A stretch of DNA of 64,000 bases from Lentisphaeria bacterium (GTDB lineage: Bacteria > Verrucomicrobiota > Lentisphaeria > JABSQK01 > JAWLHB01), in contig JAWLHB010000011.1 of NCBI GenBank assembly GCA_041690595.1, positions 1 through 64,000 on the forward strand, written 5' to 3'. Below are positions 1 to 64,000 of this stretch, piece after piece. The notes under the pieces are model-generated. The model searched no databases. It was not told the DNA's origin and saw nothing but the letters and a program-made list of their open reading frames with translations. Position numbers and translations under genes: made by a program. Position 1 is the stretch's first letter. Every line of letters begins with the position of its first letter.

Positions 1-59
1 CTTGCCTGCCACGCCTCGATCAGCTCCGCCCAATAGCTCCGCTTCGTCTCTGTGCTCAT
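1..59 (-). CDS. tnpA: IS66 accessory protein TnpA, N-terminal fragment (partial)
   Basis: MSTETKRSYWAELIEAWQA matches the W-x3-I-x2-W-x2-(SG) N-terminus of IS66 TnpA. AGGAG lies 9 nt upstream; an alternative in-frame ATG is at 65. Confidence 0.7.
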   Translation of the reverse strand, partial: MSTETKRSYWAELIEAWQA

Positions 60-150
60 CCTCATGATCTCCTGTAGGGGGTTCAAGTCACAGGAGATAT
101 TGTGCGCACGAGCAAGCGAATATTCACCATGGGGTATTTTTGACGCTTAC
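1..150 (-). mobile_element. Left end of an IS66-family insertion sequence (continues beyond window start)
   Basis: Minus strand from 150 reads GTAAGCGTCAAAAATACCCC, and GTAAGCG is the characteristic IS66 terminus. It is followed by an AGGAG RBS and a TnpA-like ORF. Confidence 0.75.
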
Positions 151-360
151 ACGAAGGGAACTATCGGCAGACCTTTGTCTACGACGCCGAAGGCCGCCTC
201 AAGAGCGCGCAAGATTCGCGTGTGGGCCAGGTGCTGCGCGGCGTCAGCCACGTCTACGTCTCCGCCAAAGGAAGTCATGGCGAATTTCGTTCTGCATGCG
301 TCACCCCCTCTCCCCATCCTCTGCAGAAACAACTTCCCCTCCCACTGCATGGCTTTGGGG

Positions 361-404
361 TTTTAATTAAAAGATTTGCAATGGAGCCGCCAGTTGTATA
401 AACT
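361..404 (+). promoter_or_regulatory. Putative sigma70 promoter of the LacI cluster with an adjacent palindrome
   Basis: TTGCAA (376-381)-17 bp-TAAACT (399-404). Perfect palindrome TTTTAATTAAAA at 361-372. Confidence 0.45.
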
Positions 405-427
405 AGGACTATCGGAGGGTGCACGGT

Positions 428-1462
428 ATGAGTGTCACGTTGAAGACAATTGCAGCGGAGGTGGGTACGTCGATAGCGACGGTCTCCCTTGCCTTGTCGG
501 ACAATCCACGCGTCAATGATGAGACCAAGGAGCGCATCCGGGAAACCTCCATCCGTCTCGGCTACTGCACGCCGGCCGAACTGTTGCGGAAAAAGCGGCA
601 GTGCTCCCGCAAGCTGCTCAAATACCACTTCGTCGACCTGACCTTGCAGAATAGGGTCTACAACGAGTTTGTCGGCCATCTGCCGGCTCATTGCGGAGCC
701 AAAGGTATCCGGGTGGAACTCGTGTCGCCCACTGGAGAAGACGCGCCGACCCTCGCGCGCCAGATCCTGGCCTGTGGCGCGGAAAGCAGCGGCATGATGT
801 TGTACGGCCCGGTCGATGCGCCGTTGCTGGAACTCCTCGCGGAGGGTGACGTACCCTGCGTGGTCATTGGCCCGCTGGTGGGGCCATGGCCGGATCGATC
901 GTTGCCTTTGCGCGCCATCGCGGTTGGTCTGGACGAGATCACCACCGCCCGCGAAGCCACGGAACACCTTCTGCAGCTTGGCCACAAGCGTGTCGGCCTC
1001 ATCTCCGCCCGCGGCACCGCCGGGCTTTACTACGATCGCTGGGAAGACGGATATCGCCTCGCTCTCTCCCGGGCCGGACTCAACTACGATGCCGCCTTGC
1101 ACGACAACTCCGGTGATTCCCGATTGTCTCGCGGGCAGCTGCCCACCTGTTTCACCGCCCCCGATCCGCCCACTGCCTTTGTCTGTCCGGATCCCACTTA
1201 CGCCAACCTCCTGCGACACCTGGCCGACGCGGAGCGTTTCTCGCCGGCCAACGCCATCCTCTGTGGCACCGAGCAAACTCTGGATATGGCCGGCATGACG
1301 GATTGGCCGGCGTTTGTTGTCGACATTGGATTGCTGACGGAAGTCTGCATCGATACGCTGGACAGTCTGCAGTATCGTGAAGCCGGAGCTTTCCGCATGA
1401 TTACGCTGGCGATGCAACGCCGCAACCTAACCAAACTGTCCCCTGGGAGAAAGCAGTCATGA
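428..1462 (+). CDS. LacI-family transcriptional regulator
   Basis: N-terminal [38 protein letters not shown], plus periplasmic-binding-like domain ([14 protein letters not shown]). ATG 428 follows GGAGGG. Confidence 0.92.
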
Positions 1463-2181
1463 TCACGAAACGCACCTCCTTTACCCTGATTGAACTCCTG
1501 GTTGTGGTATCGATCATTGCGGTTCTGGCTTCTCTGCTCTTGCCTGCCCTCAGCCGCGCCCGCGAAAGCGCCAGGCGCAGCAGCTGCTTGAACAATCAGA
1601 AGCAATTCATGACCTATGTCCTGATCTATGCCGGCGACAATGACGAATGGCTCCCCTGCGGCAAATACAATATCCCGACGGGCATGACTGAGCGCGGCCT
1701 GCACATGCTGCGTGACGACTACGGCATGCCTGTGGATGATATCGCCCGCTGTCCATCCATTCCCGAGGCGGTCATCTTCTGGCGGACCGCCGAGGAAGCC
1801 CACTTCCCCTTCCTCTATGTCGGCGGCTCCTCCAATCGCGGCGGCCCTCCCGTCGGCGTCATGAGTCCACCAAACACCTACTATGGATGGCTGGTCGCCG
1901 GCTATTCCAACAAGACCAACATCCTTCATCCCACGCCGCGCCTCTCCCTCTCCGCCCACCTGGCCGAACGCGCCCCCATCCTCTGGGATCTATCCTACGC
2001 GCCTCCCCGCCTCACCAAACCCCACTCCTTCAATCCGTCCAGCCGCAGCAATCATGCTGCCGGCGATGGATTCTGGGGCGCCGGCATTAACATGACCTTT
2101 GCCGATGGCCACGCCGAGTGGATACCGCTCATTCACGGGGTGGGCAGCGAATTCATCGGCCCCTACGACAGCTACAAGTAA
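1459..2181 (+). CDS. Prepilin-type N-terminal cleavage/methylation protein (DUF1559-like, H-X9-DG C-terminus)
   Basis: [42 protein letters not shown] at the N-terminus, and NH...[13 protein letters not shown] at the C-terminus. Confidence 0.92.
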
Positions 2182-2334
2182 GCGCACACCTTCCGCCGCC
2201 GCCATTTCCAGGGCTGCTGATCTCCCAAACATCAGCAGCCTTCCTCATTGGCAGCGGTTGACGCGGGGGAACCGGCATCTTCTATTAGCGGGTTCATCCA
2301 CCGGTAGCACTCTGTCAAACGTCGAGGTGAAGTC

Positions 2335-3792
2335 TTGAAAGCCATCATGGTCATGTTCGATTCGCTCAACCGGCACATGCTCGAACCCTACGGGTGTGAC
2401 TGGGTGAAGACGCCCAACTTCGCGCGCCTTGCACGCCATACCGCCCTTTTCGACACCAGCTATGTCGGCAGCATGCCCTGCATGCCCGCCCGCCGCGAAC
2501 TCCATACCGGCCGCTACAATTTCCTCCATCGCTCATGGTCGCCTCTGGAACCATTCGACGATTCCATGCCCCAGACCCTCAAGCAGAACGGCGTCCATAC
2601 CCATCTCGTCACCGATCACCAGCACTACTGGGAAGATGGCGGCGCCACCTATCATGGCCGGTACACCACCTTCGACCTGCAGCGCGGCCAGGAGGGCGAT
2701 CCATGGCATGCCCATCTCCCCGATGATATCGACGTCCCCAGGACCGTCAACGGACGTTCCGGCACCTGGTTCCGCCAGGATTGCGTCAATCGCCATTACA
2801 TGCCCAACGAGGAAGACATGCCCCAGGCGCGGACCTTCTCCGGCGGCATGGAGTTCCTCCGGCGAAACCATGCCGAAGACAACTGGTTCCTCCAGATCGA
2901 GACCTTCGATCCTCACGAACCCTATTACAGCCCCCAGCACTACAAGGATCTCTATCCGCATGAATGGGAGGGAGACACCTTCGACTGGCCCACCTATGGC
3001 AAGGTCACCGAAGATGCCGCTGCCGTTCAGCACATGCGCTACATGAACGCCGCCCTCGTCTCCATGTGCGACACCTGGCTGGGAAAAGTCCTCGACCTCA
3101 TGGATGAACTCGACCTCTGGAAAGATACCCTCCTCATCGTCAACACCGATCACGGCTTCCTCCTGGGCGAACATGACTTCTGGGCAAAGTGCTGCATGCC
3201 CTTCTACGAAGAGATCGCCCACACACCCCTCTTCATCTGGGATCCTCGCACTTGCGTCGCGGGCGCTCGACGCAAGTCCCTCGTCCAGACCATCGACCTC
3301 CCGGCCACCATTCTCGATTATTTCGGGCTCGACCTCCCGCCGGACATGCAGGGCAAACCCCTCCGCCAGACCATTGTCGACGATTCGCCCGTGCGTGAAG
3401 CGGCCATCTTCGGCATCCACGGCGGCCATGTCAACGTGACCGACGGTCACTACGTCTACATGCGCGCCCCAACCAGCAGCGATAATCAGCCGCTCTACAA
3501 TTACACCCTCATGCCGACGCACATGCGCGGCCTCTTCAGCACCGGCGAACTGGCCGGCGCCACCCTGTCGGAGCCCTTCTCCTTTACCAAGGGCGTTCCC
3601 ACCCTCAAGGTCCCCAGTCAAAGAGGCCAGGCCGACATGCAGACCCTCCTCTTCGACGTGCAGGTCGATCCCCAACAGCTCTCGCCCCTGGACGATGTCG
3701 AGGTCGAGGCGCGCATGGTTCGCCTGATGAAGGATGTCATGGCGGCAACCGATGCGCCATCAGAGCAGTATTCACGCCTAGGGCTGGAGTAA
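2335..3792 (+). CDS. Cys-type formylglycine-dependent sulfatase
   Basis: CMPARRELHTGRY (CxPxR), DPHEP and DHGFLLGEH motifs. No signal peptide. Confidence 0.93.
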   Translation: MKAIMVMFDSLNRHMLEPYGCDWVKTPNFARLARHTALFDTSYVGSMPCMPARRELHTGRYNFLHRSWSPLEPFDDSMPQTLKQNGVHTHLVTDHQHYWEDGGATYHGRYTTFDLQRGQEGDPWHAHLPDDIDVPRTVNGRSGTWFRQDCVNRHYMPNEEDMPQARTFSGGMEFLRRNHAEDNWFLQIETFDPHEPYYSPQHYKDLYPHEWEGDTFDWPTYGKVTEDAAAVQHMRYMNAALVSMCDTWLGKVLDLMDELDLWKDTLLIVNTDHGFLLGEHDFWAKCCMPFYEEIAHTPLFIWDPRTCVAGARRKSLVQTIDLPATILDYFGLDLPPDMQGKPLRQTIVDDSPVREAAIFGIHGGHVNVTDGHYVYMRAPTSSDNQPLYNYTLMPTHMRGLFSTGELAGATLSEPFSFTKGVPTLKVPSQRGQADMQTLLFDVQVDPQQLSPLDDVEVEARMVRLMKDVMAATDAPSEQYSRLGLE

Positions 3793-3797
3793 TCCCC

Positions 3798-6035
3798 ATG
3801 AGACATGGCAATCAGTATCGAACCCGTTCCTTTCAACCCACTTACAATTGGTCCTTTCCGCTCCCTCGCACCCACACTGGCATGTTGCTCGGCAACGGGC
3901 TCATGGGCGCCATGGTCTGGGGAGAAGAGCTCCTCTGCATCACGATCGGCCGTGTCGATCTGTGGGATCATCGCGGCGGTCTCCAGTGGACCGAGAAGCA
4001 GAGCTATGCCGCCATTCGCGATTGCCTCGAACGCGGCGATCAGCAGGGCTTGCGAAAGCTCTTCGAAGAGACGGACCGACCGCCGGGACACCCGGCGCGT
4101 CCGAGCATTGTGCCCGTGGGGCGGATCGAGATCGACTTCGGCAGCAACTGCTCCATCCTCAGCGGCGAACTCAATCTGAAAATGAGCTCCATCGTCTTGT
4201 CGGTAAGTCGCGGCAAACGCGAGCATCGCGTCCGCATTGTCCTCGACATGACGAAGCCAGTGCTCGCGGTGACCATGCCCGCCGCCCTGCGCGCCAACGT
4301 CTCCCGCGTACCCGCGTGGGAGTATGTCGGCGACCACTTGACCTCCATCGGCTTTTCCGAGCCGGAACTGTTCGACGACGACGCCAGCTCCACGCACGGT
4401 TGGACCCAGGCGCTGCCGGATGATCCCGCCTTTGGCCTCTCCTATCGCTTCGATGGCCGCCAGTTAGTGCTGGCCACCGGGCGTGGAGAAAGCCCCGCCG
4501 CTGCCCGCGACGCGGCCGAGGCCTTGCTGGGCGAATCCCCGAAGGATATTCAGGATCGCTCGCGTATCTGGTTGAATGCCTTCTGGAAGGACGCCGCCTA
4601 TGTGGATATCCCCAACCAGGAGCTGAAATTCCTCTACGACTACGGCATGTACAAGTTTGCCGGCCTGACCCATCCCGATGGCGTCGCGGCGACGCTTCAG
4701 GGACCGTGGGTCGAGGAATACCAGATGCCTCCCTGGAGCAACGACTACCACTTCAACATCAATGTGCAGATGTGTTACTGGCCGGCCTTCCACGGTAACC
4801 GCCTCGAACACCTGCGCCCTCTCTTCGACCTCATTCATAGCTGGGAACCCATCCTGCGGCGAAATGCCCATCATTTCCTCGGCATCGACGACGGCTACAT
4901 GCTGCCCCATGCCGTTGACGATCGCTGCACCTGCATGGGCGGCTTCTGGACAGGCACGATCGACCATGGCTGCACCGCCTGGGTCGCCCAGATGATGTAC
5001 CGCTACTATGCCTACACTCTCGACCGCAACTTCCTCGCCGAACGCGCCTTTCCCTTCATGAAGGGGACGATGCGGGTCTACGAGGAGATGCTCGAGCGCG
5101 ACGGCGAGAGCTTCGTACTTCCGGTCAGCGTCTCGCCCGAATATCGTGGCGCCTCCATGGACGCCTGGGGCGCCAACGCCAGCTTCCAGCTCGCCTGCAT
5201 CCATCGCCTCTGCGAGGATCTCCTGGCCGCGGCCAGGATTCTCGGCGAAACACCCAGCCCCATCTGGAGTGAGATAGCCGACAACTGCCCCCGCTACTCT
5301 GCCTTCGAGCGCAACGGCAAGACCGAGATGGGTCTCTGGGACGGAACCCCGCTGGAAGAGAGCCATCGCCATCACTCCCACCTGGCCGCCATCACCCCCT
5401 TCGATACCCTCGACTGGGAGGATGAGGAGACGCGAGCGGTCATCGAGCAGTCGATCTGTCAATGGATCGCCAAAGGACCGGGCATGTGGAGCGGCTGGTG
5501 CGTTCCCTGGGCCAGCATGATTCACAGTCGACTTGGTAACGCCGATGCCGCCGAACTCTGGCTGGATATCTGGCAGCGCGTCTTCACCAACGAAGGGCAT
5601 GGCACCCTGCACGACGTCGATGTCGCCGGCTTCAGCCTGATGGGCAAGGGCGCCGTCTCCAAGCAGACTGCACGTCCGGAGATCATGCAGATGGATGCCG
5701 GCATGAGTGCCGTGGCGGCCATCCAGGAGATGCTGGTCCATGAGCGGCGTGGGATCGTCTACCTCTTCAAGGGCGCCCCGTCACAGTGGCGTATCTGCAG
5801 TTTTGCCGGCATGCGGGTAGCTGGTGGCTTCCTGTTGAGCGCGGCCCGCGGTCCCGATCGTGTCGGCTCGGTTACCATCGAATCTCCCCATGGCGGCCAG
5901 ATTCGCCTGGCCAACCCATGGGGTGGTACCGCTATGCTGATACATGCCGATGGGCGAACCCAGAAGCTTGTCGGAGAGATCCTGGTGGTCGATACGCTGC
6001 CGGGCGATAAGCTCAAACTTCGGAGAACTCCATGA
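3798..6035 (+). CDS. GH95-like glycoside hydrolase (alpha-L-fucosidase/L-galactosidase-like)
   Basis: LLGNGLMGAMVWG, LQGPW, PPWSNDYHFNINVQMCYWP, SVSPEY, HRHHSHL and QMDA..AAIQEMLV motifs typical of GH95/GH65-type (alpha/alpha)6 enzymes. Confidence 0.82.
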   Translation: MRHGNQYRTRSFQPTYNWSFPLPRTHTGMLLGNGLMGAMVWGEELLCITIGRVDLWDHRGGLQWTEKQSYAAIRDCLERGDQQGLRKLFEETDRPPGHPARPSIVPVGRIEIDFGSNCSILSGELNLKMSSIVLSVSRGKREHRVRIVLDMTKPVLAVTMPAALRANVSRVPAWEYVGDHLTSIGFSEPELFDDDASSTHGWTQALPDDPAFGLSYRFDGRQLVLATGRGESPAAARDAAEALLGESPKDIQDRSRIWLNAFWKDAAYVDIPNQELKFLYDYGMYKFAGLTHPDGVAATLQGPWVEEYQMPPWSNDYHFNINVQMCYWPAFHGNRLEHLRPLFDLIHSWEPILRRNAHHFLGIDDGYMLPHAVDDRCTCMGGFWTGTIDHGCTAWVAQMMYRYYAYTLDRNFLAERAFPFMKGTMRVYEEMLERDGESFVLPVSVSPEYRGASMDAWGANASFQLACIHRLCEDLLAAARILGETPSPIWSEIADNCPRYSAFERNGKTEMGLWDGTPLEESHRHHSHLAAITPFDTLDWEDEETRAVIEQSICQWIAKGPGMWSGWCVPWASMIHSRLGNADAAELWLDIWQRVFTNEGHGTLHDVDVAGFSLMGKGAVSKQTARPEIMQMDAGMSAVAAIQEMLVHERRGIVYLFKGAPSQWRICSFAGMRVAGGFLLSAARGPDRVGSVTIESPHGGQIRLANPWGGTAMLIHADGRTQKLVGEILVVDTLPGDKLKLRRTP

Positions 6036-7261
6036 CAACGCTGATGACGGATCAACGCGCGCTGGTGCGCGAACTCGCCCGACAGGTGGCAGAGCTGGCC
6101 CACGAACCTCGAATGACGGCCATCGTCAAGCGCTGGCACGACGTGAATGCGCTTCGCCTGCCGGATCGGGCACCTGTCTACTGCCGTCCGGTCGGTTGCT
6201 GGAAGGAGCTGCTGCCGCGCGAGGCCATGGAATGCACGGATCCTTTCCTCCGCGACCTCGAATACCGTTTCCGGCAGGTGCTCTTGAAGCGGGAGATTGA
6301 CGATGACGATCCGGTGATGCCCTCGTATGCGGTGCAGGCGGTGATCCGTCCCCTGGAGGAGCCGCGCTATGGCGTTGAGATCGGCCATCGAGAGAGTGGG
6401 ACGGCTGATGGCGCCTGGGCCTACGACCCGCCCCTCATGTGCGCCGCCGATTTCGAGAAGCTCCGTCGGCCCACCTATATCTTCGACCGAGAAGCGACGG
6501 AACGGCAGGCTGCGCGTCTGGCCGATCTCTTCGGTGACCTCTATCCCGTCCAGGTGCAGTGCAGCGCCTTCTATGGCCTGGGAACCCTGGGGGGCCTGGC
6601 GGCAAACCTGCGCGGCTTGACCCAGTTGATGCTGGACGTGGCGCTCGAGCCCGAACTCCTCCACCGGCTCATGGCATTCATCCGCGATGACGTCATGCAC
6701 TACCTGGACGTTTGCGAGCAGACTGGCCTCATCCGCCCCAACACCGGCGATCCGATGACCTGCAGCGATCCCATTGGCGCACCCGACCGCGATGGGAACT
6801 ATACCCTGAAGAATTGCTGGGGCGCCTGCAACTCGCAGGAGTGGGACCAGGTCTCCCCCCGCCATTGGGAGGAATTCTGCCTGGAGTATCAGCGGCCGAT
6901 CATGGAGCGCTTCGGGCTGATGCAGTATGGCTGCTGCGAGAACCTGACCCGTAAGATCGATGGCGTCCTCTCCATCCCGAACCTGCGCGTCTTTGTCTTG
7001 AGCGCCTGGACAAACGCGGAGACTCTGGTGGAGCGCGTTCAGAATCGCCACACCATCATGTGGCGCCAGAAGGCGACCGATGTCACGCTTGATCACGATC
7101 TGGGCCGCCTCCGCGCCCGTCTGCACGAGGGAGCGCGGCGCTTGCGCGGCCTCTATTACCAGATAGTCCTCCGCGAATTGCAGACTCTCGATGGCCATCT
7201 CGATCGTCTCCATCTCTGGACGCAATACGCCCGGGAAGCAGCGGAAGAGCATGCCGGCTGA
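6032..7261 (+). CDS. Uroporphyrinogen decarboxylase/MtaA-CmuA methyltransferase-like TIM-barrel protein
   Basis: AANLRGLTQLMLDVALEPELLHRLMAFI, VSPRHWEEFCLEYQRPI and YGCCE motifs of the URO-D superfamily. Confidence 0.75.
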   Translation: MTTLMTDQRALVRELARQVAELAHEPRMTAIVKRWHDVNALRLPDRAPVYCRPVGCWKELLPREAMECTDPFLRDLEYRFRQVLLKREIDDDDPVMPSYAVQAVIRPLEEPRYGVEIGHRESGTADGAWAYDPPLMCAADFEKLRRPTYIFDREATERQAARLADLFGDLYPVQVQCSAFYGLGTLGGLAANLRGLTQLMLDVALEPELLHRLMAFIRDDVMHYLDVCEQTGLIRPNTGDPMTCSDPIGAPDRDGNYTLKNCWGACNSQEWDQVSPRHWEEFCLEYQRPIMERFGLMQYGCCENLTRKIDGVLSIPNLRVFVLSAWTNAETLVERVQNRHTIMWRQKATDVTLDHDLGRLRARLHEGARRLRGLYYQIVLRELQTLDGHLDRLHLWTQYAREAAEEHAG

Positions 7262-7493
7262 ACCGGCGGAAAGAAGCCTCAGATGAAGATTTCAGCTTTT
7301 TCTGTGGAATCCGCTTGGCAAAGGTGGGTGCCCCTGCTTATATTCAATGGATCATTTCATCTTTTCATTGGCTATTCATGAGCATTCGAACCACAGCTCA
7401 ATCTTTCGCGGGGCGCGACCCAGTGCCCCACTTTCGACTATATGGTCGCCTGCTGCCAGCGGTGCCTATTCTGGCTCCCTGCCCGCCTTTCCT

Positions 7494-7533
7494 GCGTTGA
7501 TGTCGGCGCAATGCGCCACTGACGCTCTTTTTT
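7494..7533 (+). terminator. Hairpin plus U-tract upstream of leuA (terminator or attenuator)
   Basis: GCGTTG..GT.GGCGC-AAT-GCGCC-AC-TGACGC followed by TCTTTTTT. Confidence 0.45.
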
Positions 7534-7606
7534 CTGCGTAGTCCTTACGCACTGATTCTGTTGCACTCCCCATGATTGTGGGAGTTCAACTCGAGACCTT
7601 CAGGAG

Positions 7607-9292
7607 ATGACCATGACTTCCATCCGCTATGCGACCCCGGATCCGATCTCTGTTACCAACCGAAAATGGACCGATTCCCCCATCGTTGCCCCCATCTGGA
7701 ATGCTGTCGATCTGCGCGACGGCAATCAGGCACTCGCGGATCCCATGACCCCCAAGCAGAAGAAGGAGTACTTCAAGCTCCTCTGTGCTATCGGCTTCAA
7801 GGAGATCGAAGTCTCGTTTCCCTCCGCTTCCGCGGACGATTTCCAGTTTACCCGAGACTTGATCGAGCAGAAGCTGGTACCGGATGATGTCGCCATCAGT
7901 GTCTTGACACAGGCTCGCAGCCATTTGATCGAGCGAACCGTCGAGTCCCTCCATGGCGCCAGAGAGGCGATCATCCACATGTATATCGCCACCAGCGAGC
8001 TCCATCATCGCTTCGTCTTCGGTATGGAACGCGTTCAGCTGATCGAGGCGGCCGTCAAGGGCATTCGCCAGATCCGCGAACTCTCCAGAGGCCTCGACGG
8101 CACCAGAGTCCGCCTGGAATTTTCTCCTGAGGAATTCACCGATACCAATGCCGACCTGGGCATCGAAATCTGCGAAAAGGTTGTCGAAGCCTGGGAACCT
8201 GAACCGGGTGAGCGCGTCATCATGAACCTCCCGCAGACCGTCGAGCGGCGCATGCCCAACGAGTACGCGGACATGATCGAGAGCTTCAAGCAGCGTATCG
8301 TCTGCCCGGAGAAGATCCTGGTCTCCGTACATGTGCACAATGACATGGGTATGGCGGTAGCCGCCACCATGCAGGGGCTCAAGGCCGGCGCCGATCGAGT
8401 CGAGGGAACCCTCTTCGGCCATGGCGAACGCACCGGCAATGTCGACCTCGTCACGGTCGCCCTGAATTTGCAGTACCTCGGCATCGACACCGGCCTCGAC
8501 TTCTCGCAGCTGGACAGCATTCGCGAAACCGTCGAGCGGGTGACCTCCATGCCGACGCATGCGCGCCATCCCTACGCGGGCGACCTCGTTTTCACCGCCT
8601 TCTCCGGCTCCCATCAGGATGCTATCCACAAGGGGCTGAGCCGGCGGGATGAGTTGGTCGCGCACTTCGGCGCCTGGAAGATTCCCTACCTGCACGTGGA
8701 TCCGTCCTCCCTCGGACGTCGCTTCGAGAAGTTCATCCGGATCAACAGCCAGTCCGGCAAGGGCGGCATTGCCCACGTGATGGAGCGCGATCACCGCATC
8801 AAGCTGCCGCGCTGGGTGCAGGTCGACTTTGCCAGGGAAGTGCAGAAGCTCGCCGATACGACCTCCCGCGAACTCACCAGCGGGCAGGTCTTTGAGGAGT
8901 TCAAGAAGCTGTACATGCACGAGGACCAGCCAATCAGTTTGATCAACTACTGGCCGCGCCCGAGCGAGGAAGATCCACAGGTCATCCAGGGCGAAGTGCA
9001 TGTCCGTTATAACGGCGAAAAGCACATCCTCCATGATACCGGCAACGGCCCCGTTTCGGCCTTTGTGCACTGCCTGCGACGCCTGATTGCCGTGCCTCAG
9101 TTCAACCTCAGGGAATACGAAGAGGAAACGCGTGGTCGCTCGGCTGACGCCGAGGCAGTCTGCTTCGTTCGCCTGCAGGAAGCCGGCGGCAAGCAGGCGC
9201 AGATCGGAGTCGGCTTCGGCGGCAACATCGATCAAGCGGCAGTTCGCGCTGTCCTCTCCGCACTCAACGCGTTGCTGTGCAGCGCCCAATGA
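7607..9292 (+). CDS. leuA: 2-isopropylmalate synthase
   Basis: VDLRDGNQAL, EFSPEEF, HVHNDMG, GERTGNVDL, HPYAGDLVFTAFSGSHQDAI, IRINSQSGKGG and GNGPV regulatory domain. Confidence 0.97.
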   Translation: MTMTSIRYATPDPISVTNRKWTDSPIVAPIWNAVDLRDGNQALADPMTPKQKKEYFKLLCAIGFKEIEVSFPSASADDFQFTRDLIEQKLVPDDVAISVLTQARSHLIERTVESLHGAREAIIHMYIATSELHHRFVFGMERVQLIEAAVKGIRQIRELSRGLDGTRVRLEFSPEEFTDTNADLGIEICEKVVEAWEPEPGERVIMNLPQTVERRMPNEYADMIESFKQRIVCPEKILVSVHVHNDMGMAVAATMQGLKAGADRVEGTLFGHGERTGNVDLVTVALNLQYLGIDTGLDFSQLDSIRETVERVTSMPTHARHPYAGDLVFTAFSGSHQDAIHKGLSRRDELVAHFGAWKIPYLHVDPSSLGRRFEKFIRINSQSGKGGIAHVMERDHRIKLPRWVQVDFAREVQKLADTTSRELTSGQVFEEFKKLYMHEDQPISLINYWPRPSEEDPQVIQGEVHVRYNGEKHILHDTGNGPVSAFVHCLRRLIAVPQFNLREYEEETRGRSADAEAVCFVRLQEAGGKQAQIGVGFGGNIDQAAVRAVLSALNALLCSAQ

Positions 9293-9307
9293 TCCGGTGA
9301 GCAGCTT

Positions 9308-10189
9308 ATGATCCAGAGCATGACCGGCTTCGGCCGCGGCGAATGCAGCCGCGGAGGCAAACGCCTCATCCTCCAGGTGAGTTCCGTCAACCACCGCCAT
9401 TGCGACTTGCGCTTTACGTTGGCGCGGGAGCTTTGCTACCTCGAAAAGCCGTTGCGCGATTGCATCCGCGAGTATGTTCAGCGCGGATCCCTCCAGCTAG
9501 TCGTTGAACTGGTCACCGATCATAGCGTCCCTGGTCAGGTTCGGGCAAACCTCGGCCTGGCCAGGGATTACCTCCGCGAGACACAGCGGCTCCGCGAAGA
9601 ACTCGGCATCGCGGGAGAGGTTACCTTGCAGGAGCTGCTTCTCGTCCCAGGCATCTTCCAGGTGAGCGAACCCGAAGCATCCCCGGAAACCGTCGTCGAC
9701 ATGGCCGTGGAAGCTGCCCATGAGGCGTTGCGCGCCATGCTGCTCATGCGCCAGACAGAAGGGGAATCCTTGCGTGTCGATATGCAGCAGAGACTCGACT
9801 TTATCGCCGAGGTCGTTGGCCGCATTGGCAGCCGCGCTCCTCTCGTCCCCCAGGAATATCGCGGACGCCTGATGCAGCGGATTGCCGAAATCCTCCAGGA
9901 ACCCACCATCGATCAAGACCGGCTGATGAAGGAAGTGGCCTGGTTTGCCGACAAGGCGGACATCAGCGAGGAGATCACCCGCCTGAGCAGCCATATCGAG
10001 CAGCTTCAGGCGCTCCTTAACAGCTGCGCCGAACCAGTCGGCCGGAAACTGGACTTTCTTCTGCAGGAGATGCACCGCGAGATCAACACGATCGGCAGCA
10101 AGGCCAATGATCAAGGCATCGGCGGATTGGTCGTCGACCTCAAAGCTGAGTTGGAGAGAATGCGCGAACAGGCGCAGAATGTCCAATGA
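9308..10189 (+). CDS. yicC: YicC/YloC-family endoribonuclease
   Basis: MIQSMTGFGRG, SVNHR, DISEEITRLSSH, GRKLDFLLQEMHREINTIGSKA and EQAQNVQ. Confidence 0.96.
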   Translation: MIQSMTGFGRGECSRGGKRLILQVSSVNHRHCDLRFTLARELCYLEKPLRDCIREYVQRGSLQLVVELVTDHSVPGQVRANLGLARDYLRETQRLREELGIAGEVTLQELLLVPGIFQVSEPEASPETVVDMAVEAAHEALRAMLLMRQTEGESLRVDMQQRLDFIAEVVGRIGSRAPLVPQEYRGRLMQRIAEILQEPTIDQDRLMKEVAWFADKADISEEITRLSSHIEQLQALLNSCAEPVGRKLDFLLQEMHREINTIGSKANDQGIGGLVVDLKAELERMREQAQNVQ

Positions 10190-11142
10190 GCCTTCGCCGT
10201 GCGACGGTCAACGTGACGGCGGAAGAAAGCGGGCGGCGGCTGGATCACTGGCTGACCGAGCGCTTCACCTATCATACCCGCTCGCAGTGGCAACAGGCCA
10301 TCCGCAACGGCCGCCTGACGGTAAACGCGAACCAGGTGAAGCCGGCCTATACTCTGCAGACCGGCGACAAGGTCGAGTATTTTCTGCCGAAGATCGTTGA
10401 ACCTCCGGTCGATACTGCCTTTACCCTGCTCCATGAAGACGACACCCTGCTGGTGGTCGACAAGCCCGGCAACCTGCCGTGTCACCCCGCGGGCAAGTAC
10501 TTCCGCCACACCCTGTGGCACCTGTTGCGCCCGCAATACGGCGACGACATCCACCCGGTCAATCGTCTCGACCGGGAAACCTCCGGCATTGTGCTGGTGG
10601 CTCGCGATGGCGCGACGGCAGGCCGACTTGGCGAGCAGTTCTCTCAACATCGCGTTCGCAAGGAGTACCTGGCCCTCGTCGAGGGCGACTTCCCTCCGGA
10701 ACTCAACGCGGTCGGCTGGCTGGGGCCCGACACCAGCAGCGCCGTCCACAAGAAGCAGCTCTTTCGTGAAACGCCTCCCGATGAAGCGAATGCAAGAAGC
10801 CAGTTCATTCTCGTCGACAAGGCCGGCGGCCTCAGCCTCGTGCGCTGCATACCGCATACCGGGCGGCTGCACCAACTCCGCGCCTCCCTCCTCGGCCTGG
10901 GCTATCCGCTGGTGGGAGATAAGCTCTATGGTTATGACGAACGCTGCTTCCTCGACTTCATCGCCGGCGATCTCACCGAAACGCAGTATTGTCGCCTGCG
11001 CATGGAGCGGCAGGCACTGCATGCGGACCGGCTCGATTTCACCCATCCCCAAACCGGACAGCGCATGACCATGCGCGCACCCATGCCGGCGGATTTCTCC
11101 CACTGCCTCTTGACCCATGGATTCGGCGGGCGATATTCGTAA
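10186..11142 (+). CDS. RluA/RluD-family RNA pseudouridine synthase (S4 + catalytic domain)
   Basis: RRLDHWL S4 domain, VVDKPGNLPCHP, NRLDRETSG (catalytic Asp), TGRLHQLR and GDKLYG. Confidence 0.95.
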   Translation: MSLRRATVNVTAEESGRRLDHWLTERFTYHTRSQWQQAIRNGRLTVNANQVKPAYTLQTGDKVEYFLPKIVEPPVDTAFTLLHEDDTLLVVDKPGNLPCHPAGKYFRHTLWHLLRPQYGDDIHPVNRLDRETSGIVLVARDGATAGRLGEQFSQHRVRKEYLALVEGDFPPELNAVGWLGPDTSSAVHKKQLFRETPPDEANARSQFILVDKAGGLSLVRCIPHTGRLHQLRASLLGLGYPLVGDKLYGYDERCFLDFIAGDLTETQYCRLRMERQALHADRLDFTHPQTGQRMTMRAPMPADFSHCLLTHGFGGRYS

Positions 11143-11188
11143 GCCCGTGGTGGGACACCGTTTACCCTGACAAGATAAGGCAACGTCA

Positions 11189-12445
11189 ATGGATATTGTG
11201 CTGATCTATGGTACCGGGCCGTTCTATGTAACGTGCGCCTTTGCCTTTGTCGTGGGCGCCTGCATCGGCAGCTTCCTGAATGTAGTGATCTGGCGCGTGC
11301 CCCAGGGCGAATCCATTGTCACCGCCCCCTCTCATTGTCCCGCCTGTGGGCATGGCATCCGCTGGTACGAGAATGTGCCCATCTTCGGCTGGATCTGGCT
11401 GCGAGGCAAGTGCAGCCGATGCCACGTTCGGATCTCCGTCCGCTATCCCGTTGTCGAGTCGCTGACCGCGCTGCTCTTTCTGGCGGCCTGGGTATACGGT
11501 TGGCAGGAGGCAAAACCACCCGCGATGATCTTTGCCTGGCTGGTCATCATCTCCCTCCTGATTGCCATCACCTATATCGATCTCGATCACATGATCATTC
11601 CCGATGGGCTGAACCTGACCGGCATCGTTGCCGCATTTGGCTTTGCCCTGGTATGGCCGGCCTCCCACGACATTGTCGGTGCGCCCTATCACCTGATGAG
11701 TCTGCGCCATCGCCCGATGCTCTATGTCTTCGCTGAGGTCATCGTGCGCTGGTGGGACGGCTTCTTGGCTTCCGCGCGAGCCGTCGCTCTGCTCGACCTC
11801 ATGCTGGGAATGGCCCTCGGGGGTGGCTCTCTCTGGCTGCTCGTCGAGGTTGGAAAGCTCCTTTTCGGCCGCCGTCGCATGCGGACGCGTGAGCCTGTGC
11901 TGATGACCATGAACCATCAGGGCTTCGAGACCGAGGAGCATGACTTCGAGCTATGGGAAGATGTCTTCATGCGCGACCGCGATCGACTGCGCATCAAGGG
12001 CCAGATAGTTGGGCTCGAACTGCTGAAGAAGCGTGAGGCGCCTTTTCAGGAGATATTGACTGGCGGCCACGAGGTGGCGATCGTGGTGGATGAAGAGGCC
12101 GTACAGATCGGCGAGGAACGTCTGCCACTGGCCGATATGGCCACCTTGACGATTCGCACCAGGGAATGGGTGGAGCCGCGCGAGGTGATGGGCTTTGGCG
12201 ATGTCAAGCTAATGGCTATGCTTGGCGCCTTCCTGGGACCGGGGGCCGCGCTCTTCATCCTCGCCGTATCCTCGCTGGTGGGGACTGTCGGCGGCCTTCT
12301 TCTGATGCTCTTCTCCGGCGTCAAGCTCTACTCGAAGATCCCCTATGGGCCCTATATTGCCGCCGCCGCCCTCATCTATATCTTCTTCGGCAATGCTGTC
12401 TTCGACTGGTACGCGCGCCTCCTGCAGGCATTCATGCAGATGTAA
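11189..12445 (+). CDS. pilD: Prepilin peptidase/N-methyltransferase (A24)
   Basis: IGSFLNVVIWRVP, SHCPAC, GKCSRC, YIDLDHMIIPD, MGFGDVKL and IPYGPYIA. Carries a ~100 aa insertion before the second Asp motif. Confidence 0.93.
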   Translation: MDIVLIYGTGPFYVTCAFAFVVGACIGSFLNVVIWRVPQGESIVTAPSHCPACGHGIRWYENVPIFGWIWLRGKCSRCHVRISVRYPVVESLTALLFLAAWVYGWQEAKPPAMIFAWLVIISLLIAITYIDLDHMIIPDGLNLTGIVAAFGFALVWPASHDIVGAPYHLMSLRHRPMLYVFAEVIVRWWDGFLASARAVALLDLMLGMALGGGSLWLLVEVGKLLFGRRRMRTREPVLMTMNHQGFETEEHDFELWEDVFMRDRDRLRIKGQIVGLELLKKREAPFQEILTGGHEVAIVVDEEAVQIGEERLPLADMATLTIRTREWVEPREVMGFGDVKLMAMLGAFLGPGAALFILAVSSLVGTVGGLLLMLFSGVKLYSKIPYGPYIAAAALIYIFFGNAVFDWYARLLQAFMQM

Positions 12446-12481
12446 TCCGCGGAATAGGCGGATTTTCTATGCTGGTTGCAT

Positions 12482-12510
12482 TTGAACCCGCTATACTTCT
12501 CTCGTATAGT
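12482..12510 (+). promoter_or_regulatory. Putative sigma70 promoter
   Basis: TTGAAC-17 bp-TATAGT, downstream of a short hairpin (AATCCGC/GCGGATT, 12444-12464) that follows pilD. Confidence 0.5.
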
Positions 12511-12569
12511 TACGTACCAGCCTACTGGTGGAGGCGTGTGTACCAGTTCTCTAACGGAGGAAAGAACCG

Positions 12570-13895
12570 ATGGCACTGATCAATAGAATACTGAATGCCC
12601 TGATCTTGGTCTTGGCGTTGGTCGCCCTTGTGTTTGGCGTCATGCTGTACCAGAAGCGCCAGAACCTGCGCGCCCATAGTGATGAACTCGCGCAAGGCGT
12701 CGAGAAGATTGTCAAGCGCCTTGCCCCTGGCAGCGAACTTGCCAAGCGCGCCACCTATGACGATGGGAAAGGCAACCTCGGATTCGACAATGTCGAAAAC
12801 CTCAACACGATTACCGCGGACATCGAGAAGCACGCGGAAGCCGTCGTCGCTCAGCGTGATACCCTGGGCCAAACCGTCGCCTCACTCGCCAATGAATTTG
12901 ACATGATGGCCGAACCGGTTCAGCCGGAGACTCTGGTTAATCTCGATACCTACGCCGAGAAAACCCAGGAAATCAGTGCCAGTGTCGAGGCCGTCAAGGC
13001 TCGCAACCTGGCGATGGCCGCCAAGCTGACCGAGCTGGGACGTGATCTGGGCGTTGAGGTTCAGGCCGCCGAACTCGTCTCTACCGATCCAGCCGTCTAT
13101 AATGCCGCCCTGAATCGTCTCGGCGACAAGTTGAACGAGCTGAACCAGATCAATGACCAGTATTCGACCGCCATCACCACCGTCGTGGACAAGCTGGGTG
13201 CCGAGCGCATGGAAGTACAGGCCAGCCAGTTCAAGGACCCAAAGCAGGCTGAGCAGGCGCTGACCACCTTCGCCAATAACCTCGAGAAGATCCGCACTTC
13301 CCTTGACTCCGTGGATGTCATGGAAGGCCGCATCGACTCTCTGGAAACCGAGCGCGACAGGTTGGCCGATTCCCTGGGCATCTCCAAGGAAAACGTCATC
13401 CGCCTCACCAATCGCGTCGAACAGCTCGAACTACAGAATGCCGACCTGCTTACACAGAAGCCTGATAATACGGCCCCGGTGGAGTCGCAACCAAGAACCG
13501 AGATCCTCGAAGGACGTATCGTCGATGTCAACTATGACTGGGGCTACGTGGTCATCAATATCGGTCAGAGCGACAACCTCACCAACAATATCTCCATGAC
13601 GGTTGGCCGTGACCGCGAATACATCGGCAACGTTCTGGTCACCAAGGTCTTCAATGACTACGCGGTGGCGGAAATCGTCCCCGAAATGCAGCAGGGCATG
13701 GTTCTGGAAGGCGACAATGTCTATTGGCTGGGTGAAGAAGCCGCATTGAGCACACCTCCTGTTGGCGGCAGCGTCACCCCTCGCCCGGATGAGGAGAACG
13801 GCATGCTCTCCGCCCCCCCGACCGAAGGTGATGAGCCAAGTGAAGATACTGGCACCGGCGGTTCTGCCCCGATCAATCTTGATTTCGGATTCTGA
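12570..13895 (+). CDS. Membrane-anchored coiled-coil protein with C-terminal beta domain
   Basis: N-terminal TM helix, long heptad region, C-terminal GRIVDVNYDWGYVVINIG...VGRDREYIG domain. Strong GGAGG RBS. Confidence 0.8.
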   Translation: MALINRILNALILVLALVALVFGVMLYQKRQNLRAHSDELAQGVEKIVKRLAPGSELAKRATYDDGKGNLGFDNVENLNTITADIEKHAEAVVAQRDTLGQTVASLANEFDMMAEPVQPETLVNLDTYAEKTQEISASVEAVKARNLAMAAKLTELGRDLGVEVQAAELVSTDPAVYNAALNRLGDKLNELNQINDQYSTAITTVVDKLGAERMEVQASQFKDPKQAEQALTTFANNLEKIRTSLDSVDVMEGRIDSLETERDRLADSLGISKENVIRLTNRVEQLELQNADLLTQKPDNTAPVESQPRTEILEGRIVDVNYDWGYVVINIGQSDNLTNNISMTVGRDREYIGNVLVTKVFNDYAVAEIVPEMQQGMVLEGDNVYWLGEEAALSTPPVGGSVTPRPDEENGMLSAPPTEGDEPSEDTGTGGSAPINLDFGF

Positions 13896-13915
13896 AGTAG
13901 AAGAGGAGCCACTCC

Positions 13916-14041
13916 ATGTTGTCATCCAAAGCCACCTTCATGATCAATCTCGTCAGCCTGCTCTTCTTCCTCGCGGTCATCGCACTGCAGATGCTGGAAG
14001 TGCAGAAGTACACCGGCAGTTACTTCGGTTTCTTTCAATGA
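13916..14041 (+). CDS. Small single-pass membrane protein (41 aa; below the ORF-track cutoff)
   Basis: GAGGAG RBS then MLSSKATFMINLVSLLFFLAVIALQMLEVQKYTGSYFGFFQ*. Fills the gap after the coiled-coil gene. Confidence 0.7.
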   Translation: MLSSKATFMINLVSLLFFLAVIALQMLEVQKYTGSYFGFFQ

Positions 14042-14048
14042 GGTTGAC

Positions 14049-14216
14049 TTGAAAACACTCAGGTCGCTCCTCATTATCCTGATCCTCGCTGCTGCCGGAC
14101 TGATCTCCGGTTGCCAGGTTATCGATCAGAGCCGCGTGCAGAATGACGGGGAAGATCGGATGCCTTGGAACAAACGCGCTGGTTGGGAAGATTCCACGAT
14201 CGGCGTTCCGTTCTGA
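14049..14216 (+). CDS. Small lipoprotein (55 aa; below the ORF-track cutoff)
   Basis: TTG start after GAGG. MKTLRSLLIILILAAAGLISG-C lipobox, then QVIDQSRVQNDGEDRMPWNKRAGWEDSTIGVPF*. Confidence 0.72.
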   Translation: MKTLRSLLIILILAAAGLISGCQVIDQSRVQNDGEDRMPWNKRAGWEDSTIGVPF

Positions 14217-14947
14217 GGGTGCCCTCCGTGCCTGCCATAGATTCCAAAGATGGCGCAACGGTACCTCGTTGCCTTGTCTGGTCGGATGCTGAAGGTTGCC
14301 CCCCCTTCAACATGGCCGCGGATGAAGTGATCCTCGGCCATGTCAGCCGGCTCGATGCGGTGCTGCGCTTCTACGGCTGGAGCGAACCTGCCGTCACTAT
14401 TGGTTACTTTCAGCCCTTTACCACGGCCCCACAGCAACTGGGCAGGGTGATCCGTCGGCTCACGGGCGGTGGCGTGGTGCGGCATACGCATGATGTCACC
14501 TTCAGTATCACTGTCGGGAGGAATCACCCCCTCTTTCAAGTCGATCGTTTCAGCAGCTATCGACTGGTGAACGAGGCGGTACTGGATGCGGTGGAGGAAC
14601 TGGGCGTGGACGCATGGCTGACCCAGCATGCCACCGAGGTGGAGGATCGCCGCCACCTCGTCTGCTTTGATTCTCCCGCGCGCTACGATGTGGTGGCCGC
14701 CGGTGGCAAGGTCTGTGGCGGTGCACAACGCCGTAGCGCCGACGGCATGCTGGTGCAGTCAAGCATTGACCGCGACCAACTGCCGGACATGTCCAGAGCC
14801 GATATCGTGGCGGCGCTGACCCGCCGGCTCGCGCCGATCCTGGGTGACGACGTCCAGCCATGGCTGCCGGACCCCGCGCTCATCGACGAGTCGCAGGCCC
14901 TGGCCGACAGCAAGTATGACACCGTCGCCTGGAATCGGCGTCGCTGA
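14165..14947 (+). CDS. Lipoate-protein ligase A/octanoyltransferase (LipM-like); true start probably GTG near 14219-14228
   Basis: NMAADEVIL, LRFYGWSEPAVTIGYFQ, RRLTGGGVVRH and KVCGGAQRR. Confidence 0.88.
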   Translation: MEQTRWLGRFHDRRSVLRVPSVPAIDSKDGATVPRCLVWSDAEGCPPFNMAADEVILGHVSRLDAVLRFYGWSEPAVTIGYFQPFTTAPQQLGRVIRRLTGGGVVRHTHDVTFSITVGRNHPLFQVDRFSSYRLVNEAVLDAVEELGVDAWLTQHATEVEDRRHLVCFDSPARYDVVAAGGKVCGGAQRRSADGMLVQSSIDRDQLPDMSRADIVAALTRRLAPILGDDVQPWLPDPALIDESQALADSKYDTVAWNRRR

Positions 14948-15667
14948 TCATTTGCCGTACGAGATGCCAAGGCTGACAAAGAACCACGGCTCGAGCATCT
15001 GCCACCAGCCGACCAGGGGGGGGATGTGGCTGTAGGATTGTCCGCGCGGCGGATAAATCATGCTGCAGGGGACTTCCGCGATCCGATACCCCAGCTTGAT
15101 GGCCTTGGCGTACAGAAAGTATTCGAACTGATAGCGGTCGAGTCCGTCGCGGTCCCAGGCGATTCGCTCATCCTGCAGCAGCGTGGTCCGGTAGGCGCGC
15201 AGCCCACAGGTTGCGTCCGTGATCCTGCGCCCCATGAAGAGGCGCACCACATTGTTGACGACAAGCGGAATGGCGTACTTGCGAAAGGCCGGCAGATTGG
15301 GCGACTCTCCTCCCTCAAGGTAGCGGCTGCCGGTCACATAGTCTGCATGGCCGTCCTCGATGGGGGCGCGAACCGCGGCCAACTCCGAAGGCTTCATCTT
15401 GCCATTTCCAGCCATGTTGCAGCAGATGTCGTAACCCTCATCCAGCGCGATTCTGGCCCCAAGGCGCAAGGCCGACCCGATGCCCGAATTGACCTCCTGC
15501 CGGATGCAACGGTAGCCGCTGGCGGCGATCAAGTCGCTGGAGCCATCCGTCGAGCCGTTGTCCACGATAAGCAACTCATCGGTGGACAGGTGAGCGCGGC
15601 AACTCTCCAGCACCTTTGGGAACTGGGTCACCTGATTGTACACCGGCATGACGCAGAGAGATTTCAT
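14948..15667 (-). CDS. GT2 glycosyltransferase, polyprenol-phosphate glycosyltransferase-like (DPM1/ArnC type)
   Basis: VMPVYNQ, IVDNGSTDGS, ADYVTGSRY, ITDATCGLRAY and YRIAEVP. Confidence 0.9.
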   Translation of the reverse strand: MKSLCVMPVYNQVTQFPKVLESCRAHLSTDELLIVDNGSTDGSSDLIAASGYRCIRQEVNSGIGSALRLGARIALDEGYDICCNMAGNGKMKPSELAAVRAPIEDGHADYVTGSRYLEGGESPNLPAFRKYAIPLVVNNVVRLFMGRRITDATCGLRAYRTTLLQDERIAWDRDGLDRYQFEYFLYAKAIKLGYRIAEVPCSMIYPPRGQSYSHIPPLVGWWQMLEPWFFVSLGISYGK

Positions 15668-15691
15668 CGGCAGGCGGATTGCTCCGGATAA

Positions 15692-17581
15692 TCAGTTTTC
15701 GGAAGGGGAGTGAGGGTTGAATGTAGTCTCCGCGGGCGGCTCTGTCACCCCGGATTCAGGAGGAATATCGGCGCGACGTCTCCCGATCAGGATGCCGAAG
15801 CTCTCCGAGGAGAGAGGCATGGCGCCGATTCGGTGGATGTACTCGTAGTGCCGGGCAAGGTGCCCCGCGGTCTCCCGCGCATAATCCCTGCCGAAAAATC
15901 GCGCCCCCTCTTCGCTCATATCACGGTGCACGATGACGAGCCACTCGGGCTGCACGTCGGCAATCCGGGCCAGGAGAGCCTCCTCCCTGTAGAGCTGGTA
16001 GATCCATGGAATAAGCGCCACTACGGGCATGTCGGCCGGCGTCTGCAGCAGGTAGTTGAGCAGAATTCCCTCTGGAACCACCAGCAGTTTGTCCCCCGGT
16101 TGGATGCGATCGCTCAAATAGCGGCGTGCCTCTTCGAACATGGCGCCCCGCGAGTCAGCAAGGAACGCATCACCGCCTGTGCCCACAACATGTCTTTTCT
16201 CCTGGTAGAAGTGATGTGTCGTCATGACGTGCGCTGCCACCAGACCAATCCAGATTCCGCCCGCCAGTGCGCGGCAGAAGGTGCGCTGAAATGCCAATGG
16301 CAGGCGGCGGGGCAGCCACCAGAAGACTAGGGCAACGATGATCTGCGCCGCCGGCATGGCAAGCGCAAAGCCATACTGCCAGACACGAACGAAGAGAATC
16401 ATCTTCGCCAGCAGTACCAGGGAAAAGACGATGCCGGCCACCCGCAGAACCTGAACCTCCGGAGGCGACTGGTCATGACGCTGGCGCCAGACGCCCAGTG
16501 CGACGCCAGTCAAGGTGGCAAGGAGAAGGATCTGCCACGGGCGGGCATAATCGAGGAGGAAGAGCGGCGTCCCTCGCACCAGCACCACCGTCAGCACAGC
16601 TCCAACCAGCATGGCTGCCGCTCGCACGGGAAATGGCTCGAGCACCCGTTTCGGCAGGTAGCGGCAGATGGCCCAGACTAAGCCTCCACACGCGCCGTAG
16701 CCCACCAGCCACTTGACGATGCGCCAACTGTTGCCGGGGATGTTGTCGATACCCATGAAGTAGGGATAGGCGGGAATGCTGCTGAAGCTTCCTCCGAGAA
16801 CATGAGGCCAGGTACCCGCAAGGCCGCGAAACGCATCGGGCGCCGGCAACTGCCAGAGCAGCCAGATGAGCGCAAGCAGGATAGGGCAGAGCACACCGCC
16901 CAGCCACCAGGCGCTGATGCTGAAGACCCGTCGCCGTTCCGTCCGTTTGTGCCGCATCCAGATGACCCCCATGCCGCAGCCAAAGCCGATCAGGCTGGCA
17001 AGAAAAACCTCTGCTTTGGTGAGAAAAACGAGACCGAGGCAGGCACCGCTGAGCAAATAGAGCCGGCTATTGTCTCGGGCGACCGCTCGATACAGGAGGG
17101 CCAGCCCCAGCAGTGTCAGAACAATCCCGTGCGGCAAATCGTGCGAGTAGGGGGCCATCCAGTTGGAGTTGGCTATGTATTCATATTGGCCGTATGCAAA
17201 GACTCCGACAAAGGTGAGCGCGCCGATCAGCGCGGTGAAGCCATCCGTGGCCTTGGCCTGAAGATCGTGAATGAGCAGCGCGGCTACGGTCAGGATCAGC
17301 AGGTTGAGCACGAAGAGCGCCCGGAGTGATCGGCCGAAGATCCTCAACCAGATACAGTTGAAGGTGGGTGAGAAAGGACCGTTCAGATAGTCGATTTCAC
17401 GATAGAGAGCGTCGCCCTCCACCAACCGCCACGGCACATAGATTTCCCGCCCGAAGTCGATGATGGGGTCCAGCCATCTGCCCCAACTCCACACCGCTCC
17501 AGCCGCAACCGCCAGCAGAATGACCAGCACCGGCAGCCACCGGCGATGGATAGCAGATGGTGAGGTGAATGTCGCGGACAT
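15692..17581 (-). CDS. Multi-pass GT-C-type (ArnT/PMT-like) membrane glycosyltransferase
   Basis: DFGREIYVPWRLVEGDALYREIDYLNGPFSP first loop, about 12 TM segments, C-terminal periplasmic domain. Co-oriented with the GT2 gene. Confidence 0.7.
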   Translation of the reverse strand: MSATFTSPSAIHRRWLPVLVILLAVAAGAVWSWGRWLDPIIDFGREIYVPWRLVEGDALYREIDYLNGPFSPTFNCIWLRIFGRSLRALFVLNLLILTVAALLIHDLQAKATDGFTALIGALTFVGVFAYGQYEYIANSNWMAPYSHDLPHGIVLTLLGLALLYRAVARDNSRLYLLSGACLGLVFLTKAEVFLASLIGFGCGMGVIWMRHKRTERRRVFSISAWWLGGVLCPILLALIWLLWQLPAPDAFRGLAGTWPHVLGGSFSSIPAYPYFMGIDNIPGNSWRIVKWLVGYGACGGLVWAICRYLPKRVLEPFPVRAAAMLVGAVLTVVLVRGTPLFLLDYARPWQILLLATLTGVALGVWRQRHDQSPPEVQVLRVAGIVFSLVLLAKMILFVRVWQYGFALAMPAAQIIVALVFWWLPRRLPLAFQRTFCRALAGGIWIGLVAAHVMTTHHFYQEKRHVVGTGGDAFLADSRGAMFEEARRYLSDRIQPGDKLLVVPEGILLNYLLQTPADMPVVALIPWIYQLYREEALLARIADVQPEWLVIVHRDMSEEGARFFGRDYARETAGHLARHYEYIHRIGAMPLSSESFGILIGRRRADIPPESGVTEPPAETTFNPHSPSEN

Positions 17582-17594
17582 GACGCGTCGCCGC

Positions 17595-19343
17595 TTACGT
17601 ATGCTGCGCAAGATGATGAAGAAGAAACTTCGCGGCGCCTGTCAGTGACGAGGAGGTGGACAGCACGTCCGCTTCATGGCCTTGCGTCAGGCTGGTGACG
17701 GTATAGACGGGAGCGCCGTTCACGATGCTGCCGCCAATCGCCACACTGGCGTCCAGACGGCCGATCCACTGACGGGTCTCCCGGGCGAGCGGTACATCGG
17801 GGTGCAGCAGCACGATCTGCCCATCGGCCTGCGCGTAGCGGGCCAACACATCGGCCGCTTCGCGCTGATCCGCCTCATCACCGAGCGCTTTGCTGATCAT
17901 CCGTGGCGTGATGGCAAGAACCTGGAAGCCATTGTCCCACAGCAGTTGGGTGAGACTTTCCATGGTGGACTCCGCCGGGGACGCCTCCAACTCATTCAGC
18001 CGGACGACTGCCCCGGGACGCCGCACGGTGGCCGCTGTCCGGTCGGTGTTCAACTCTCCAATAGTTGCGCTGTGTCGCGCCAGGATCATGCCGGCAGCCA
18101 GAGTGGCATTGGTGACCCGATCGATGAGGATCAGCCGCCCCGTGCTGCGATTCACCACGTAGGGGTCATAACAGACTGGTTGACGGCTCTCGATGATGAC
18201 GCGCCCGATCGCGTTGAGACCCAGCTCTTCGTCATGCTCGCGGTGAAGCGTGTTGACGTTGAGCCGGTAAAGCAGCTTCTCCACCGTGACTGGAATCTGC
18301 CGCGGGCCGAACTTCATAAGGTACGGGTGATTGAGCCGAAGCGGTTGGTCACTCATCCAGACCAGCATCACTTCCAACTCGCGGCTGATAATCGGTTGAT
18401 TGTTCACATGGACGATCAGGTCGCCGCGGCTGACGTCGATATCGTCTTCGAGTGTCATGGTGACGGCGAGGGGCGCGGGCGCCTCTTCCAACTCCCCATC
18501 GAAGGTGACGATCGAGGCGATGCGACTGCGGCGGCCACTGGGCAGTGCGACCACCTCGGCCCCTTTGCGCAGAATGCCGGAGACGATGGTGCCCGCATAG
18601 CCGCGGAAAGTGTGCGACGGGCGGATCACGTGCTGCACCGGGAAACGGAGATCGATGAGGTTCCGGTCGCTGGCAATATGAACCGACTCCAGATAGTCGA
18701 GCAGCGAGCCACCGTGGTACCACGGCATGTCGGCACTCGGGTTGACGACATTGTCGCCCCGCAACGCCGATATGGGAATAAAGTGAATGTCGGTCGCTTC
18801 CAGCTTGGCGGCGAAATCGCTGTATTGCTTGCGAATGCGCTCGAAGACCTCTTCACTGTAGTCGACTGCATCCATCTTGTTGATGGCTACCACCAGATGC
18901 CGTATGCCAAGCAGGGTGGCAATGAAGCTATGCCGGCAGGTCTGAGGCAGGACTCCGTGACGGGCGTCGATCAGGATGATGGCAAGATCGCAGGTGCTGG
19001 CGCCGGTGGCCATGTTGCGGGTATACTGCTCATGACCCGGCGTATCGGCAATGATGAATTTGCGCTTGGCCGTCGAAAAAAAGCGGTAGGCGACGTCGAT
19101 GGTGATGCCCTGCTCCCGCTCCGCCCGTAAACCGTCCATGAGCAGCGCCAGATCGATGGTGCCCGTCGTCCCGTAGCGCTCGGAATCGCGGGTCAGGGAG
19201 TCGAGCTGATCGGCAAAGAGCTGGCGACTGTCGTGGAGAAGCCGACCGATCAGGGTCGACTTGCCGTCATCGACGCTTCCGGCCGTCAGCAGCCGGAGCA
19301 GATCCTTGCGTTCATTTGCGGCCAGAAGGGCGGGGACATTCAT
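17595..19343 (-). CDS. cysN: Sulfate adenylyltransferase subunit 1 with C-terminal extension
   Basis: GSVDDGKSTLIGRLL, REQGITIDVAYRFF, DTPGHEQYTRNM and NKMD. ATG at 19343 immediately follows the cysD stop. Confidence 0.96.
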   Translation of the reverse strand: MNVPALLAANERKDLLRLLTAGSVDDGKSTLIGRLLHDSRQLFADQLDSLTRDSERYGTTGTIDLALLMDGLRAEREQGITIDVAYRFFSTAKRKFIIADTPGHEQYTRNMATGASTCDLAIILIDARHGVLPQTCRHSFIATLLGIRHLVVAINKMDAVDYSEEVFERIRKQYSDFAAKLEATDIHFIPISALRGDNVVNPSADMPWYHGGSLLDYLESVHIASDRNLIDLRFPVQHVIRPSHTFRGYAGTIVSGILRKGAEVVALPSGRRSRIASIVTFDGELEEAPAPLAVTMTLEDDIDVSRGDLIVHVNNQPIISRELEVMLVWMSDQPLRLNHPYLMKFGPRQIPVTVEKLLYRLNVNTLHREHDEELGLNAIGRVIIESRQPVCYDPYVVNRSTGRLILIDRVTNATLAAGMILARHSATIGELNTDRTAATVRRPGAVVRLNELEASPAESTMESLTQLLWDNGFQVLAITPRMISKALGDEADQREAADVLARYAQADGQIVLLHPDVPLARETRQWIGRLDASVAIGGSIVNGAPVYTVTSLTQGHEADVLSTSSSLTGAAKFLLHHLAQHT

Positions 19344-19344
19344 G

Positions 19345-20238
19345 TCAGAAATAGCCTTCCCGTTTCTTGCGTTCCATGCTCGAATCCTGATCGTGATCGA
19401 TGGCGCGGCCTTGGCGTTCCGACTGCGTGGCCTCGATGACCTCGCCGATAATGGCGTCGAGCGTGGTGGCCTCCGAGCGGATGGCGCCGGTGCATGGCAC
19501 ACAGCCCAGAGTCCGGAAACGAACCATGGCTTTGAAGGGCGTTTCGCCGGCGCGCGGCTGAAAGCGATCGTCGTGCATGATGAGCATGCCGTTGCGTTCA
19601 ATGACCTCGCGCTCTCGTGCGAAGTAGAGGGGGACAATCGGGATGGACTCGAGCCGGATGTAGGTCCACACGTCCAGCTCCGTCCAGTTCGACAGCGGGA
19701 ATACCCGGATCGATTCGCCCTGATTCACGCGGCAGTTGTAGAGATCCCACAGCTCCGGCCGCTGCGTCCGTGGATCCCATTGACCATGAATGTCGCGGAA
19801 GGACAGAATGCGTTCTTTGGCCCGTGACTTTTCCTCGTCGCGGCGAGCACCGCCAAAGGCAGCGTCGAACTTGCCATGAGCGAGGGCGTCCAGAAGCGCC
19901 TGAGTCTTGAGAAGGTTGCAGCAGCTGCGGGTCCCGTAGCTTGCCGGCTCGCATCCACCGTCCAGCGCAGCCTGATTCGTATGCACGATCAGGTTGAGCC
20001 CCAGCTCATTGGCAATGCGATCGCGAAACTCGACCATCTCATGGAATTTGTAGGAGGTGTCGATATGAAGGAGCGGAAAGGGGATGGGGCCCGGATAGAA
20101 GGCCTTCTGCGCCAGGCGGAGCAGGACGGAAGAATCCTTGCCGATGGAATAGAGCATCACCGGCCGTTCGAACTCCGCCGCCACTTCCCGGAAGATGTGG
20201 ATGCTCTCCGCTTCCAGCAGGCGCAGGTGCGACATCAT
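19345..20238 (-). CDS. cysD: Sulfate adenylyltransferase subunit 2
   Basis: [37 protein letters not shown] and [11 protein letters not shown]. Confidence 0.97.
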
Positions 20239-20879
20239 GGCTTCAGCGCCTCGCCATGCAGCAGGCCATGGTCCTCAAGGTACTGCATGATCACGTCAAG
20301 TGATTCCGAGACTGACAGCTGATGTGTGGGAACGCGCAGTTCAGGCTCCAGCGGCATCTCGTAGGGTGCGTCGATCCCCGTGAAATCCCGGATCTTGCCC
20401 GCCCGTGCCAGCTCATACAGATGCTTCGGGTCCCGTTCCTCGCAGACGGCCAGCGGCACATCCAGATAGATCTCGATGAAGCGGCCGTCGGGAACGATGC
20501 CACGGGCTGTGTCCCGACCTTCCCGGTAGGGCGAAATAAAGGCGGCTATGGTGATGACACCCGCATCCGCAAAGAGTGCCGCAACCTCACGTACGCGCCG
20601 GATGTTCTCGTCGCGATCTTCGGGAGAAAAGCGCAAGTCGGCGTTGAGCCCATGGCGGACATTGTCACCGTCCAGTACATAGGCAAGACGTTTGCGATGA
20701 AGCAGGCGCTCCTCCAGCCCCACGGCCAGTGTCGATTTGCCTGACCCGCTGAGGCCGGTAAACCAGATGACACAACCTTTCTGCCCGAGCAGGCGCTCCC
20801 GATCGTCTTTGGAGACCCGCCCCAGATGCCAGGTAATGTTCTTCGACCTTTGCGGTGCGTCAATGGTAGCGTCGTCCAT
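20235..20879 (-). CDS. cysC: Adenylyl-sulfate (APS) kinase
   Basis: [38 protein letters not shown] and FTGIDAPYE. Confidence 0.97.
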
Positions 20880-21089
20880 GCATCCCTCCCCACAGTTCTT
20901 TTAAGCCATCCCATCCTTCCACTTAGTTTAACCTCATCCTCCTACTAATCAAGGGCGGATGGCGGTACCGATCGCCTTCCAACGCGATGTACTTTGGGGT
21001 CGCCTCTTGTGCCACCGGTGTTGGGCCGGTATATTTCGGCCTCACCAATCCCGATAAGGGCTATCATCGATATCGAGAGGCTGAATCAC

Positions 21090-23672
21090 GTGAATGAGCA
21101 AGACGATGGCGCAAGCGTGGATGGCATGCGCATCCTGATACTGGATGACGAGCGCCAACTCCTCAAGTTACTGGCCAACGACCTGCAACAGCGCGGCGCC
21201 CTTGTACAGGCTGCCCCCGACGGCCGACGCGGATTGCAGATGCTCTTTGACTCATGCTGCGATGTGATCGTTCTCGATCTCCATATGCCGAACATGGACG
21301 GCGTGGCTTTTCTCCAGGAAGCTTTGAATATCTGGCCATGGCTGGCTGTGGTCGTGATGACCGGCTACGACGTCAGCAGGGATACCGCCGCCGAACTCCG
21401 CAATCTCAAGGTGACACGTCTCCTGCAAAAGCCCTTCGAGCACACCGACCTGCTGAGACAGATTCGCGAAGCGTATGATGAGCAGCAGGGCGAGGCCGCG
21501 GAAAACCTGGTGGTGCCCATTGCCCGTGTTCAGCGCCAGTTGCAGCTGTTGCGGCTGACAACCGAGCCGGCCTTGCGGGAGGAATCCCTGCTCGACGCCA
21601 TGCGCTCACTGTCGGTACAGCTGGCGCAAGCCCTCGATTTTGCCGTGATTGGCGTCTGTGGCATGGAGCCCAACCAGAACGCTGCCATCTTCAATATCCG
21701 CGAGCCCGTGACAGCGGCATTCATCGGCGAACTGAAGTTCTTCCTGGCTCAGCGATACTGCGGATTGACCGGCGATGACGGCAGCATGGAACTCTGCATC
21801 GAATTGAGCGGCCTTGATCTGGATGAAGATGGCGCCAACCACCCGGCAAGCAAATTCTGCGTCCCCATCATGTCCGGCTCCGAGTTGCAGGGCTTCCTTA
21901 TCCTGGCATCACCTGAAGACGGTGAGTTCAGTGTCAGTGACGTGGCCTTTATCTATGGCGTAGCCAATCATCTCTCCACCGTCTTTGCCGCCCTCAACCG
22001 CATGCGCAGTCTCGCAATCCATGACCCGCTGACCGGTCTCTACAATCGCCTGCACCTCGAGCGCGAACTCGAGCGCATGTGGTCCGGCAGCGCTCGCTAC
22101 GGACGCCCGATGGCCGTCGCCATCATGGACTTCGATCACTTCAAGATGGTCAACGACACCTATGGCCACCAGACCGGCGATCAGGTCCTGAAGGAGTTCG
22201 CCGACCTCCTGGTTGACGTCAGCAGGACCAGCGATGTGGTCGGCCGATACGGCGGCGAAGAGTTCCTGGTCTTGCTGCCCGACGCGAATCGCGAAGACGC
22301 GCGCAGCTACGGCAAGCGGCTCATTTCCAAGGTCCGCGAGCATGTCTTCTGCGCCGGTGATCATGAACTGCATCTGACGGTTTCCGTTGGTGCTTCCGCG
22401 GCGGAATTCAGCAAACTTCGTTCATCCAACGTACATGAATTGGTCGCCGAGGCAGACCAGGCGATGTACGCCGCCAAGCACGCTGGGCGGAATTGCGTCC
22501 GCCTCTGGTCACCAGAAGAGCGACTGACGTTGGAGCACCAAAAGCCTGGAGAATTCACCGGCGAAGAGACCCTGATCGGCCGGCCGGTGGTCCGCGGGCA
22601 TATTCTGCTGGTCGATGACGAACCGCAGATCCGGCTGATCATGGGCGAGATGCTGCGCATGGGGCATTTCGAAGTGGCGACGGCCGCCAGCGGCGAAGAA
22701 GCCCTCTGGATGATCGAACAGAAGCCCGCTACCTATGATCTTGTGCTGGCGGACATCCAGATGCCCGGCATGAACGGTCTGGAACTCATCGAGAAAGCAA
22801 AAGCCATCGACGAGACGCTCGTTTGCATCATTATTTCCGGTCACGCATCAGCGGAGAACGCGATCCAGGGGATGCGCCGGGGGGCCTACGACTTCATCAA
22901 GAAGCCGCACATTACCTTTTCCGAGGTGATGCCGACCATCGACCGCGCGATCGAGTATCGTAAAGCAGTCCTCGAGAACCGGCAGTACCAGCGCCACTTG
23001 TCGGCCATGGTCCGCCAGAAAAGCGCCAGCGCGCGAGATGCCTTGCGCGAAGTGGCGGCATCCTACGAGTTTACCCTTGAAGCGTTGGTCTCACTGCTCG
23101 ATGCACGCGAGCGTTCTACCAGCGATCACAGCAAGCGCGTGCGCGCGCTGGCCATCCGCATGGCGGAGGAGATCGACTGGCCAGAGGATGAAATGAAGGA
23201 CCTCAGCTACGGTGCCCTCCTCCATGATATCGGCAAGATCGGCATTCCCGATCATATCATGCTCAAGCCGGGCAAGCTGACCCCGGAGGAGAAGGAGATC
23301 ATGAACCAACATGCCGAGATCGGCTATCGTGTGCTTTCCGGCAGCAGCTACCTCGCCAAGGCGGCCGAAATCGTCTATTGCCATCAGGAAGCCTATGATG
23401 GGTCGGGATATCCCCGCGGCTTGGCCGGAGACGCCATCCCATTGGGCGCGCGCCTCTTCTCGATCATCGATTCCTATGATGCAATGCGCACCGAGCGAGT
23501 CTATCGGGCGGCGTTGCCGGAGGAGGTGGTGGTGCAGGAAATCTTCGCCCGCAGTGGCACCCAGTTCGATCCCGCCATGGTCAACGCCTTTCTCTGTTGC
23601 CGCTCAGCTCTTGCCCGCATCTATGATGCTTGGGATTCCTCTCACGATGCGCAGCCGGTTCATTCCCGATGA
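21090..23672 (+). CDS. Response-regulator diguanylate cyclase/phosphodiesterase, REC-GAF-GGDEF-REC-HD-GYP
   Basis: REC1 (LDDE..DLHMP..KPF), GAF-like segment, HDPLTGLYNR/DFDHFKMVNDTYGH/RTSDVVGRYGGEEF, REC2 (VDDE..DIQMP..KKP), then LLHDIGKIG and HQEAYDGSGYPRGL. GTG 21090 follows GAGAGG; the ORF track starts at 20994. Confidence 0.93.
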   Translation: MNEQDDGASVDGMRILILDDERQLLKLLANDLQQRGALVQAAPDGRRGLQMLFDSCCDVIVLDLHMPNMDGVAFLQEALNIWPWLAVVVMTGYDVSRDTAAELRNLKVTRLLQKPFEHTDLLRQIREAYDEQQGEAAENLVVPIARVQRQLQLLRLTTEPALREESLLDAMRSLSVQLAQALDFAVIGVCGMEPNQNAAIFNIREPVTAAFIGELKFFLAQRYCGLTGDDGSMELCIELSGLDLDEDGANHPASKFCVPIMSGSELQGFLILASPEDGEFSVSDVAFIYGVANHLSTVFAALNRMRSLAIHDPLTGLYNRLHLERELERMWSGSARYGRPMAVAIMDFDHFKMVNDTYGHQTGDQVLKEFADLLVDVSRTSDVVGRYGGEEFLVLLPDANREDARSYGKRLISKVREHVFCAGDHELHLTVSVGASAAEFSKLRSSNVHELVAEADQAMYAAKHAGRNCVRLWSPEERLTLEHQKPGEFTGEETLIGRPVVRGHILLVDDEPQIRLIMGEMLRMGHFEVATAASGEEALWMIEQKPATYDLVLADIQMPGMNGLELIEKAKAIDETLVCIIISGHASAENAIQGMRRGAYDFIKKPHITFSEVMPTIDRAIEYRKAVLENRQYQRHLSAMVRQKSASARDALREVAASYEFTLEALVSLLDARERSTSDHSKRVRALAIRMAEEIDWPEDEMKDLSYGALLHDIGKIGIPDHIMLKPGKLTPEEKEIMNQHAEIGYRVLSGSSYLAKAAEIVYCHQEAYDGSGYPRGLAGDAIPLGARLFSIIDSYDAMRTERVYRAALPEEVVVQEIFARSGTQFDPAMVNAFLCCRSALARIYDAWDSSHDAQPVHSR

Positions 23673-23679
23673 ATACCCC

Positions 23680-25242
23680 TCAATACTGCTGCGTTGCCTC
23701 ATTCTCACGCACCGGACGCGATAGCTGATCGGATTTCAACTCGATGCCAAAGCGCGCATCGTCAGCTTCCAAAGCGCGGATAGTCACCCGCCAGATGGCT
23801 GTTTCACCGGCCCCCAACTGCGCCAGCGGAGCGAAGCGAACGCCATTCTCCGTGCGCGTGCCGGCGGTGGCTCCCTCACTTGTCACATAAGCCTGACTCT
23901 CCTCCAGAATGCAGGTGATCTCGACCTTGGTCGCCGTGGCTGTTCCCTGGTTGACGACCGTGATCTCGTACGTCGTCTGTTCGCCCACTTCGATGGGATC
24001 CGACAGATCGACTACTTCCAGCAGCATGGCAGCCACCCCTGAAATCTCCGTCACGACGCTGGCACTCGCCGCGGTCGCGCAGGTGGCGGTCGCGCGCACA
24101 TCGTTGGCAAGGCGACCGATCACATCTGCCTGCAGCTGAAGCTGGAGACTACGCTCCGCGCCGGGGGCCAAAGAGTCGAGTTGCCAGGTGATCGCGCCAT
24201 TCCGCGATTGGCCGCCGTCTGAAGCCTTCACGAAAGTGGCGCCCGCGGGCAGCACGCTGGTCACCAGCAGCCCATTTGCCGGTCCATCACCCGTATTGGC
24301 GATCGTGAACGTATAGTCGATATTGCGTCCCTGGTACTGGGCAGGGCGAGCTTGCGCCTGAAGCGCGAGTACCGGTTGCCGCACAAGGATGCGTGCATTG
24401 GCGTCTGCGCTGAAACCGTCGGCACTGACCGCTTGCGTGCGACTTTCGTAAATGCCCGGTCTGGTTGCACGTGCCATGAAGCTGCGACTGATGGTCTCAT
24501 TGGCCGCAAGTGAGGGGATGGCGAATCTGACCATCTGCATGCCGTCGACGGTCGTCAATCCATCCGGGAGCTGCTCGGTGAGGGTGATGCCACGTATGGT
24601 GCCGGTGCCGCTGTTGCTGATCATCAGCGTTACGGGGATATCCTCGCAGCTAAGCAGCTCTTCCGGCATGGTCTTGGCCAACGTCAGATTGGGGGCCGTG
24701 ATTCGCAGCGGCTGGCACATGGTAGTCGCGCTGGAAACCTTGACACAGCGCTCAAAGTCTCCGCCGGAGCTGCCCACCAGCTCTGCCTGAATTGACCGGG
24801 AGCTGTTAGCCTGCATGCGCCCCAACCGCCAGACGATCGCACTTCCGGTAATCTGAGCTTCCGGAGTCGAGCCGCGCAGTTCGAACTCCGGCGGAAGTGT
24901 CTCCGTGACCGTAACATCCTCCAGTTCGGCTGGAGACAAATTGCTTACCGTAAGGGTGTAGTCGAAGGGCTTGTTCCTTACTATCTCGCGCGGCAGGCGA
25001 CTTTCCAAGGCCAGCAGGCTGCTGCTCGCCTTGCCGGAGGGAAAGTAGGTGGTGGTGATAGATTCCGCCGGCGAATGCGTCTGCTGCTCGGCTCTTGGTG
25101 CGGCAGGCATGGCGGCAGCCTCGACTACCGGCTGCTCACGGTCAACCGTGGATGATCGACAACCAACGATCAACGTCAACAGGGTGATCCCGGCAAGAGC
25201 CGCCACCAAGGGGCGGAAGTAAGAAATCGATTCCGTTGTCAT
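23680..25242 (-). CDS. Lipoprotein with DUF11 repeats, homologous to chlamydial OmcB
   Basis: Lipobox LIVG-C. Repeated Y-T-x-T-V-x-N-x-G modules. C-terminus GVAAMLLEVVDLSDPIEVGEQTTYEITVVNQG...SDQLSRPVRENEATQQY resembles the OmcB C-terminus. Confidence 0.82.
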   Translation of the reverse strand: MTTESISYFRPLVAALAGITLLTLIVGCRSSTVDREQPVVEAAAMPAAPRAEQQTHSPAESITTTYFPSGKASSSLLALESRLPREIVRNKPFDYTLTVSNLSPAELEDVTVTETLPPEFELRGSTPEAQITGSAIVWRLGRMQANSSRSIQAELVGSSGGDFERCVKVSSATTMCQPLRITAPNLTLAKTMPEELLSCEDIPVTLMISNSGTGTIRGITLTEQLPDGLTTVDGMQMVRFAIPSLAANETISRSFMARATRPGIYESRTQAVSADGFSADANARILVRQPVLALQAQARPAQYQGRNIDYTFTIANTGDGPANGLLVTSVLPAGATFVKASDGGQSRNGAITWQLDSLAPGAERSLQLQLQADVIGRLANDVRATATCATAASASVVTEISGVAAMLLEVVDLSDPIEVGEQTTYEITVVNQGTATATKVEITCILEESQAYVTSEGATAGTRTENGVRFAPLAQLGAGETAIWRVTIRALEADDARFGIELKSDQLSRPVRENEATQQY

Positions 25243-25821
25243 GCATGTCCCCCAAGGAATTAAGGATGAGCAGTCTGTCGTGTGACTTGGCAATCCCGCG
25301 TATTACCGCAAAGTATCGCCTAATGTAATCGACGAATCAGGCGAATCCAATGGCCGTCACCGCGGGAGTACTGCTTGTTCCGCCACCCGATTCTCTCTCT
25401 TCCCCCGGACCGGCTCCAACCATCCGCAAAAATGTCAGAACGACAAGCGTTAGAATATCGTTTGACCCAGTTTCCCCGGCGGAGTCGGATTGGGGCCGGG
25501 CACTGGCCCCGGATGGCTGGTCCGGCGCTTGTGCACGCAGGTAGCGGTGCAATGTTGTTGGCTCTGTCCGCATCCTCTATCGCAGGGACTATCCTCTTGC
25601 TTTTCAACGAATGCATGGTATACTATAGAAACGTAGTTTGCCAATGAATTCCGCTTGCTGAAGACGTCAAGTAGCTTAATGCTCAACATTCATATTCGGT
25701 GGTGACTGCTTCGGAAGGTATCATTGGAGGCGCAATGGTTTCGGCGCAAGAGTTTCGGCGCAAGAGTTGAGTGCTCCTTCACGATGACAACGCGGCGTCG
25801 CAGCCGAGGGACAGGGTTGAC

Positions 25822-27783
25822 ATGTACGAGCGCTATTACGAGATGAGGGTCAAGGCTTTTCCCTGCCAACCAACCCCATCGGTATTCTTCGAATCCCCCA
25901 TGCACAGGGGAGCTTTCTATTTCCTGACTACAGGTATAGAAGAGGGCGAACCCTTCATGCTGGTCACCGGCGCGTACGGCATGGGTAAGACCCTGTTGGC
26001 ACTCCGGCTGACGCAGTACCTCGCCCAGCGCAACGTGGCCTACGTCGAAATGGCCACCTCGATCATCAGCTATGCCGAGCTTCTCGAACGACTGGCGGAT
26101 GCTTGCGGTCTGCTGCCCGACTCGAACGATGCCGCCAGCCTGCAGTCGCTGCTCTTCAAGCATCTCAAAGGCAAAAGCGCTGATGAACGACCGCGGCTGA
26201 TTCTGGTCCTTGACGAAATGCAGGACTGCGACGTCCCGACCTTGGTCCGCATCCGCATGCTCTCCAATTTCAACGTCGATGGGTATTACCCTTTCCAACT
26301 GATCATGTTCGGACATCCCAGCCTGGAGACGACCCTTCAGTCCGCCGAGTTGGAATCGCTCAATCAGCGGATACGGCGGCGCTACCAGCTCAAGCCCTTC
26401 AATCTGTTGGAAACCAAGGAATACATCTATTTTCGGCTCTTGCAGTCCGGCGCCAAGGGGTCACCCTATTTCCCGGACGAGACCATCGACGTCATTCACG
26501 AGAGCAGCCGTGGCATTCCCCGCTTCATCAACAACATCTGCGATTCCTCCCTGTTGATTGGCGCTGCCAACAATCTGCGAGAGATTATGCCGGAGGTTGC
26601 ACGCGAAGCCGCCACGACCGCCGGCGGCATTCCTCCCTGCGAACCGGCACAACCGATTCAGGAGGCTCCGGCGCCGCCGCCTACCTCCTCCGACTTGTCC
26701 GCCCCCGCACCTCGGGAAGACGAGGGCGCACACTGGGCTCTCGCCACCAGACCTTCCCCTGGCGGCAAGAAGCTCTATGCGGCGGTTGCCTTGCTGATGC
26801 TGGTCGGCATGGTGGCTGCTTTGTACTCGCGCGGACTCCTGCCTTTCCCGAAAACGGCGATCTCCGCCGCGGAGGATACCGGCATGGAGGAGCCGCGGGA
26901 AGAAGCGGCACTTGCCGCGGCCACGGAGAATTCGTCCGACATGCTTGATACCGAAGCCGATCGTGATGCGGCTGCCGCTCAGCAAGCAGGAATTACCGCG
27001 TATCTGGATCCCGTAACGAACTATGGCGCCGGCGCTGGCATGCCCGCCTTCCTGGTCGACTCGAACAAGAATGTTGATGCGACTCTTGGCGCAGACACGT
27101 ATTCGATCACGCCGAGCGTTGGCGATCTGGCCTTCAGCACACCGCAGGGATCTCTCCGCGATCTTTCCTCCTTTCCGTATGCCACGGCCTCCATCAGTCC
27201 GCCTCCCCAAACGGCTGTCAGGAATCCGTCCACTGCCACTGCTCCTTCAGCGGAGCCTGTCGCTCCGCTGGTGATGGTGAAACCGGCTGAACCGGTTGCG
27301 GCACCGCCGAAAGCTCCGGCGGCCGCGGAGACCGGCGACCTCGGGCAGGCGGAATCGCCATTCTCGTTGCAGGTAATCGTATCGAGCAACCGTGACGAGG
27401 CAGTAACCATCATCAATACACTGCGCGCCGAAGGCGTTCCTGATCTTTTCCTGAGTGAAACCCTGTCTGGTTCCAGCGCGAGTCGTTGGGTGGTGCTTCA
27501 GGGCTGCTACAGGTCGGCCGAGGCTGCCGAGAAAGCACGTGAGCAACTGCAACTGGCGCATTCCACCGTCGGACATACACCTTACGCTGTGGCCATCAAT
27601 GGCTCCGCGGACGGCGAGGCTGCACAGCGACTTCAGCAGATGGGACTGACACCGTATCAACCGGAGTCGCGCCACGTGGCCGGTGAACTGCTGGTAGGCG
27701 CCTTTGCGGATCTCCCCGCGGCATCGGCACTCGAGCAACGACTCAGAACCGAGGGATACGAGGCGACGGTTGTTCGTCGTTAG
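25822..27783 (+). CDS. ExeA-like AAA ATPase with TM helix and C-terminal SPOR-like domains
   Basis: MYERYYEM..F start, TGAYGMGKT Walker A, LVLDEMQD Walker B, QLIMFGHP, SRGIPRFINNICD, TM helix, then FSLQV...WVVLQGCYRSAEAAEKA and VGAFADLPAA SPOR-like motifs. Confidence 0.85.
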   Translation: MYERYYEMRVKAFPCQPTPSVFFESPMHRGAFYFLTTGIEEGEPFMLVTGAYGMGKTLLALRLTQYLAQRNVAYVEMATSIISYAELLERLADACGLLPDSNDAASLQSLLFKHLKGKSADERPRLILVLDEMQDCDVPTLVRIRMLSNFNVDGYYPFQLIMFGHPSLETTLQSAELESLNQRIRRRYQLKPFNLLETKEYIYFRLLQSGAKGSPYFPDETIDVIHESSRGIPRFINNICDSSLLIGAANNLREIMPEVAREAATTAGGIPPCEPAQPIQEAPAPPPTSSDLSAPAPREDEGAHWALATRPSPGGKKLYAAVALLMLVGMVAALYSRGLLPFPKTAISAAEDTGMEEPREEAALAAATENSSDMLDTEADRDAAAAQQAGITAYLDPVTNYGAGAGMPAFLVDSNKNVDATLGADTYSITPSVGDLAFSTPQGSLRDLSSFPYATASISPPPQTAVRNPSTATAPSAEPVAPLVMVKPAEPVAAPPKAPAAAETGDLGQAESPFSLQVIVSSNRDEAVTIINTLRAEGVPDLFLSETLSGSSASRWVVLQGCYRSAEAAEKAREQLQLAHSTVGHTPYAVAINGSADGEAAQRLQQMGLTPYQPESRHVAGELLVGAFADLPAASALEQRLRTEGYEATVVRR

Positions 27784-27792
27784 CGGTAATCT

Positions 27793-28851
27793 ATGATAGC
27801 AAATCCTTGGATAACGGCCTCCGAGAAGGAGGCAAAAGAAGTCAGTCAGCACGAGGTGCAGCCGGAGAATCCTGCTGCTCCGAAGCCGACTGCGGGAAGC
27901 ACCTTTACCCAACGCTTTCTCGCGGCGCGCCGTTCCGGCTCCGTGACCGGCACGGGCGAAAGCTTCGCCGAGCGTTTCGTGACCGAGCGCAAGGCTGCCA
28001 GTGAGCAGGCGCGGCAGAATGGCCCCCGTGCGCAAGCCTCGGGTGGTACCGCTGCCGCGCCCCCACGATTGGTCAACCTCCGGCCCCGCGTTTCGGTGGC
28101 GGCCTCGGAGGAATCTCCAGATGAGTATCCCAAGGTTATGCCCGATCATCAGCTCATCGAGCGCCTGCGGGAGACCCGCCAGGCACTAGCCGAGGAGAAG
28201 CTTCCTCGCCTCAATCGACGGCTGGAGCACCTGATCGCCGGCAACTCCCGGGAGCTTTCCCTGATTGAGGGAAACCTCCTCCGCCTCGACCGCAAGATGA
28301 CCTCCTTCTATTTCACCAGCTGCTTCGATGGCGAAGGCAAGACCCTTTCCGCGCTTCAAACCGCCTACGCGCTGGCTGTTCTGGCCCGACGCAACGTGCT
28401 GCTTACGGATACCAACGTCAGCAAGCCCCGCATTTGCGCCGAGTTCGGCATCGCCGCGAAGCCCGGCCTGCAGGAGCTTCTCCTCGACAAAGCGGCGCCC
28501 GAGGCAGCCATTGCTCCCACCATTTACGAGCACCTTTACGTGCTGCCCGCAGGCGAAGGGCAGCTGCCGTTGCACGATCCACGTGTCGGTGAGTTGCTGC
28601 AGAAACTTGGCGGCAGCTTCGACGCCATTCTGCTCGACGGCAAGTCGGTCATGACCTCGTCGGAGAGCAGCAAGATTGCTCCCATGATCGATGGCTTCCT
28701 GCTGGTCATCGAATGCGAGCGCACCAAGTGGGAGGTCGTGCAAATGGCAAACGAACGGCTTACCAATGCCGGCGCCGAGAACACCGCGGTCATCCTGAAT
28801 AAGCGCAAATACTATCTGCCTCGCATCATCTATAGAATGCTTTCCCGTTAA
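27793..28851 (+). CDS. CpsD/CapB-family bacterial tyrosine kinase (stand-alone Wzc kinase domain)
   Basis: FTSCFDGEGKT, VLLTDTN, AILLDG and C-terminal ILNKRKYYLPRIIY. Confidence 0.88.
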   Translation: MIANPWITASEKEAKEVSQHEVQPENPAAPKPTAGSTFTQRFLAARRSGSVTGTGESFAERFVTERKAASEQARQNGPRAQASGGTAAAPPRLVNLRPRVSVAASEESPDEYPKVMPDHQLIERLRETRQALAEEKLPRLNRRLEHLIAGNSRELSLIEGNLLRLDRKMTSFYFTSCFDGEGKTLSALQTAYALAVLARRNVLLTDTNVSKPRICAEFGIAAKPGLQELLLDKAAPEAAIAPTIYEHLYVLPAGEGQLPLHDPRVGELLQKLGGSFDAILLDGKSVMTSSESSKIAPMIDGFLLVIECERTKWEVVQMANERLTNAGAENTAVILNKRKYYLPRIIYRMLSR

Positions 28852-28855
28852 GCCA

Positions 28856-29980
28856 ATGCGTTTCCGTCAACCAAAAGAAGGTGTTGTGAATTCAATCATG
28901 CGGAATATCATGCTCCATCTTGCGTCAAGAGCCGATCGTCTGCTGGCGCTCCTGTTGTTGGCGGGTGGCATCGTCCTGGGAGCCACAGGCTGCAAGACCG
29001 GCAACATCTCGCCGGAATCCGAAGTGCCATTCGCGCGTACGACCTTCTCTTTCGACCAGGGCATCTATCCCTCCGACCTGGATCTCTTTCCCAAGTATAC
29101 GATTTCACCGGGGGACGTGCTGGACGTGCTCTTTCAGATTCAGCGGAACCAGGTGGAGCGCTTTCCGATTACCCTGTATCACACCATCAGCGTGAAGTTC
29201 GTCGACCTGCCGAACCTGAATGAAGTGCAGGATGTACTGCCCGACGGAACGATCATGCTCCCTTACCTCGGCGCCGTCTATGTCTTGGACAAGACGGCCA
29301 CCGAGCTGACCGATGAGCTGAAGGAGAAGTACAGTGGCGTCCTGCGCGATCCCGAGCTTTATGTGACTATCCTGAACTTCAATGCTCGCATCGAGCAGCT
29401 CCGCCGGGATCTTCACACTGCTCCGCGCGGCCTGAGCAAGCTGGTCACCGTACGTCCGGATGGGTATGCGGCCTTCCCGCTGATCGGGGAGTATCTGGTG
29501 GCGAAGAAGAGTATCAATCAGGTCAATGCGGAAGTACAGGAGGCGTACGAGAAGTTCCTGCCCGGCATGAACATCAACCTCTTCCTGCATGAACAGGCGG
29601 GCTCCGTGGTCTATCTGACTGGTGAGGTGGCGGAACCCGGCGCCTACGAGATGCGCAAGCCCATCACCGTCCTGCAGGCCATGGCCCTGGGTGGCGGCTT
29701 CACCCACGAGGCGGAACTGCGAAATGTCGTTGTCTTTCGACTGCATGAGCAGAAGCGCATCGCCAGAAGCCTAAACGTCTCCGATCTGACCACCACCCAG
29801 CGAGACGCCGCTTTCTTCTATCTGCGACCCGACGACATTATCTTCATTCCCCGTACTCGCATTGCTTCACTCGCCCAGCTCATGCAGCAGATTGCCGACA
29901 TCGCACTCTTCCGCGGTTGGTCAGCCAGCTATTCGTTGGGTGAAAGCGTCAATTTCATCAATGATACCAGCAACGACTGA
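28856..29980 (+). CDS. wza: Polysaccharide export (OPX/Wza-like) lipoprotein
   Basis: Lipobox ATG-C, YTISPGDVL, VLPDGTIMLPYLG, VRPDG, VYLTGEVAEPGAY and LRPDDIIFIP. Confidence 0.9.
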   Translation: MRFRQPKEGVVNSIMRNIMLHLASRADRLLALLLLAGGIVLGATGCKTGNISPESEVPFARTTFSFDQGIYPSDLDLFPKYTISPGDVLDVLFQIQRNQVERFPITLYHTISVKFVDLPNLNEVQDVLPDGTIMLPYLGAVYVLDKTATELTDELKEKYSGVLRDPELYVTILNFNARIEQLRRDLHTAPRGLSKLVTVRPDGYAAFPLIGEYLVAKKSINQVNAEVQEAYEKFLPGMNINLFLHEQAGSVVYLTGEVAEPGAYEMRKPITVLQAMALGGGFTHEAELRNVVVFRLHEQKRIARSLNVSDLTTTQRDAAFFYLRPDDIIFIPRTRIASLAQLMQQIADIALFRGWSASYSLGESVNFINDTSND

Positions 29981-30000
29981 TAGATTCCGGAAACTCGGAC

Positions 30001-31365
30001 ATGATAAAGACCCAAGATTACTTTCGCGAACTGGTCATGATGCTCTTCATCCGCAAGTGGATCATCCTCTACATTACCCTGGCCTTTGTCATTGGCGCCT
30101 TGATCGTGGCCTTTGCCTGGCCGCCGGTCTATGAGGCCAGCGGCTCCGTTCTCGTCATGCGGAAGCAGCCCTTGAGTCAACCAACCAGTGTCGACAATGT
30201 GCCGACCGAGCTGACTGACCTCAAAGAGGACGATGTGAGCACGGAGATGCTGCTGATCACCGCGAGGGTGGTTGCCGGCATGACCGCGGACTGGCTCGTC
30301 GACAACGTCGAGAAGTACAAGGGTACGGCAAAAGTGCAGAAGAAAGCGCTTGCCGACCGCATTGCCAGCAACTTGACAGCGCGTCTGGAACCTCGATCGA
30401 AGCTGATCAAGGTGCGTCTCGCATGGGACAATGCGGAAGATGCCGACCTGATTCTGACCACTTATCTCGATCGCTATCTGCAGCATCGATCGAACCTCTA
30501 CAATCCAGCGGAGGCGCTCGATTTCTTCCGGAATCAGTTCCAGGTCTACAACGACGAACTTCGCAAGCGCGAGGATCTGTTGATCAATCTGGCCCAGCAG
30601 GATTTCAGTTCCAATCCCAATGCACAGATCTCCTCGAACCTGATGGTTCAGCAGAACCTGGTGGAGCAGTTGAGCCATCTGAGGGAACGGCGAAACGGCC
30701 TGGCACAACAAGTCCATTTCCTGCGTGAAGCCGTCAGGCAAGGCAATCTCGAGTATTTTTCGACTCTCGACATTGTGCAATTGGGACGTCTTGCCGAGAA
30801 ACTACTTACCCTGACCATCCAGCGGCAGGAACTGCTGACGATCTATACGCCGACCAGCTCGCCTGTTGAGGGGGTCGAACGACAGATAAAGGATACGCGC
30901 GCGACTCTCGAGGGCGAGGTGAACACTTACATCGGCAGCAGGGAAGCCGAGTTGCGCGGCTTGGACGAAAGCATCGTCAGTCTGATCAAGGAACTGAGCG
31001 AGATCGAGAGACGCAACGTGGCGCTTAATCAGAACACCGTAAAGACCAACCGGATTCGGCGTGAGATCGGGTTGCTGGAGGATTCCTATTCGACCTTTGC
31101 GAAGCGTCTTGAAGAAGCTCGCATCAACGAAGAGACACGCTCCGATACGATGTTCAGCGTCTCCATCTCGGATCCGCCCACCGCGCCGCAAGCGCCCGTC
31201 TTTCCCAAGCGGCCCAATGTCATCCTCATCGGGAGTATCCTCGGCTTTGTCGCGGCCTGCATGATAGGATTCATCATCGAGTTCTTCGACCACTCCTTCA
31301 AACGGCCGGAAGATGTGGAGAATTACGCCGGATTGCGTCTGATCTTCTCGATCCGCCACTTCTGA
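30001..31365 (+). CDS. Polysaccharide co-polymerase/chain-length determinant (Wzz/GumC-like)
   Basis: TM1 + PPVYEASGSVLV, coiled-coil periplasmic region, SISDPPTAPQAPVFPKR + TM2 + DHSFKRPEDVE. Confidence 0.9.
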   Translation: MIKTQDYFRELVMMLFIRKWIILYITLAFVIGALIVAFAWPPVYEASGSVLVMRKQPLSQPTSVDNVPTELTDLKEDDVSTEMLLITARVVAGMTADWLVDNVEKYKGTAKVQKKALADRIASNLTARLEPRSKLIKVRLAWDNAEDADLILTTYLDRYLQHRSNLYNPAEALDFFRNQFQVYNDELRKREDLLINLAQQDFSSNPNAQISSNLMVQQNLVEQLSHLRERRNGLAQQVHFLREAVRQGNLEYFSTLDIVQLGRLAEKLLTLTIQRQELLTIYTPTSSPVEGVERQIKDTRATLEGEVNTYIGSREAELRGLDESIVSLIKELSEIERRNVALNQNTVKTNRIRREIGLLEDSYSTFAKRLEEARINEETRSDTMFSVSISDPPTAPQAPVFPKRPNVILIGSILGFVAACMIGFIIEFFDHSFKRPEDVENYAGLRLIFSIRHF

Positions 31366-31380
31366 CCCAGGCGGCTCCCC

Positions 31381-32781
31381 ATGCAGCAGGCTCCCTCAGT
31401 GCCGTGGCAGGCCGAGACGCAGGAACGAGGCCTCTTCGATCACCCGATCATTCAGTTCCTCTTCTTTGCCATTGTCTTCAGCGTCCCCTTTTATCGATGG
31501 CGCCATCTCTCCGCCGATCATGAGTTTCTCAAGGTCGATTGGCTGCTGGTGGTCATTCTCATGCTCCTGATCGGTCCCTATATCCTCGTTCAGCGGCGAT
31601 TCCCGCAACGTCTGCGTAACAACCTCTGGCCATGGATGCTCCTCTTTTTCCTGGTCAACATCGCCTCCAGTCTGCTGACCATCTATCCGGAGGCTATTGT
31701 GAGCGGGCTGCAGAAGCTCTTCTTCGGCTACATCTTCATCGCGCTGACACTGCTGATCGTCGGACGGCGCGGTGTCTACACCATCTTTCCCGTCGTCTTC
31801 TGTACCGCGGTAGTACTTGGCGCCATGCTGGCCATCCTCGGCTATTACCTGCAGGTGGACTGGCTGACCGTGGGGGTTACCACCGGAGTTGGCGAGTCTG
31901 CCATGCGCGGGGCCGGCGGATCCATCGGCGCCAACAATTCAGCCTTGCTCTACCTCTTCTGCATGCCGATTCTGGTCCACTGGATACATCACGGCCGCAA
32001 TCATATCTCCAGGCTGTGGGCAGTCGCCCAGATTGTCATTCTGCTGCTGGGCATGATCGCCACCTTTTCGCGCGGCGGTTTTCTTATCCTCATCTTTGTC
32101 GTGGGACTGATCCTCTTCGAGGAACGCCGCCGCTTTCATCCGCGCCTGCTGGGACCGATGATGGTACTGTTGGGGGCGAGCATCATCGTCGGCACTCTGG
32201 CCGTTCCGGATTCCTTCGTCGATCGGATCAAGTCGCTTTCGCAGGGAACGCAGGCGGACGCGGCGATGAGTCGCAGGGCGGCCTATCTCAAGGTTGGCTG
32301 GCAGATCTTCAAGGAGCATCCGATGTTGGGTACCGGCACGGATACCTTCAAGTACAACTGGTTCGATTCCGACATCTCCCGCTACTACGAGCACGAGATG
32401 CGGTATGCGCACAACACCTATATGGAAGTGCTTGTCGGTTCCGGGATTATCGGCCTGATCCTCTTTCTGGCAATTCTTGTACGTGCCTTGGCCAACTACA
32501 GCCAGTCCATTAGCATCTTTCGTGCCCATGGCGATGAGAAAATGGCCTCACTCGCGACCGCCTATCGGATATCGTTCATCGGCATCATCACCTATCTGCT
32601 GGTCTTGAGCGCTATCGAGCACAAGCTTTTTCTGCTCTCACTGGCGTTTGCCCAGCTTTGCCTTCGGTGCGCCGAAGAAGCCGGTGAATGCAGCGCACCC
32701 GAGGCTCCGCAACCGGCGGATCTCCTTGCCCCCAGTACGGCGTTGCCGTTCAGCACAAACCCGAGCCAGACCGCCAGATGA
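31381..32781 (+). CDS. O-antigen ligase/Wzy-type polymerase, paralogue 1
   Basis: About 11 TM segments, TFSRGGFL, SRRAAYL, HPMLGTGTDTF and AHNTYMEVLVGSGIIG. Confidence 0.88.
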   Translation: MQQAPSVPWQAETQERGLFDHPIIQFLFFAIVFSVPFYRWRHLSADHEFLKVDWLLVVILMLLIGPYILVQRRFPQRLRNNLWPWMLLFFLVNIASSLLTIYPEAIVSGLQKLFFGYIFIALTLLIVGRRGVYTIFPVVFCTAVVLGAMLAILGYYLQVDWLTVGVTTGVGESAMRGAGGSIGANNSALLYLFCMPILVHWIHHGRNHISRLWAVAQIVILLLGMIATFSRGGFLILIFVVGLILFEERRRFHPRLLGPMMVLLGASIIVGTLAVPDSFVDRIKSLSQGTQADAAMSRRAAYLKVGWQIFKEHPMLGTGTDTFKYNWFDSDISRYYEHEMRYAHNTYMEVLVGSGIIGLILFLAILVRALANYSQSISIFRAHGDEKMASLATAYRISFIGIITYLLVLSAIEHKLFLLSLAFAQLCLRCAEEAGECSAPEAPQPADLLAPSTALPFSTNPSQTAR

Positions 32782-34175
32782 CCATGCAGAGATCCATGCT
32801 ATCGCCACCGGCTCAGCAGGTGATTACGACCGATGCGGAAAAGGAACGCCGCAGTTGGAGTGGCCTGCAGCACCCCATGGTGCAGCTGCTCTTTTTCGCG
32901 ATCGTCTTCTGGATCCCCTTCTATCGCTGGCGCCATCTGTCGCAGCAGTATGAGTTTCTGAAAGTGGACTGGCTGCTGGTGTTGGCGCTCTTCGCGATCC
33001 TGGTGCCCTACACTCTGGTGCAGCGCCGCATGCCTTGGCAACTCAGATCCAATCTCAATCTGCTGATGGGAATCTTTCTTTGTGTGAATCTGGCGGCGAG
33101 CCTGCTGTCGCCCTTCCGGATGGAGGCGCTTGGCGGCATGCAGAAGATCGTCTTTGGCTACGTCTTCATCGCCCTGGGATTTCTCATCATCGGTCGTCGG
33201 GGCTTCGAGCGGACCTTCCCCGTGGTCTTGTGCACGTCCGTCAGCCTTTGCGCCATTCTCGCCATCATGGGATTCTACCTGCAGATCGAGATGCTGACGC
33301 TTGGGGTAACGACTGGGATAGACGAGTTTGCCTTGCGGGGCGTGGGCGGCTCCATGGGGGCGAACAATGCGGCCCTCATGTACATCTTCTGCCTGCCCTT
33401 CCTGGTGCACTGGCTTCACTATGGCAGAAGCAAACTGTCCAGATTCTGGGCGGTAGCGCAGATCGGGATCCTGCTGCTTGGGCTGGTCAGTACCTTTTCC
33501 CGAGGCGGCTTCCTGATGCTCGTCTTCATCGGCGTTCTCATCCTTTTGGGAGAGCGCCACCGTTTTCATCCGCGGTTTCTTGGACCTGCCATGGCATTCG
33601 CCTGCGCTTTTGTCATCATCGCGACGATTGCCGTGCCCGATTCCTTTGTCCGTCGGATCCAGTCGCTGGGCAAGGGAACCGAAGCAGATCTGTCGATGAG
33701 TCGCCGCGCTGCCTATCTGCAGGTGGGATGGGATTCCTTCAAGGAGCGTCCCATTCTTGGCAGCGGCACCGATACCTTCCAGTATAACTGGTTTCACTCA
33801 ACAATAGCGAAGTTCTACAAGGGTGAAATGCGCTATGCCCACAACACCTACGTAGAGGTTCTGGTGGGGTCGGGCATCCTTGGTCTGGTGCTCTTTCTGG
33901 CCATTCTCTTCCGCGCCTTTGCCAACTACACGACCGCCCTTCATCTCTTTCGCGCCCGCGGGGATACCCACATGGCCTCGTTGACAACGGCCTACCGCAT
34001 CGCCTTCGTCTGTGTCGTCTGCTATCTGCTCATGCTCAGCGCCATCGAACACAAGCTCTTCCTGCTGGCGATTGCGCTTTCCCAAATCAGTCTCAATCTG
34101 GCAGCGCCCGCCACCTCCGAAAGTGTCTCGGCCGAGGAGCAGAAACGCCAACTGACGGAGGGAGCGGCTGGATGA
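32778..34175 (+). CDS. O-antigen ligase/Wzy-type polymerase, paralogue 2
   Basis: Same motifs as paralogue 1 (TFSRGGFL, RPILGSGTDTF, AHNTYVEVLVGSG). ATGA overlap with the paralogue 1 stop. Confidence 0.88.
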   Translation: MTMQRSMLSPPAQQVITTDAEKERRSWSGLQHPMVQLLFFAIVFWIPFYRWRHLSQQYEFLKVDWLLVLALFAILVPYTLVQRRMPWQLRSNLNLLMGIFLCVNLAASLLSPFRMEALGGMQKIVFGYVFIALGFLIIGRRGFERTFPVVLCTSVSLCAILAIMGFYLQIEMLTLGVTTGIDEFALRGVGGSMGANNAALMYIFCLPFLVHWLHYGRSKLSRFWAVAQIGILLLGLVSTFSRGGFLMLVFIGVLILLGERHRFHPRFLGPAMAFACAFVIIATIAVPDSFVRRIQSLGKGTEADLSMSRRAAYLQVGWDSFKERPILGSGTDTFQYNWFHSTIAKFYKGEMRYAHNTYVEVLVGSGILGLVLFLAILFRAFANYTTALHLFRARGDTHMASLTTAYRIAFVCVVCYLLMLSAIEHKLFLLAIALSQISLNLAAPATSESVSAEEQKRQLTEGAAG

Positions 34176-35359
34176 TGACACTTGTGGCATGCGTTCTCTT
34201 TGTCGCTTCCTGCTTTGGCATCGGCATGGTGCTGGGTGGCTATCCGCTTCTTATCACCATGTGGTCGGCGCTGGTCGGTAGCCGACCGCATGCGCTGCCG
34301 GTCGATATGCCACTGCCCAGCCTCAGCCTCCTCGTCATTGCCCGCAACGCCGAGGGACTGATCCGAGACAAGCTGGACAACTCTCTCGGCCTCGACTATC
34401 CCCGCCATCTGCTGGAGATCATCGTCTGCTCCGATGGTTCGACGGACCGCACCGCGGAGATCATGCGCGAGTACCAGGCGGAGAATCTTCATTGCCTCTG
34501 CTTCGAGGAACATCACGGCAAAATTCATGCGCTCAATGAAGCGGCGCGCACCGCTACGGGAGAGATACTGGTCTTCTCCGATGCCGATGCGCTGCTGGAT
34601 GCCGCGGCGCTGCGAATGCTGGTTCGGCATTTTGCCGACCCGAAGGTGGGCGGCGTGTGCGGGCAACGCCGCATCGCGCGGGACGCCGCGGCGATGTCGT
34701 CTGCCCAGGCGCACTATATCGGACTCGACTCCCGGATCAAATCGATGGAAAGCCGCCTGGGTCGGATATCCGCCAACGATGGCAAGCTGTATGCGCTCCG
34801 CGCCAGTCTGCATCGCCCCATCGCTACGGGGGTCACCGACGACCTTTATGCCTGCCTGTCGGTCGTTCGTCAGGGAGCCTTCTTTCTCTTCGAGCCTGCC
34901 GCGGTAGCCTGGATCAAGGTGCCGTCACGAACGATGCGTCATGAATTTCTGCGGCGACAGCGCATCGTCACGCAGAGCCTGCGCGGCATCTATCTGCACC
35001 GGTCCCTGCTCAATCCCTTTCGCCATGGGCTCTTCGCCATCGGTCTCTTCGTCAACAAGATCCTGCGCCGCCTCTTGCCGGTGATGTTCCTGGTCATTCT
35101 GATGACCACTGGCTATCTGGCGCTGGTCTGGCCCCTCATGGGCTGGTTGCTGCTCCTTCAGATGGTCGGTTATGCCGCCGCCCTTGCAGCTTTGCTGCTA
35201 AGCCCGCATGTGGCGCGATTGCGGCTGGCAAGACCCGTGCGCAAAGTCATCGAGTTGCTCTCCTATTTCTGTGTCGGCAATGCCGGCACCCTCCTGGGCA
35301 TCATTGCCTTTGTGAATGGAGAGACAGTTGAGAAGTGGAACCCGGTAAAAAGCGATTGA
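34172..35359 (+). CDS. GT2 glycosyltransferase with TM helices (PgaC/CESA-like)
   Basis: SDGSTDRT, GKIHALN, FSDAD, TDDL and RRQRIV. Confidence 0.9.
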   Translation: MMTLVACVLFVASCFGIGMVLGGYPLLITMWSALVGSRPHALPVDMPLPSLSLLVIARNAEGLIRDKLDNSLGLDYPRHLLEIIVCSDGSTDRTAEIMREYQAENLHCLCFEEHHGKIHALNEAARTATGEILVFSDADALLDAAALRMLVRHFADPKVGGVCGQRRIARDAAAMSSAQAHYIGLDSRIKSMESRLGRISANDGKLYALRASLHRPIATGVTDDLYACLSVVRQGAFFLFEPAAVAWIKVPSRTMRHEFLRRQRIVTQSLRGIYLHRSLLNPFRHGLFAIGLFVNKILRRLLPVMFLVILMTTGYLALVWPLMGWLLLLQMVGYAAALAALLLSPHVARLRLARPVRKVIELLSYFCVGNAGTLLGIIAFVNGETVEKWNPVKSD

Positions 35360-35378
35360 GTGGAGCATTGAACGTGTC

Positions 35379-36284
35379 ATGAGCGAAACCAGGTGCATCT
35401 TTCTGACGGGCTCGAACCGCAGCGGCACAACGTGGCTGCAGGATATCCTTGCCCATTCCCTGAATTGCCGCCTGCTCTTCGAGCCGCTGCATCCGCGCGT
35501 CTCGGAACGCCCCGACTTTGTCCGTCTCTATCTTACCGCGCGGGATGAGAATCCGGAGCTGGAAGCCTATCTGCATCGGGTCCTCGACAACCGTGTTCAC
35601 GATCGCTGGATGCGGCAGGGCGGCCATGCTTCGCCGTTGTACTTCTTTCGTCACCGTTGGTGGGCGCGCAAGACCGTCGTGAAGCTGGTGCGGGCGAATC
35701 TGATGCTCGACTGGCTGAGCCCGCGCTTCGACGCGCGTATCATCTATCTGATTCGGCATCCCTGCGCCGTCATCTCCTCGATGCGCAAGATGGGGTGGGA
35801 GGAGAGTGTCGGCTGGAGTTTCGATTTCCTGAAGACTCAGGAAGCCTTGATGCGGAATTTTACGGCTGCTCAGCAGGCCCGTATTCTGGATCCGGCTGCC
35901 ACTAACCTGGAGCGCCTGACGATGCTCTGGTGCATCGAAAACATGATCCCGCTCCGCCAGTTCAACCAGAACAACTGGATCGGCGTCGTTTACGAGGAGC
36001 TGGTGGCCAATCCCGTGCCGGAACTCAACCGCATCCATGAGGCGCTGGGGTGGACGCCACCACGCAAAGGCTACCCCGGTGTGCATCGCATCTCCCATAC
36101 CGCCGCCCGCGATACCCGCGATACCCGAGATGTCCTGCACAAGTGGAAGAAGGGACTGACCGAGGAGGAGGCAGAGACCATCCTGCGCCTTGTTGCGGAG
36201 TTTGGCTGCGTTTTGTATAATGACCAGTCAGCCCCTCGCTTTCGTCACCTGGAAGAGTTACCGCGGGAGGTTGGCTGTTGCTGA
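35379..36284 (+). CDS. PAPS-dependent sulfotransferase (Sulfotransfer_1/3 type)
   Basis: 5'-PSB loop FLTGSNRSGTTWL, FEPLHP, 3'-PB IYLIRHPCAVISS, YEELVANP and KWK. Confidence 0.9.
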   Translation: MSETRCIFLTGSNRSGTTWLQDILAHSLNCRLLFEPLHPRVSERPDFVRLYLTARDENPELEAYLHRVLDNRVHDRWMRQGGHASPLYFFRHRWWARKTVVKLVRANLMLDWLSPRFDARIIYLIRHPCAVISSMRKMGWEESVGWSFDFLKTQEALMRNFTAAQQARILDPAATNLERLTMLWCIENMIPLRQFNQNNWIGVVYEELVANPVPELNRIHEALGWTPPRKGYPGVHRISHTAARDTRDTRDVLHKWKKGLTEEEAETILRLVAEFGCVLYNDQSAPRFRHLEELPREVGCC

Positions 36285-36288
36285 TCGT

Positions 36289-37440
36289 ATGAATAGCCCA
36301 CGCGCATTGATAGTCGACATGTCGAAACGTTTTGGAGGATCCAGCGCCCGGGTTCTCGGGCTGCTTAAGAGCCTGCCCGCCGGCTCTGCCGCCTTGGCCT
36401 GCCTGGCTGACTCTCCCCTCTGCCGTGAAGCCGGCGACAGTGGACTTGACGTGCATGTTCTGGGAGAACACAAGTTGGACATCATGCTGCCATTCAGGCT
36501 GAAGCAGATCATTCGCGAGGGGAAGTTTCAGCTCCTCGATACCCAGAATCCGCAGTCCAAGCTTTGGTGCAGCTTGGTCGAGGCGGGTACGGATTGCGCG
36601 CTGGTCTCCACCCTCAACAGCTGGTATGAGCAGGAATACAATGGCTCTCTTCGGGGCAGGCTCTACCAGAACATCGAACGCTGGACCACCTCACGCACGG
36701 ATCTCTTCATTATTGTGGCTGAGGATATTCGCCGGCGGCTTATCGATCAGGGCGCCGATCCGGCGGCCATCACGCTTATCCCAAATGCCGTTGCCGTGGA
36801 TCGTGCGGCCATCGAGGGCGATGGCGCATGGCTGCGCTCCCAATTCGCGCTCCCGGCCGGTGCCAGGGTCTGCGTGGCGGTGGGGCGGTTGGTCTGGGCC
36901 AAGGGCTATCGCCATCTGCTGCACGCCATGGCGGCTCTCACCAACCACGACGTTCATGCCGTGATCGTCGGTGAGGGGCGCGAGGATGAGGCACTGGCGG
37001 AATGCTGCGATGCTCTGGGCCTGCGGGATCGCGTTGTTTTTGCCGGCTACCGGGAGCACGGCGAAGCACTACGGATCATGAAAGCCGCGGATCTGTTTGT
37101 CATGCCCTCCGTAAGCGAAGGCACCCCTATCTCCCTGCTCGAGGCGGCAATGCTGGGTATCCCCATCGTGGCAAGCCGGGTTGGCGGTATCCCTTCTCTC
37201 GTCACCGATGGATGTCACGCCGTGCTGGTGGAGCCGGGGGACGAGATGGCGCTTGCGGCAGCGATCGACCGCGTCTTCGCCGCACCGGAAGCCGCGCGCG
37301 CCATGGCGATGGCCGCCCGGCAGCACGTCGCCGACAGTTTCTCGGCCATGGAGCAGGCACGCGCCACGCAGGCCGCCTACGCTCAGGCGATCGATCGCTC
37401 CCGGCGCCGCAAAGCATCTCCCAGCATGGCGGAGAAGTAG
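36289..37440 (+). CDS. GT4 glycosyltransferase
   Basis: VGRLVWAKG and DLFVMPSVSEGTPISLLEAAMLGIPIVASRVGG. Confidence 0.93.
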   Translation: MNSPRALIVDMSKRFGGSSARVLGLLKSLPAGSAALACLADSPLCREAGDSGLDVHVLGEHKLDIMLPFRLKQIIREGKFQLLDTQNPQSKLWCSLVEAGTDCALVSTLNSWYEQEYNGSLRGRLYQNIERWTTSRTDLFIIVAEDIRRRLIDQGADPAAITLIPNAVAVDRAAIEGDGAWLRSQFALPAGARVCVAVGRLVWAKGYRHLLHAMAALTNHDVHAVIVGEGREDEALAECCDALGLRDRVVFAGYREHGEALRIMKAADLFVMPSVSEGTPISLLEAAMLGIPIVASRVGGIPSLVTDGCHAVLVEPGDEMALAAAIDRVFAAPEAARAMAMAARQHVADSFSAMEQARATQAAYAQAIDRSRRRKASPSMAEK

Positions 37441-37444
37441 CTCC

Positions 37445-38383
37445 ATGACCAAACTTCGCCTCACCATCATCATCCCGACCCTCAATCGTCCTGACGAGCT
37501 GCGCAACTGCATCCAGTCCATTCTCGATCAAACGCTGCTCCCTGATGAGCTTGTCGTCGTGGACGATGGTGAGCTGCCCGAGGTTCCGCTACGGCGCGAA
37601 TGTGAGGCGCGGGGGATGCAGTTGCTTTATCACCGCAAGACGGAGCGCGGGCTGACCGCCTCTCGTAATGTCGGGATCTCCATGGCGACGGGCGATATTC
37701 TTTTCTTTCTCGACGACGATGTCGTCTTGTTTCCAGATTATGTCGAGCAGATTCGGCAAGCGTTCGACAGCCCCGGCCGGGAGGTGACTGGTGTGGGCGG
37801 CACCATTGCCAACCTCGAGCCACGCACACTGAAGCACCGCCTGCGGCACTGGCTCGATGTGATCTTCCTGGTCTCGGGAACGCGTGAGGGGCGGGTGCTT
37901 CCTTCCGGCTTCAGCGTGGACTACGGCAGCACCGGCCGCAACCGCGAGGAGATCTTCGATGTCGACTTTCTGCCCGGTGGCGTCAGCGCCTACAGAAAGG
38001 AACTCTTCGCTCACTTCTCCTTCTCCGAAAAGTATGCCGGTTACGGGATGGGCGAGGACAAGGATTTCTCCTATCGGGTTTCGCGACGCTACCGGCTGGT
38101 GGTGAACCCGCTTGCCCGGCTTTATCACTACGAATCACCCAAAATGCGCTTTGATCGTCACCGCGAGACTCGCGAAATCGTGATGGGGCGTTATCATCTA
38201 TTCAACGACTATGTGAAGCACAACGTGTGGCATTGGCTGCTTTTCTACTATGCGGTCTTCGGCTATCTTCTGGGGAGGCTGCTGATCTGGCTGCTCTCCC
38301 CTGGAAAAAACAACTGGGATCGCGTACGAGGCATCTGTGCGGCTCTGGGCGATATCCTGCGACGGAGAGTTTCCATTGGCTGA
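37445..38383 (+). CDS. GT2 glycosyltransferase
   Basis: IIIPTLNRPDEL, VVVDDG, FFLDDD and GEDKDFSYR. Confidence 0.92.
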   Translation: MTKLRLTIIIPTLNRPDELRNCIQSILDQTLLPDELVVVDDGELPEVPLRRECEARGMQLLYHRKTERGLTASRNVGISMATGDILFFLDDDVVLFPDYVEQIRQAFDSPGREVTGVGGTIANLEPRTLKHRLRHWLDVIFLVSGTREGRVLPSGFSVDYGSTGRNREEIFDVDFLPGGVSAYRKELFAHFSFSEKYAGYGMGEDKDFSYRVSRRYRLVVNPLARLYHYESPKMRFDRHRETREIVMGRYHLFNDYVKHNVWHWLLFYYAVFGYLLGRLLIWLLSPGKNNWDRVRGICAALGDILRRRVSIG

Positions 38384-39659
38384 CTCTAACATTCATCCGC
38401 TTCTTGCCAGCTGCCTTGCCTTACTGGCGGCAGGCACCTGTCTTTGTGGGTGCGGTCCGGGTGCGACGGCCAAGGGCGAGGAGAGCCTGTCGGCAATTAA
38501 GCTTGAGAACTGGAAACCGGCATCTCCGGACGAAGTGCGCCCCTACACGGACGATAGTCCCTGGAACCTGCCGATCGGCCCCAATCCACGGTACGAGCCC
38601 ACCGGTCATCACTACATCTCGCAGCTTCATGGCATCTTCGGAGCCAATCCCAACAAGTATGCCTCGCCAGTCTACATCGTCTCGGCGGAGACTCCATTGC
38701 GGGAGGTTTCCCTTTCGGGGTGGTGGTCGAACGTCGTCGACGATGGTGAACGGCTCATCGTAACGAGACGCGGAGTCGTTTCGATACCGATTCCCGATGG
38801 AGCATTGCCGGCAGCCGGCAAAGACTCGAACATCATTCTCTGGAATCCGGAGAGCGGCGATGAATGGGGCTTCTGGCAGGCTGAGCCGGGACCCGACGGC
38901 AAATGGTTGGCACGCAACGGATATCACTACAACACGAAATGGAGCGGTGTTCCTCCGGAAGGCTTTGTGAGCGGCGGCGCCGGGAGTCCCTACCTCACTG
39001 GCCTGGTGCGTCCGTGGGAACTGCGGCGGGGCAGAATCGACCACGCCATCGGTTTTGCCGTGAACTATCCAAGCTCTTTCTTCATCTATCCGGCAACGAA
39101 GAGCGACGGGAGCGCGATGCCGCCAGCGTTGCCCGAGGGTGCCCGTCTCCAACTCGATCCAGCCTTGACGGAGCAGGACTTCGACCGCTGGGGGCTCAGC
39201 CGCGAAGGCAAAGTCATTGCGCGAGCCCTCCAGGAATACGGCATGATCCTGACCGACGGGAGCGGCCATCCCAAGCTTTCCATCGAATACGAAGGCACGG
39301 CGAAATGGGGATCGCTGCTGGACAAAGACATCGTGCGCAGGATCCCGTACAGCGCCTTCAAGTTGCTGAGCCTCGATGCGCCGGCTCGTCCGGATGCACC
39401 CGGTAATCTGGTCGGGGAGTTGACGCGCGAGGGCATTCGCCTCAACTGGCAGCCTGTAGCCTCGGCAAATCGCTACCGGGTTCAACGGCGCCCGCCATCC
39501 GGTGACTTTTTTACCTGTGCCGACAATGTCGTCGGCACGACCTGGCTCGACACCACGCTGGAATCGAATACGGGCTACGAGTACCGGGTGCTGGCAGTCA
39601 ATCATAATGGCCTGAGCGAGCCATCCCGCTCAGTCGCCATCGCTTTTCAAGTCGAGTGA
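38376..39659 (+). CDS. Uncharacterised lipoprotein with C-terminal fibronectin type III domain
   Basis: TTG start after GGAGAG, lipobox LCG-C, Trp/Gly-rich core (PYTDDSPWNLPIG, IDHAIGF, ARALQEYGMILTD), FN3 (PGNL..IRLNW..Y.YRVLAVNHNGLSEPS). Confidence 0.75.
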   Translation: MADSNIHPLLASCLALLAAGTCLCGCGPGATAKGEESLSAIKLENWKPASPDEVRPYTDDSPWNLPIGPNPRYEPTGHHYISQLHGIFGANPNKYASPVYIVSAETPLREVSLSGWWSNVVDDGERLIVTRRGVVSIPIPDGALPAAGKDSNIILWNPESGDEWGFWQAEPGPDGKWLARNGYHYNTKWSGVPPEGFVSGGAGSPYLTGLVRPWELRRGRIDHAIGFAVNYPSSFFIYPATKSDGSAMPPALPEGARLQLDPALTEQDFDRWGLSREGKVIARALQEYGMILTDGSGHPKLSIEYEGTAKWGSLLDKDIVRRIPYSAFKLLSLDAPARPDAPGNLVGELTREGIRLNWQPVASANRYRVQRRPPSGDFFTCADNVVGTTWLDTTLESNTGYEYRVLAVNHNGLSEPSRSVAIAFQVE

Positions 39660-39686
39660 ACATGGTGGACACAGGGGGATCGTCAG

Positions 39687-40817
39687 GTGCAGGAGCTCAA
39701 TCTGAATTTGCATGACCTGGTGCGGATATGGTCTCCGGCCGTATCTCCCAATGTCTATAACGGAATACACCGACTGCTTGGCCACTTTTATGTCGATCAA
39801 CGACCGCCTGAAGAGCTGATCGATGTGGCCATCGTGCCGTTGCAGGCGGATTCATCGCTCCATGAGCCATTAAGCCGCATATTGCCTTCACCTTACGGCA
39901 TGTCGTTCGTCGAGCATCGGGGCGAAAACGGGATCGTTTTCAACTATCGAGGGCGGCCCGATCTGGTGCTCATGCTGGGCAAACGGATTACGATCAACTA
40001 CACACCGCGGAAGAAGAACGTCAACCGCATTTATGGCCTGATCCTTTTCACCATCAACCTGGTGCTGCATCAGAAGATGGGGCTCCTGTATCATGGAGCG
40101 GCCGTCGCTCGCGACGATGTCGCGCTCCTGTTGACAGGGCTTCGCGGAGCGAAGAAGACGCATGTGCTGATGGAGTTGCTGAGCAAAGGGTGGGACTACA
40201 TCAGCGACGATAAGATGTTGATCCAGGGCGGACGCATGTACACATTCCAGGACATCATCCCGATTGCCGATCATCACCTGGTAGGGATTCCCTGGATCTA
40301 CGACCTCCTGCCGGAAGAGACGCGCGAGCAGAAGTGCGCCTGGCGCCGAAACCTGCGGTCGCACGCCGCCGCGGCATCCCGCCGTTGGCTGCCCAAGCAC
40401 TTTCTGCCAATCGCCGAAAAGTTTTATGACCCCCACCATATCGTCTCCGTCCGGCAGCTCTTTCCCCAGTGCAGGATCATTCAATCCGCGGTGCCTACGG
40501 CGGTCATTCTCCTGTCGCTTGGCGACAAGATCGCCTGCGAGGAGATCTATTCCGAGGATGTCCTTGAGGAAATCACCGCCATTCAGAGCCTGGTCTTCTA
40601 CAGCATGGGGCCCCTCGAGCAGTTGGTCTACTTCTGCAATCGAAGTTTCCAGGTTTCACTTGGTGACGTGGTTCGCGAGAACATCGTGCGTGCGAACCTC
40701 GCACAATTCCGCTTTCTCCGATTGACCATACCCGGTCGGGCCGACATGTCCGAGGTCTATGACGCGCTGATGAAGCAGGTACATGCCGGGGCGCGACGCG
40801 AGTTGATGACTACATGA
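39687..40817 (+). CDS. HPr-kinase-related P-loop protein
   Basis: LYHGAAVARDDVALLLTGLRGAKKT (variant Walker A) followed by WDYISDD, the HprK C-terminal signature. Confidence 0.65.
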   Translation: MQELNLNLHDLVRIWSPAVSPNVYNGIHRLLGHFYVDQRPPEELIDVAIVPLQADSSLHEPLSRILPSPYGMSFVEHRGENGIVFNYRGRPDLVLMLGKRITINYTPRKKNVNRIYGLILFTINLVLHQKMGLLYHGAAVARDDVALLLTGLRGAKKTHVLMELLSKGWDYISDDKMLIQGGRMYTFQDIIPIADHHLVGIPWIYDLLPEETREQKCAWRRNLRSHAAAASRRWLPKHFLPIAEKFYDPHHIVSVRQLFPQCRIIQSAVPTAVILLSLGDKIACEEIYSEDVLEEITAIQSLVFYSMGPLEQLVYFCNRSFQVSLGDVVRENIVRANLAQFRFLRLTIPGRADMSEVYDALMKQVHAGARRELMTT

Positions 40818-42139
40818 TGGGGCGACTGAGCCAGCTTGGTACCAGAATAGTGCGCCAGTATGTCGCATCGAAACTGGCTAAACGGGCCAGTGGCTCTCTT
40901 CTGCTCAATGTCTTCAGCAAGGGCATTACCCTGATCACCAGCATTGTGCTGACGCGCGTGCTGGGTAAGACCGACTTTGGTCATTATGCCTACGCTATCT
41001 CGTGGGCGACCCTGCTGACCTTCCCGGCCATGCTCGGGCTCAACACTCTGCTCACGCGCGAAGTTGCCCGTTTCAACGCGCTGGACAAGTGGCGGGAGCT
41101 GCGCGGCTTACTGCGCTGGTCCGATGCCATGATCGTCGGGAGTTCGAGCATCATTGGTGCTGGAGGCTTTGTCGTGTTGTGGTGGTTTCGCGACCAACTG
41201 GCGCCAGGCGGTTTCGCTCCGCTGGCGATTGCTGTCTGCGTCATTCCGCTGGGTGCTTTGCTTCGTACGCGGCAAGCGTCCATCCTTGGATTCGGGCACA
41301 TTGTCACCGGCCAGATGCCACAGATGTTTATTCAGCCGCTACTCTTCATTTCCGCGATCCTCCTGTTGGGGTTGACTCGGCGGCTGGATGCGGCGGAAGC
41401 CATGGTCGTGCGGGTGATCGTCATTGTGATTGCGCTACTGGTGGCAATCATCCTGCAGCAGCATTTCATGCCGGCGGAAGCCAGGGCGGCAAAACCCAAC
41501 TATCAGTCAAAGCTCTGGCTGATGATGGGGCTAACCTTCATGGCGGGCGGCACCATCAGTGTCGTCAACGAGCAGCTCTCGGTAATCATGGTTGGTTCGC
41601 TGCTGGGGCCGGATGAGACCGCGCTCTACGAAGTGGCCCGTAAGGGCGCGGACTTCATCACGTTTGTGCCGGCGGCAATCTACCTGACGATCGGCCCGTC
41701 GGTAGCACGGCATTTCGCCAGGGACGAGCACCAGGAACTGCAGGAGCTTCTGGTGCGAAGCGTGCGGTGGAGTGTGATCAGCGCGGCAGTGCCGGGGGTC
41801 TTCTTCATCTTCTTCGGCAAATACTACCTGCTGCTCTATGGCGTGGAGTTTGTCGAAGCGCGCGACATTCTTTATGTCCTCACTCTCACTTCGCTGGTCT
41901 TCGTTTGCTTCGGTCCGACGAGCCTTATTCTGAACATGACCGGCCATGAGCGTTATACTGCGGTGGGCGTCCTTATTTCGACCCTGATCAACGCGGTACT
42001 GACCTTGGTTCTCGTGCGTTATTACTCGGTTGTCGGTGCCGCGATGGCGCAACTCATCAGCGTCCTCGTCTACAAGATCGGTCTCACCACCGCCATCTAC
42101 AAGCTGATGAACCTGCGGTCGTTCCTGCGCTTCTACTGA
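40814..42139 (+). CDS. wzx: Oligosaccharide flippase (Wzx)
   Basis: LTRVLGKTDFGHYAYAISW, about 12 TM segments, LNMTGHER and GAAMA. Confidence 0.9.
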   Translation: MMGRLSQLGTRIVRQYVASKLAKRASGSLLLNVFSKGITLITSIVLTRVLGKTDFGHYAYAISWATLLTFPAMLGLNTLLTREVARFNALDKWRELRGLLRWSDAMIVGSSSIIGAGGFVVLWWFRDQLAPGGFAPLAIAVCVIPLGALLRTRQASILGFGHIVTGQMPQMFIQPLLFISAILLLGLTRRLDAAEAMVVRVIVIVIALLVAIILQQHFMPAEARAAKPNYQSKLWLMMGLTFMAGGTISVVNEQLSVIMVGSLLGPDETALYEVARKGADFITFVPAAIYLTIGPSVARHFARDEHQELQELLVRSVRWSVISAAVPGVFFIFFGKYYLLLYGVEFVEARDILYVLTLTSLVFVCFGPTSLILNMTGHERYTAVGVLISTLINAVLTLVLVRYYSVVGAAMAQLISVLVYKIGLTTAIYKLMNLRSFLRFY

Positions 42140-42867
42140 GGCGATTGATTCGCATAGCCGAAGCGGCTGACGTCTTCGGCATAACGCGCCGCGACGGCTT
42201 CCACCAAGAGCGGAGTGTAGGGCCTGGTGGGGTACGAATGGCCCTGGCAACTGCTCATGAGGCGGGGAAGCTTCGCGGTGACACCCAGACGACTCGCCAC
42301 CATCGGCCACTCCTCGTCTATCGCTTCGAGATGGCCGATGAAGGTGGGCAGCGTTTCGCCGTCCTTTCCCACAAGCGCAAGGTACTGGGAGCGAAAGTGT
42401 TCGTCCGCGTCCGCATCGTCAATTGTCAGTACAGCCTGAACAAACTCGGCAAAAGACATCCCGGCACGGAACTGATTGCCGAACTTGCGGAATCCGTCAA
42501 AGACGCCGTTGGTGAAGCCGCGTACCTGTATCTTTGGATCGGGCATCACTTTGCTCTTGTAACAGGAATAGAGTCGATCCCATGGATTGCGGACAAAGGC
42601 GAACTTGAAATAGTCATCATATTTGGCGGAGGCGATTTCCTCGCGTACGGCATAGGGGAAGGGGGCTTCGTGCACGGAATCATCGATATCTTCGAGGTCA
42701 TAATAGAGGCCAAGATAATCGGCGAAGATCTTCTTGATGGAAGAGCAGGCCACCTTCGGGATGGGGAAATAGATGACGCGCAAGGGGACGATCAGGATGT
42801 TGCCGTGTGTGTAGTAATTTTCGTTGCGCAGGAGAAGACGGCGGAGAACCTGGGTAAACTCACTCAT
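42133..42867 (-). CDS. Sulfotransferase family 2 (HNK-1/chondroitin carbohydrate sulfotransferase-like)
   Basis: YFPIPKVACSSIKK, FAFVRNPWDRLYSCY, DEHFRSQ, FIGHLE and YAEDVSRFGY. Confidence 0.88.
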   Translation of the reverse strand: MSEFTQVLRRLLLRNENYYTHGNILIVPLRVIYFPIPKVACSSIKKIFADYLGLYYDLEDIDDSVHEAPFPYAVREEIASAKYDDYFKFAFVRNPWDRLYSCYKSKVMPDPKIQVRGFTNGVFDGFRKFGNQFRAGMSFAEFVQAVLTIDDADADEHFRSQYLALVGKDGETLPTFIGHLEAIDEEWPMVASRLGVTAKLPRLMSSCQGHSYPTRPYTPLLVEAVAARYAEDVSRFGYANQSPQ

Positions 42868-43984
42868 GGCGATCCTCGGGGCTCCGACCAAGTGGGGCGA
42901 GATAGGCAACCTCGGCTGTTGCCGGTTCCACCGCGGTGGCGGGAACCCGCCGCGGACGGGCCGCCTTCATGCGGTTGAAAAAATCTACGGCCACCACCCA
43001 GCTGCGAAATGCCGCGGTCGACCAGGTGCCGATGACCGAGAGCCGGGGCACCTCGTAGAAATCGGCGGCCGCGGTCACGTAGTCGGCATTGTTGATGACA
43101 GCGCCTCGGAAACCGAGTTGGCGAATGAGACTGCCGGTAGCCGGCGAACGAAACTCCTCCTTTCCGTACGGATACGAAAACCAGGAGACGCCTTGACCGG
43201 TCCACTCCGTGATGAGTTCCGCGCTGCGGGCCAGTTCGTGGCGTGCCTGCGTGATGGAAGCCTGCGCCATGTTGATATGATGAACGCCATGGCTGCCATA
43301 GGTGATGAGGCCGGAGCTGGTGGCGGCCGCCAACTCATCGGGACGGGCAAACTGATTGTGCGGCAAGGTCAGTCGGTCACGGACAGCCAGTTCCACGGCC
43401 ACTTGATAGGCCAGCATCTGCTCGCTGGTGGCGTAGTAGCAATGCTGGCTGAGTGCGTTCAGAAAAGCTTGCTGCCCCGGGGCATCCCGCAGGTCGAAGA
43501 CCTGAAGCTTCCCCTGGTACTTCACCTGGATAACGTCGCGCAGGTTGCTGACAATGAAGGCGCCAAGATCCCACCATGGCAAGCGCCGCTGATCTTCCAG
43601 ATAATATACCGGCACAAAGACAATGGCTGGTGCCCGGTAATGCTCCAGAATCGGCAGGGCCAGCCGAAAGACATTGCGATACGCGTCGTCGAAGGTGATC
43701 GCGACCTGCCAGCGGGAGCCAGGTGAATCCACGCGCTCTTCCATGATCTGGTCGAGCGTAACGAAGTCGGCAAAGGTGGAGAGCCATTTCAGATGTCGAG
43801 CAAAGACCGTCACTTCAACGGCCATTTCCGGATGACAGTGGGACCGCCTGGCGTCATCCTCCTGCTCGCGCTGATCGAAGATCTCGTGATAGAGAAGGAC
43901 CAGTTTGCGCCGGCGAACCTGGCGCAACAAGGGGACGATCGCGGAAATGGACTGCATGAGGCAGCTTTTGAAGAGTGACTTCAT
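42860..43984 (-). CDS. Polysaccharide deacetylase (CE4/NodB)
   Basis: VLLYH, AITFDDAY, GSHGVHH and FSYPYG. Confidence 0.9.
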   Translation of the reverse strand: MKSLFKSCLMQSISAIVPLLRQVRRRKLVLLYHEIFDQREQEDDARRSHCHPEMAVEVTVFARHLKWLSTFADFVTLDQIMEERVDSPGSRWQVAITFDDAYRNVFRLALPILEHYRAPAIVFVPVYYLEDQRRLPWWDLGAFIVSNLRDVIQVKYQGKLQVFDLRDAPGQQAFLNALSQHCYYATSEQMLAYQVAVELAVRDRLTLPHNQFARPDELAAATSSGLITYGSHGVHHINMAQASITQARHELARSAELITEWTGQGVSWFSYPYGKEEFRSPATGSLIRQLGFRGAVINNADYVTAAADFYEVPRLSVIGTWSTAAFRSWVVAVDFFNRMKAARPRRVPATAVEPATAEVAYLAPLGRSPEDRHE

Positions 43985-44006
43985 GGATAGGTGCCCGGCA
44001 CGATGT

Positions 44007-44756
44007 TCAGTGAGTGTCCAATGGTTTCAGCCGAGACTTGAGCTTCTGAGCCAGGGAGTAAAGACGCGAATTGTACTGCCAGTATGTATAATACGTGGCG
44101 TGGCGACCGCCGAACTTTTCCTTGAACTTGTTGATGCCGACCCGCGGATCATCTGGATCGTCGCCGCCATAATAGCCACCAAGATCAAATTCGCCGCAGC
44201 CGGCTGATTTGGCATACTTGATCGCTTCCCAGATTGCCAATCGGTTCGCACAACTTATTAATGTAGTATCGATTGCGTCATTCTCAAGCCTTCTGGATGC
44301 GCCGAAGAGCCAGCGCATGTGACGCGCATCGCGCAGCATCAGGGCTCCCGCCAGCAGCTCGCCTTCCAGATGAGCCGTAAACAGGGTGCAGTACTGGCGC
44401 ATGAAGGAGACCGACTCGTTCGTCGTCGAAAAACCTTTTTGCCCGATAAAGGCGCTGTACATGGCATGGAAAGCATCGAAATCCTGGTTCACGGCGATCG
44501 AAATTCCGCTGCGCTCAGCGCGATTGATGAAGTACCGGCAGGACTTCTTTCCCATATTGCCCCATAGCGTATCGAGGTCAGGCGCAAGGTCGATGACCAG
44601 CGTCGGGGCAGCTTCGCATTGGAAATCTGGGTCGTCGACTTTGTTGCGGCAGGCATAGAAGTGGACGACATCCGCGTCGGGCACGGCAAAGGGTCGTTCA
44701 CTAAACCAGATGTTCTTCTTCCTGAAGATGCCTTTCTTCTTCTCAATTTCGAGCAA
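44007..44756 (-). CDS. FemAB-like/GNAT acyltransferase
   Basis: TLVIDL..LW..KKSCRYFINRAER, LAIWEAIKYAK..G..FDLGG and GINKFKEKFGG. Confidence 0.8.
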   Translation of the reverse strand: MLEIEKKKGIFRKKNIWFSERPFAVPDADVVHFYACRNKVDDPDFQCEAAPTLVIDLAPDLDTLWGNMGKKSCRYFINRAERSGISIAVNQDFDAFHAMYSAFIGQKGFSTTNESVSFMRQYCTLFTAHLEGELLAGALMLRDARHMRWLFGASRRLENDAIDTTLISCANRLAIWEAIKYAKSAGCGEFDLGGYYGGDDPDDPRVGINKFKEKFGGRHATYYTYWQYNSRLYSLAQKLKSRLKPLDTH

Positions 44757-44796
44757 GGATGAGACTCCCGGGCCAGTCGGATCGATAACCGTTGGC

Positions 44797-47700
44797 TCAA
44801 TAGATCGTGGTTGCCTCGGTCTCTTCCACCGGCCGCGTGAGTTGATCCGAGTTGAGCTCGGTCATGAAGCGGACATCACCGGCATTCAGCGCTTTGACCT
44901 TGACCTGCCATGTCGCCTTTGTCTGCGGCTGGAGGCTGTTCAGCGGGGCAAACGCGATGGCGCGTCCATCTGGATGCACGGTTCCGGGAGTTGCGCCGTC
45001 AGCCGAAATGAATTGAAGATTGGCTTCGAGTTGGCAGCTGATCACCACGTTGGTACTGGCAATGCTCCCCTGATTTGTTGCCACGATCACGTAGGTTCCC
45101 GTCTCGCCGACTTCGAGGGGATCGCGCAGATCCGCCACTTCCAAAAGGATGGCCGCTATTCCCTGCACCTGCGTGTCGGCTGTGGCAATCACTTCGGGGG
45201 CGCAGTGAGCCTGAGCCGTAAAACGCTGGGTATAAGCGCCGGGCTGCTCGGCCTGCAGCGTCGCCTGCACTTCCGTTGTCTCGTTCGGCGCAAGATTCGC
45301 GATGATCCAGGTTATGGTCTCTCTGGCTGCGCTGGCGTTGTGCGAGGCCGCTACGAAGCTCATGCCTCGGGGCACCAGCGCGGACACGGCCAGATTACTC
45401 GCGGCTGCGTCACCAATATTGGTTACTCTGGCGGTATAGACGATTGGGCGTCCGGCATATTGTTCGCCGCGCGCGCTGGCGGTAACCCGCAGGCGAGGCG
45501 CCTTGACGCTGACGGAATGGTTGGCTTGGGCCTGCAATCCGCCTTCGCCGGTCAGAGTGGCGATGAGGCGGAAGGTCCCGGTCTCCGTGGCCTGCACACG
45601 CACGGACTGCTCGCTCCTGGCGCCGGCCGCAAGATCACCCAGGCGCGCCACCAAGCTGCGCTCGCCATTCGCGCCAACCAGCCCTTGAGGCAGATCGACC
45701 CGCAATTCGACCCCCGTGGCGGTGCCCGTGCCGCTGTTGACGACCGTGAAGTCCAGTGGGAGTTGATCGCATGCCAGAATGGCCGGGGGAGCCGCCATGG
45801 TCAGTTCCAGCATGGGCTGTACCACACGGGTCGTGGCACAATCCTGGACGGTAAAATCGACCAGAGCGCAATATTCCAGATCTTGCGGTGACATGGCTAC
45901 GCCGGTGACGATGAACTCCTCCGACGCGCCGGGCGCCATCGGGCGAATCTCCCAGCGCAAGGCCCCCCCAGGGAGTTGCTCTGCTTCGCGCTTCGTGCTG
46001 TGCACGATAAATCCGGCTGGCGGTTGCTCGGTAACGATTACCCGATAGAGAGCACAATTGGTGCCGTTGTGCACGCGAAGCTTGTATTGAAAGAGTTCAC
46101 CAACGTTCACGACGGAAGGATTGTCGCGCTCTACATAAACGGTGCCCTGCAGATTGCTGCTTGGAATCCCCTTTCGCACCAGGAGCCGTCCATTCTCTTC
46201 GCTGCGATACTCGCAGTCATTCCGCACCGGGGTTGCAGCCGGTTGTACGGCTACGGGAGTGGGGCCAAGGTCGCGAACAAGGCGAAAGCCCAAGTCGGGA
46301 GACGACTCGTTGGGATCGTACCAGCTGCGATTGGCGGAGCGCAGATAGGTTGGAAAGTGGCTCCAACTCCCGCCGCGACGTATCCTCGCTGGGCCGGATG
46401 ATGGTCCTTTGGGGTCAACAACCGGATCGAAAGGATAGTCACTTTGCCAGTCCGAACACCACTCCCAGACATTGCCGTGCATGTCGTACAGGCCCCAGGC
46501 GTTGGGTTCCTTCTGAGCGACGCGGTGGGGGCGATGTTCCGCTGTGTGGTAGTACCAGGCATAGGCACCAAGCTTCTCGTTCTCACCTTTCTCGCCCGGG
46601 TGCATTTCGACATTGTAGAAAGCGGTGGAGGTTCCGGCGCGACACGCATATTCCCATTCGGCTTCTGTCGGCAGGCGATAAGCGTTGGTGCCTTCCTGAT
46701 CGTTCAGTTGCTTGATAAACTGGTTGACCTGAACCCAACTGACTTTCTCGACGGGGTAATCCCAACCCCAATCGTAGAAGTGCGCTGGCTCCTTCTTCAT
46801 GATGGCATGCCACTGCCCCAACGTCACTTCGGTTCGCTGCATGTAGAAGCCGCGGGAGATGGTGACCCGGTGCAGCCGCTCGTCATCATCCCGCAGCAAT
46901 TCGTCGGCGGGGCTGCCCATCATGAACGAACCTGGAGGGATATAGGCGAACTCCATGCCGAGGGAGTTCTGCAGCGCCGCCGGCGGCGGCTCGATGTAGT
47001 GCATCTCCTGGGGCGGCAAGCTGGTTCTGGTGGCGGTAGGCGCATGGGCCTGTGGAGCGGCTGCGACCACGTTCAGCGGCCGCGCTTGCTGTTGCTGGAT
47101 TGCCGGCGCCTGGTGCTGAGGGGGGGCGGCAACCGCGGGCGAAGCATGGCGAGCTTGGCCGACGGTAGTCGGGTCGGCGAAGAGGGGAGTCAGCCGCACA
47201 TACTGATCGCGGCGTTCGAAGGTCGTGTCCTCGACTGGATTACTGTAAAGGCCGTTGGGAGCCGCGATGGTAACCAGGTCGTGGGGTACGTTCCGCAGGT
47301 AATGGGAGAGCAGGTCGAGGGGAGCCGAGGCCCGCGAAGTCGCCAGCGCGAGGTTGCCTGCTTCCTTGCCGGTGCGGGATGTGCTGCCCACCGCGGTGAT
47401 CACGATGCCCTTTCCGTTGGCGCGCTCTATCAGGCTCTCGGCAAAGCTCTTCAATTGTGCGGCGACCTGAGAGTCGGCGGGAATATCGCTGCCGAGGGCC
47501 GCAAAATAGACGGTCATCTCCGTCAGGAGCTGATGGTTGGCCTGGTTGCGCATGAGTGCATAGGCCATCTCCGCGGACTCGGCATTCCGCGCCGGGGAGT
47601 GGTCCCCTTGAAAGGCGCTATCGGCCGGTTGCGGGTAGATCGCCATCCGATGAGAATGCGCAAAGATTGCGACCAGATCCCGTGAACTGCCATTCTGGGA

Positions 47701-47841
47701 ACCGGCCCAGTACATCCGGTTCGGGAAAACTACCTCGTGCATCCCTGAGCTCGGGCGCGATGCGCTTTCCGCTCCACGCGCTGCTCCGCTCAAGACGAGG
47801 ATGCAGCAGACACTAAGCACCCGGAAAAAGTTCTCATACAT
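44797..47841 (-). CDS. Secreted multidomain protein: OmpA-like + FGE/SUMF1 (C-type lectin fold) + OmcB-like DUF11 repeats
   Basis: Signal peptide MYENFFRVLSVCCILVLSGAARGA. OmpA-like VYF...GSTSRTGKEAGNLALATSRA...RRDQYV. FGE motifs FMMGSP/RLPTEAEWEYACRAG/PNAWGLYDMHGNVWEW/RRGGSW/GFRLVR. C-terminal half collinear with the 23680-25242 protein. Confidence 0.85.
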   Translation of the reverse strand: MYENFFRVLSVCCILVLSGAARGAESASRPSSGMHEVVFPNRMYWAGSQNGSSRDLVAIFAHSHRMAIYPQPADSAFQGDHSPARNAESAEMAYALMRNQANHQLLTEMTVYFAALGSDIPADSQVAAQLKSFAESLIERANGKGIVITAVGSTSRTGKEAGNLALATSRASAPLDLLSHYLRNVPHDLVTIAAPNGLYSNPVEDTTFERRDQYVRLTPLFADPTTVGQARHASPAVAAPPQHQAPAIQQQQARPLNVVAAAPQAHAPTATRTSLPPQEMHYIEPPPAALQNSLGMEFAYIPPGSFMMGSPADELLRDDDERLHRVTISRGFYMQRTEVTLGQWHAIMKKEPAHFYDWGWDYPVEKVSWVQVNQFIKQLNDQEGTNAYRLPTEAEWEYACRAGTSTAFYNVEMHPGEKGENEKLGAYAWYYHTAEHRPHRVAQKEPNAWGLYDMHGNVWEWCSDWQSDYPFDPVVDPKGPSSGPARIRRGGSWSHFPTYLRSANRSWYDPNESSPDLGFRLVRDLGPTPVAVQPAATPVRNDCEYRSEENGRLLVRKGIPSSNLQGTVYVERDNPSVVNVGELFQYKLRVHNGTNCALYRVIVTEQPPAGFIVHSTKREAEQLPGGALRWEIRPMAPGASEEFIVTGVAMSPQDLEYCALVDFTVQDCATTRVVQPMLELTMAAPPAILACDQLPLDFTVVNSGTGTATGVELRVDLPQGLVGANGERSLVARLGDLAAGARSEQSVRVQATETGTFRLIATLTGEGGLQAQANHSVSVKAPRLRVTASARGEQYAGRPIVYTARVTNIGDAAASNLAVSALVPRGMSFVAASHNASAARETITWIIANLAPNETTEVQATLQAEQPGAYTQRFTAQAHCAPEVIATADTQVQGIAAILLEVADLRDPLEVGETGTYVIVATNQGSIASTNVVISCQLEANLQFISADGATPGTVHPDGRAIAFAPLNSLQPQTKATWQVKVKALNAGDVRFMTELNSDQLTRPVEETEATTIY

Positions 47842-47896
47842 GGCGCTACTTCCTTGATACCCTGGGAGATCCAATGCTCTCTGTGTGAAGCCTGAC

Positions 47897-47912
47897 GGCA
47901 AAAAACAGGCCG
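47897..47912 (-). promoter_or_regulatory. Putative sigma54 (-24/-12) promoter
   Basis: Minus strand CGGCCTGTTTTTTGCC has GG-N10-GC spacing, ~56 bp upstream of ATG 47841. Confidence 0.45.
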
Positions 47913-48401
47913 TACATTCCGTGACCATGTGCGTACTGATCCGCCTGGGCATTAAGGTACCGATTTCTGCGCGAATATCAACTCAGGGAAGGGCTGGATC
48001 GAGTCGCACGAAGTTATGCAGCGCGCGAAAGAGACTCTGCCGGCTCGCTGGCCACGGCTGGACGTGAAGCGCAATGCACCGGAATCCATGGACAGTTTTG
48101 CCTCAGAATTTGCCGTTGGAGTCACTGTTTCCCGGGTGAGTAGTCTGGCTGAGGTCTCGGTGGAGCGGGGTATATGATAGAAGTTGGATCTCGCCGTGCG
48201 TTTGTTTTTTTGACCAGCAAATCAAACGGGCCAGTTGTGTCGCGTGGCCGCGCTGCGCGGCGAAGCTCGCGACAATGCGGATCACTCACGCAGCGTTTCT
48301 TGTGGTGGACTGGCGGCAAGTCGTTCGCCGATGTCACTTTTGCATGAGGCCCCGACAGGTAGAAAAGGGCGCTGCTATCGGCATGGTTCTGAGGCGGGCT
48401 C

Positions 48402-48434
48402 TTGTATTTATCGTTGACATAACGATATTAACAA
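48402..48434. promoter_or_regulatory. Operator-like palindrome overlapping a TTGACA hexamer
   Basis: TTGT-N3-TATCGTT-GACAT-AACGATA-N3-ACAA. Confidence 0.55.
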
Positions 48435-48597
48435 TGGATTGAGAGAAGCCAGAATGTGATGGAGCGATGGCGGCACAGGCTGCTACAAATGGCAGTTTAT
48501 CAGTAGTTGGCTGGACGGGATCTGGACGAGGCGTTCTGAGGAATCGACACCCTGAGCGGACGCCTGCAGATAGCCAACAAGAGGGATTTTGCATACT

Positions 48598-49704
48598 ATG
48601 GCAGGCACCCTGCGTGTGGAAGAAGAAAAGCCCACTGAAGTGAGCACTGAAGTCGTGGGCAATAGATGTGAGGATGAAACTTCGCACTCGGACAAGCTTG
48701 GCTATCGCCGGCAATCCGTCTGGGTCAGTGAACTCTTCAACATCACCGGCGCCTTGGTTTTGCTTCTCCTTGCCGCCCCGATCATTCTCCTCATCACGCT
48801 GGTCGTTTGGGTTCGCGAAGGACGTCCCATCTTCTATCGGGGTGCGCGGCTGGGAATCAACAAGGAGATCTTCTTCATGTTCAAGTTCCGTAGTCTGGTG
48901 ACAGACGCGGAAGCTCAGCTGCGCGAGAATCTTCTCGGCAAACGTTGCGATTTGGTGACGTCGACAGGAAAATTTCTTCGGGAGACGCGGCTGGATGAAC
49001 TGCCGCAGCTCTTCAATGTGCTGCGTCGCGACATGGACCTGGTGGGGCCACGACCGGTTCGTCCGCTGGTCTATGAGAAGATGTGCCAGCAGATCCCAAA
49101 CTATGACCGCCGCTTCGAGGTGCGACCCGGCTTGGTAGGCTTCTCGCAGATCTTTACGCCTCATTCGACCCCGAAGGAGATTCGTTCCCTGATCGACAAT
49201 CGCCTCCTGCGCAAGAAGGAGAAGGTGTGGTGGAGTGTCAAGGCGCTGGTACTTACGGCCTGCCTTCTGGTTAGAACCTTCGTTCTGAAGGTTCACGGCA
49301 TCTTCATGTACAAGCTGGTGCAGCAAGTGCTGCTGCGGCGGTACAACGAGAAGCGGCGTTACGATCGGATCCGAACCCGGAATGCAACCTGTCTGCTGCC
49401 GACCCTGGGCGGGGAGCATGACTATCGTGCGGTCGGTGAGGTGCTGGACATCAATGTAGAGGCCTTTCTCTTGCGCACGGATGTGCCCTTGCCTCAGGAG
49501 ACGCTGCCCCGGTTGCGACTGGAGATCATTGTCCGTAAAACAGGCCGGGGCAACGGGAAGCGCAAGTTTGCGATCTGCCGGGGGCAGATCATGCGGACCA
49601 TGCAGCGGAATGGCGGGTGGGAGTACGTGATCCAGTATGAGCCATCCAGCCCCCTGAACTGCTACTTGGTCGCGCAGTATTTTCTCCGCGAAAGCGTCGG
49701 CTGA
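48598..49704 (+). CDS. Priming polyprenyl-phosphate glycosyl-1-phosphate transferase with C-terminal PilZ-like domain
   Basis: PIFYRGARLG..FFMFKFRSL, GKFLRETRLDELPQLFNVLRRDMDLVGPRP and VRPGLVG, then EKRRYDR...GEVLDINVEAF...CRGQIMR...YVIQY. Confidence 0.88.
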   Translation: MAGTLRVEEEKPTEVSTEVVGNRCEDETSHSDKLGYRRQSVWVSELFNITGALVLLLLAAPIILLITLVVWVREGRPIFYRGARLGINKEIFFMFKFRSLVTDAEAQLRENLLGKRCDLVTSTGKFLRETRLDELPQLFNVLRRDMDLVGPRPVRPLVYEKMCQQIPNYDRRFEVRPGLVGFSQIFTPHSTPKEIRSLIDNRLLRKKEKVWWSVKALVLTACLLVRTFVLKVHGIFMYKLVQQVLLRRYNEKRRYDRIRTRNATCLLPTLGGEHDYRAVGEVLDINVEAFLLRTDVPLPQETLPRLRLEIIVRKTGRGNGKRKFAICRGQIMRTMQRNGGWEYVIQYEPSSPLNCYLVAQYFLRESVG

Positions 49705-49866
49705 TCAAATCGGGGAACAAGAATGCGACGCCGTGGGCGCCGTGGCGACAGCGCGCTTTCTTGTAATGAGCTGGTGATTTCGCCATATTAGTTTTGCGGA
49801 TGTGCGGGGGTACGTCAGCCCTAAACCTGAACCCCTCAAAACCGTCACACCCAAAGGTGAACCAAT

Positions 49867-50187
49867 ATGTCGGAAGAAAAAGTTCCGTATCTGACCGAGA
49901 CCGATGATCCCGACGCGAAGTCGGGTGACACAATCCACTGCTGTTCGGAGGCAATGAAGATGATGAAAGAGAAGATGAACACCGTGATCGACGACATAAG
50001 CAGCCGCGCAGGGGTGGTTGGCGCCAAGTTCCATGAAGGCACCAGCCGCGCGGGCGAGTATACGAAAGCCGGCCTGCACCGGACGGAAGAAGGCATCAAG
50101 CATCACCCGATGAGCTCGATCCTCACCGCCATCGGTGTCGGTGTCGCCATCGGTTTCCTGCTTGCCTGGCGTGGTAACCGTCATTGA
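49867..50187 (+). CDS. DUF883 (ElaB/YqjD-like) tail-anchored protein
   Basis: C-terminal IKHHPMSSILTAIGVGVAIGFLLAWR. Confidence 0.8.
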   Translation: MSEEKVPYLTETDDPDAKSGDTIHCCSEAMKMMKEKMNTVIDDISSRAGVVGAKFHEGTSRAGEYTKAGLHRTEEGIKHHPMSSILTAIGVGVAIGFLLAWRGNRH

Positions 50188-50204
50188 TCGAGCGAACGTA
50201 GCGA

Positions 50205-50230
50205 GAGCCGCCCGCCTCCACGGGCGGCTC
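50205..50230 (+). terminator. GC-rich stem-loop after the DUF883 gene (no strong U-tract)
   Basis: GAGCCGCCCG-CCTCCA-CGGGCGGCTC, perfect 10-bp stem. Confidence 0.5.
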
Positions 50231-50296
50231 CTTGCCCCCTTCCAGGAACTCCAGAATTCGCTCATTATTATCAGCACGACGGGGAGTATAAACCGT

Positions 50297-50701
50297 ATGC
50301 TATTCTTCTCTAAAAACGACTCCGGCAAGCCCGGTGTGAGGGATCTGGTCAACCGGTGGACCACCAGCCTTCTGACGAATTTTCACTTACGCGCTCGCCT
50401 GGCCACGCTCGAAATACAGGAATTTCTCGACTACTGGAAGATTGTGGCCTTGCTCATCGGCATCGGCGCCGCGGCAGCCTTTACTGCATTCCTCCTGGTC
50501 AACGCACTCATCCTGGTCCTTTTCCAGGATCACCTGGTGGCGGCGACGGCGATCATGCTGGGCATCTACGTGCTCTTGACGGCAGGCGTGATCCTGGCGA
50601 TCTTCGCCATGAAGAAAAACGCACCGAGCCTGCTTGGCGATACCCTTGAGGAGGTTCGCAAGGACGTGCAAATGCTTTCGGAGGGTCATGATCATGAGTA
50701 G
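50297..50701 (+). CDS. YqjE-like (holin superfamily III) membrane protein
   Basis: LRARLATLEIQE, two TM helices, TLEEVRKDVQML. Confidence 0.78.
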   Translation: MLFFSKNDSGKPGVRDLVNRWTTSLLTNFHLRARLATLEIQEFLDYWKIVALLIGIGAAAAFTAFLLVNALILVLFQDHLVAATAIMLGIYVLLTAGVILAIFAMKKNAPSLLGDTLEEVRKDVQMLSEGHDHE

Positions 50702-51020
50702 TGCCTTACGTGAAGAAAAACGCAAGCTTCGGGAGCAGATCAGCGCGGAGCGCACGCGAGCAACCTTGGCGTACAACCGCCTTCGCGAGCGCGGTTCCAA
50801 CTTCAAGAGCTACTTCAGCATTGGCCGGCAGGTCGCGTTGATGACTGGGGGCATCCGCTCGATCCAGCGTATGACCACGGGCAACAAGCGCTCCATCATG
50901 ACCTGGCTGAGGGTCTTTCTCATGCTGCCGACGGCCGGCACCCTGCTGACCTACATTGTGAAGCTGAAGAAGCAGGCCCGCAACGCCAAGCTGGGCAAGC
51001 CCGATCTGCCCGCCACCTGA
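50694..51020 (+). CDS. YqjK-like hypothetical protein
   Basis: LREEKRKLREQISAER..LA N-terminus, and position after YqjD/YqjE-like genes. Confidence 0.6.
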   Translation: MSSALREEKRKLREQISAERTRATLAYNRLRERGSNFKSYFSIGRQVALMTGGIRSIQRMTTGNKRSIMTWLRVFLMLPTAGTLLTYIVKLKKQARNAKLGKPDLPAT

Positions 51021-51028
51021 GCTTTCCC

Positions 51029-53551
51029 TTACCGCCATTCATGCTTCGGATAGCGCTTCGAGAGCTGTTTGCGCAGCTCAGGGTAGAGGTTTGCCCAGAA
51101 TCCGCGTAGATCATCGGTGATCTGGACGGCGCGCATGTTGGGTGCCTGTATCTCGATCAGCAGTTTGACCCTGCCACCGGCGATGGATGGGGTTTCGTCG
51201 AGTCCGTACAGATCCTGAATGCGGGCGCGTCCGCGGGGCGTCTGTCCGACCACGTAGTCGATCTGCATGCGGCGTCCGCTCGGCAGCATGATCCGCTCCG
51301 GTGCCATCTCCTCCACGAATTGCTGAGCTTTCCACGTGAGGGCGTTCTTGACGTACGGCAGACAGGGCTTGGTGCGAATGCCGGCATAGCTTCTTTCACC
51401 GGCGCAGATTTCATGAACGATCAGGTCGACCTCCGTCTCATCGTAGGTGATAAGGCCGTGATCCGGCATGATGTCGGCGAGCCAGCGAACCCGCTCGATC
51501 CATGCCTTCACATCCTTGTCCCAACCGCGCAACTGCAAGTGCTCCTTGCGCACCAGGTCGGCCAGCATGGCGGCGGCGATCTCTTCGCTCACCTCCGGCG
51601 AGCGGCTGTTCTCGAGGACGAGTCCCAGGCAACGGATCGTCACGTGCAGGTCGACGACCTTGCGGATGATATCCCAGACTGGTTCTTCGCGAATCTCCCA
51701 TTCATCGGGAAAGAGCTCGTCCAACCACTCTCGTGGAACTTCACTGACGAGCGTCAGAAGGACCCGTGATTCGGTGCCGGGTCCGCTGATCTCCCGGCAT
51801 TCTCCCGCGACGAGGAGTTCTGCCTGACGCAGAGTCGACTCGCGGGCAAGTTCGGCGCGCCGGCCGTCGGACAGGTCGCAGAGGAGGGTACCTTTGTCGC
51901 GCCGTTTGGCGAGGTGCTCGGGAAAGGCCAGGAGAAGGGACTTTAGAAGGTCGGCGGCACACCCCGATTGGTGACTTTGCAATCCTTCCCTGCGGGCGAT
52001 GGCGAGAAAATAGTCGCGGGTACGCCAAACCTGCCTGGCCGGCGAGGCATAAATACCGGCATCCTCGCAGCTCTGGCGGTCGAACCGTACGTGGTGAGCA
52101 TGCTCGAGGGCATCGAGCAGGGGAAAAAAGTCAGAAGCGAGGCCATCGCGCTCGGTCTTGCCGGCGAAGTCGATGACTCTCTGGAATCCCCCTTTGCGGG
52201 TAGCGTAAACCGGGGCTTCGGATAGGATGGCTGCAATCATGGCGGCATCGGCAAGAACACCCCTGCGGCCCGCTTCCAGCATCAGACAGGCGAGGCGGGG
52301 ATGGGCGGGGTATCTGACCAGAGCTCTGCCGCGTTGGGTGAGCTCTCCCGTCTGCCGATCGATGGCACCGATCTGGCGCAACTCCTGCTCGGCGATCTGC
52401 ACGGCCGTTGGCGTGGGCGTTTCGAGCAGTGGCAGTTTATCTAACGAGCGGAAGCCAAAGGTGCGCAGCTGCAGGAGTGGTTCGGCAAGATCGACGCGCC
52501 GGATCTCTGGTTCCGTGGAGGGGGGGCGCGAGTCCTGCTGATGGCGACTCCACAGGCGTATGCAGGTGCCGGGGGCCTGACGGCCGGCTCGTCCAGCCCG
52601 CTGGTCGGCAGAGAACTTGCTGGTGGGCTCCAACTGGAGCATGTTGAAGCCCCGGGCCGCATCGTAGCGGTTGATCCGCGCCAGCCCGGAATCGATCACG
52701 TGACGTACGCCGTCAATGGTGAGAGAGGTTTCGGCTATGTTGGTGGCGACGACGATCTTACGTCCGTCCACCGGTTGCATGGCAGCTGCCTGCTGTTCGG
52801 GCGGCAGATTGCTGTAGAGAGGCAGACAGACGAGTCGCTCGGCGCTCTTCAGATTCCGGCAAAGCTCGATGGTGCGGCGGATCTCATGGGCACCAGGCAT
52901 GAAGATCAGGATATCGCCCTGTGCCGGTGTGGCCAGCAGTTGCCGAAGTGCCCGGATGGCCTTGTCCCAGGGCGCTTCCTTATTGTCCCCCGGCAGATAC
53001 GAGATATCGACGGGATATTGTCGCCCCTCGGCGGCCAGCACATTGCTGCCGGGCAGGTAGTCAATCAGGATCCGTGTATCCAGTGTCGCCGACATCACGA
53101 TCAGTCGCAGATCGGTTCGCTTCTCCTGCAGGTGTCGTATCATGGCGAGACCAAGGTCGGCATTGACGGAACGCTCGTGAAACTCGTCGAAGATGATGGT
53201 GCCGATCCCTTCCAGGAGTGGGTCGTCCTGGAGACGGCGCAGGAGAATACCATCAGTCACGTAGGTGATGCGGGTGTAGGCGCCGACGGCATGTTCGAAG
53301 CGGGTGATGAAGCCGATCTCGCCCCCCGGCTGTTGGTCGCGTTCTTCGGCTACGCGGGTTGCCAGCATGCGCGCGGCCAGGCGCCGCGGCTGCAGCACCA
53401 GAACGCCGCCGAACTCCGGCTGCCGGTCGATGATGTACTGCGGAACCTGCGTGGACTTGCCGGATCCGGTAGGCGAGGTCAGGATCAGCCGTCGGTCGTT
53501 GCCGATGGCGGCAAGAATGGCATCACGATGGTCGAGAATGGGCAGAGGCAT
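51029..53551 (-). CDS. hrpB: ATP-dependent RNA helicase HrpB
   Basis: PTGSGKSTQVP, QPRRLAAR, DEFHERS, MSAT, TNIAETSLTIDG, QRAGRAGR and C-terminal QITDDLRGFW..YP..RYPKHEW. Confidence 0.96.
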   Translation of the reverse strand: MPLPILDHRDAILAAIGNDRRLILTSPTGSGKSTQVPQYIIDRQPEFGGVLVLQPRRLAARMLATRVAEERDQQPGGEIGFITRFEHAVGAYTRITYVTDGILLRRLQDDPLLEGIGTIIFDEFHERSVNADLGLAMIRHLQEKRTDLRLIVMSATLDTRILIDYLPGSNVLAAEGRQYPVDISYLPGDNKEAPWDKAIRALRQLLATPAQGDILIFMPGAHEIRRTIELCRNLKSAERLVCLPLYSNLPPEQQAAAMQPVDGRKIVVATNIAETSLTIDGVRHVIDSGLARINRYDAARGFNMLQLEPTSKFSADQRAGRAGRQAPGTCIRLWSRHQQDSRPPSTEPEIRRVDLAEPLLQLRTFGFRSLDKLPLLETPTPTAVQIAEQELRQIGAIDRQTGELTQRGRALVRYPAHPRLACLMLEAGRRGVLADAAMIAAILSEAPVYATRKGGFQRVIDFAGKTERDGLASDFFPLLDALEHAHHVRFDRQSCEDAGIYASPARQVWRTRDYFLAIARREGLQSHQSGCAADLLKSLLLAFPEHLAKRRDKGTLLCDLSDGRRAELARESTLRQAELLVAGECREISGPGTESRVLLTLVSEVPREWLDELFPDEWEIREEPVWDIIRKVVDLHVTIRCLGLVLENSRSPEVSEEIAAAMLADLVRKEHLQLRGWDKDVKAWIERVRWLADIMPDHGLITYDETEVDLIVHEICAGERSYAGIRTKPCLPYVKNALTWKAQQFVEEMAPERIMLPSGRRMQIDYVVGQTPRGRARIQDLYGLDETPSIAGGRVKLLIEIQAPNMRAVQITDDLRGFWANLYPELRKQLSKRYPKHEWR

Positions 53552-53576
53552 GAAGGTTGCTCAGGCGCCGGTGCGA

Positions 53577-54968
53577 TCAGGCACGATGGATTCCGGTGAG
53601 AATTGAGGCAGGCTCGGCGTCTGACGATGAACCCAGCGCTTGCTGGAGTTCGTCTTCCAGCGTGGTGTCGGGCAGATGCAGGGCTGGATCGAGAGAGAAG
53701 CTCTGGCAGATCGCCTCGAGGCGTTTCCACGGCGAATGGATCTCCGGGCCGGTTTGTTCCTGCTTGAGCGGCAGGTGATACGCGGCATGCCACTTGCGGA
53801 TGGCCTGGATGACCAGCTCAGGCGAGAAGAGCTGAGATGCAAGCCGATCCATCTCCAGAATGAGACCCGGCGCGAGGCCTCGAGCATTCTCCAGATGCCA
53901 GCGGGCGACGGATTGACCGGCGAGCACCAACGCAATGGCGAGGAAGGCGAAGGCGGATGTCGGGGCGAGAGCGGCCAGCCATGAGGCAGCAATCATCACC
54001 AGAACCTGAACGATGATGGCTCCGCGCGTAAGGATATGCATGTGATGCTTGCTGTAGCGCTGCATGTCGATGAAGAGCATGGCGGCAAGCTCATCGCGGC
54101 TCAGCGCCTGGAAGGTAGCGCGATTGAGGACATAGCTGAATCGATGTGGATCACCGGGAAAGAGCAGGTCATTCCTGAAAGAGGAACGTTCGTTCGAGGT
54201 CACGACGAGCAACTCCGGTACGGCAAGATTGTACCGACTGGCCAACTCGCGCAGGCGCGCCTCCAGTTCCTCGTCTTCGAGAGGTTCGGCCTGCCAGGAT
54301 GCCATGCAGAGCATCGGCAGGAGACGCGCGATCAGGAGAGATGCGGCCAGTATGGTCAGGCCTGTGATCAAGCGTGTCTGGAAGGAATGGCTGTCCCGCC
54401 AGACCGGCAGGCATGGAATGGTCATGCAGGCGACGAGGAGCCAGGAGCGTACCACCTGCATGGGGATGTGGTTGATCAGGTGACCGAGAAAATTTCTCTC
54501 GCCTTGCGGCATGTGCTGGGCCGCCAGGTAGTCGATCGCGCCATTGCGGATGAGCCAGCAGGCGTAGCAGGCGGCCACCATCAGCATGGTGAGCATGGCG
54601 GCGGCTCCAGGCAGCCAGCGCCCGATCGGGAAGAAAAGGGCCGAGATCCAGAGCATCAGAACAAAGAGGGTAGATCTGCCAACCCAGCGCTGGGATAGCG
54701 CGGCGAGGCGCATGTTCACCTCGAGTGGATGGCGCATGGACTGGTCGAGTTCCCGCGCGGCAACAACGGTGAAAAGCAGTGAATAGGTGGCGAATATCGC
54801 CAACCGACTGATGTCGACCAGCAACGCCCCCGTCCAGGCATTCAGCGTTGTCAACTCGCTCCCGCTGCCGCCGAAGCCCGTGCCCAACACCAGCACCACA
54901 GGCAGAGCCGCGGCGATGATCAGCCCGACAGCCATCATGCCGCCGATCTTTTCGAATCTGGAATTCAC
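53577..54968 (-). CDS. Membrane protein with M48/Ste24-like domain lacking HExxH
   Basis: Multiple TM helices, PLEDEELEARLRELA, LSRDELAAMLFIDMQR (where HExxH is expected), EMDRLA and HSPWKRLEAI. Confidence 0.65.
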   Translation of the reverse strand: MNSRFEKIGGMMAVGLIIAAALPVVLVLGTGFGGSGSELTTLNAWTGALLVDISRLAIFATYSLLFTVVAARELDQSMRHPLEVNMRLAALSQRWVGRSTLFVLMLWISALFFPIGRWLPGAAAMLTMLMVAACYACWLIRNGAIDYLAAQHMPQGERNFLGHLINHIPMQVVRSWLLVACMTIPCLPVWRDSHSFQTRLITGLTILAASLLIARLLPMLCMASWQAEPLEDEELEARLRELASRYNLAVPELLVVTSNERSSFRNDLLFPGDPHRFSYVLNRATFQALSRDELAAMLFIDMQRYSKHHMHILTRGAIIVQVLVMIAASWLAALAPTSAFAFLAIALVLAGQSVARWHLENARGLAPGLILEMDRLASQLFSPELVIQAIRKWHAAYHLPLKQEQTGPEIHSPWKRLEAICQSFSLDPALHLPDTTLEDELQQALGSSSDAEPASILTGIHRA

Positions 54969-55147
54969 CTCGCGCCTCTATCCTGCCATGCTCGTTTATT
55001 TGCCAGTCGCCGTGACATATAGAGTAGTTGTCATGCCGGTGAAAGCAAGTCGCGGCAAGTGCGTTCGGCGTGCTTGCGGTTGCCGATAGGTGCGATATTG
55101 TGTAACCAGGCGGGGGGCAGTACAGCACACCCAAACAGCAGAGTTCA

Positions 55148-56416
55148 ATGGCGGTAGAATCACAGCCCGTTGACTTGCGCGCGTTGATCCTGCGCGGCAT
55201 CGAGACAGAGGAGCTCGATTACAAAGCTGCACAGAACTGGCGCCTCCTCGCGCGTGGCGGCAAAGCCAAGTTTGCCCGCCATTGCCTGGCACTTGCCAAT
55301 ACGAAGGGCGGCTACATCGTGGTCGGGGTGGGGGAGGATGCTTTCGGTCGACCGGCTGACTTCACCGGCCTGACGGAGGCGGAAGCAAAGTCATTCGATC
55401 CCACTGATGTCGGCAGCTTCATCAATCGTTGTGCCGATCCGCCGATCGACTTCGAGATCGAGAAGCCGGTGGTGGATGGACGTCAGTATGTGATCTTCGT
55501 GGTCCGGCGTTTTTCAGACATGCCGCATGTCTGCGTCTATTCGCTGAACCATGAGTTGACGCAGGGGGCGTTCTATATCCGCACGAAAGAGGCCTCCAGC
55601 CGGGTAGCCTACCGTGCATCGGAGATTCACGCTCTCATTCAGCGTTCGCTGCGCAATCAGCGCGAGCATCTGGCGAGAATGCTGCGGGGTATCCTCTACG
55701 AGAGCCGTCAGTCGACCGAGCCTGATGCCGAGCAGCTTTTTCGCGAGCAGGTGCGCGTCTCGCGAGAGTTTACGGACCGTCACCTGAGGGCGGACAAGCA
55801 TTCCGGACAGCCGCTTGGCGTGGTGGCTTTTCCGCATCAGTTTATCGATCAGCGCTTCAGTCTGTCCGACTTGCGCCAAGCGGTCAGCGAGGCCAATTAT
55901 ACCTTCCGCGGGAACCCTTTCGCCACGATCGGCAGTGACGAGCAGACTTATTTCACCAACGTATCGATGCGCAGCTACCTTCAGGATCAGCCGGCCTTCT
56001 GGCAGATCTTTCAGTCTGGACTCTTTCATCATCATTCGCGCCTGCCGCTCCATCATGAAGGAGTGGCCTACGATGAGTTGCGATGGCGGGTCGCGGAGGC
56101 CGTCTTTTTTGTGGGACAGCTCTACTCGGCGCTTGGCTGCGAAGAAGACCTGATCACCCTGGAGTTTCATCTCGACGATGTGGAAGGGAGACGCCTGAGC
56201 GTACCGCCGGAAGCAGCCGGCAGCCTGCGCTATACCTGCAGAATTCCCGCGATTCATGTTCAGATAGCGCGAAGCGCTCCGAATCTGGTCGGCAGTGCGG
56301 CCCAGCACAGTGCCCGTATCATCCGCGAGATCAGCGAGCGCTTCAACTATCCCGCGGGAAAGCACGGAAGTCTCGAGGAGAGCCTCAATCAATTCTATCA
56401 GCGCGATCCGGGCTGA
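55148..56416 (+). CDS. Schlafen/AlbA_2-domain protein
   Basis: ETEELDYK, LALANTKGGYIVVGVGED and FYIR N-terminal AlbA_2 motifs, followed by an uncharacterised C-terminal domain. Confidence 0.82.
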   Translation: MAVESQPVDLRALILRGIETEELDYKAAQNWRLLARGGKAKFARHCLALANTKGGYIVVGVGEDAFGRPADFTGLTEAEAKSFDPTDVGSFINRCADPPIDFEIEKPVVDGRQYVIFVVRRFSDMPHVCVYSLNHELTQGAFYIRTKEASSRVAYRASEIHALIQRSLRNQREHLARMLRGILYESRQSTEPDAEQLFREQVRVSREFTDRHLRADKHSGQPLGVVAFPHQFIDQRFSLSDLRQAVSEANYTFRGNPFATIGSDEQTYFTNVSMRSYLQDQPAFWQIFQSGLFHHHSRLPLHHEGVAYDELRWRVAEAVFFVGQLYSALGCEEDLITLEFHLDDVEGRRLSVPPEAAGSLRYTCRIPAIHVQIARSAPNLVGSAAQHSARIIREISERFNYPAGKHGSLEESLNQFYQRDPG

Positions 56417-56835
56417 TCCGTATCTTCCAGATCCTCGTCTTCCAGATCCTCGGGCAATTCCTGTCCTTCGAGCATCTCATCATGGCTCGCCTGTTCGTTG
56501 CCGTGCTCTGCCAGATCCGCTTGCCACGCCTGCTCGTCGAAGGCATCCGCATGGGGCGCTTCGCCACCGCTCATGGCGGGAGGATCGGCCGGATTGCGGT
56601 TATCCGTTCCGGCAAGCATCATCTCGTCCGACTGTTCAGGGGAGAGCGCTCCCAATTGGAGCTCCTGCCGAGCCTGGCGCCGGTCTTCGTTGGTAACATC
56701 GTCTGGAGACATGCCGCGGATCACCGCCAGTTCGCGAGCCCGTTCTTCGATTCGTTCCAAATCGGGAAGCTCCCGGCGCTTATCCTGAAAGCCCAACTGG
56801 TTCTCGATATCGCGCGATCCCTTTTCCTCTCTCAT
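56398..56835 (-). CDS. Acidic hypothetical protein
   Basis: Strong RBS (AGGAAGAGGAAG). IEERARELAVIRG..EDRRQARQEL helix followed by a D/E-rich tail. Confidence 0.65.
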   Translation of the reverse strand: MREEKGSRDIENQLGFQDKRRELPDLERIEERARELAVIRGMSPDDVTNEDRRQARQELQLGALSPEQSDEMMLAGTDNRNPADPPAMSGGEAPHADAFDEQAWQADLAEHGNEQASHDEMLEGQELPEDLEDEDLEDTDQPGSR

Positions 56836-56946
56836 GGTGCTTCCTCTTCCTGTGAAGATGGTTTGTCTGTGCACCTGAGACCGAGCAAGGCGCTTGCCAA
56901 TTGAAGGCGAAGCTGGGCTGGGCGGGATTGCGTTAAGAAGCGTGAA

Positions 56947-56992
56947 GGCAAGGGCACAGGTGTAAAGCGGGCGCTTCACCTGTGCCCTTGCC
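56947..56992. terminator. Long stem-loop downstream of slyD
   Basis: GGCAAGGGCACAGGTG / CACCTGTGCCCTTGCC perfect 16-bp inverted repeat with inner AAGCG/CGCTT. Confidence 0.6.
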
Positions 56993-57006
56993 AGGCACGG
57001 CCGAGA

Positions 57007-57486
57007 TCAGTGAGCGTGGCCGTGGTCGTGCACGTGGCCGTGGTCGAGTTCTTCCTTGCTGGCGTCACGCACCTTTTCCACATCGATGTGGAAATGTAGC
57101 GTTTCGCCCGCGAGGGGATGATTGCCGTCGACGGTTACTTCGTCATCTCCAACTTCGAGCACGTGAATGAGGTGGGGGCCCTGAGGCGTCTGCGCCTGAA
57201 AGGACATGCCAGGCTCGAGCTCGTCAACGCCGCCGAATGCAGAGCGCGGTACCTTCTGCACCAATTCTTCATGGCGTTCGCCGTAGCCGTCTTCCGGCTT
57301 GATCGATACATCGAAGCTGTCGCCAGCTTGATGATCGCTCATGGCGTTCTCGAGGCCGGGGATGATCCCGCCGTTACCGTGCAGGTAGGCAAGCGGCTCG
57401 CCGCCATCCGACGAGTCCAAGACTTCGCCGGCATCGTTCGTTAGCGTGTAGTTGAAGTAAACTACGCTGTTGTCGCCAATCTTCAT
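57007..57486 (-). CDS. slyD: FKBP-type peptidyl-prolyl isomerase SlyD
   Basis: MKIGDNSVVYFNYTL, PLAYLHG..IIPGLE, DGNHPLAGETLHF and His-rich tail HGHVHDHGHAH. Confidence 0.96.
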   Translation of the reverse strand: MKIGDNSVVYFNYTLTNDAGEVLDSSDGGEPLAYLHGNGGIIPGLENAMSDHQAGDSFDVSIKPEDGYGERHEELVQKVPRSAFGGVDELEPGMSFQAQTPQGPHLIHVLEVGDDEVTVDGNHPLAGETLHFHIDVEKVRDASKEELDHGHVHDHGHAH

Positions 57487-57635
57487 GAGGTCGTTCCAAT
57501 GCTGAGAATAAACGCTATTGCTGCCGACCCTTATCGTCATGCGGACACAGCGACAAGAATCCCGATTGAGTACCATAGCATAATGCACCAGGGGTTGCCA
57601 TGGTCTCTGATGAAACGACGTTCCTGGCGTTGGCG

Positions 57636-58088
57636 TCACGCGTCAGGTGGCTGGAACCGTTGGGGCGGAGCATTGTAGCCGCATCGCTGGCAGCGGAGGT
57701 GGTCCGCCTGGCTGGGACGCAGCCGAAAGAGGCCGAAGAGCAGATCGACAAGGGATTCGAGAAAACCTGTACGACCATGCATGAGGCGTACATGATAACT
57801 GCCGCAACGTGGACAGCAATGCTGGTCGAGCCGTAGCAGGTGGCGCAGCCCCGCGTCTTCCTCCACCAGATCGCGAAAGCGCGGGATATCGTCTTCATGC
57901 ATCATCACCTTGACGGCGCAGACGCCGCCAACGCCGCCAAGAGCGCTGGCAAAGCCATCGACGAGGCAGACGCGCAGCCCCTCATGCTGGAGGCGCGAAA
58001 GGAGGAGGTCCCCTTCATGTGGGGTCATGCAGACGGCGACGGTCTTCATCCAGGCGCCCGGGGCTTGTCTATTGTTCAAGTGAGGCAA
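57636..58088 (-). CDS. DUF2007-like protein with zinc-ribbon (start may be ATG 58049)
   Basis: EGDLLLSRLQHEGL..VKVMMHEDD, then CPRCGS ... CQRCG flanking a hydrophobic segment. Confidence 0.7.
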   Translation of the reverse strand: MPHLNNRQAPGAWMKTVAVCMTPHEGDLLLSRLQHEGLRVCLVDGFASALGGVGGVCAVKVMMHEDDIPRFRDLVEEDAGLRHLLRLDQHCCPRCGSYHVRLMHGRTGFLESLVDLLFGLFRLRPSQADHLRCQRCGYNAPPQRFQPPDA

Positions 58089-58151
58089 TAGTGGCTACTA
58101 TAAAGCCACTTTCCCTTTCTGTATCGTGATCTGCCATAAAGGAGTCGCCTC

Positions 58152-59474
58152 ATGCTTGCTGGAGCCGCATATATCGACATCACGCCGCCCTTGGGAACCG
58201 CCATCCAGGGAGCATCGGTCGCCAATTGCGCCGAGCGTGTGCGCGATCCTCTTGAAGCGAACGCGCTCTATCTGGAGCAGGGTGAGACCCGCCTGCTGCT
58301 GATCAACGTGGATGTGGTCGGGCTCGATTCCGCGGTGGTGGCTGAATTCCGGCGGCGACTTGCATCGACAACCGGTCTGGCTGAAGACGCCATCATCATT
58401 GCCGCCACCCACACGCACACTGGTCCGGTTGTCCTGTGGACAAATTACCGCAAGCCGGTGAACGCGGCTTTTCGCGACCAACTCGGTGGACAGCTTGAAC
58501 AGGTCGCGGCCGTGGCCATGGCGCAGGCCCGGCCGGCCGCCCTGCGTGGCGGTCGCGGTGTGACGCGTATCGGTTACAACCGTCGCTGTTGCTGGGCGGA
58601 CGGCACCCACACCATGCACGGCAATCCTGCGTTACCCACCTTCACTGGCCTGGAGGGAGTTGACGACCCGGAGCATACGGCCCTCTTTCTCGAGGCCGAA
58701 GGTGGGCAGTTGCTGGCGATTCTTCATCATAATACCTCCCATCCGACCAGCTTCTATGGCTGCAGCTTCTTCTCGGCGGATTTTCCGGGTGCTGCCCGCG
58801 GCTATCTGAGGGAGGTCTGCGGCCCAATCGCCGTGCTATATCTGAACGGGGCTTTTGGCGACATCAGCCTGGGCAATCAGCATGGTTCCGGCCCCAGGAG
58901 CGGCGAGGCGGCCATGCTCCGGGCCGCGCACCTGATGGCGGGCGAGACGCTTCGGCTTTATCACGATAGCACTGTGGCGATTGCCGATCCGGAACTGGCG
59001 CATCTGATGACAACCGTCGAGCTGCCGATCCGGCTCCCCGAAGCTGCGCACCTGGAATGGGCGCGGCAGCTCCTTGAGCGCGAAGACGCGGGAGAGACCA
59101 TCGACAGCTGGCAGTTGCTGCGCGCCCATGGCGCTGTCTATCTCCGGGATGACTTCGGCGAGCAGGCTACCGACACGCTACGCCTGCATGCCTGGCGCCT
59201 GGGAGAATTTGCCTTCCTGTCGCAGCCGCTCGAACTCTTTTGCCAGTTTGGCCTCGACATCAAGCGTCGCAGCCCATTTGCCATTACCTCGGTCGTTGGC
59301 ATCGCGGACGGATACCACGGGTATTGCCCCACTGTCTATGGTGCGCTTGGCGGCGGCTATTCTGGGGAACCGATTTGGTGGACGCGATTCACTGCGGATG
59401 CCGGCTATCGCCTGGTGGACAAGGCCGCTGACCTTCTCCGGCAGCTCAAGGCCGCTGCGCCTGATCGTAATTGA
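58152..59474 (+). CDS. Neutral/alkaline ceramidase-like hydrolase
   Basis: DITPPLG, RDPLEANAL, AATHTHTGP, NRR, HPT, SADFPG and GAFGDI. Confidence 0.78.
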   Translation: MLAGAAYIDITPPLGTAIQGASVANCAERVRDPLEANALYLEQGETRLLLINVDVVGLDSAVVAEFRRRLASTTGLAEDAIIIAATHTHTGPVVLWTNYRKPVNAAFRDQLGGQLEQVAAVAMAQARPAALRGGRGVTRIGYNRRCCWADGTHTMHGNPALPTFTGLEGVDDPEHTALFLEAEGGQLLAILHHNTSHPTSFYGCSFFSADFPGAARGYLREVCGPIAVLYLNGAFGDISLGNQHGSGPRSGEAAMLRAAHLMAGETLRLYHDSTVAIADPELAHLMTTVELPIRLPEAAHLEWARQLLEREDAGETIDSWQLLRAHGAVYLRDDFGEQATDTLRLHAWRLGEFAFLSQPLELFCQFGLDIKRRSPFAITSVVGIADGYHGYCPTVYGALGGGYSGEPIWWTRFTADAGYRLVDKAADLLRQLKAAAPDRN

Positions 59475-60627
59475 GGGCGATGAGGCAGAAGGCGAGGATG
59501 GCGTTGGGGATCGCCTCGTCATTGAAGTCGAAGAATGGGCTGTGCAGGCCGGGTTGCTCTTCGCCGAGGCCGAGCCAGAACATGGCGCCCGCGCGGTTCT
59601 GGAGGTAGAAGGCGAAATCCTCGGAGACCATCGTCGGCCCCGGCTCATCATGCCAGCTGTCGTCGCCAATATGGCGGCGCACCAGGTCGCGGAGGTAGGA
59701 GACCGATTCTTCGCTATTGATAAGCGGGAGATCGTACTTGCGCTTGTAGTCCACGTGCGCCTGGACGCCATGCAGGGCGGCAATCTCGTGGGCCAGATGG
59801 CGCATGCGTGACTCGATCTGATCGCCGAAGCCGGCTTCCAGAAAGCGGGTGGTGCCCGAAAGGCTGGCCGAGTCGGGAATGACGTTGGGGGCTTCACCAG
59901 CTTTCACGCAGCAGATCGAGGCGACACTGCCGTTCTCCGTCTGCAATTCGACATGGAGTTTTGCCATCGCCTGCACAAATGCGGCGGCGGCGGGAATCGG
60001 GCTGAGAGCGCGCTCCGGCATGGCGCCGTGACCACCCTGGCCAGTAAAGGTCACCTCGAAGAAATCGGATGCGGCGAGCATGGCGCCGGGCATACTGCTG
60101 ATGGAGCCGGTCGGTCGACCGGGACCGCCGTGAAGGGCAAAGGCAGCCTCGGCGCCATCACATGCTCCCTTGGCCACCAGATCTCTGCCGCCCACCACCA
60201 TCTCCTCACCAGGTTGAAAGACAAAGCGCACATGTACCGGCAGGTGCTGGCGAAGCTGGTCGAGGACTGTGGCGACACCCGTCATGATGGCCATGTGCCC
60301 GTCATGGCCGCAAGCATGCATCATGCCCGGAATGTGTGACTTGTGCGGGACGGAGGTCTGCTCGATGATCGGGAGGGCGTCAATATCGGCGCGCAGGACG
60401 ATGCAGCGATCGCTGGCGCCGGGAAGCTCGCCGATCAGATCGGTGCCGAGGAGGGGCTGGCGAAAGTCGATAGTGGTATTCTGCAGAGCCTGGACCAGTT
60501 GGCGGCGGGTCTCGAACTCCTGAAAATGCAGCTCGGGGTGCGTGTGCAACAGGTGGCGCAACCGGGTAACAGCTGGGACAACGTCGGCAATGCGTTGTTT
60601 GAGTTCAGTGAATAACTCGGGACTCAT
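59446..60627 (-). CDS. M20D-family amidohydrolase
   Basis: HTHPELHFQE, LRADIDALP, MHACGHDGH, FQPGEE, GGHGAMP, SEDF and LHSPFF. Confidence 0.94.
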   Translation of the reverse strand: MSPELFTELKQRIADVVPAVTRLRHLLHTHPELHFQEFETRRQLVQALQNTTIDFRQPLLGTDLIGELPGASDRCIVLRADIDALPIIEQTSVPHKSHIPGMMHACGHDGHMAIMTGVATVLDQLRQHLPVHVRFVFQPGEEMVVGGRDLVAKGACDGAEAAFALHGGPGRPTGSISSMPGAMLAASDFFEVTFTGQGGHGAMPERALSPIPAAAAFVQAMAKLHVELQTENGSVASICCVKAGEAPNVIPDSASLSGTTRFLEAGFGDQIESRMRHLAHEIAALHGVQAHVDYKRKYDLPLINSEESVSYLRDLVRRHIGDDSWHDEPGPTMVSEDFAFYLQNRAGAMFWLGLGEEQPGLHSPFFDFNDEAIPNAILAFCLIALNYDQAQRP

Positions 60628-60885
60628 GGGTCTTCTCCATTGGGTGATGTCAGAGAGGCTGGCGCCAGAGAATATACCCCTGATCTCTGGCAATCAACCT
60701 TGATTGACGGATTGAAAGGTGAGTACTGTGCGGCGCGAGTCTTTCCGCATAATCGCATGGAGGTCCACGCCGAAGTCCGATACGGATGCAAGTATCCACT
60801 GCATAGGAGCAGGTAGGATGGTACGGATCGGCCCGCTTTGCCGCCCGCAAGCGCCTCAACTCGCGACGGGAGCATTGTGGATACT

Positions 60886-61124
60886 GCCTCAACCTGGGGA
60901 CAGGTGCCTCAACCTGGGGACAGGTACTTCTCGCCTCAACCTGAGGACAGGTACTTCTCGCCTCAACCTGAGGACAGGTACTTCTCGCCTCAACCTGAGG
61001 ACAGGTACTTCTCGCCTCAACCTGAGGACGTCACAACTTGGGGACAGGTCCATTTCCACTCGCCGCGCACCTTCCCGGGCAAACCAGTCATTAGGGCTCC
61101 TCGCCCCTGGGGACAGGTACTTCT
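60886..61124. repeat. Intergenic tandem repeat, 27-bp unit GCCTCAACCTG(G/A)GGACAGGTACTTCTC
   Basis: One 20-bp truncated unit (60886), four full units (60906, 60933, 60960, 60987), a partial unit (61014), and dispersed GGGGACAGGT copies near 61040 and 61106-61124. Confidence 0.95.
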
Positions 61125-61359
61125 GCCCTTTTCGCAAGAAGTCGTCAAGAAAATCATTCATAAGCCCTTGCCCGTGCCCGCGCCGACCACTCTGTTAAGC
61201 TCAATTCCACTTTTCCGAACCGCGATTGCCCTTTACGTTGCCCCTTGCCCCAAAATCCTCGGTCAAAACCTCGGTCCCGGAACGTCCGTCCACCGCCGCA
61301 TCGGTCTCCTCACCGTGCCGACACTTGTGGTGAGGCGCAATACCACGGGACTTTTGTTC

Positions 61360-61388
61360 TTGACGAATGCGAACGCGAAGTGTAGGGT
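61360..61388 (+). promoter_or_regulatory. Putative sigma70 promoter for the ABC exporter genes
   Basis: TTGACG-17 bp-TAGGGT, 23 bp upstream of ATG 61412. Confidence 0.5.
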
Positions 61389-61411
61389 TCGCCCACGGAA
61401 TAGGGAGATCG

Positions 61412-63172
61412 ATGGCAGCGCGACGACAACAGATTATGGAGCTTCTACACCCCTACCGCAAGCAGCTTCTGCTGGGGCTGATCCTGACGGGACTGCTGAC
61501 GGTGATCGGGATGATGCCGCCGCTCTTGATGCGCCATCTGCTCAACGATGTGGCCCGCGACGGCAACTGGGGCATCTTCCCGCTGATCATCGGGCTGCTG
61601 GTCGCCGTGCCGGTCCTGCGGGCTGCGGTCAACCTCGGCACCAGCGTCGCGCTCAATGTGGCGAATCGGCGCATCATCGGGGACATTCGCAAGCGGATCT
61701 TCGCGCATCTCATGCGCCTCTCGATGCCCTATTTCGACTCCACCCCGCCGGGCGCGATCAACCAGCGAATCATGGGCGACGTGGGCATGATCGCGACGCT
61801 GGTGACGGGCGGGCTGATCAGCGTGCTGGCGGACCTGGTGGCCGTCTGCTTCGCCGTTATTGTGATGCTCAAGCTCAGCTTCCCCCTCTCGGGGCTGACC
61901 TTTCTCCTCCTGCCGCTCTATTACCTCAACTACCGCTATTTCAGCAAGCGTATCCAGGAAAATACGATGGTGTTGCGGTCGCGCATGGACCATATCTCGT
62001 CGATGCTCCAAGAGCGGCTGAGCGCGCACGAGATGATCCAGTCGTATGGTCAGGAGAAAGCCGAGTCGACGGCGTTTTCCTCGCAGGCGAAGCAGATCAT
62101 GGACGCGGCCGTCAAGGGTTCTGCCTACAGCATCTCGTTCAATCAGCTTTCGGCCTTCATCAACAAGCTTGGAAACACGCTGATCTATGTGGGTGGGTGC
62201 TGGTTGTTCATTCGCGGGTCGATGGAGTATGGCGATGTGGTGGCCTTCGGCGCGTATGCGACGCAGTTGCTCGGGCCGGTGGTGCGCTTTTCGGGGGTGG
62301 CCAACCAGTTGGTGCAGGCGGGCGTTTCCATCGACCGCGTGGACGAGATTCTGCACCAGAAGGCGGCGATCGCCCACAATCCGGATGGGTTGCCCGTTGC
62401 TGCCCTCCAAGGGGATGTGGAGATCCGGGGGCTGCGCTTCCACTATGAGAAGGGCAAAGTAGTGCTGGATGGCGTCGGGCTGAAGGTCCCAGCGGGGACG
62501 CATATCGCCATCGCCGGCACGCCTGGTTCTGGCCGCAGTACCCTGGCGATGATGTTGCGCCGCTTCTACGATCCGCGGGAGGGCGAAATCCGCATCGACG
62601 ATAAGGACATCCGTGAGTATCGCATTCGCGAGTATCGCCGCGCCTTTGCCATGGTCATGCCGGAGTCCGCCATCTTCGACGGCACCATTCGCAATAACCT
62701 CTGCTACGGTAAGCCCGATGCCACGGAGGAGCGCATGCTCGAAGTCTCCCGCGCTGTCGGCTTGCATCGCTTCGTCGAGAGCCTCGCGGACGGCTACGAC
62801 TCACGGCTGGGCTCCGGGGGCCTGCAGCTCTCAGGCGGCGACCGGCAGCGTATCGGCATCGCGCGGGCGTTGCTGGCTGACCCGCAAATCCTCATCCTCG
62901 ATGACGCCACCGCCACGTTCGATCCCGAGTCGGCGGCGGAGATTCAGAAAGCGATCGAGCAGGCCATGGAGGGCCGTACCTGCCTGACCATTATCCACAG
63001 CCTCCTCCTCGCCAAGGATGCCGAAGGCGTCGCCGTCATGGATGCGGGCAAGGTGGTGGAGCAGGGGGATCACGACGAGCTGCTCAGCTGGAAGGGAAGT
63101 CTGTATCGCAAGCTCTTTGCCAGTCAGTACGGTGATGACCGCCTGCCCCCGGCCAAGCCGAGGAAGCCCTGA
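61412..63172 (+). CDS. ABC exporter half-transporter (TMD+NBD) with degenerate nucleotide-binding motifs
   Basis: Six-TM TMD. Walker A GTPGSGRST, signature LSGGDRQR, Walker B ILILDDATA. Confidence 0.92.
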   Translation: MAARRQQIMELLHPYRKQLLLGLILTGLLTVIGMMPPLLMRHLLNDVARDGNWGIFPLIIGLLVAVPVLRAAVNLGTSVALNVANRRIIGDIRKRIFAHLMRLSMPYFDSTPPGAINQRIMGDVGMIATLVTGGLISVLADLVAVCFAVIVMLKLSFPLSGLTFLLLPLYYLNYRYFSKRIQENTMVLRSRMDHISSMLQERLSAHEMIQSYGQEKAESTAFSSQAKQIMDAAVKGSAYSISFNQLSAFINKLGNTLIYVGGCWLFIRGSMEYGDVVAFGAYATQLLGPVVRFSGVANQLVQAGVSIDRVDEILHQKAAIAHNPDGLPVAALQGDVEIRGLRFHYEKGKVVLDGVGLKVPAGTHIAIAGTPGSGRSTLAMMLRRFYDPREGEIRIDDKDIREYRIREYRRAFAMVMPESAIFDGTIRNNLCYGKPDATEERMLEVSRAVGLHRFVESLADGYDSRLGSGGLQLSGGDRQRIGIARALLADPQILILDDATATFDPESAAEIQKAIEQAMEGRTCLTIIHSLLLAKDAEGVAVMDAGKVVEQGDHDELLSWKGSLYRKLFASQYGDDRLPPAKPRKP

Positions 63173-64000
63173 TGCAGATGGTCTGGCGCCTCATCCGAAC
63201 GCAGCTCAAGCCGTATACGCGCCAGCTCATCCTGCGCGTAGTCATTGCGGCGATCATCGCCTCCTCCCCGTATGCCTTCAGCTTTCTGGGCAAGTGGCTG
63301 GTCGACAGCGCGCTGCAGGTCACGGGACCACCCAAGGCCCAGGTGGTGGCCGACACGGCGACTGGTACCCAAGCCGACACCCAAGCCGACTTCGTCACTG
63401 GCGAGGACGGGCAGTCGGCGGACGGGGCTGACCCCGAGGTGCGGCAAGCGGCACCCCTCGGCATTGAATGGAAGGCGCGCACCGCCGAAGAGAAGACGCG
63501 CCTCCTGCTAATCTTCCTGGCGATCAGTCTGGGCATTCACCTCGGCATCACGGCGTTGAGCGGCTGGAGCGAATACCTCAACTCCAAGACCGTGCAGGAA
63601 ATGACCTACGGGCTGCGCAGCTCCGTCAATGAGAAGCTCGCCACCGCCGATCGCAGCATCGTCTCCCGCGAACAGACGGGGCAGCTGATGACCCGCGTCA
63701 TGGACGATGCCGCGGGCATTCCGGGCAACCTGACCAACCTCGTCATCAACATCTGCACCCAGATCATGATGCTCATTCTGGGGCTCATGCTGTTGCTGCG
63801 CCTCGATCCCGCCATGACCTGGGTGGCCGTTCTGGCGCTGCCGTTCTACGCCGTGGCCTGCATCTACTGGTTGCCGCGCCTGCGCACCAACACCAATCGG
63901 ATGCGCGACAGCGGGGCAGCCCTCAATGGCCACCTCATCGAGCGGCTCACCCATGTCGCCACCATCAAGAACTACGCCCAGGAAGAGGCGGAGATCGAAC
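63172..64000 (+). CDS. Second ABC exporter half-transporter (partial, runs off the window)
   Basis: ATG overlaps the previous stop (TGATG). MQMVWRLIRTQLKPY..., LRSSVNEKL...QTGQLMTRVMDDA TMD motifs. Open to the window end. Confidence 0.88.
   Translation, partial: MQMVWRLIRTQLKPYTRQLILRVVIAAIIASSPYAFSFLGKWLVDSALQVTGPPKAQVVADTATGTQADTQADFVTGEDGQSADGADPEVRQAAPLGIEWKARTAEEKTRLLLIFLAISLGIHLGITALSGWSEYLNSKTVQEMTYGLRSSVNEKLATADRSIVSREQTGQLMTRVMDDAAGIPGNLTNLVINICTQIMMLILGLMLLLRLDPAMTWVAVLALPFYAVACIYWLPRLRTNTNRMRDSGAALNGHLIERLTHVATIKNYAQEEAEIE

Follow-up and report, generated by a model that had tools for sequence, protein, structure and literature searches.

A contiguous block of about 35 kb in the genome of a Lentisphaeria bacterium (GCA_041690595.1, contig JAWLHB010000011.1; positions 14948..49704 of the window, that is, of the whole 64,000-nt stretch analysed, positions 1 to 64,000 of the contig) combines exopolysaccharide (EPS) genes with genes for sulfate activation, c-di-GMP turnover and DUF11 proteins. 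Is this one undescribed system, or a known kind of locus among particular neighbours, and how would its polysaccharide be controlled? We favour, with somewhat better than even confidence, the view that this is one copy of a Wzx/Wzy EPS locus of wide distribution, that its priming transferase carries a PilZ-like domain which is a likely receptor for c-di-GMP and a likely gate of the first step, and that in this genome two added sulfotransferases, supplied with PAPS by the adjacent cysDNC, likely sulfate the polymer.

Gene identities were taken from Pfam and NCBIfam profile matches, judged against curated cut-offs, and every gene named in a previous, sequence-only reading of the block was recovered in its place. 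The conserved unit is a Wzx/Wzy core found in 80 loci from many phyla, with a kinase, OPX, co-polymerase, priming transferase, Wzy, GT2, GT4 and a predicted lipoprotein without known fold as its members. Here, the forward strand carries an ExeA-type AAA ATPase with a C-terminal SPOR domain (25771..27783; profile matches; 11/80 loci), a BY-kinase-like cytoplasmic protein with the Walker A motif GEGKT (27793..28851; TIGR03018 E 1.4e-21, below cut-off; 76/80), the OPX export protein that serves as marker gene for the locus family (28856..29980; profile match), the polysaccharide co-polymerase (30001..31365; PF02706; 75/80), two Wzy_C polymerase/ligase paralogues of 60% identity (31381..32781 and 32688..34175; Wzy_C profile, with a Wzy match in 57/80 loci), the core GT2 (34172..35359; profile; 50/80), a GT4 (36190..37440; profile match), another GT2 (37181..38383; profile; 21/80), a predicted lipoprotein composed of a ~290 aa domain and fn3 (38337..39659; 25/80), an HprK-related P-loop protein (39687..40817; 12/80) and the Wzx flippase (40814..42139; PF01943). 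The priming monotopic phosphoglycosyl transferase (PglC/WbaP type, DELPQ) lies on the same strand at 48589..49704, and the Wzx/Wzy pathway genes previously proposed (priming transferase, glycosyltransferases, Wzx, Wzy, co-polymerase and OPX) were thus all detected. The HprK-related protein, called HPr-kinase-like before, has a weak match (TIGR04355 E 2e-8, below cut-off), and a fold search with the ~290 aa domain returned no match. GT2 genes had been counted as two and number three; the remaining one, accessory and polyprenol-phosphate glycosyltransferase-like (14948..15667, reverse strand; PF00535 E 1.6e-15; best NCBIfam match, PpgS, below cut-off), likely forms a lipid-linked sugar transfer pair with the adjoining accessory GT-C/PMT_2-like multi-pass membrane protein (15692..17611, reverse strand; PF13231 E 5e-5, below cut-off; 0/80 loci). 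Profile annotation found no nucleotide-sugar, cysQ or sulfate-permease genes in the block. The earlier list lacked the GT-C/PMT_2-like protein, the fn3 lipoprotein and the PilZ-like tail of the priming transferase.

It is this tail (about 49350-49701), unseen before, that provides the best link of the locus to c-di-GMP. It is present in 59 of 61 relatives of the priming transferase, and the two RxxxR arginines are conserved in 97% and 98% of 118 sequences. We call the domain PilZ-like because its second motif reads D-x-N-x-x-A in place of the canonical [D/N]xSxxG, which occurs in 1/118 sequences. Pfam PilZ matches 4/115 members; HHalign against 28 PilZ domains gave a probability of 87.7% (E 3.4e-6) with motif aligned on motif, versus at most 1.6% for 23 controls. 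The AlphaFold2 model of the transferase (pLDDT 93.7) contains a predicted six-stranded beta-barrel and C-terminal helix of PilZ type, and its Foldseek matches are PglC/WbaP followed by c-di-GMP-bound BcsA, Alg44, YcgR, MotI and MapZ; the PilZ part scores modestly (E 1e-3 to 2e-2), split barrels of flavin reductases are among the matches too, and the Atlas score is only 0.82. By its predicted fold the domain resembles c-di-GMP sensors.

The second link is a REC-(GAF)-GGDEF-REC-HD-GYP protein (20994..23672, forward strand; domain profiles), in which GGEEF, an RxxD I-site, HD and GYP are present and HQE replaces HHE. Its gene is the sole GGDEF and the sole HD_5 match in this 97%-complete genome, and the profile search detected no EAL and no Pfam-level PilZ match; as regards c-di-GMP receptors the search was for PilZ domains. 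Genes for c-di-GMP turnover adjoin the priming transferase in only 1/80 loci, that of an unrelated genome (G303), where a REC-HD-GYP and a REC-GGDEF gene lie directly upstream of the PilZ-like transferase fusion on the same strand; in one further locus (L057) a GGDEF gene is found about 7 kb from the priming transferase. The proposal of c-di-GMP control is supported, with the PilZ-like domain on the priming enzyme as a concrete candidate mechanism.

The alternative that survives best, although we consider it unlikely, is that the tail has degenerated into a structural or protein-docking domain with no c-di-GMP sensing of its own, and that the cyclase lies beside it by chance and acts at most indirectly. 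Nearly all members depart from the canonical second motif, the C-terminal YxPxSPLNxY..QYFL helix, conserved as strongly as the RxxxR arginines, could serve as a docking surface, and the cyclase is a lineage gene, near full length in nine genomes of the class without OPX. Nevertheless, both arginines are near-invariant in an otherwise very divergent domain, the operon-like linkage to GGDEF and HD-GYP genes in G303 is independent, and this genome has no other PilZ match, all of which argues for sensing.

Sulfation is indicated by genes within and beside the EPS gene run. On the reverse strand lie cysN (17595..19343; TIGR02034, 602 bits) and cysD (19345..20238; TIGR02039), for the large and small subunits of ATP sulfurylase, and cysC (20235..20879; TIGR00455), the only full-length APS kinase of the genome; the CysN C-terminal tail of ~150 aa is only marginally CysC-like. 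This cysDN pair is a second copy, the other residing on contig C2 beside a PAPS_reduct-family gene. Sulfotransferase 1 (Sulfotransfer_3; 35379..36284, forward strand; PF13469 E 1.2e-17; 0/80 loci) sits in the middle of the glycosyltransferase run, and sulfotransferase 2 (Sulfotransfer_2, CHST-like; 42133..42909, reverse strand; PF03567 E 2e-19), which has cyanobacterial proteins among its named relatives, abuts the flippase and shares its strand with a CE4 polysaccharide deacetylase (42860..43984; PF01522; TFDD and HxxxH present) and a GNAT/FemAB-like acyltransferase (44007..44756; profile matches). Both sulfotransferases are intact, exceed the Pfam cut-offs and carry PAPS-binding-type motifs. 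Since two intact sulfotransferases and the only APS kinase of the genome are found in the block, the polymer is likely sulfated in this organism. The cysC gene is not dedicated to this locus, because two further Sulfotransfer_3 genes occur elsewhere in the genome, one of them beside another flippase. The decorated Wzx/Wzy polysaccharide envisaged earlier is supported, and it is probably sulfated in this organism; as to local PAPS supply and sulfotransferases, the label undescribed does not stand, since cysNDC and sulfotransferases in a polysaccharide cluster are described as a hallmark of sulfated polymers (PMC11641403) and loci with their own cysDNC and sulfotransferases have been reported from Vibrio and Cobetia (PMC11641403, PMC11766843).

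We give little credence to another target for these enzymes, namely that they serve LPS, a glycolipid or a protein glycan (made with the GT2/GT-C pair, one Wzy_C paralogue serving as ligase), or that PAPS acts as a signal, the exported polymer remaining unsulfated. The Wzy_C family covers ligases as well as polymerases, the GT2 and GT-C-like genes come after cysN on its strand, and a linked sulfotransferase is missing from most relatives of the core; in Vibrio vulnificus, PAPS is reported to act as a signal to EPS genes (PMC6113621). The position of sulfotransferase 1 among glycosyltransferases and that of sulfotransferase 2 by the flippase and the co-oriented modifying genes speak against this, as does genome G316, in which a second, independent sulfotransferase likewise adjoins the flippase.

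Two proteins had been called OmcB-like: a predicted lipoprotein (DUF11a; 23680..25293, reverse strand; DUF11 profile) and a protein with a weak OmpA-like region and an FGE-sulfatase-like domain (DUF11b; 44797..47952, reverse strand). Four DUF11 repeats in each justify part of the name; neither is cysteine-rich (8 cysteines of 537 residues and 13 of 1051), and the best Chlam_OMP6 match in the window reaches 17.8 bits against a cut-off of 34.1. A sequence scan of both for XBBXBX, a heparin/glycosaminoglycan-binding pattern, found none. Within 30 kb of the core, in 47 genomes with an OPX-marked core, many of them fragmented assemblies, cysC was found in 2/47, Sulfotransfer_3 in 1/47, and Sulfotransfer_2 and DUF11 in 0/47. 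Conversely, some Lentisphaeria genomes in which the search did not find the core carry cyclase and DUF11 genes: DUF11a orthologues (38-45%) are present in six genomes in which OPX was not found. A full-length DUF11b orthologue lies away from EPS genes in G301 and G389. Co-conservation in relatives, set beforehand as the test, thus largely failed, tethering or display by the DUF11 proteins is unsupported, and the larger claim, an undescribed 35 kb system in which OmcB-like proteins act as tethers, is not upheld. We regard the genes for the cyclase, cysDNC and the DUF11 proteins as Lentisphaeria genes that adjoin the core here without being fixed parts of it. The term island is only partly apt: composition is mildly atypical (GC 0.593 versus 0.616, with 3% of 191 windows lower; tetranucleotide distance at the 75th-86th percentile; median GC3 0.72 versus 0.755), and the 64,000-nt window contains no detected tRNA or integrase. 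It is quite improbable that all 35 kb form a single co-adapted unit which was acquired as a block and in which DUF11 proteins present or retain the sulfated polymer: although every part is contiguous here, composition is mildly atypical, the OPX marker is rare (0/300 genomes searched in the phylum, 2/300 in the class), chlamydial OmcB is reported to bind heparin (PMC2811131), and G389, from another order (YicC 38%), has the closest OPX (64%), a 60%-identical priming transferase and the closest or very close copies of the cyclase (57%; sister in a quick tree, SH-aLRT 99), DUF11a (47%), DUF11b (41%) and cysDNC (54-63%), the full set of orthologues in G389 is scattered over at least seven contigs, and the low linkage elsewhere and the features of the DUF11 proteins weigh against it.

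The synechan (xss) cluster of Synechocystis PCC 6803, whose product is a sulfated EPS, likewise has Wzx/Wzy, a priming transferase, a co-polymerase and two sulfotransferases of different subfamilies; it is described as controlled transcriptionally by XssS/R/Q, with OPX elsewhere (PMC8205485). The present locus differs in the PilZ-like domain on the priming enzyme, the adjacent cysDNC and a host that is not a cyanobacterium. The capsule loci of Vibrio sp. KMM 8419 and Cobetia marina KMM 1449 also place cysN/D/C and sulfotransferases in a polysaccharide cluster, in Vibrio as second copies and with an acyltransferase; their sulfated products were demonstrated chemically, export is by ABC transporter rather than Wzx/Wzy, and the available parts of these papers describe no c-di-GMP element (PMC11641403, PMC11766843). 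XrtA/PEP-CTERM EPS loci share several gene kinds (ExeA-type ATPase, split kinase/co-polymerase, OPX, O-ligase-like, FemAB-like and deacetylase); TIGR03015, TIGR03018, TIGR03027, TIGR03007, TIGR03097 and TIGR03019 all fell below their curated cut-offs, and, unlike those systems, this 97%-complete genome has no match to exosortase PF09721. BcsA cellulose synthase and Alg44 belong to synthase-dependent pathways and have the canonical second PilZ motif. In them too, an RxxxR-bearing PilZ fold is joined to, or works together with, an enzyme of polysaccharide synthesis (PDB 4p00, 4rt0); in the present locus the PilZ-like domain is carried by a monotopic phosphoglycosyl transferase from a Wzx/Wzy pathway, with DxNxxA as its second motif. 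Post-translational control of Wzx/Wzy at the priming transferase is reported for Myxococcus xanthus EpsW-EpsZ, where a phosphorylated receiver protein separate from the enzyme serves as activator (PMC12802240) rather than a candidate nucleotide sensor fused to the enzyme. Chlamydial OmcB shares DUF11 repeats and a PVC-group host (PMC2811131); the proteins of this locus differ in their low cysteine content and sub-threshold Chlam_OMP6 match and, in one case, by the FGE-like domain.

In the scheme we favour, a kinase signal on the two receiver domains of the GGDEF/HD-GYP protein would shift the balance between making and breaking c-di-GMP, which may bind the RxxxR switch of the transferase and so promote loading of the first sugar-phosphate onto undecaprenyl phosphate. 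Following established Wzx/Wzy biology, the GT2 and GT4 enzymes would then assemble the repeat unit, Wzx would flip it, Wzy, co-polymerase and kinase would polymerise it and OPX would export the chain; the sulfotransferases, deacetylase and acyltransferase would decorate the repeat unit. A bolder version, which we offer tentatively, is that a minimal self-contained circuit of one bifunctional cyclase/phosphodiesterase and one receptor, the RxxxR and DxNxxA PilZ variant on the priming transferase, directly switches on a sulfated-matrix Wzx/Wzy pathway, and that this fusion is the control element of an unnamed EPS system which spans at least 240 protein clusters in many phyla and has a periplasmic protein with a new fold among its parts.

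According to a 2025 paper, the post-translational action of c-di-GMP is well characterised for synthase pathways, and post-translational control of Wzx/Wzy pathways is incompletely understood (PMC12802240). A candidate sensor fused to a small enzyme makes this question testable with one purified protein, and the setting is unusually simple, a single c-di-GMP enzyme having been detected in the genome. The locus also adds two candidates to the bacterial polysaccharide sulfotransferases, described as little studied (PMC11641403). Cultured carriers among the named records are Marichromatium gracile DSM 203, Desulfobacter latus, Ferrimonas balearica and Gilvimarinus gilvus.

Every gene that the sequence-only reading had placed within 14948..49704 was recovered by Pfam and NCBIfam scans, and its interpretation was partly supported: a c-di-GMP-linked, probably sulfated Wzx/Wzy locus is likely, but the notion that the block forms one co-conserved unit was not upheld. 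Three further features emerged: cysN is followed by a GT-C/PMT_2-like protein, a predicted lipoprotein combines an uncharacterised domain with fn3, and the priming transferase bears a tail of ~120 aa. The window opens a 198 kb contig of a host genome of 8.1 Mb (97% complete), and the block deviates mildly in its composition (GC 0.593 versus 0.616; GC3 0.72 versus 0.755; tetranucleotide distance at the 75th-86th percentile). No tRNA or integrase was found within the window, a promoter/terminator scan over 41000-51100 gave results near chance, and the pieces drawn from one DNA sequencing run (0.05 share), being 150-290 bases long, included none that spans a gene junction in the block.

An alignment search of GTDB genomes with OPX as the locus marker yielded 105 relatives, 80 of which were retained with flanks of up to 10 kb (only 39 of these loci reach 19 kb or more). 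They originate from Desulfobacterota, Nitrospirota, Gammaproteobacteria, Magnetococcales, Lentisphaeria and others. When the window proteins were compared with the 80 loci by tblastn, the kinase (76/80), co-polymerase (75/80), priming transferase (61/80) and Wzy (57/80) recurred most often, followed by GT4 (52/80, a generic family), the core GT2 (50/80), the lipoprotein (25/80), the second GT2 (21/80), the HprK-like protein (12/80) and ExeA (11/80). Neither sulfotransferase, nor cysC, cysD, the GT-C-like gene or DUF11a, was detected by tblastn in any of the 80 loci. Within the host lineage the core is patchy, OPX being found in none of 300 phylum genomes and in 2 of the 300 class genomes searched. 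Overall, the block represents a locally enlarged and probably sulfated version of a Wzx/Wzy locus that is widespread, seemingly without a name, and equipped with a PilZ-like priming enzyme. Its tandem Wzy_C paralogues (31381-34175) are 60% identical, and a second Wzy match was not seen in the 80 related loci.

The co-conservation of the cys, cyclase and DUF11 genes with the wzx/wzy block, as originally proposed, did not withstand comparison with relatives. Among 47 of the 80 carrier genomes, chosen for long contigs or close kinship and searched whole, an APS kinase is present in 37 but lies less than 30 kb from OPX in 2, and both of these look incidental: in G315 it sits among genes read, from their N-termini only, as housekeeping, and in G322 it is 25 kb from OPX with unrelated genes in between. 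Sulfotransfer_3 occurs in 34 carriers, with linkage to OPX in a single one (G316, where it adjoins the flippase), and Sulfotransfer_2 in 10, never linked to OPX; in place of a Sulfotransfer_1 (PF00685) search, a motif filter was applied in relatives, covering the 80 loci and 23 more stretches. Homologues of DUF11a were found in 2 of the 47, both Lentisphaeria, on contigs other than that of OPX. Many of these 47 assemblies are fragmented, so that links could be hidden, but the complete and long-contig carriers agree. Conversely, 9 genomes in which no OPX was found are among those carrying the near-full-length cyclase orthologues, which were seen in 13 of 19 stretches examined, with no EPS core gene adjacent in any of the 13; DUF11a orthologues (38-47% identity) are present in 7 of 35 genomes, in 6 of which OPX was not found. 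The rarity of linkage in carriers, together with the occurrence of the cyclase and DUF11a in genomes where OPX was not found, shows that neither the cys genes nor the cyclase and DUF11 genes belong invariably to the system. GGDEF matches occur in 60 of 300 class genomes; in one class genome (G166) a GGDEF-only gene lies ~2-3 kb from cysD/cysN, a single case which we did not take as support.

Counter-evidence comes from G389, a genome placed in another order (YicC 38%, versus 34-46% within the host's order). It possesses the closest OPX (64%) and a transferase of 60% identity, along with cyclase (57%), DUF11a (47%), DUF11b (41%) and cysDNC (54-63%) orthologues. A quick tree of 14 rows, for which 3 of 16 loci had no ORF passing the filter, groups the host cyclase with that of G389 as its sister (SH-aLRT 99). 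In G389 itself the orthologues are dispersed. A shared origin of these genes from a G389-like donor is plausible. PEP-CTERM-associated EPS loci contain similar kinds of genes, but this reading was dropped, since all scores of the block fell under the cut-offs and no exosortase was found in the host genome.

As to sulfation, both sulfotransferases exceed their Pfam cut-offs. The first (Sulfotransfer_3, 35379..36284, + strand) is embedded midway among the glycosyltransferase genes; the second (Sulfotransfer_2, 42133..42909, - strand) abuts the flippase, is linked upstream with the deacetylase and acyltransferase, and resembles CHST enzymes, having relatives in cyanobacteria (38-45%). The block also holds the only full APS kinase of the genome and a second cysDN. 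Since two other Sulfotransfer_3 genes are found elsewhere, one adjoining another flippase and one within a sulfatase/oxidoreductase run (G000:C42:45268, L269, and G000:C1:158816, L270, taken together), the cysC of the block likely serves the whole genome. Loci combining cysNDC with sulfotransferases are described for sulfated capsules whose product was proven chemically (PMC11641403, PMC11766843), and the synechan locus is a Wzx/Wzy system with two sulfotransferases (PMC8205485). A sulfated product in this organism appears reasonably probable; within the locus family, sulfation is an accessory decoration. The CysN tail of ~150 aa (17595-18050), devoid of a P-loop, is possibly a decayed APS kinase, which a two-sequence search left unconfirmed (E 0.01).

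The priming transferase (48589..49704, + strand) has an intact PglC-type core with DELPQ, and its C-terminal tail marks out a family that, by HMMER search, numbers 242 clusters (50% identity). The PilZ-like tail is present in 59 of the 61 transferase relatives of the loci, the two arginines of RxxxR being conserved in 97% and 98% of 118 sequences. Canonical PilZ domains carry [DN]xSxxG as second motif; in the 118 sequences D-I-N-E-E-A stands in this position, downstream of RxxxR, and this alteration raises real doubt over the predicted binding of c-di-GMP. Pfam PilZ matches 4 of 115 family members. HHalign against 28 PilZ domains from five carrier genomes gave a probability of 87.7% (E 3.4e-6, 106 columns), versus at most 1.6% for the controls (three unrelated alignments and 20 shuffles), and the AlphaFold2 model of the transferase (pLDDT 93.7), with six strands and a closing helix, matched PglC and WbaP in Foldseek, then BcsA, Alg44, YcgR, MotI, MapZ and MrkH. 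As a single query over genome contigs the transferase found no loci, a word-indexed search with its C-terminal part recovered only itself, and a metagenome scan with the transferase alignment was set aside for synteny, as it returned mostly generic transferases (PilZ-like part covered in 3 of 80).

The cyclase gene (20994..23672, + strand) encodes GGEEF, the RxxD I-site and the HD and GYP motifs; the host genome has no other GGDEF or HD_5 match, and neither EAL nor Pfam-level PilZ was found there. Its REC-GAF-GGDEF-REC-HD-GYP architecture recurs in Lentisphaeria (L083, L091, L098, L104-L117); in several genomes it is the sole GGDEF match, one bifunctional c-di-GMP enzyme bearing two receivers. 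In the unrelated G303, a low-GC assembly of 1.3 Mb with nine PilZ matches, two histidine kinases, a REC-HD-GYP and a REC-GGDEF lead directly, on one strand, into the fusion, Wzy and GT2, so that c-di-GMP genes stand directly 5' of the PilZ-like transferase (L093:12017-17772, G303:C1). Precedents exist for control at the priming transferase (PMC12802240) and for PAPS together with c-di-GMP in Vibrio vulnificus (PMC6113621); keyword searches of the freely accessible literature brought up no title describing a priming transferase fused to PilZ.

The tether role assigned to two 'OmcB-like' proteins, DUF11a (23680..25293, - strand) and DUF11b (44797..47952, - strand), is unsupported: they are not cysteine-rich and score under the Chlam_OMP6 cut-off. 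The heparin-binding pattern was not found in either protein. OmcB itself has been described (PMC2811131). A second, separate tandem DUF11 pair lies at G000:C4:277049-280718 (L100), and the type also occurs in the host's own order. DUF11b combines its DUF11 repeats with an FGE-sulfatase-like domain and a region weakly resembling OmpA. The 14 apparent DUF11b matches by the cores of relatives (80 loci) all fall on the FGE-like domain and none on DUF11; FGE-sulfatase-like domains adjoin the EPS core in 14 of the 80 loci (L007, L009, L023, L024, L032, L052 and L060 among them).

The ~290 aa domain of the lipoprotein (38337-39659), found in 25 of the 80 loci with invariant Trp, Asp, Glu and His, has a confident predicted model (pLDDT 85) with no Foldseek match under E 0.02 and none of note in Pfam or solved-sequence comparisons; Atlas matches were unnamed clusters only (score 0.95-0.96), phage and actinobacterial members included. 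Since an Alginate_lyase gene lies 3' of the co-polymerase in two carriers whose stretches lack a lipoprotein match, our guess, a weak one, is a periplasmic clearing lyase or hydrolase.

Right after cysN, on the same strand, stands a polyprenol-phosphate GT2 and GT-C-like pair (14948-17611), which may attach a side sugar beyond the inner membrane or else act in protein glycosylation. Just 3' of the transferase, ElaB/DUF883-like, holin-X-like and small basic genes stand in series (49867-51020). Elsewhere in the window, a LacI regulator, a DUF1559 prepilin-type protein, a sulfatase and a GH95 glycosidase (419-7261) make up a cluster for sugar use of a type common in PVC bacteria, and a protein with a Schlafen/AlbA_2 domain is encoded at 55148-56416.
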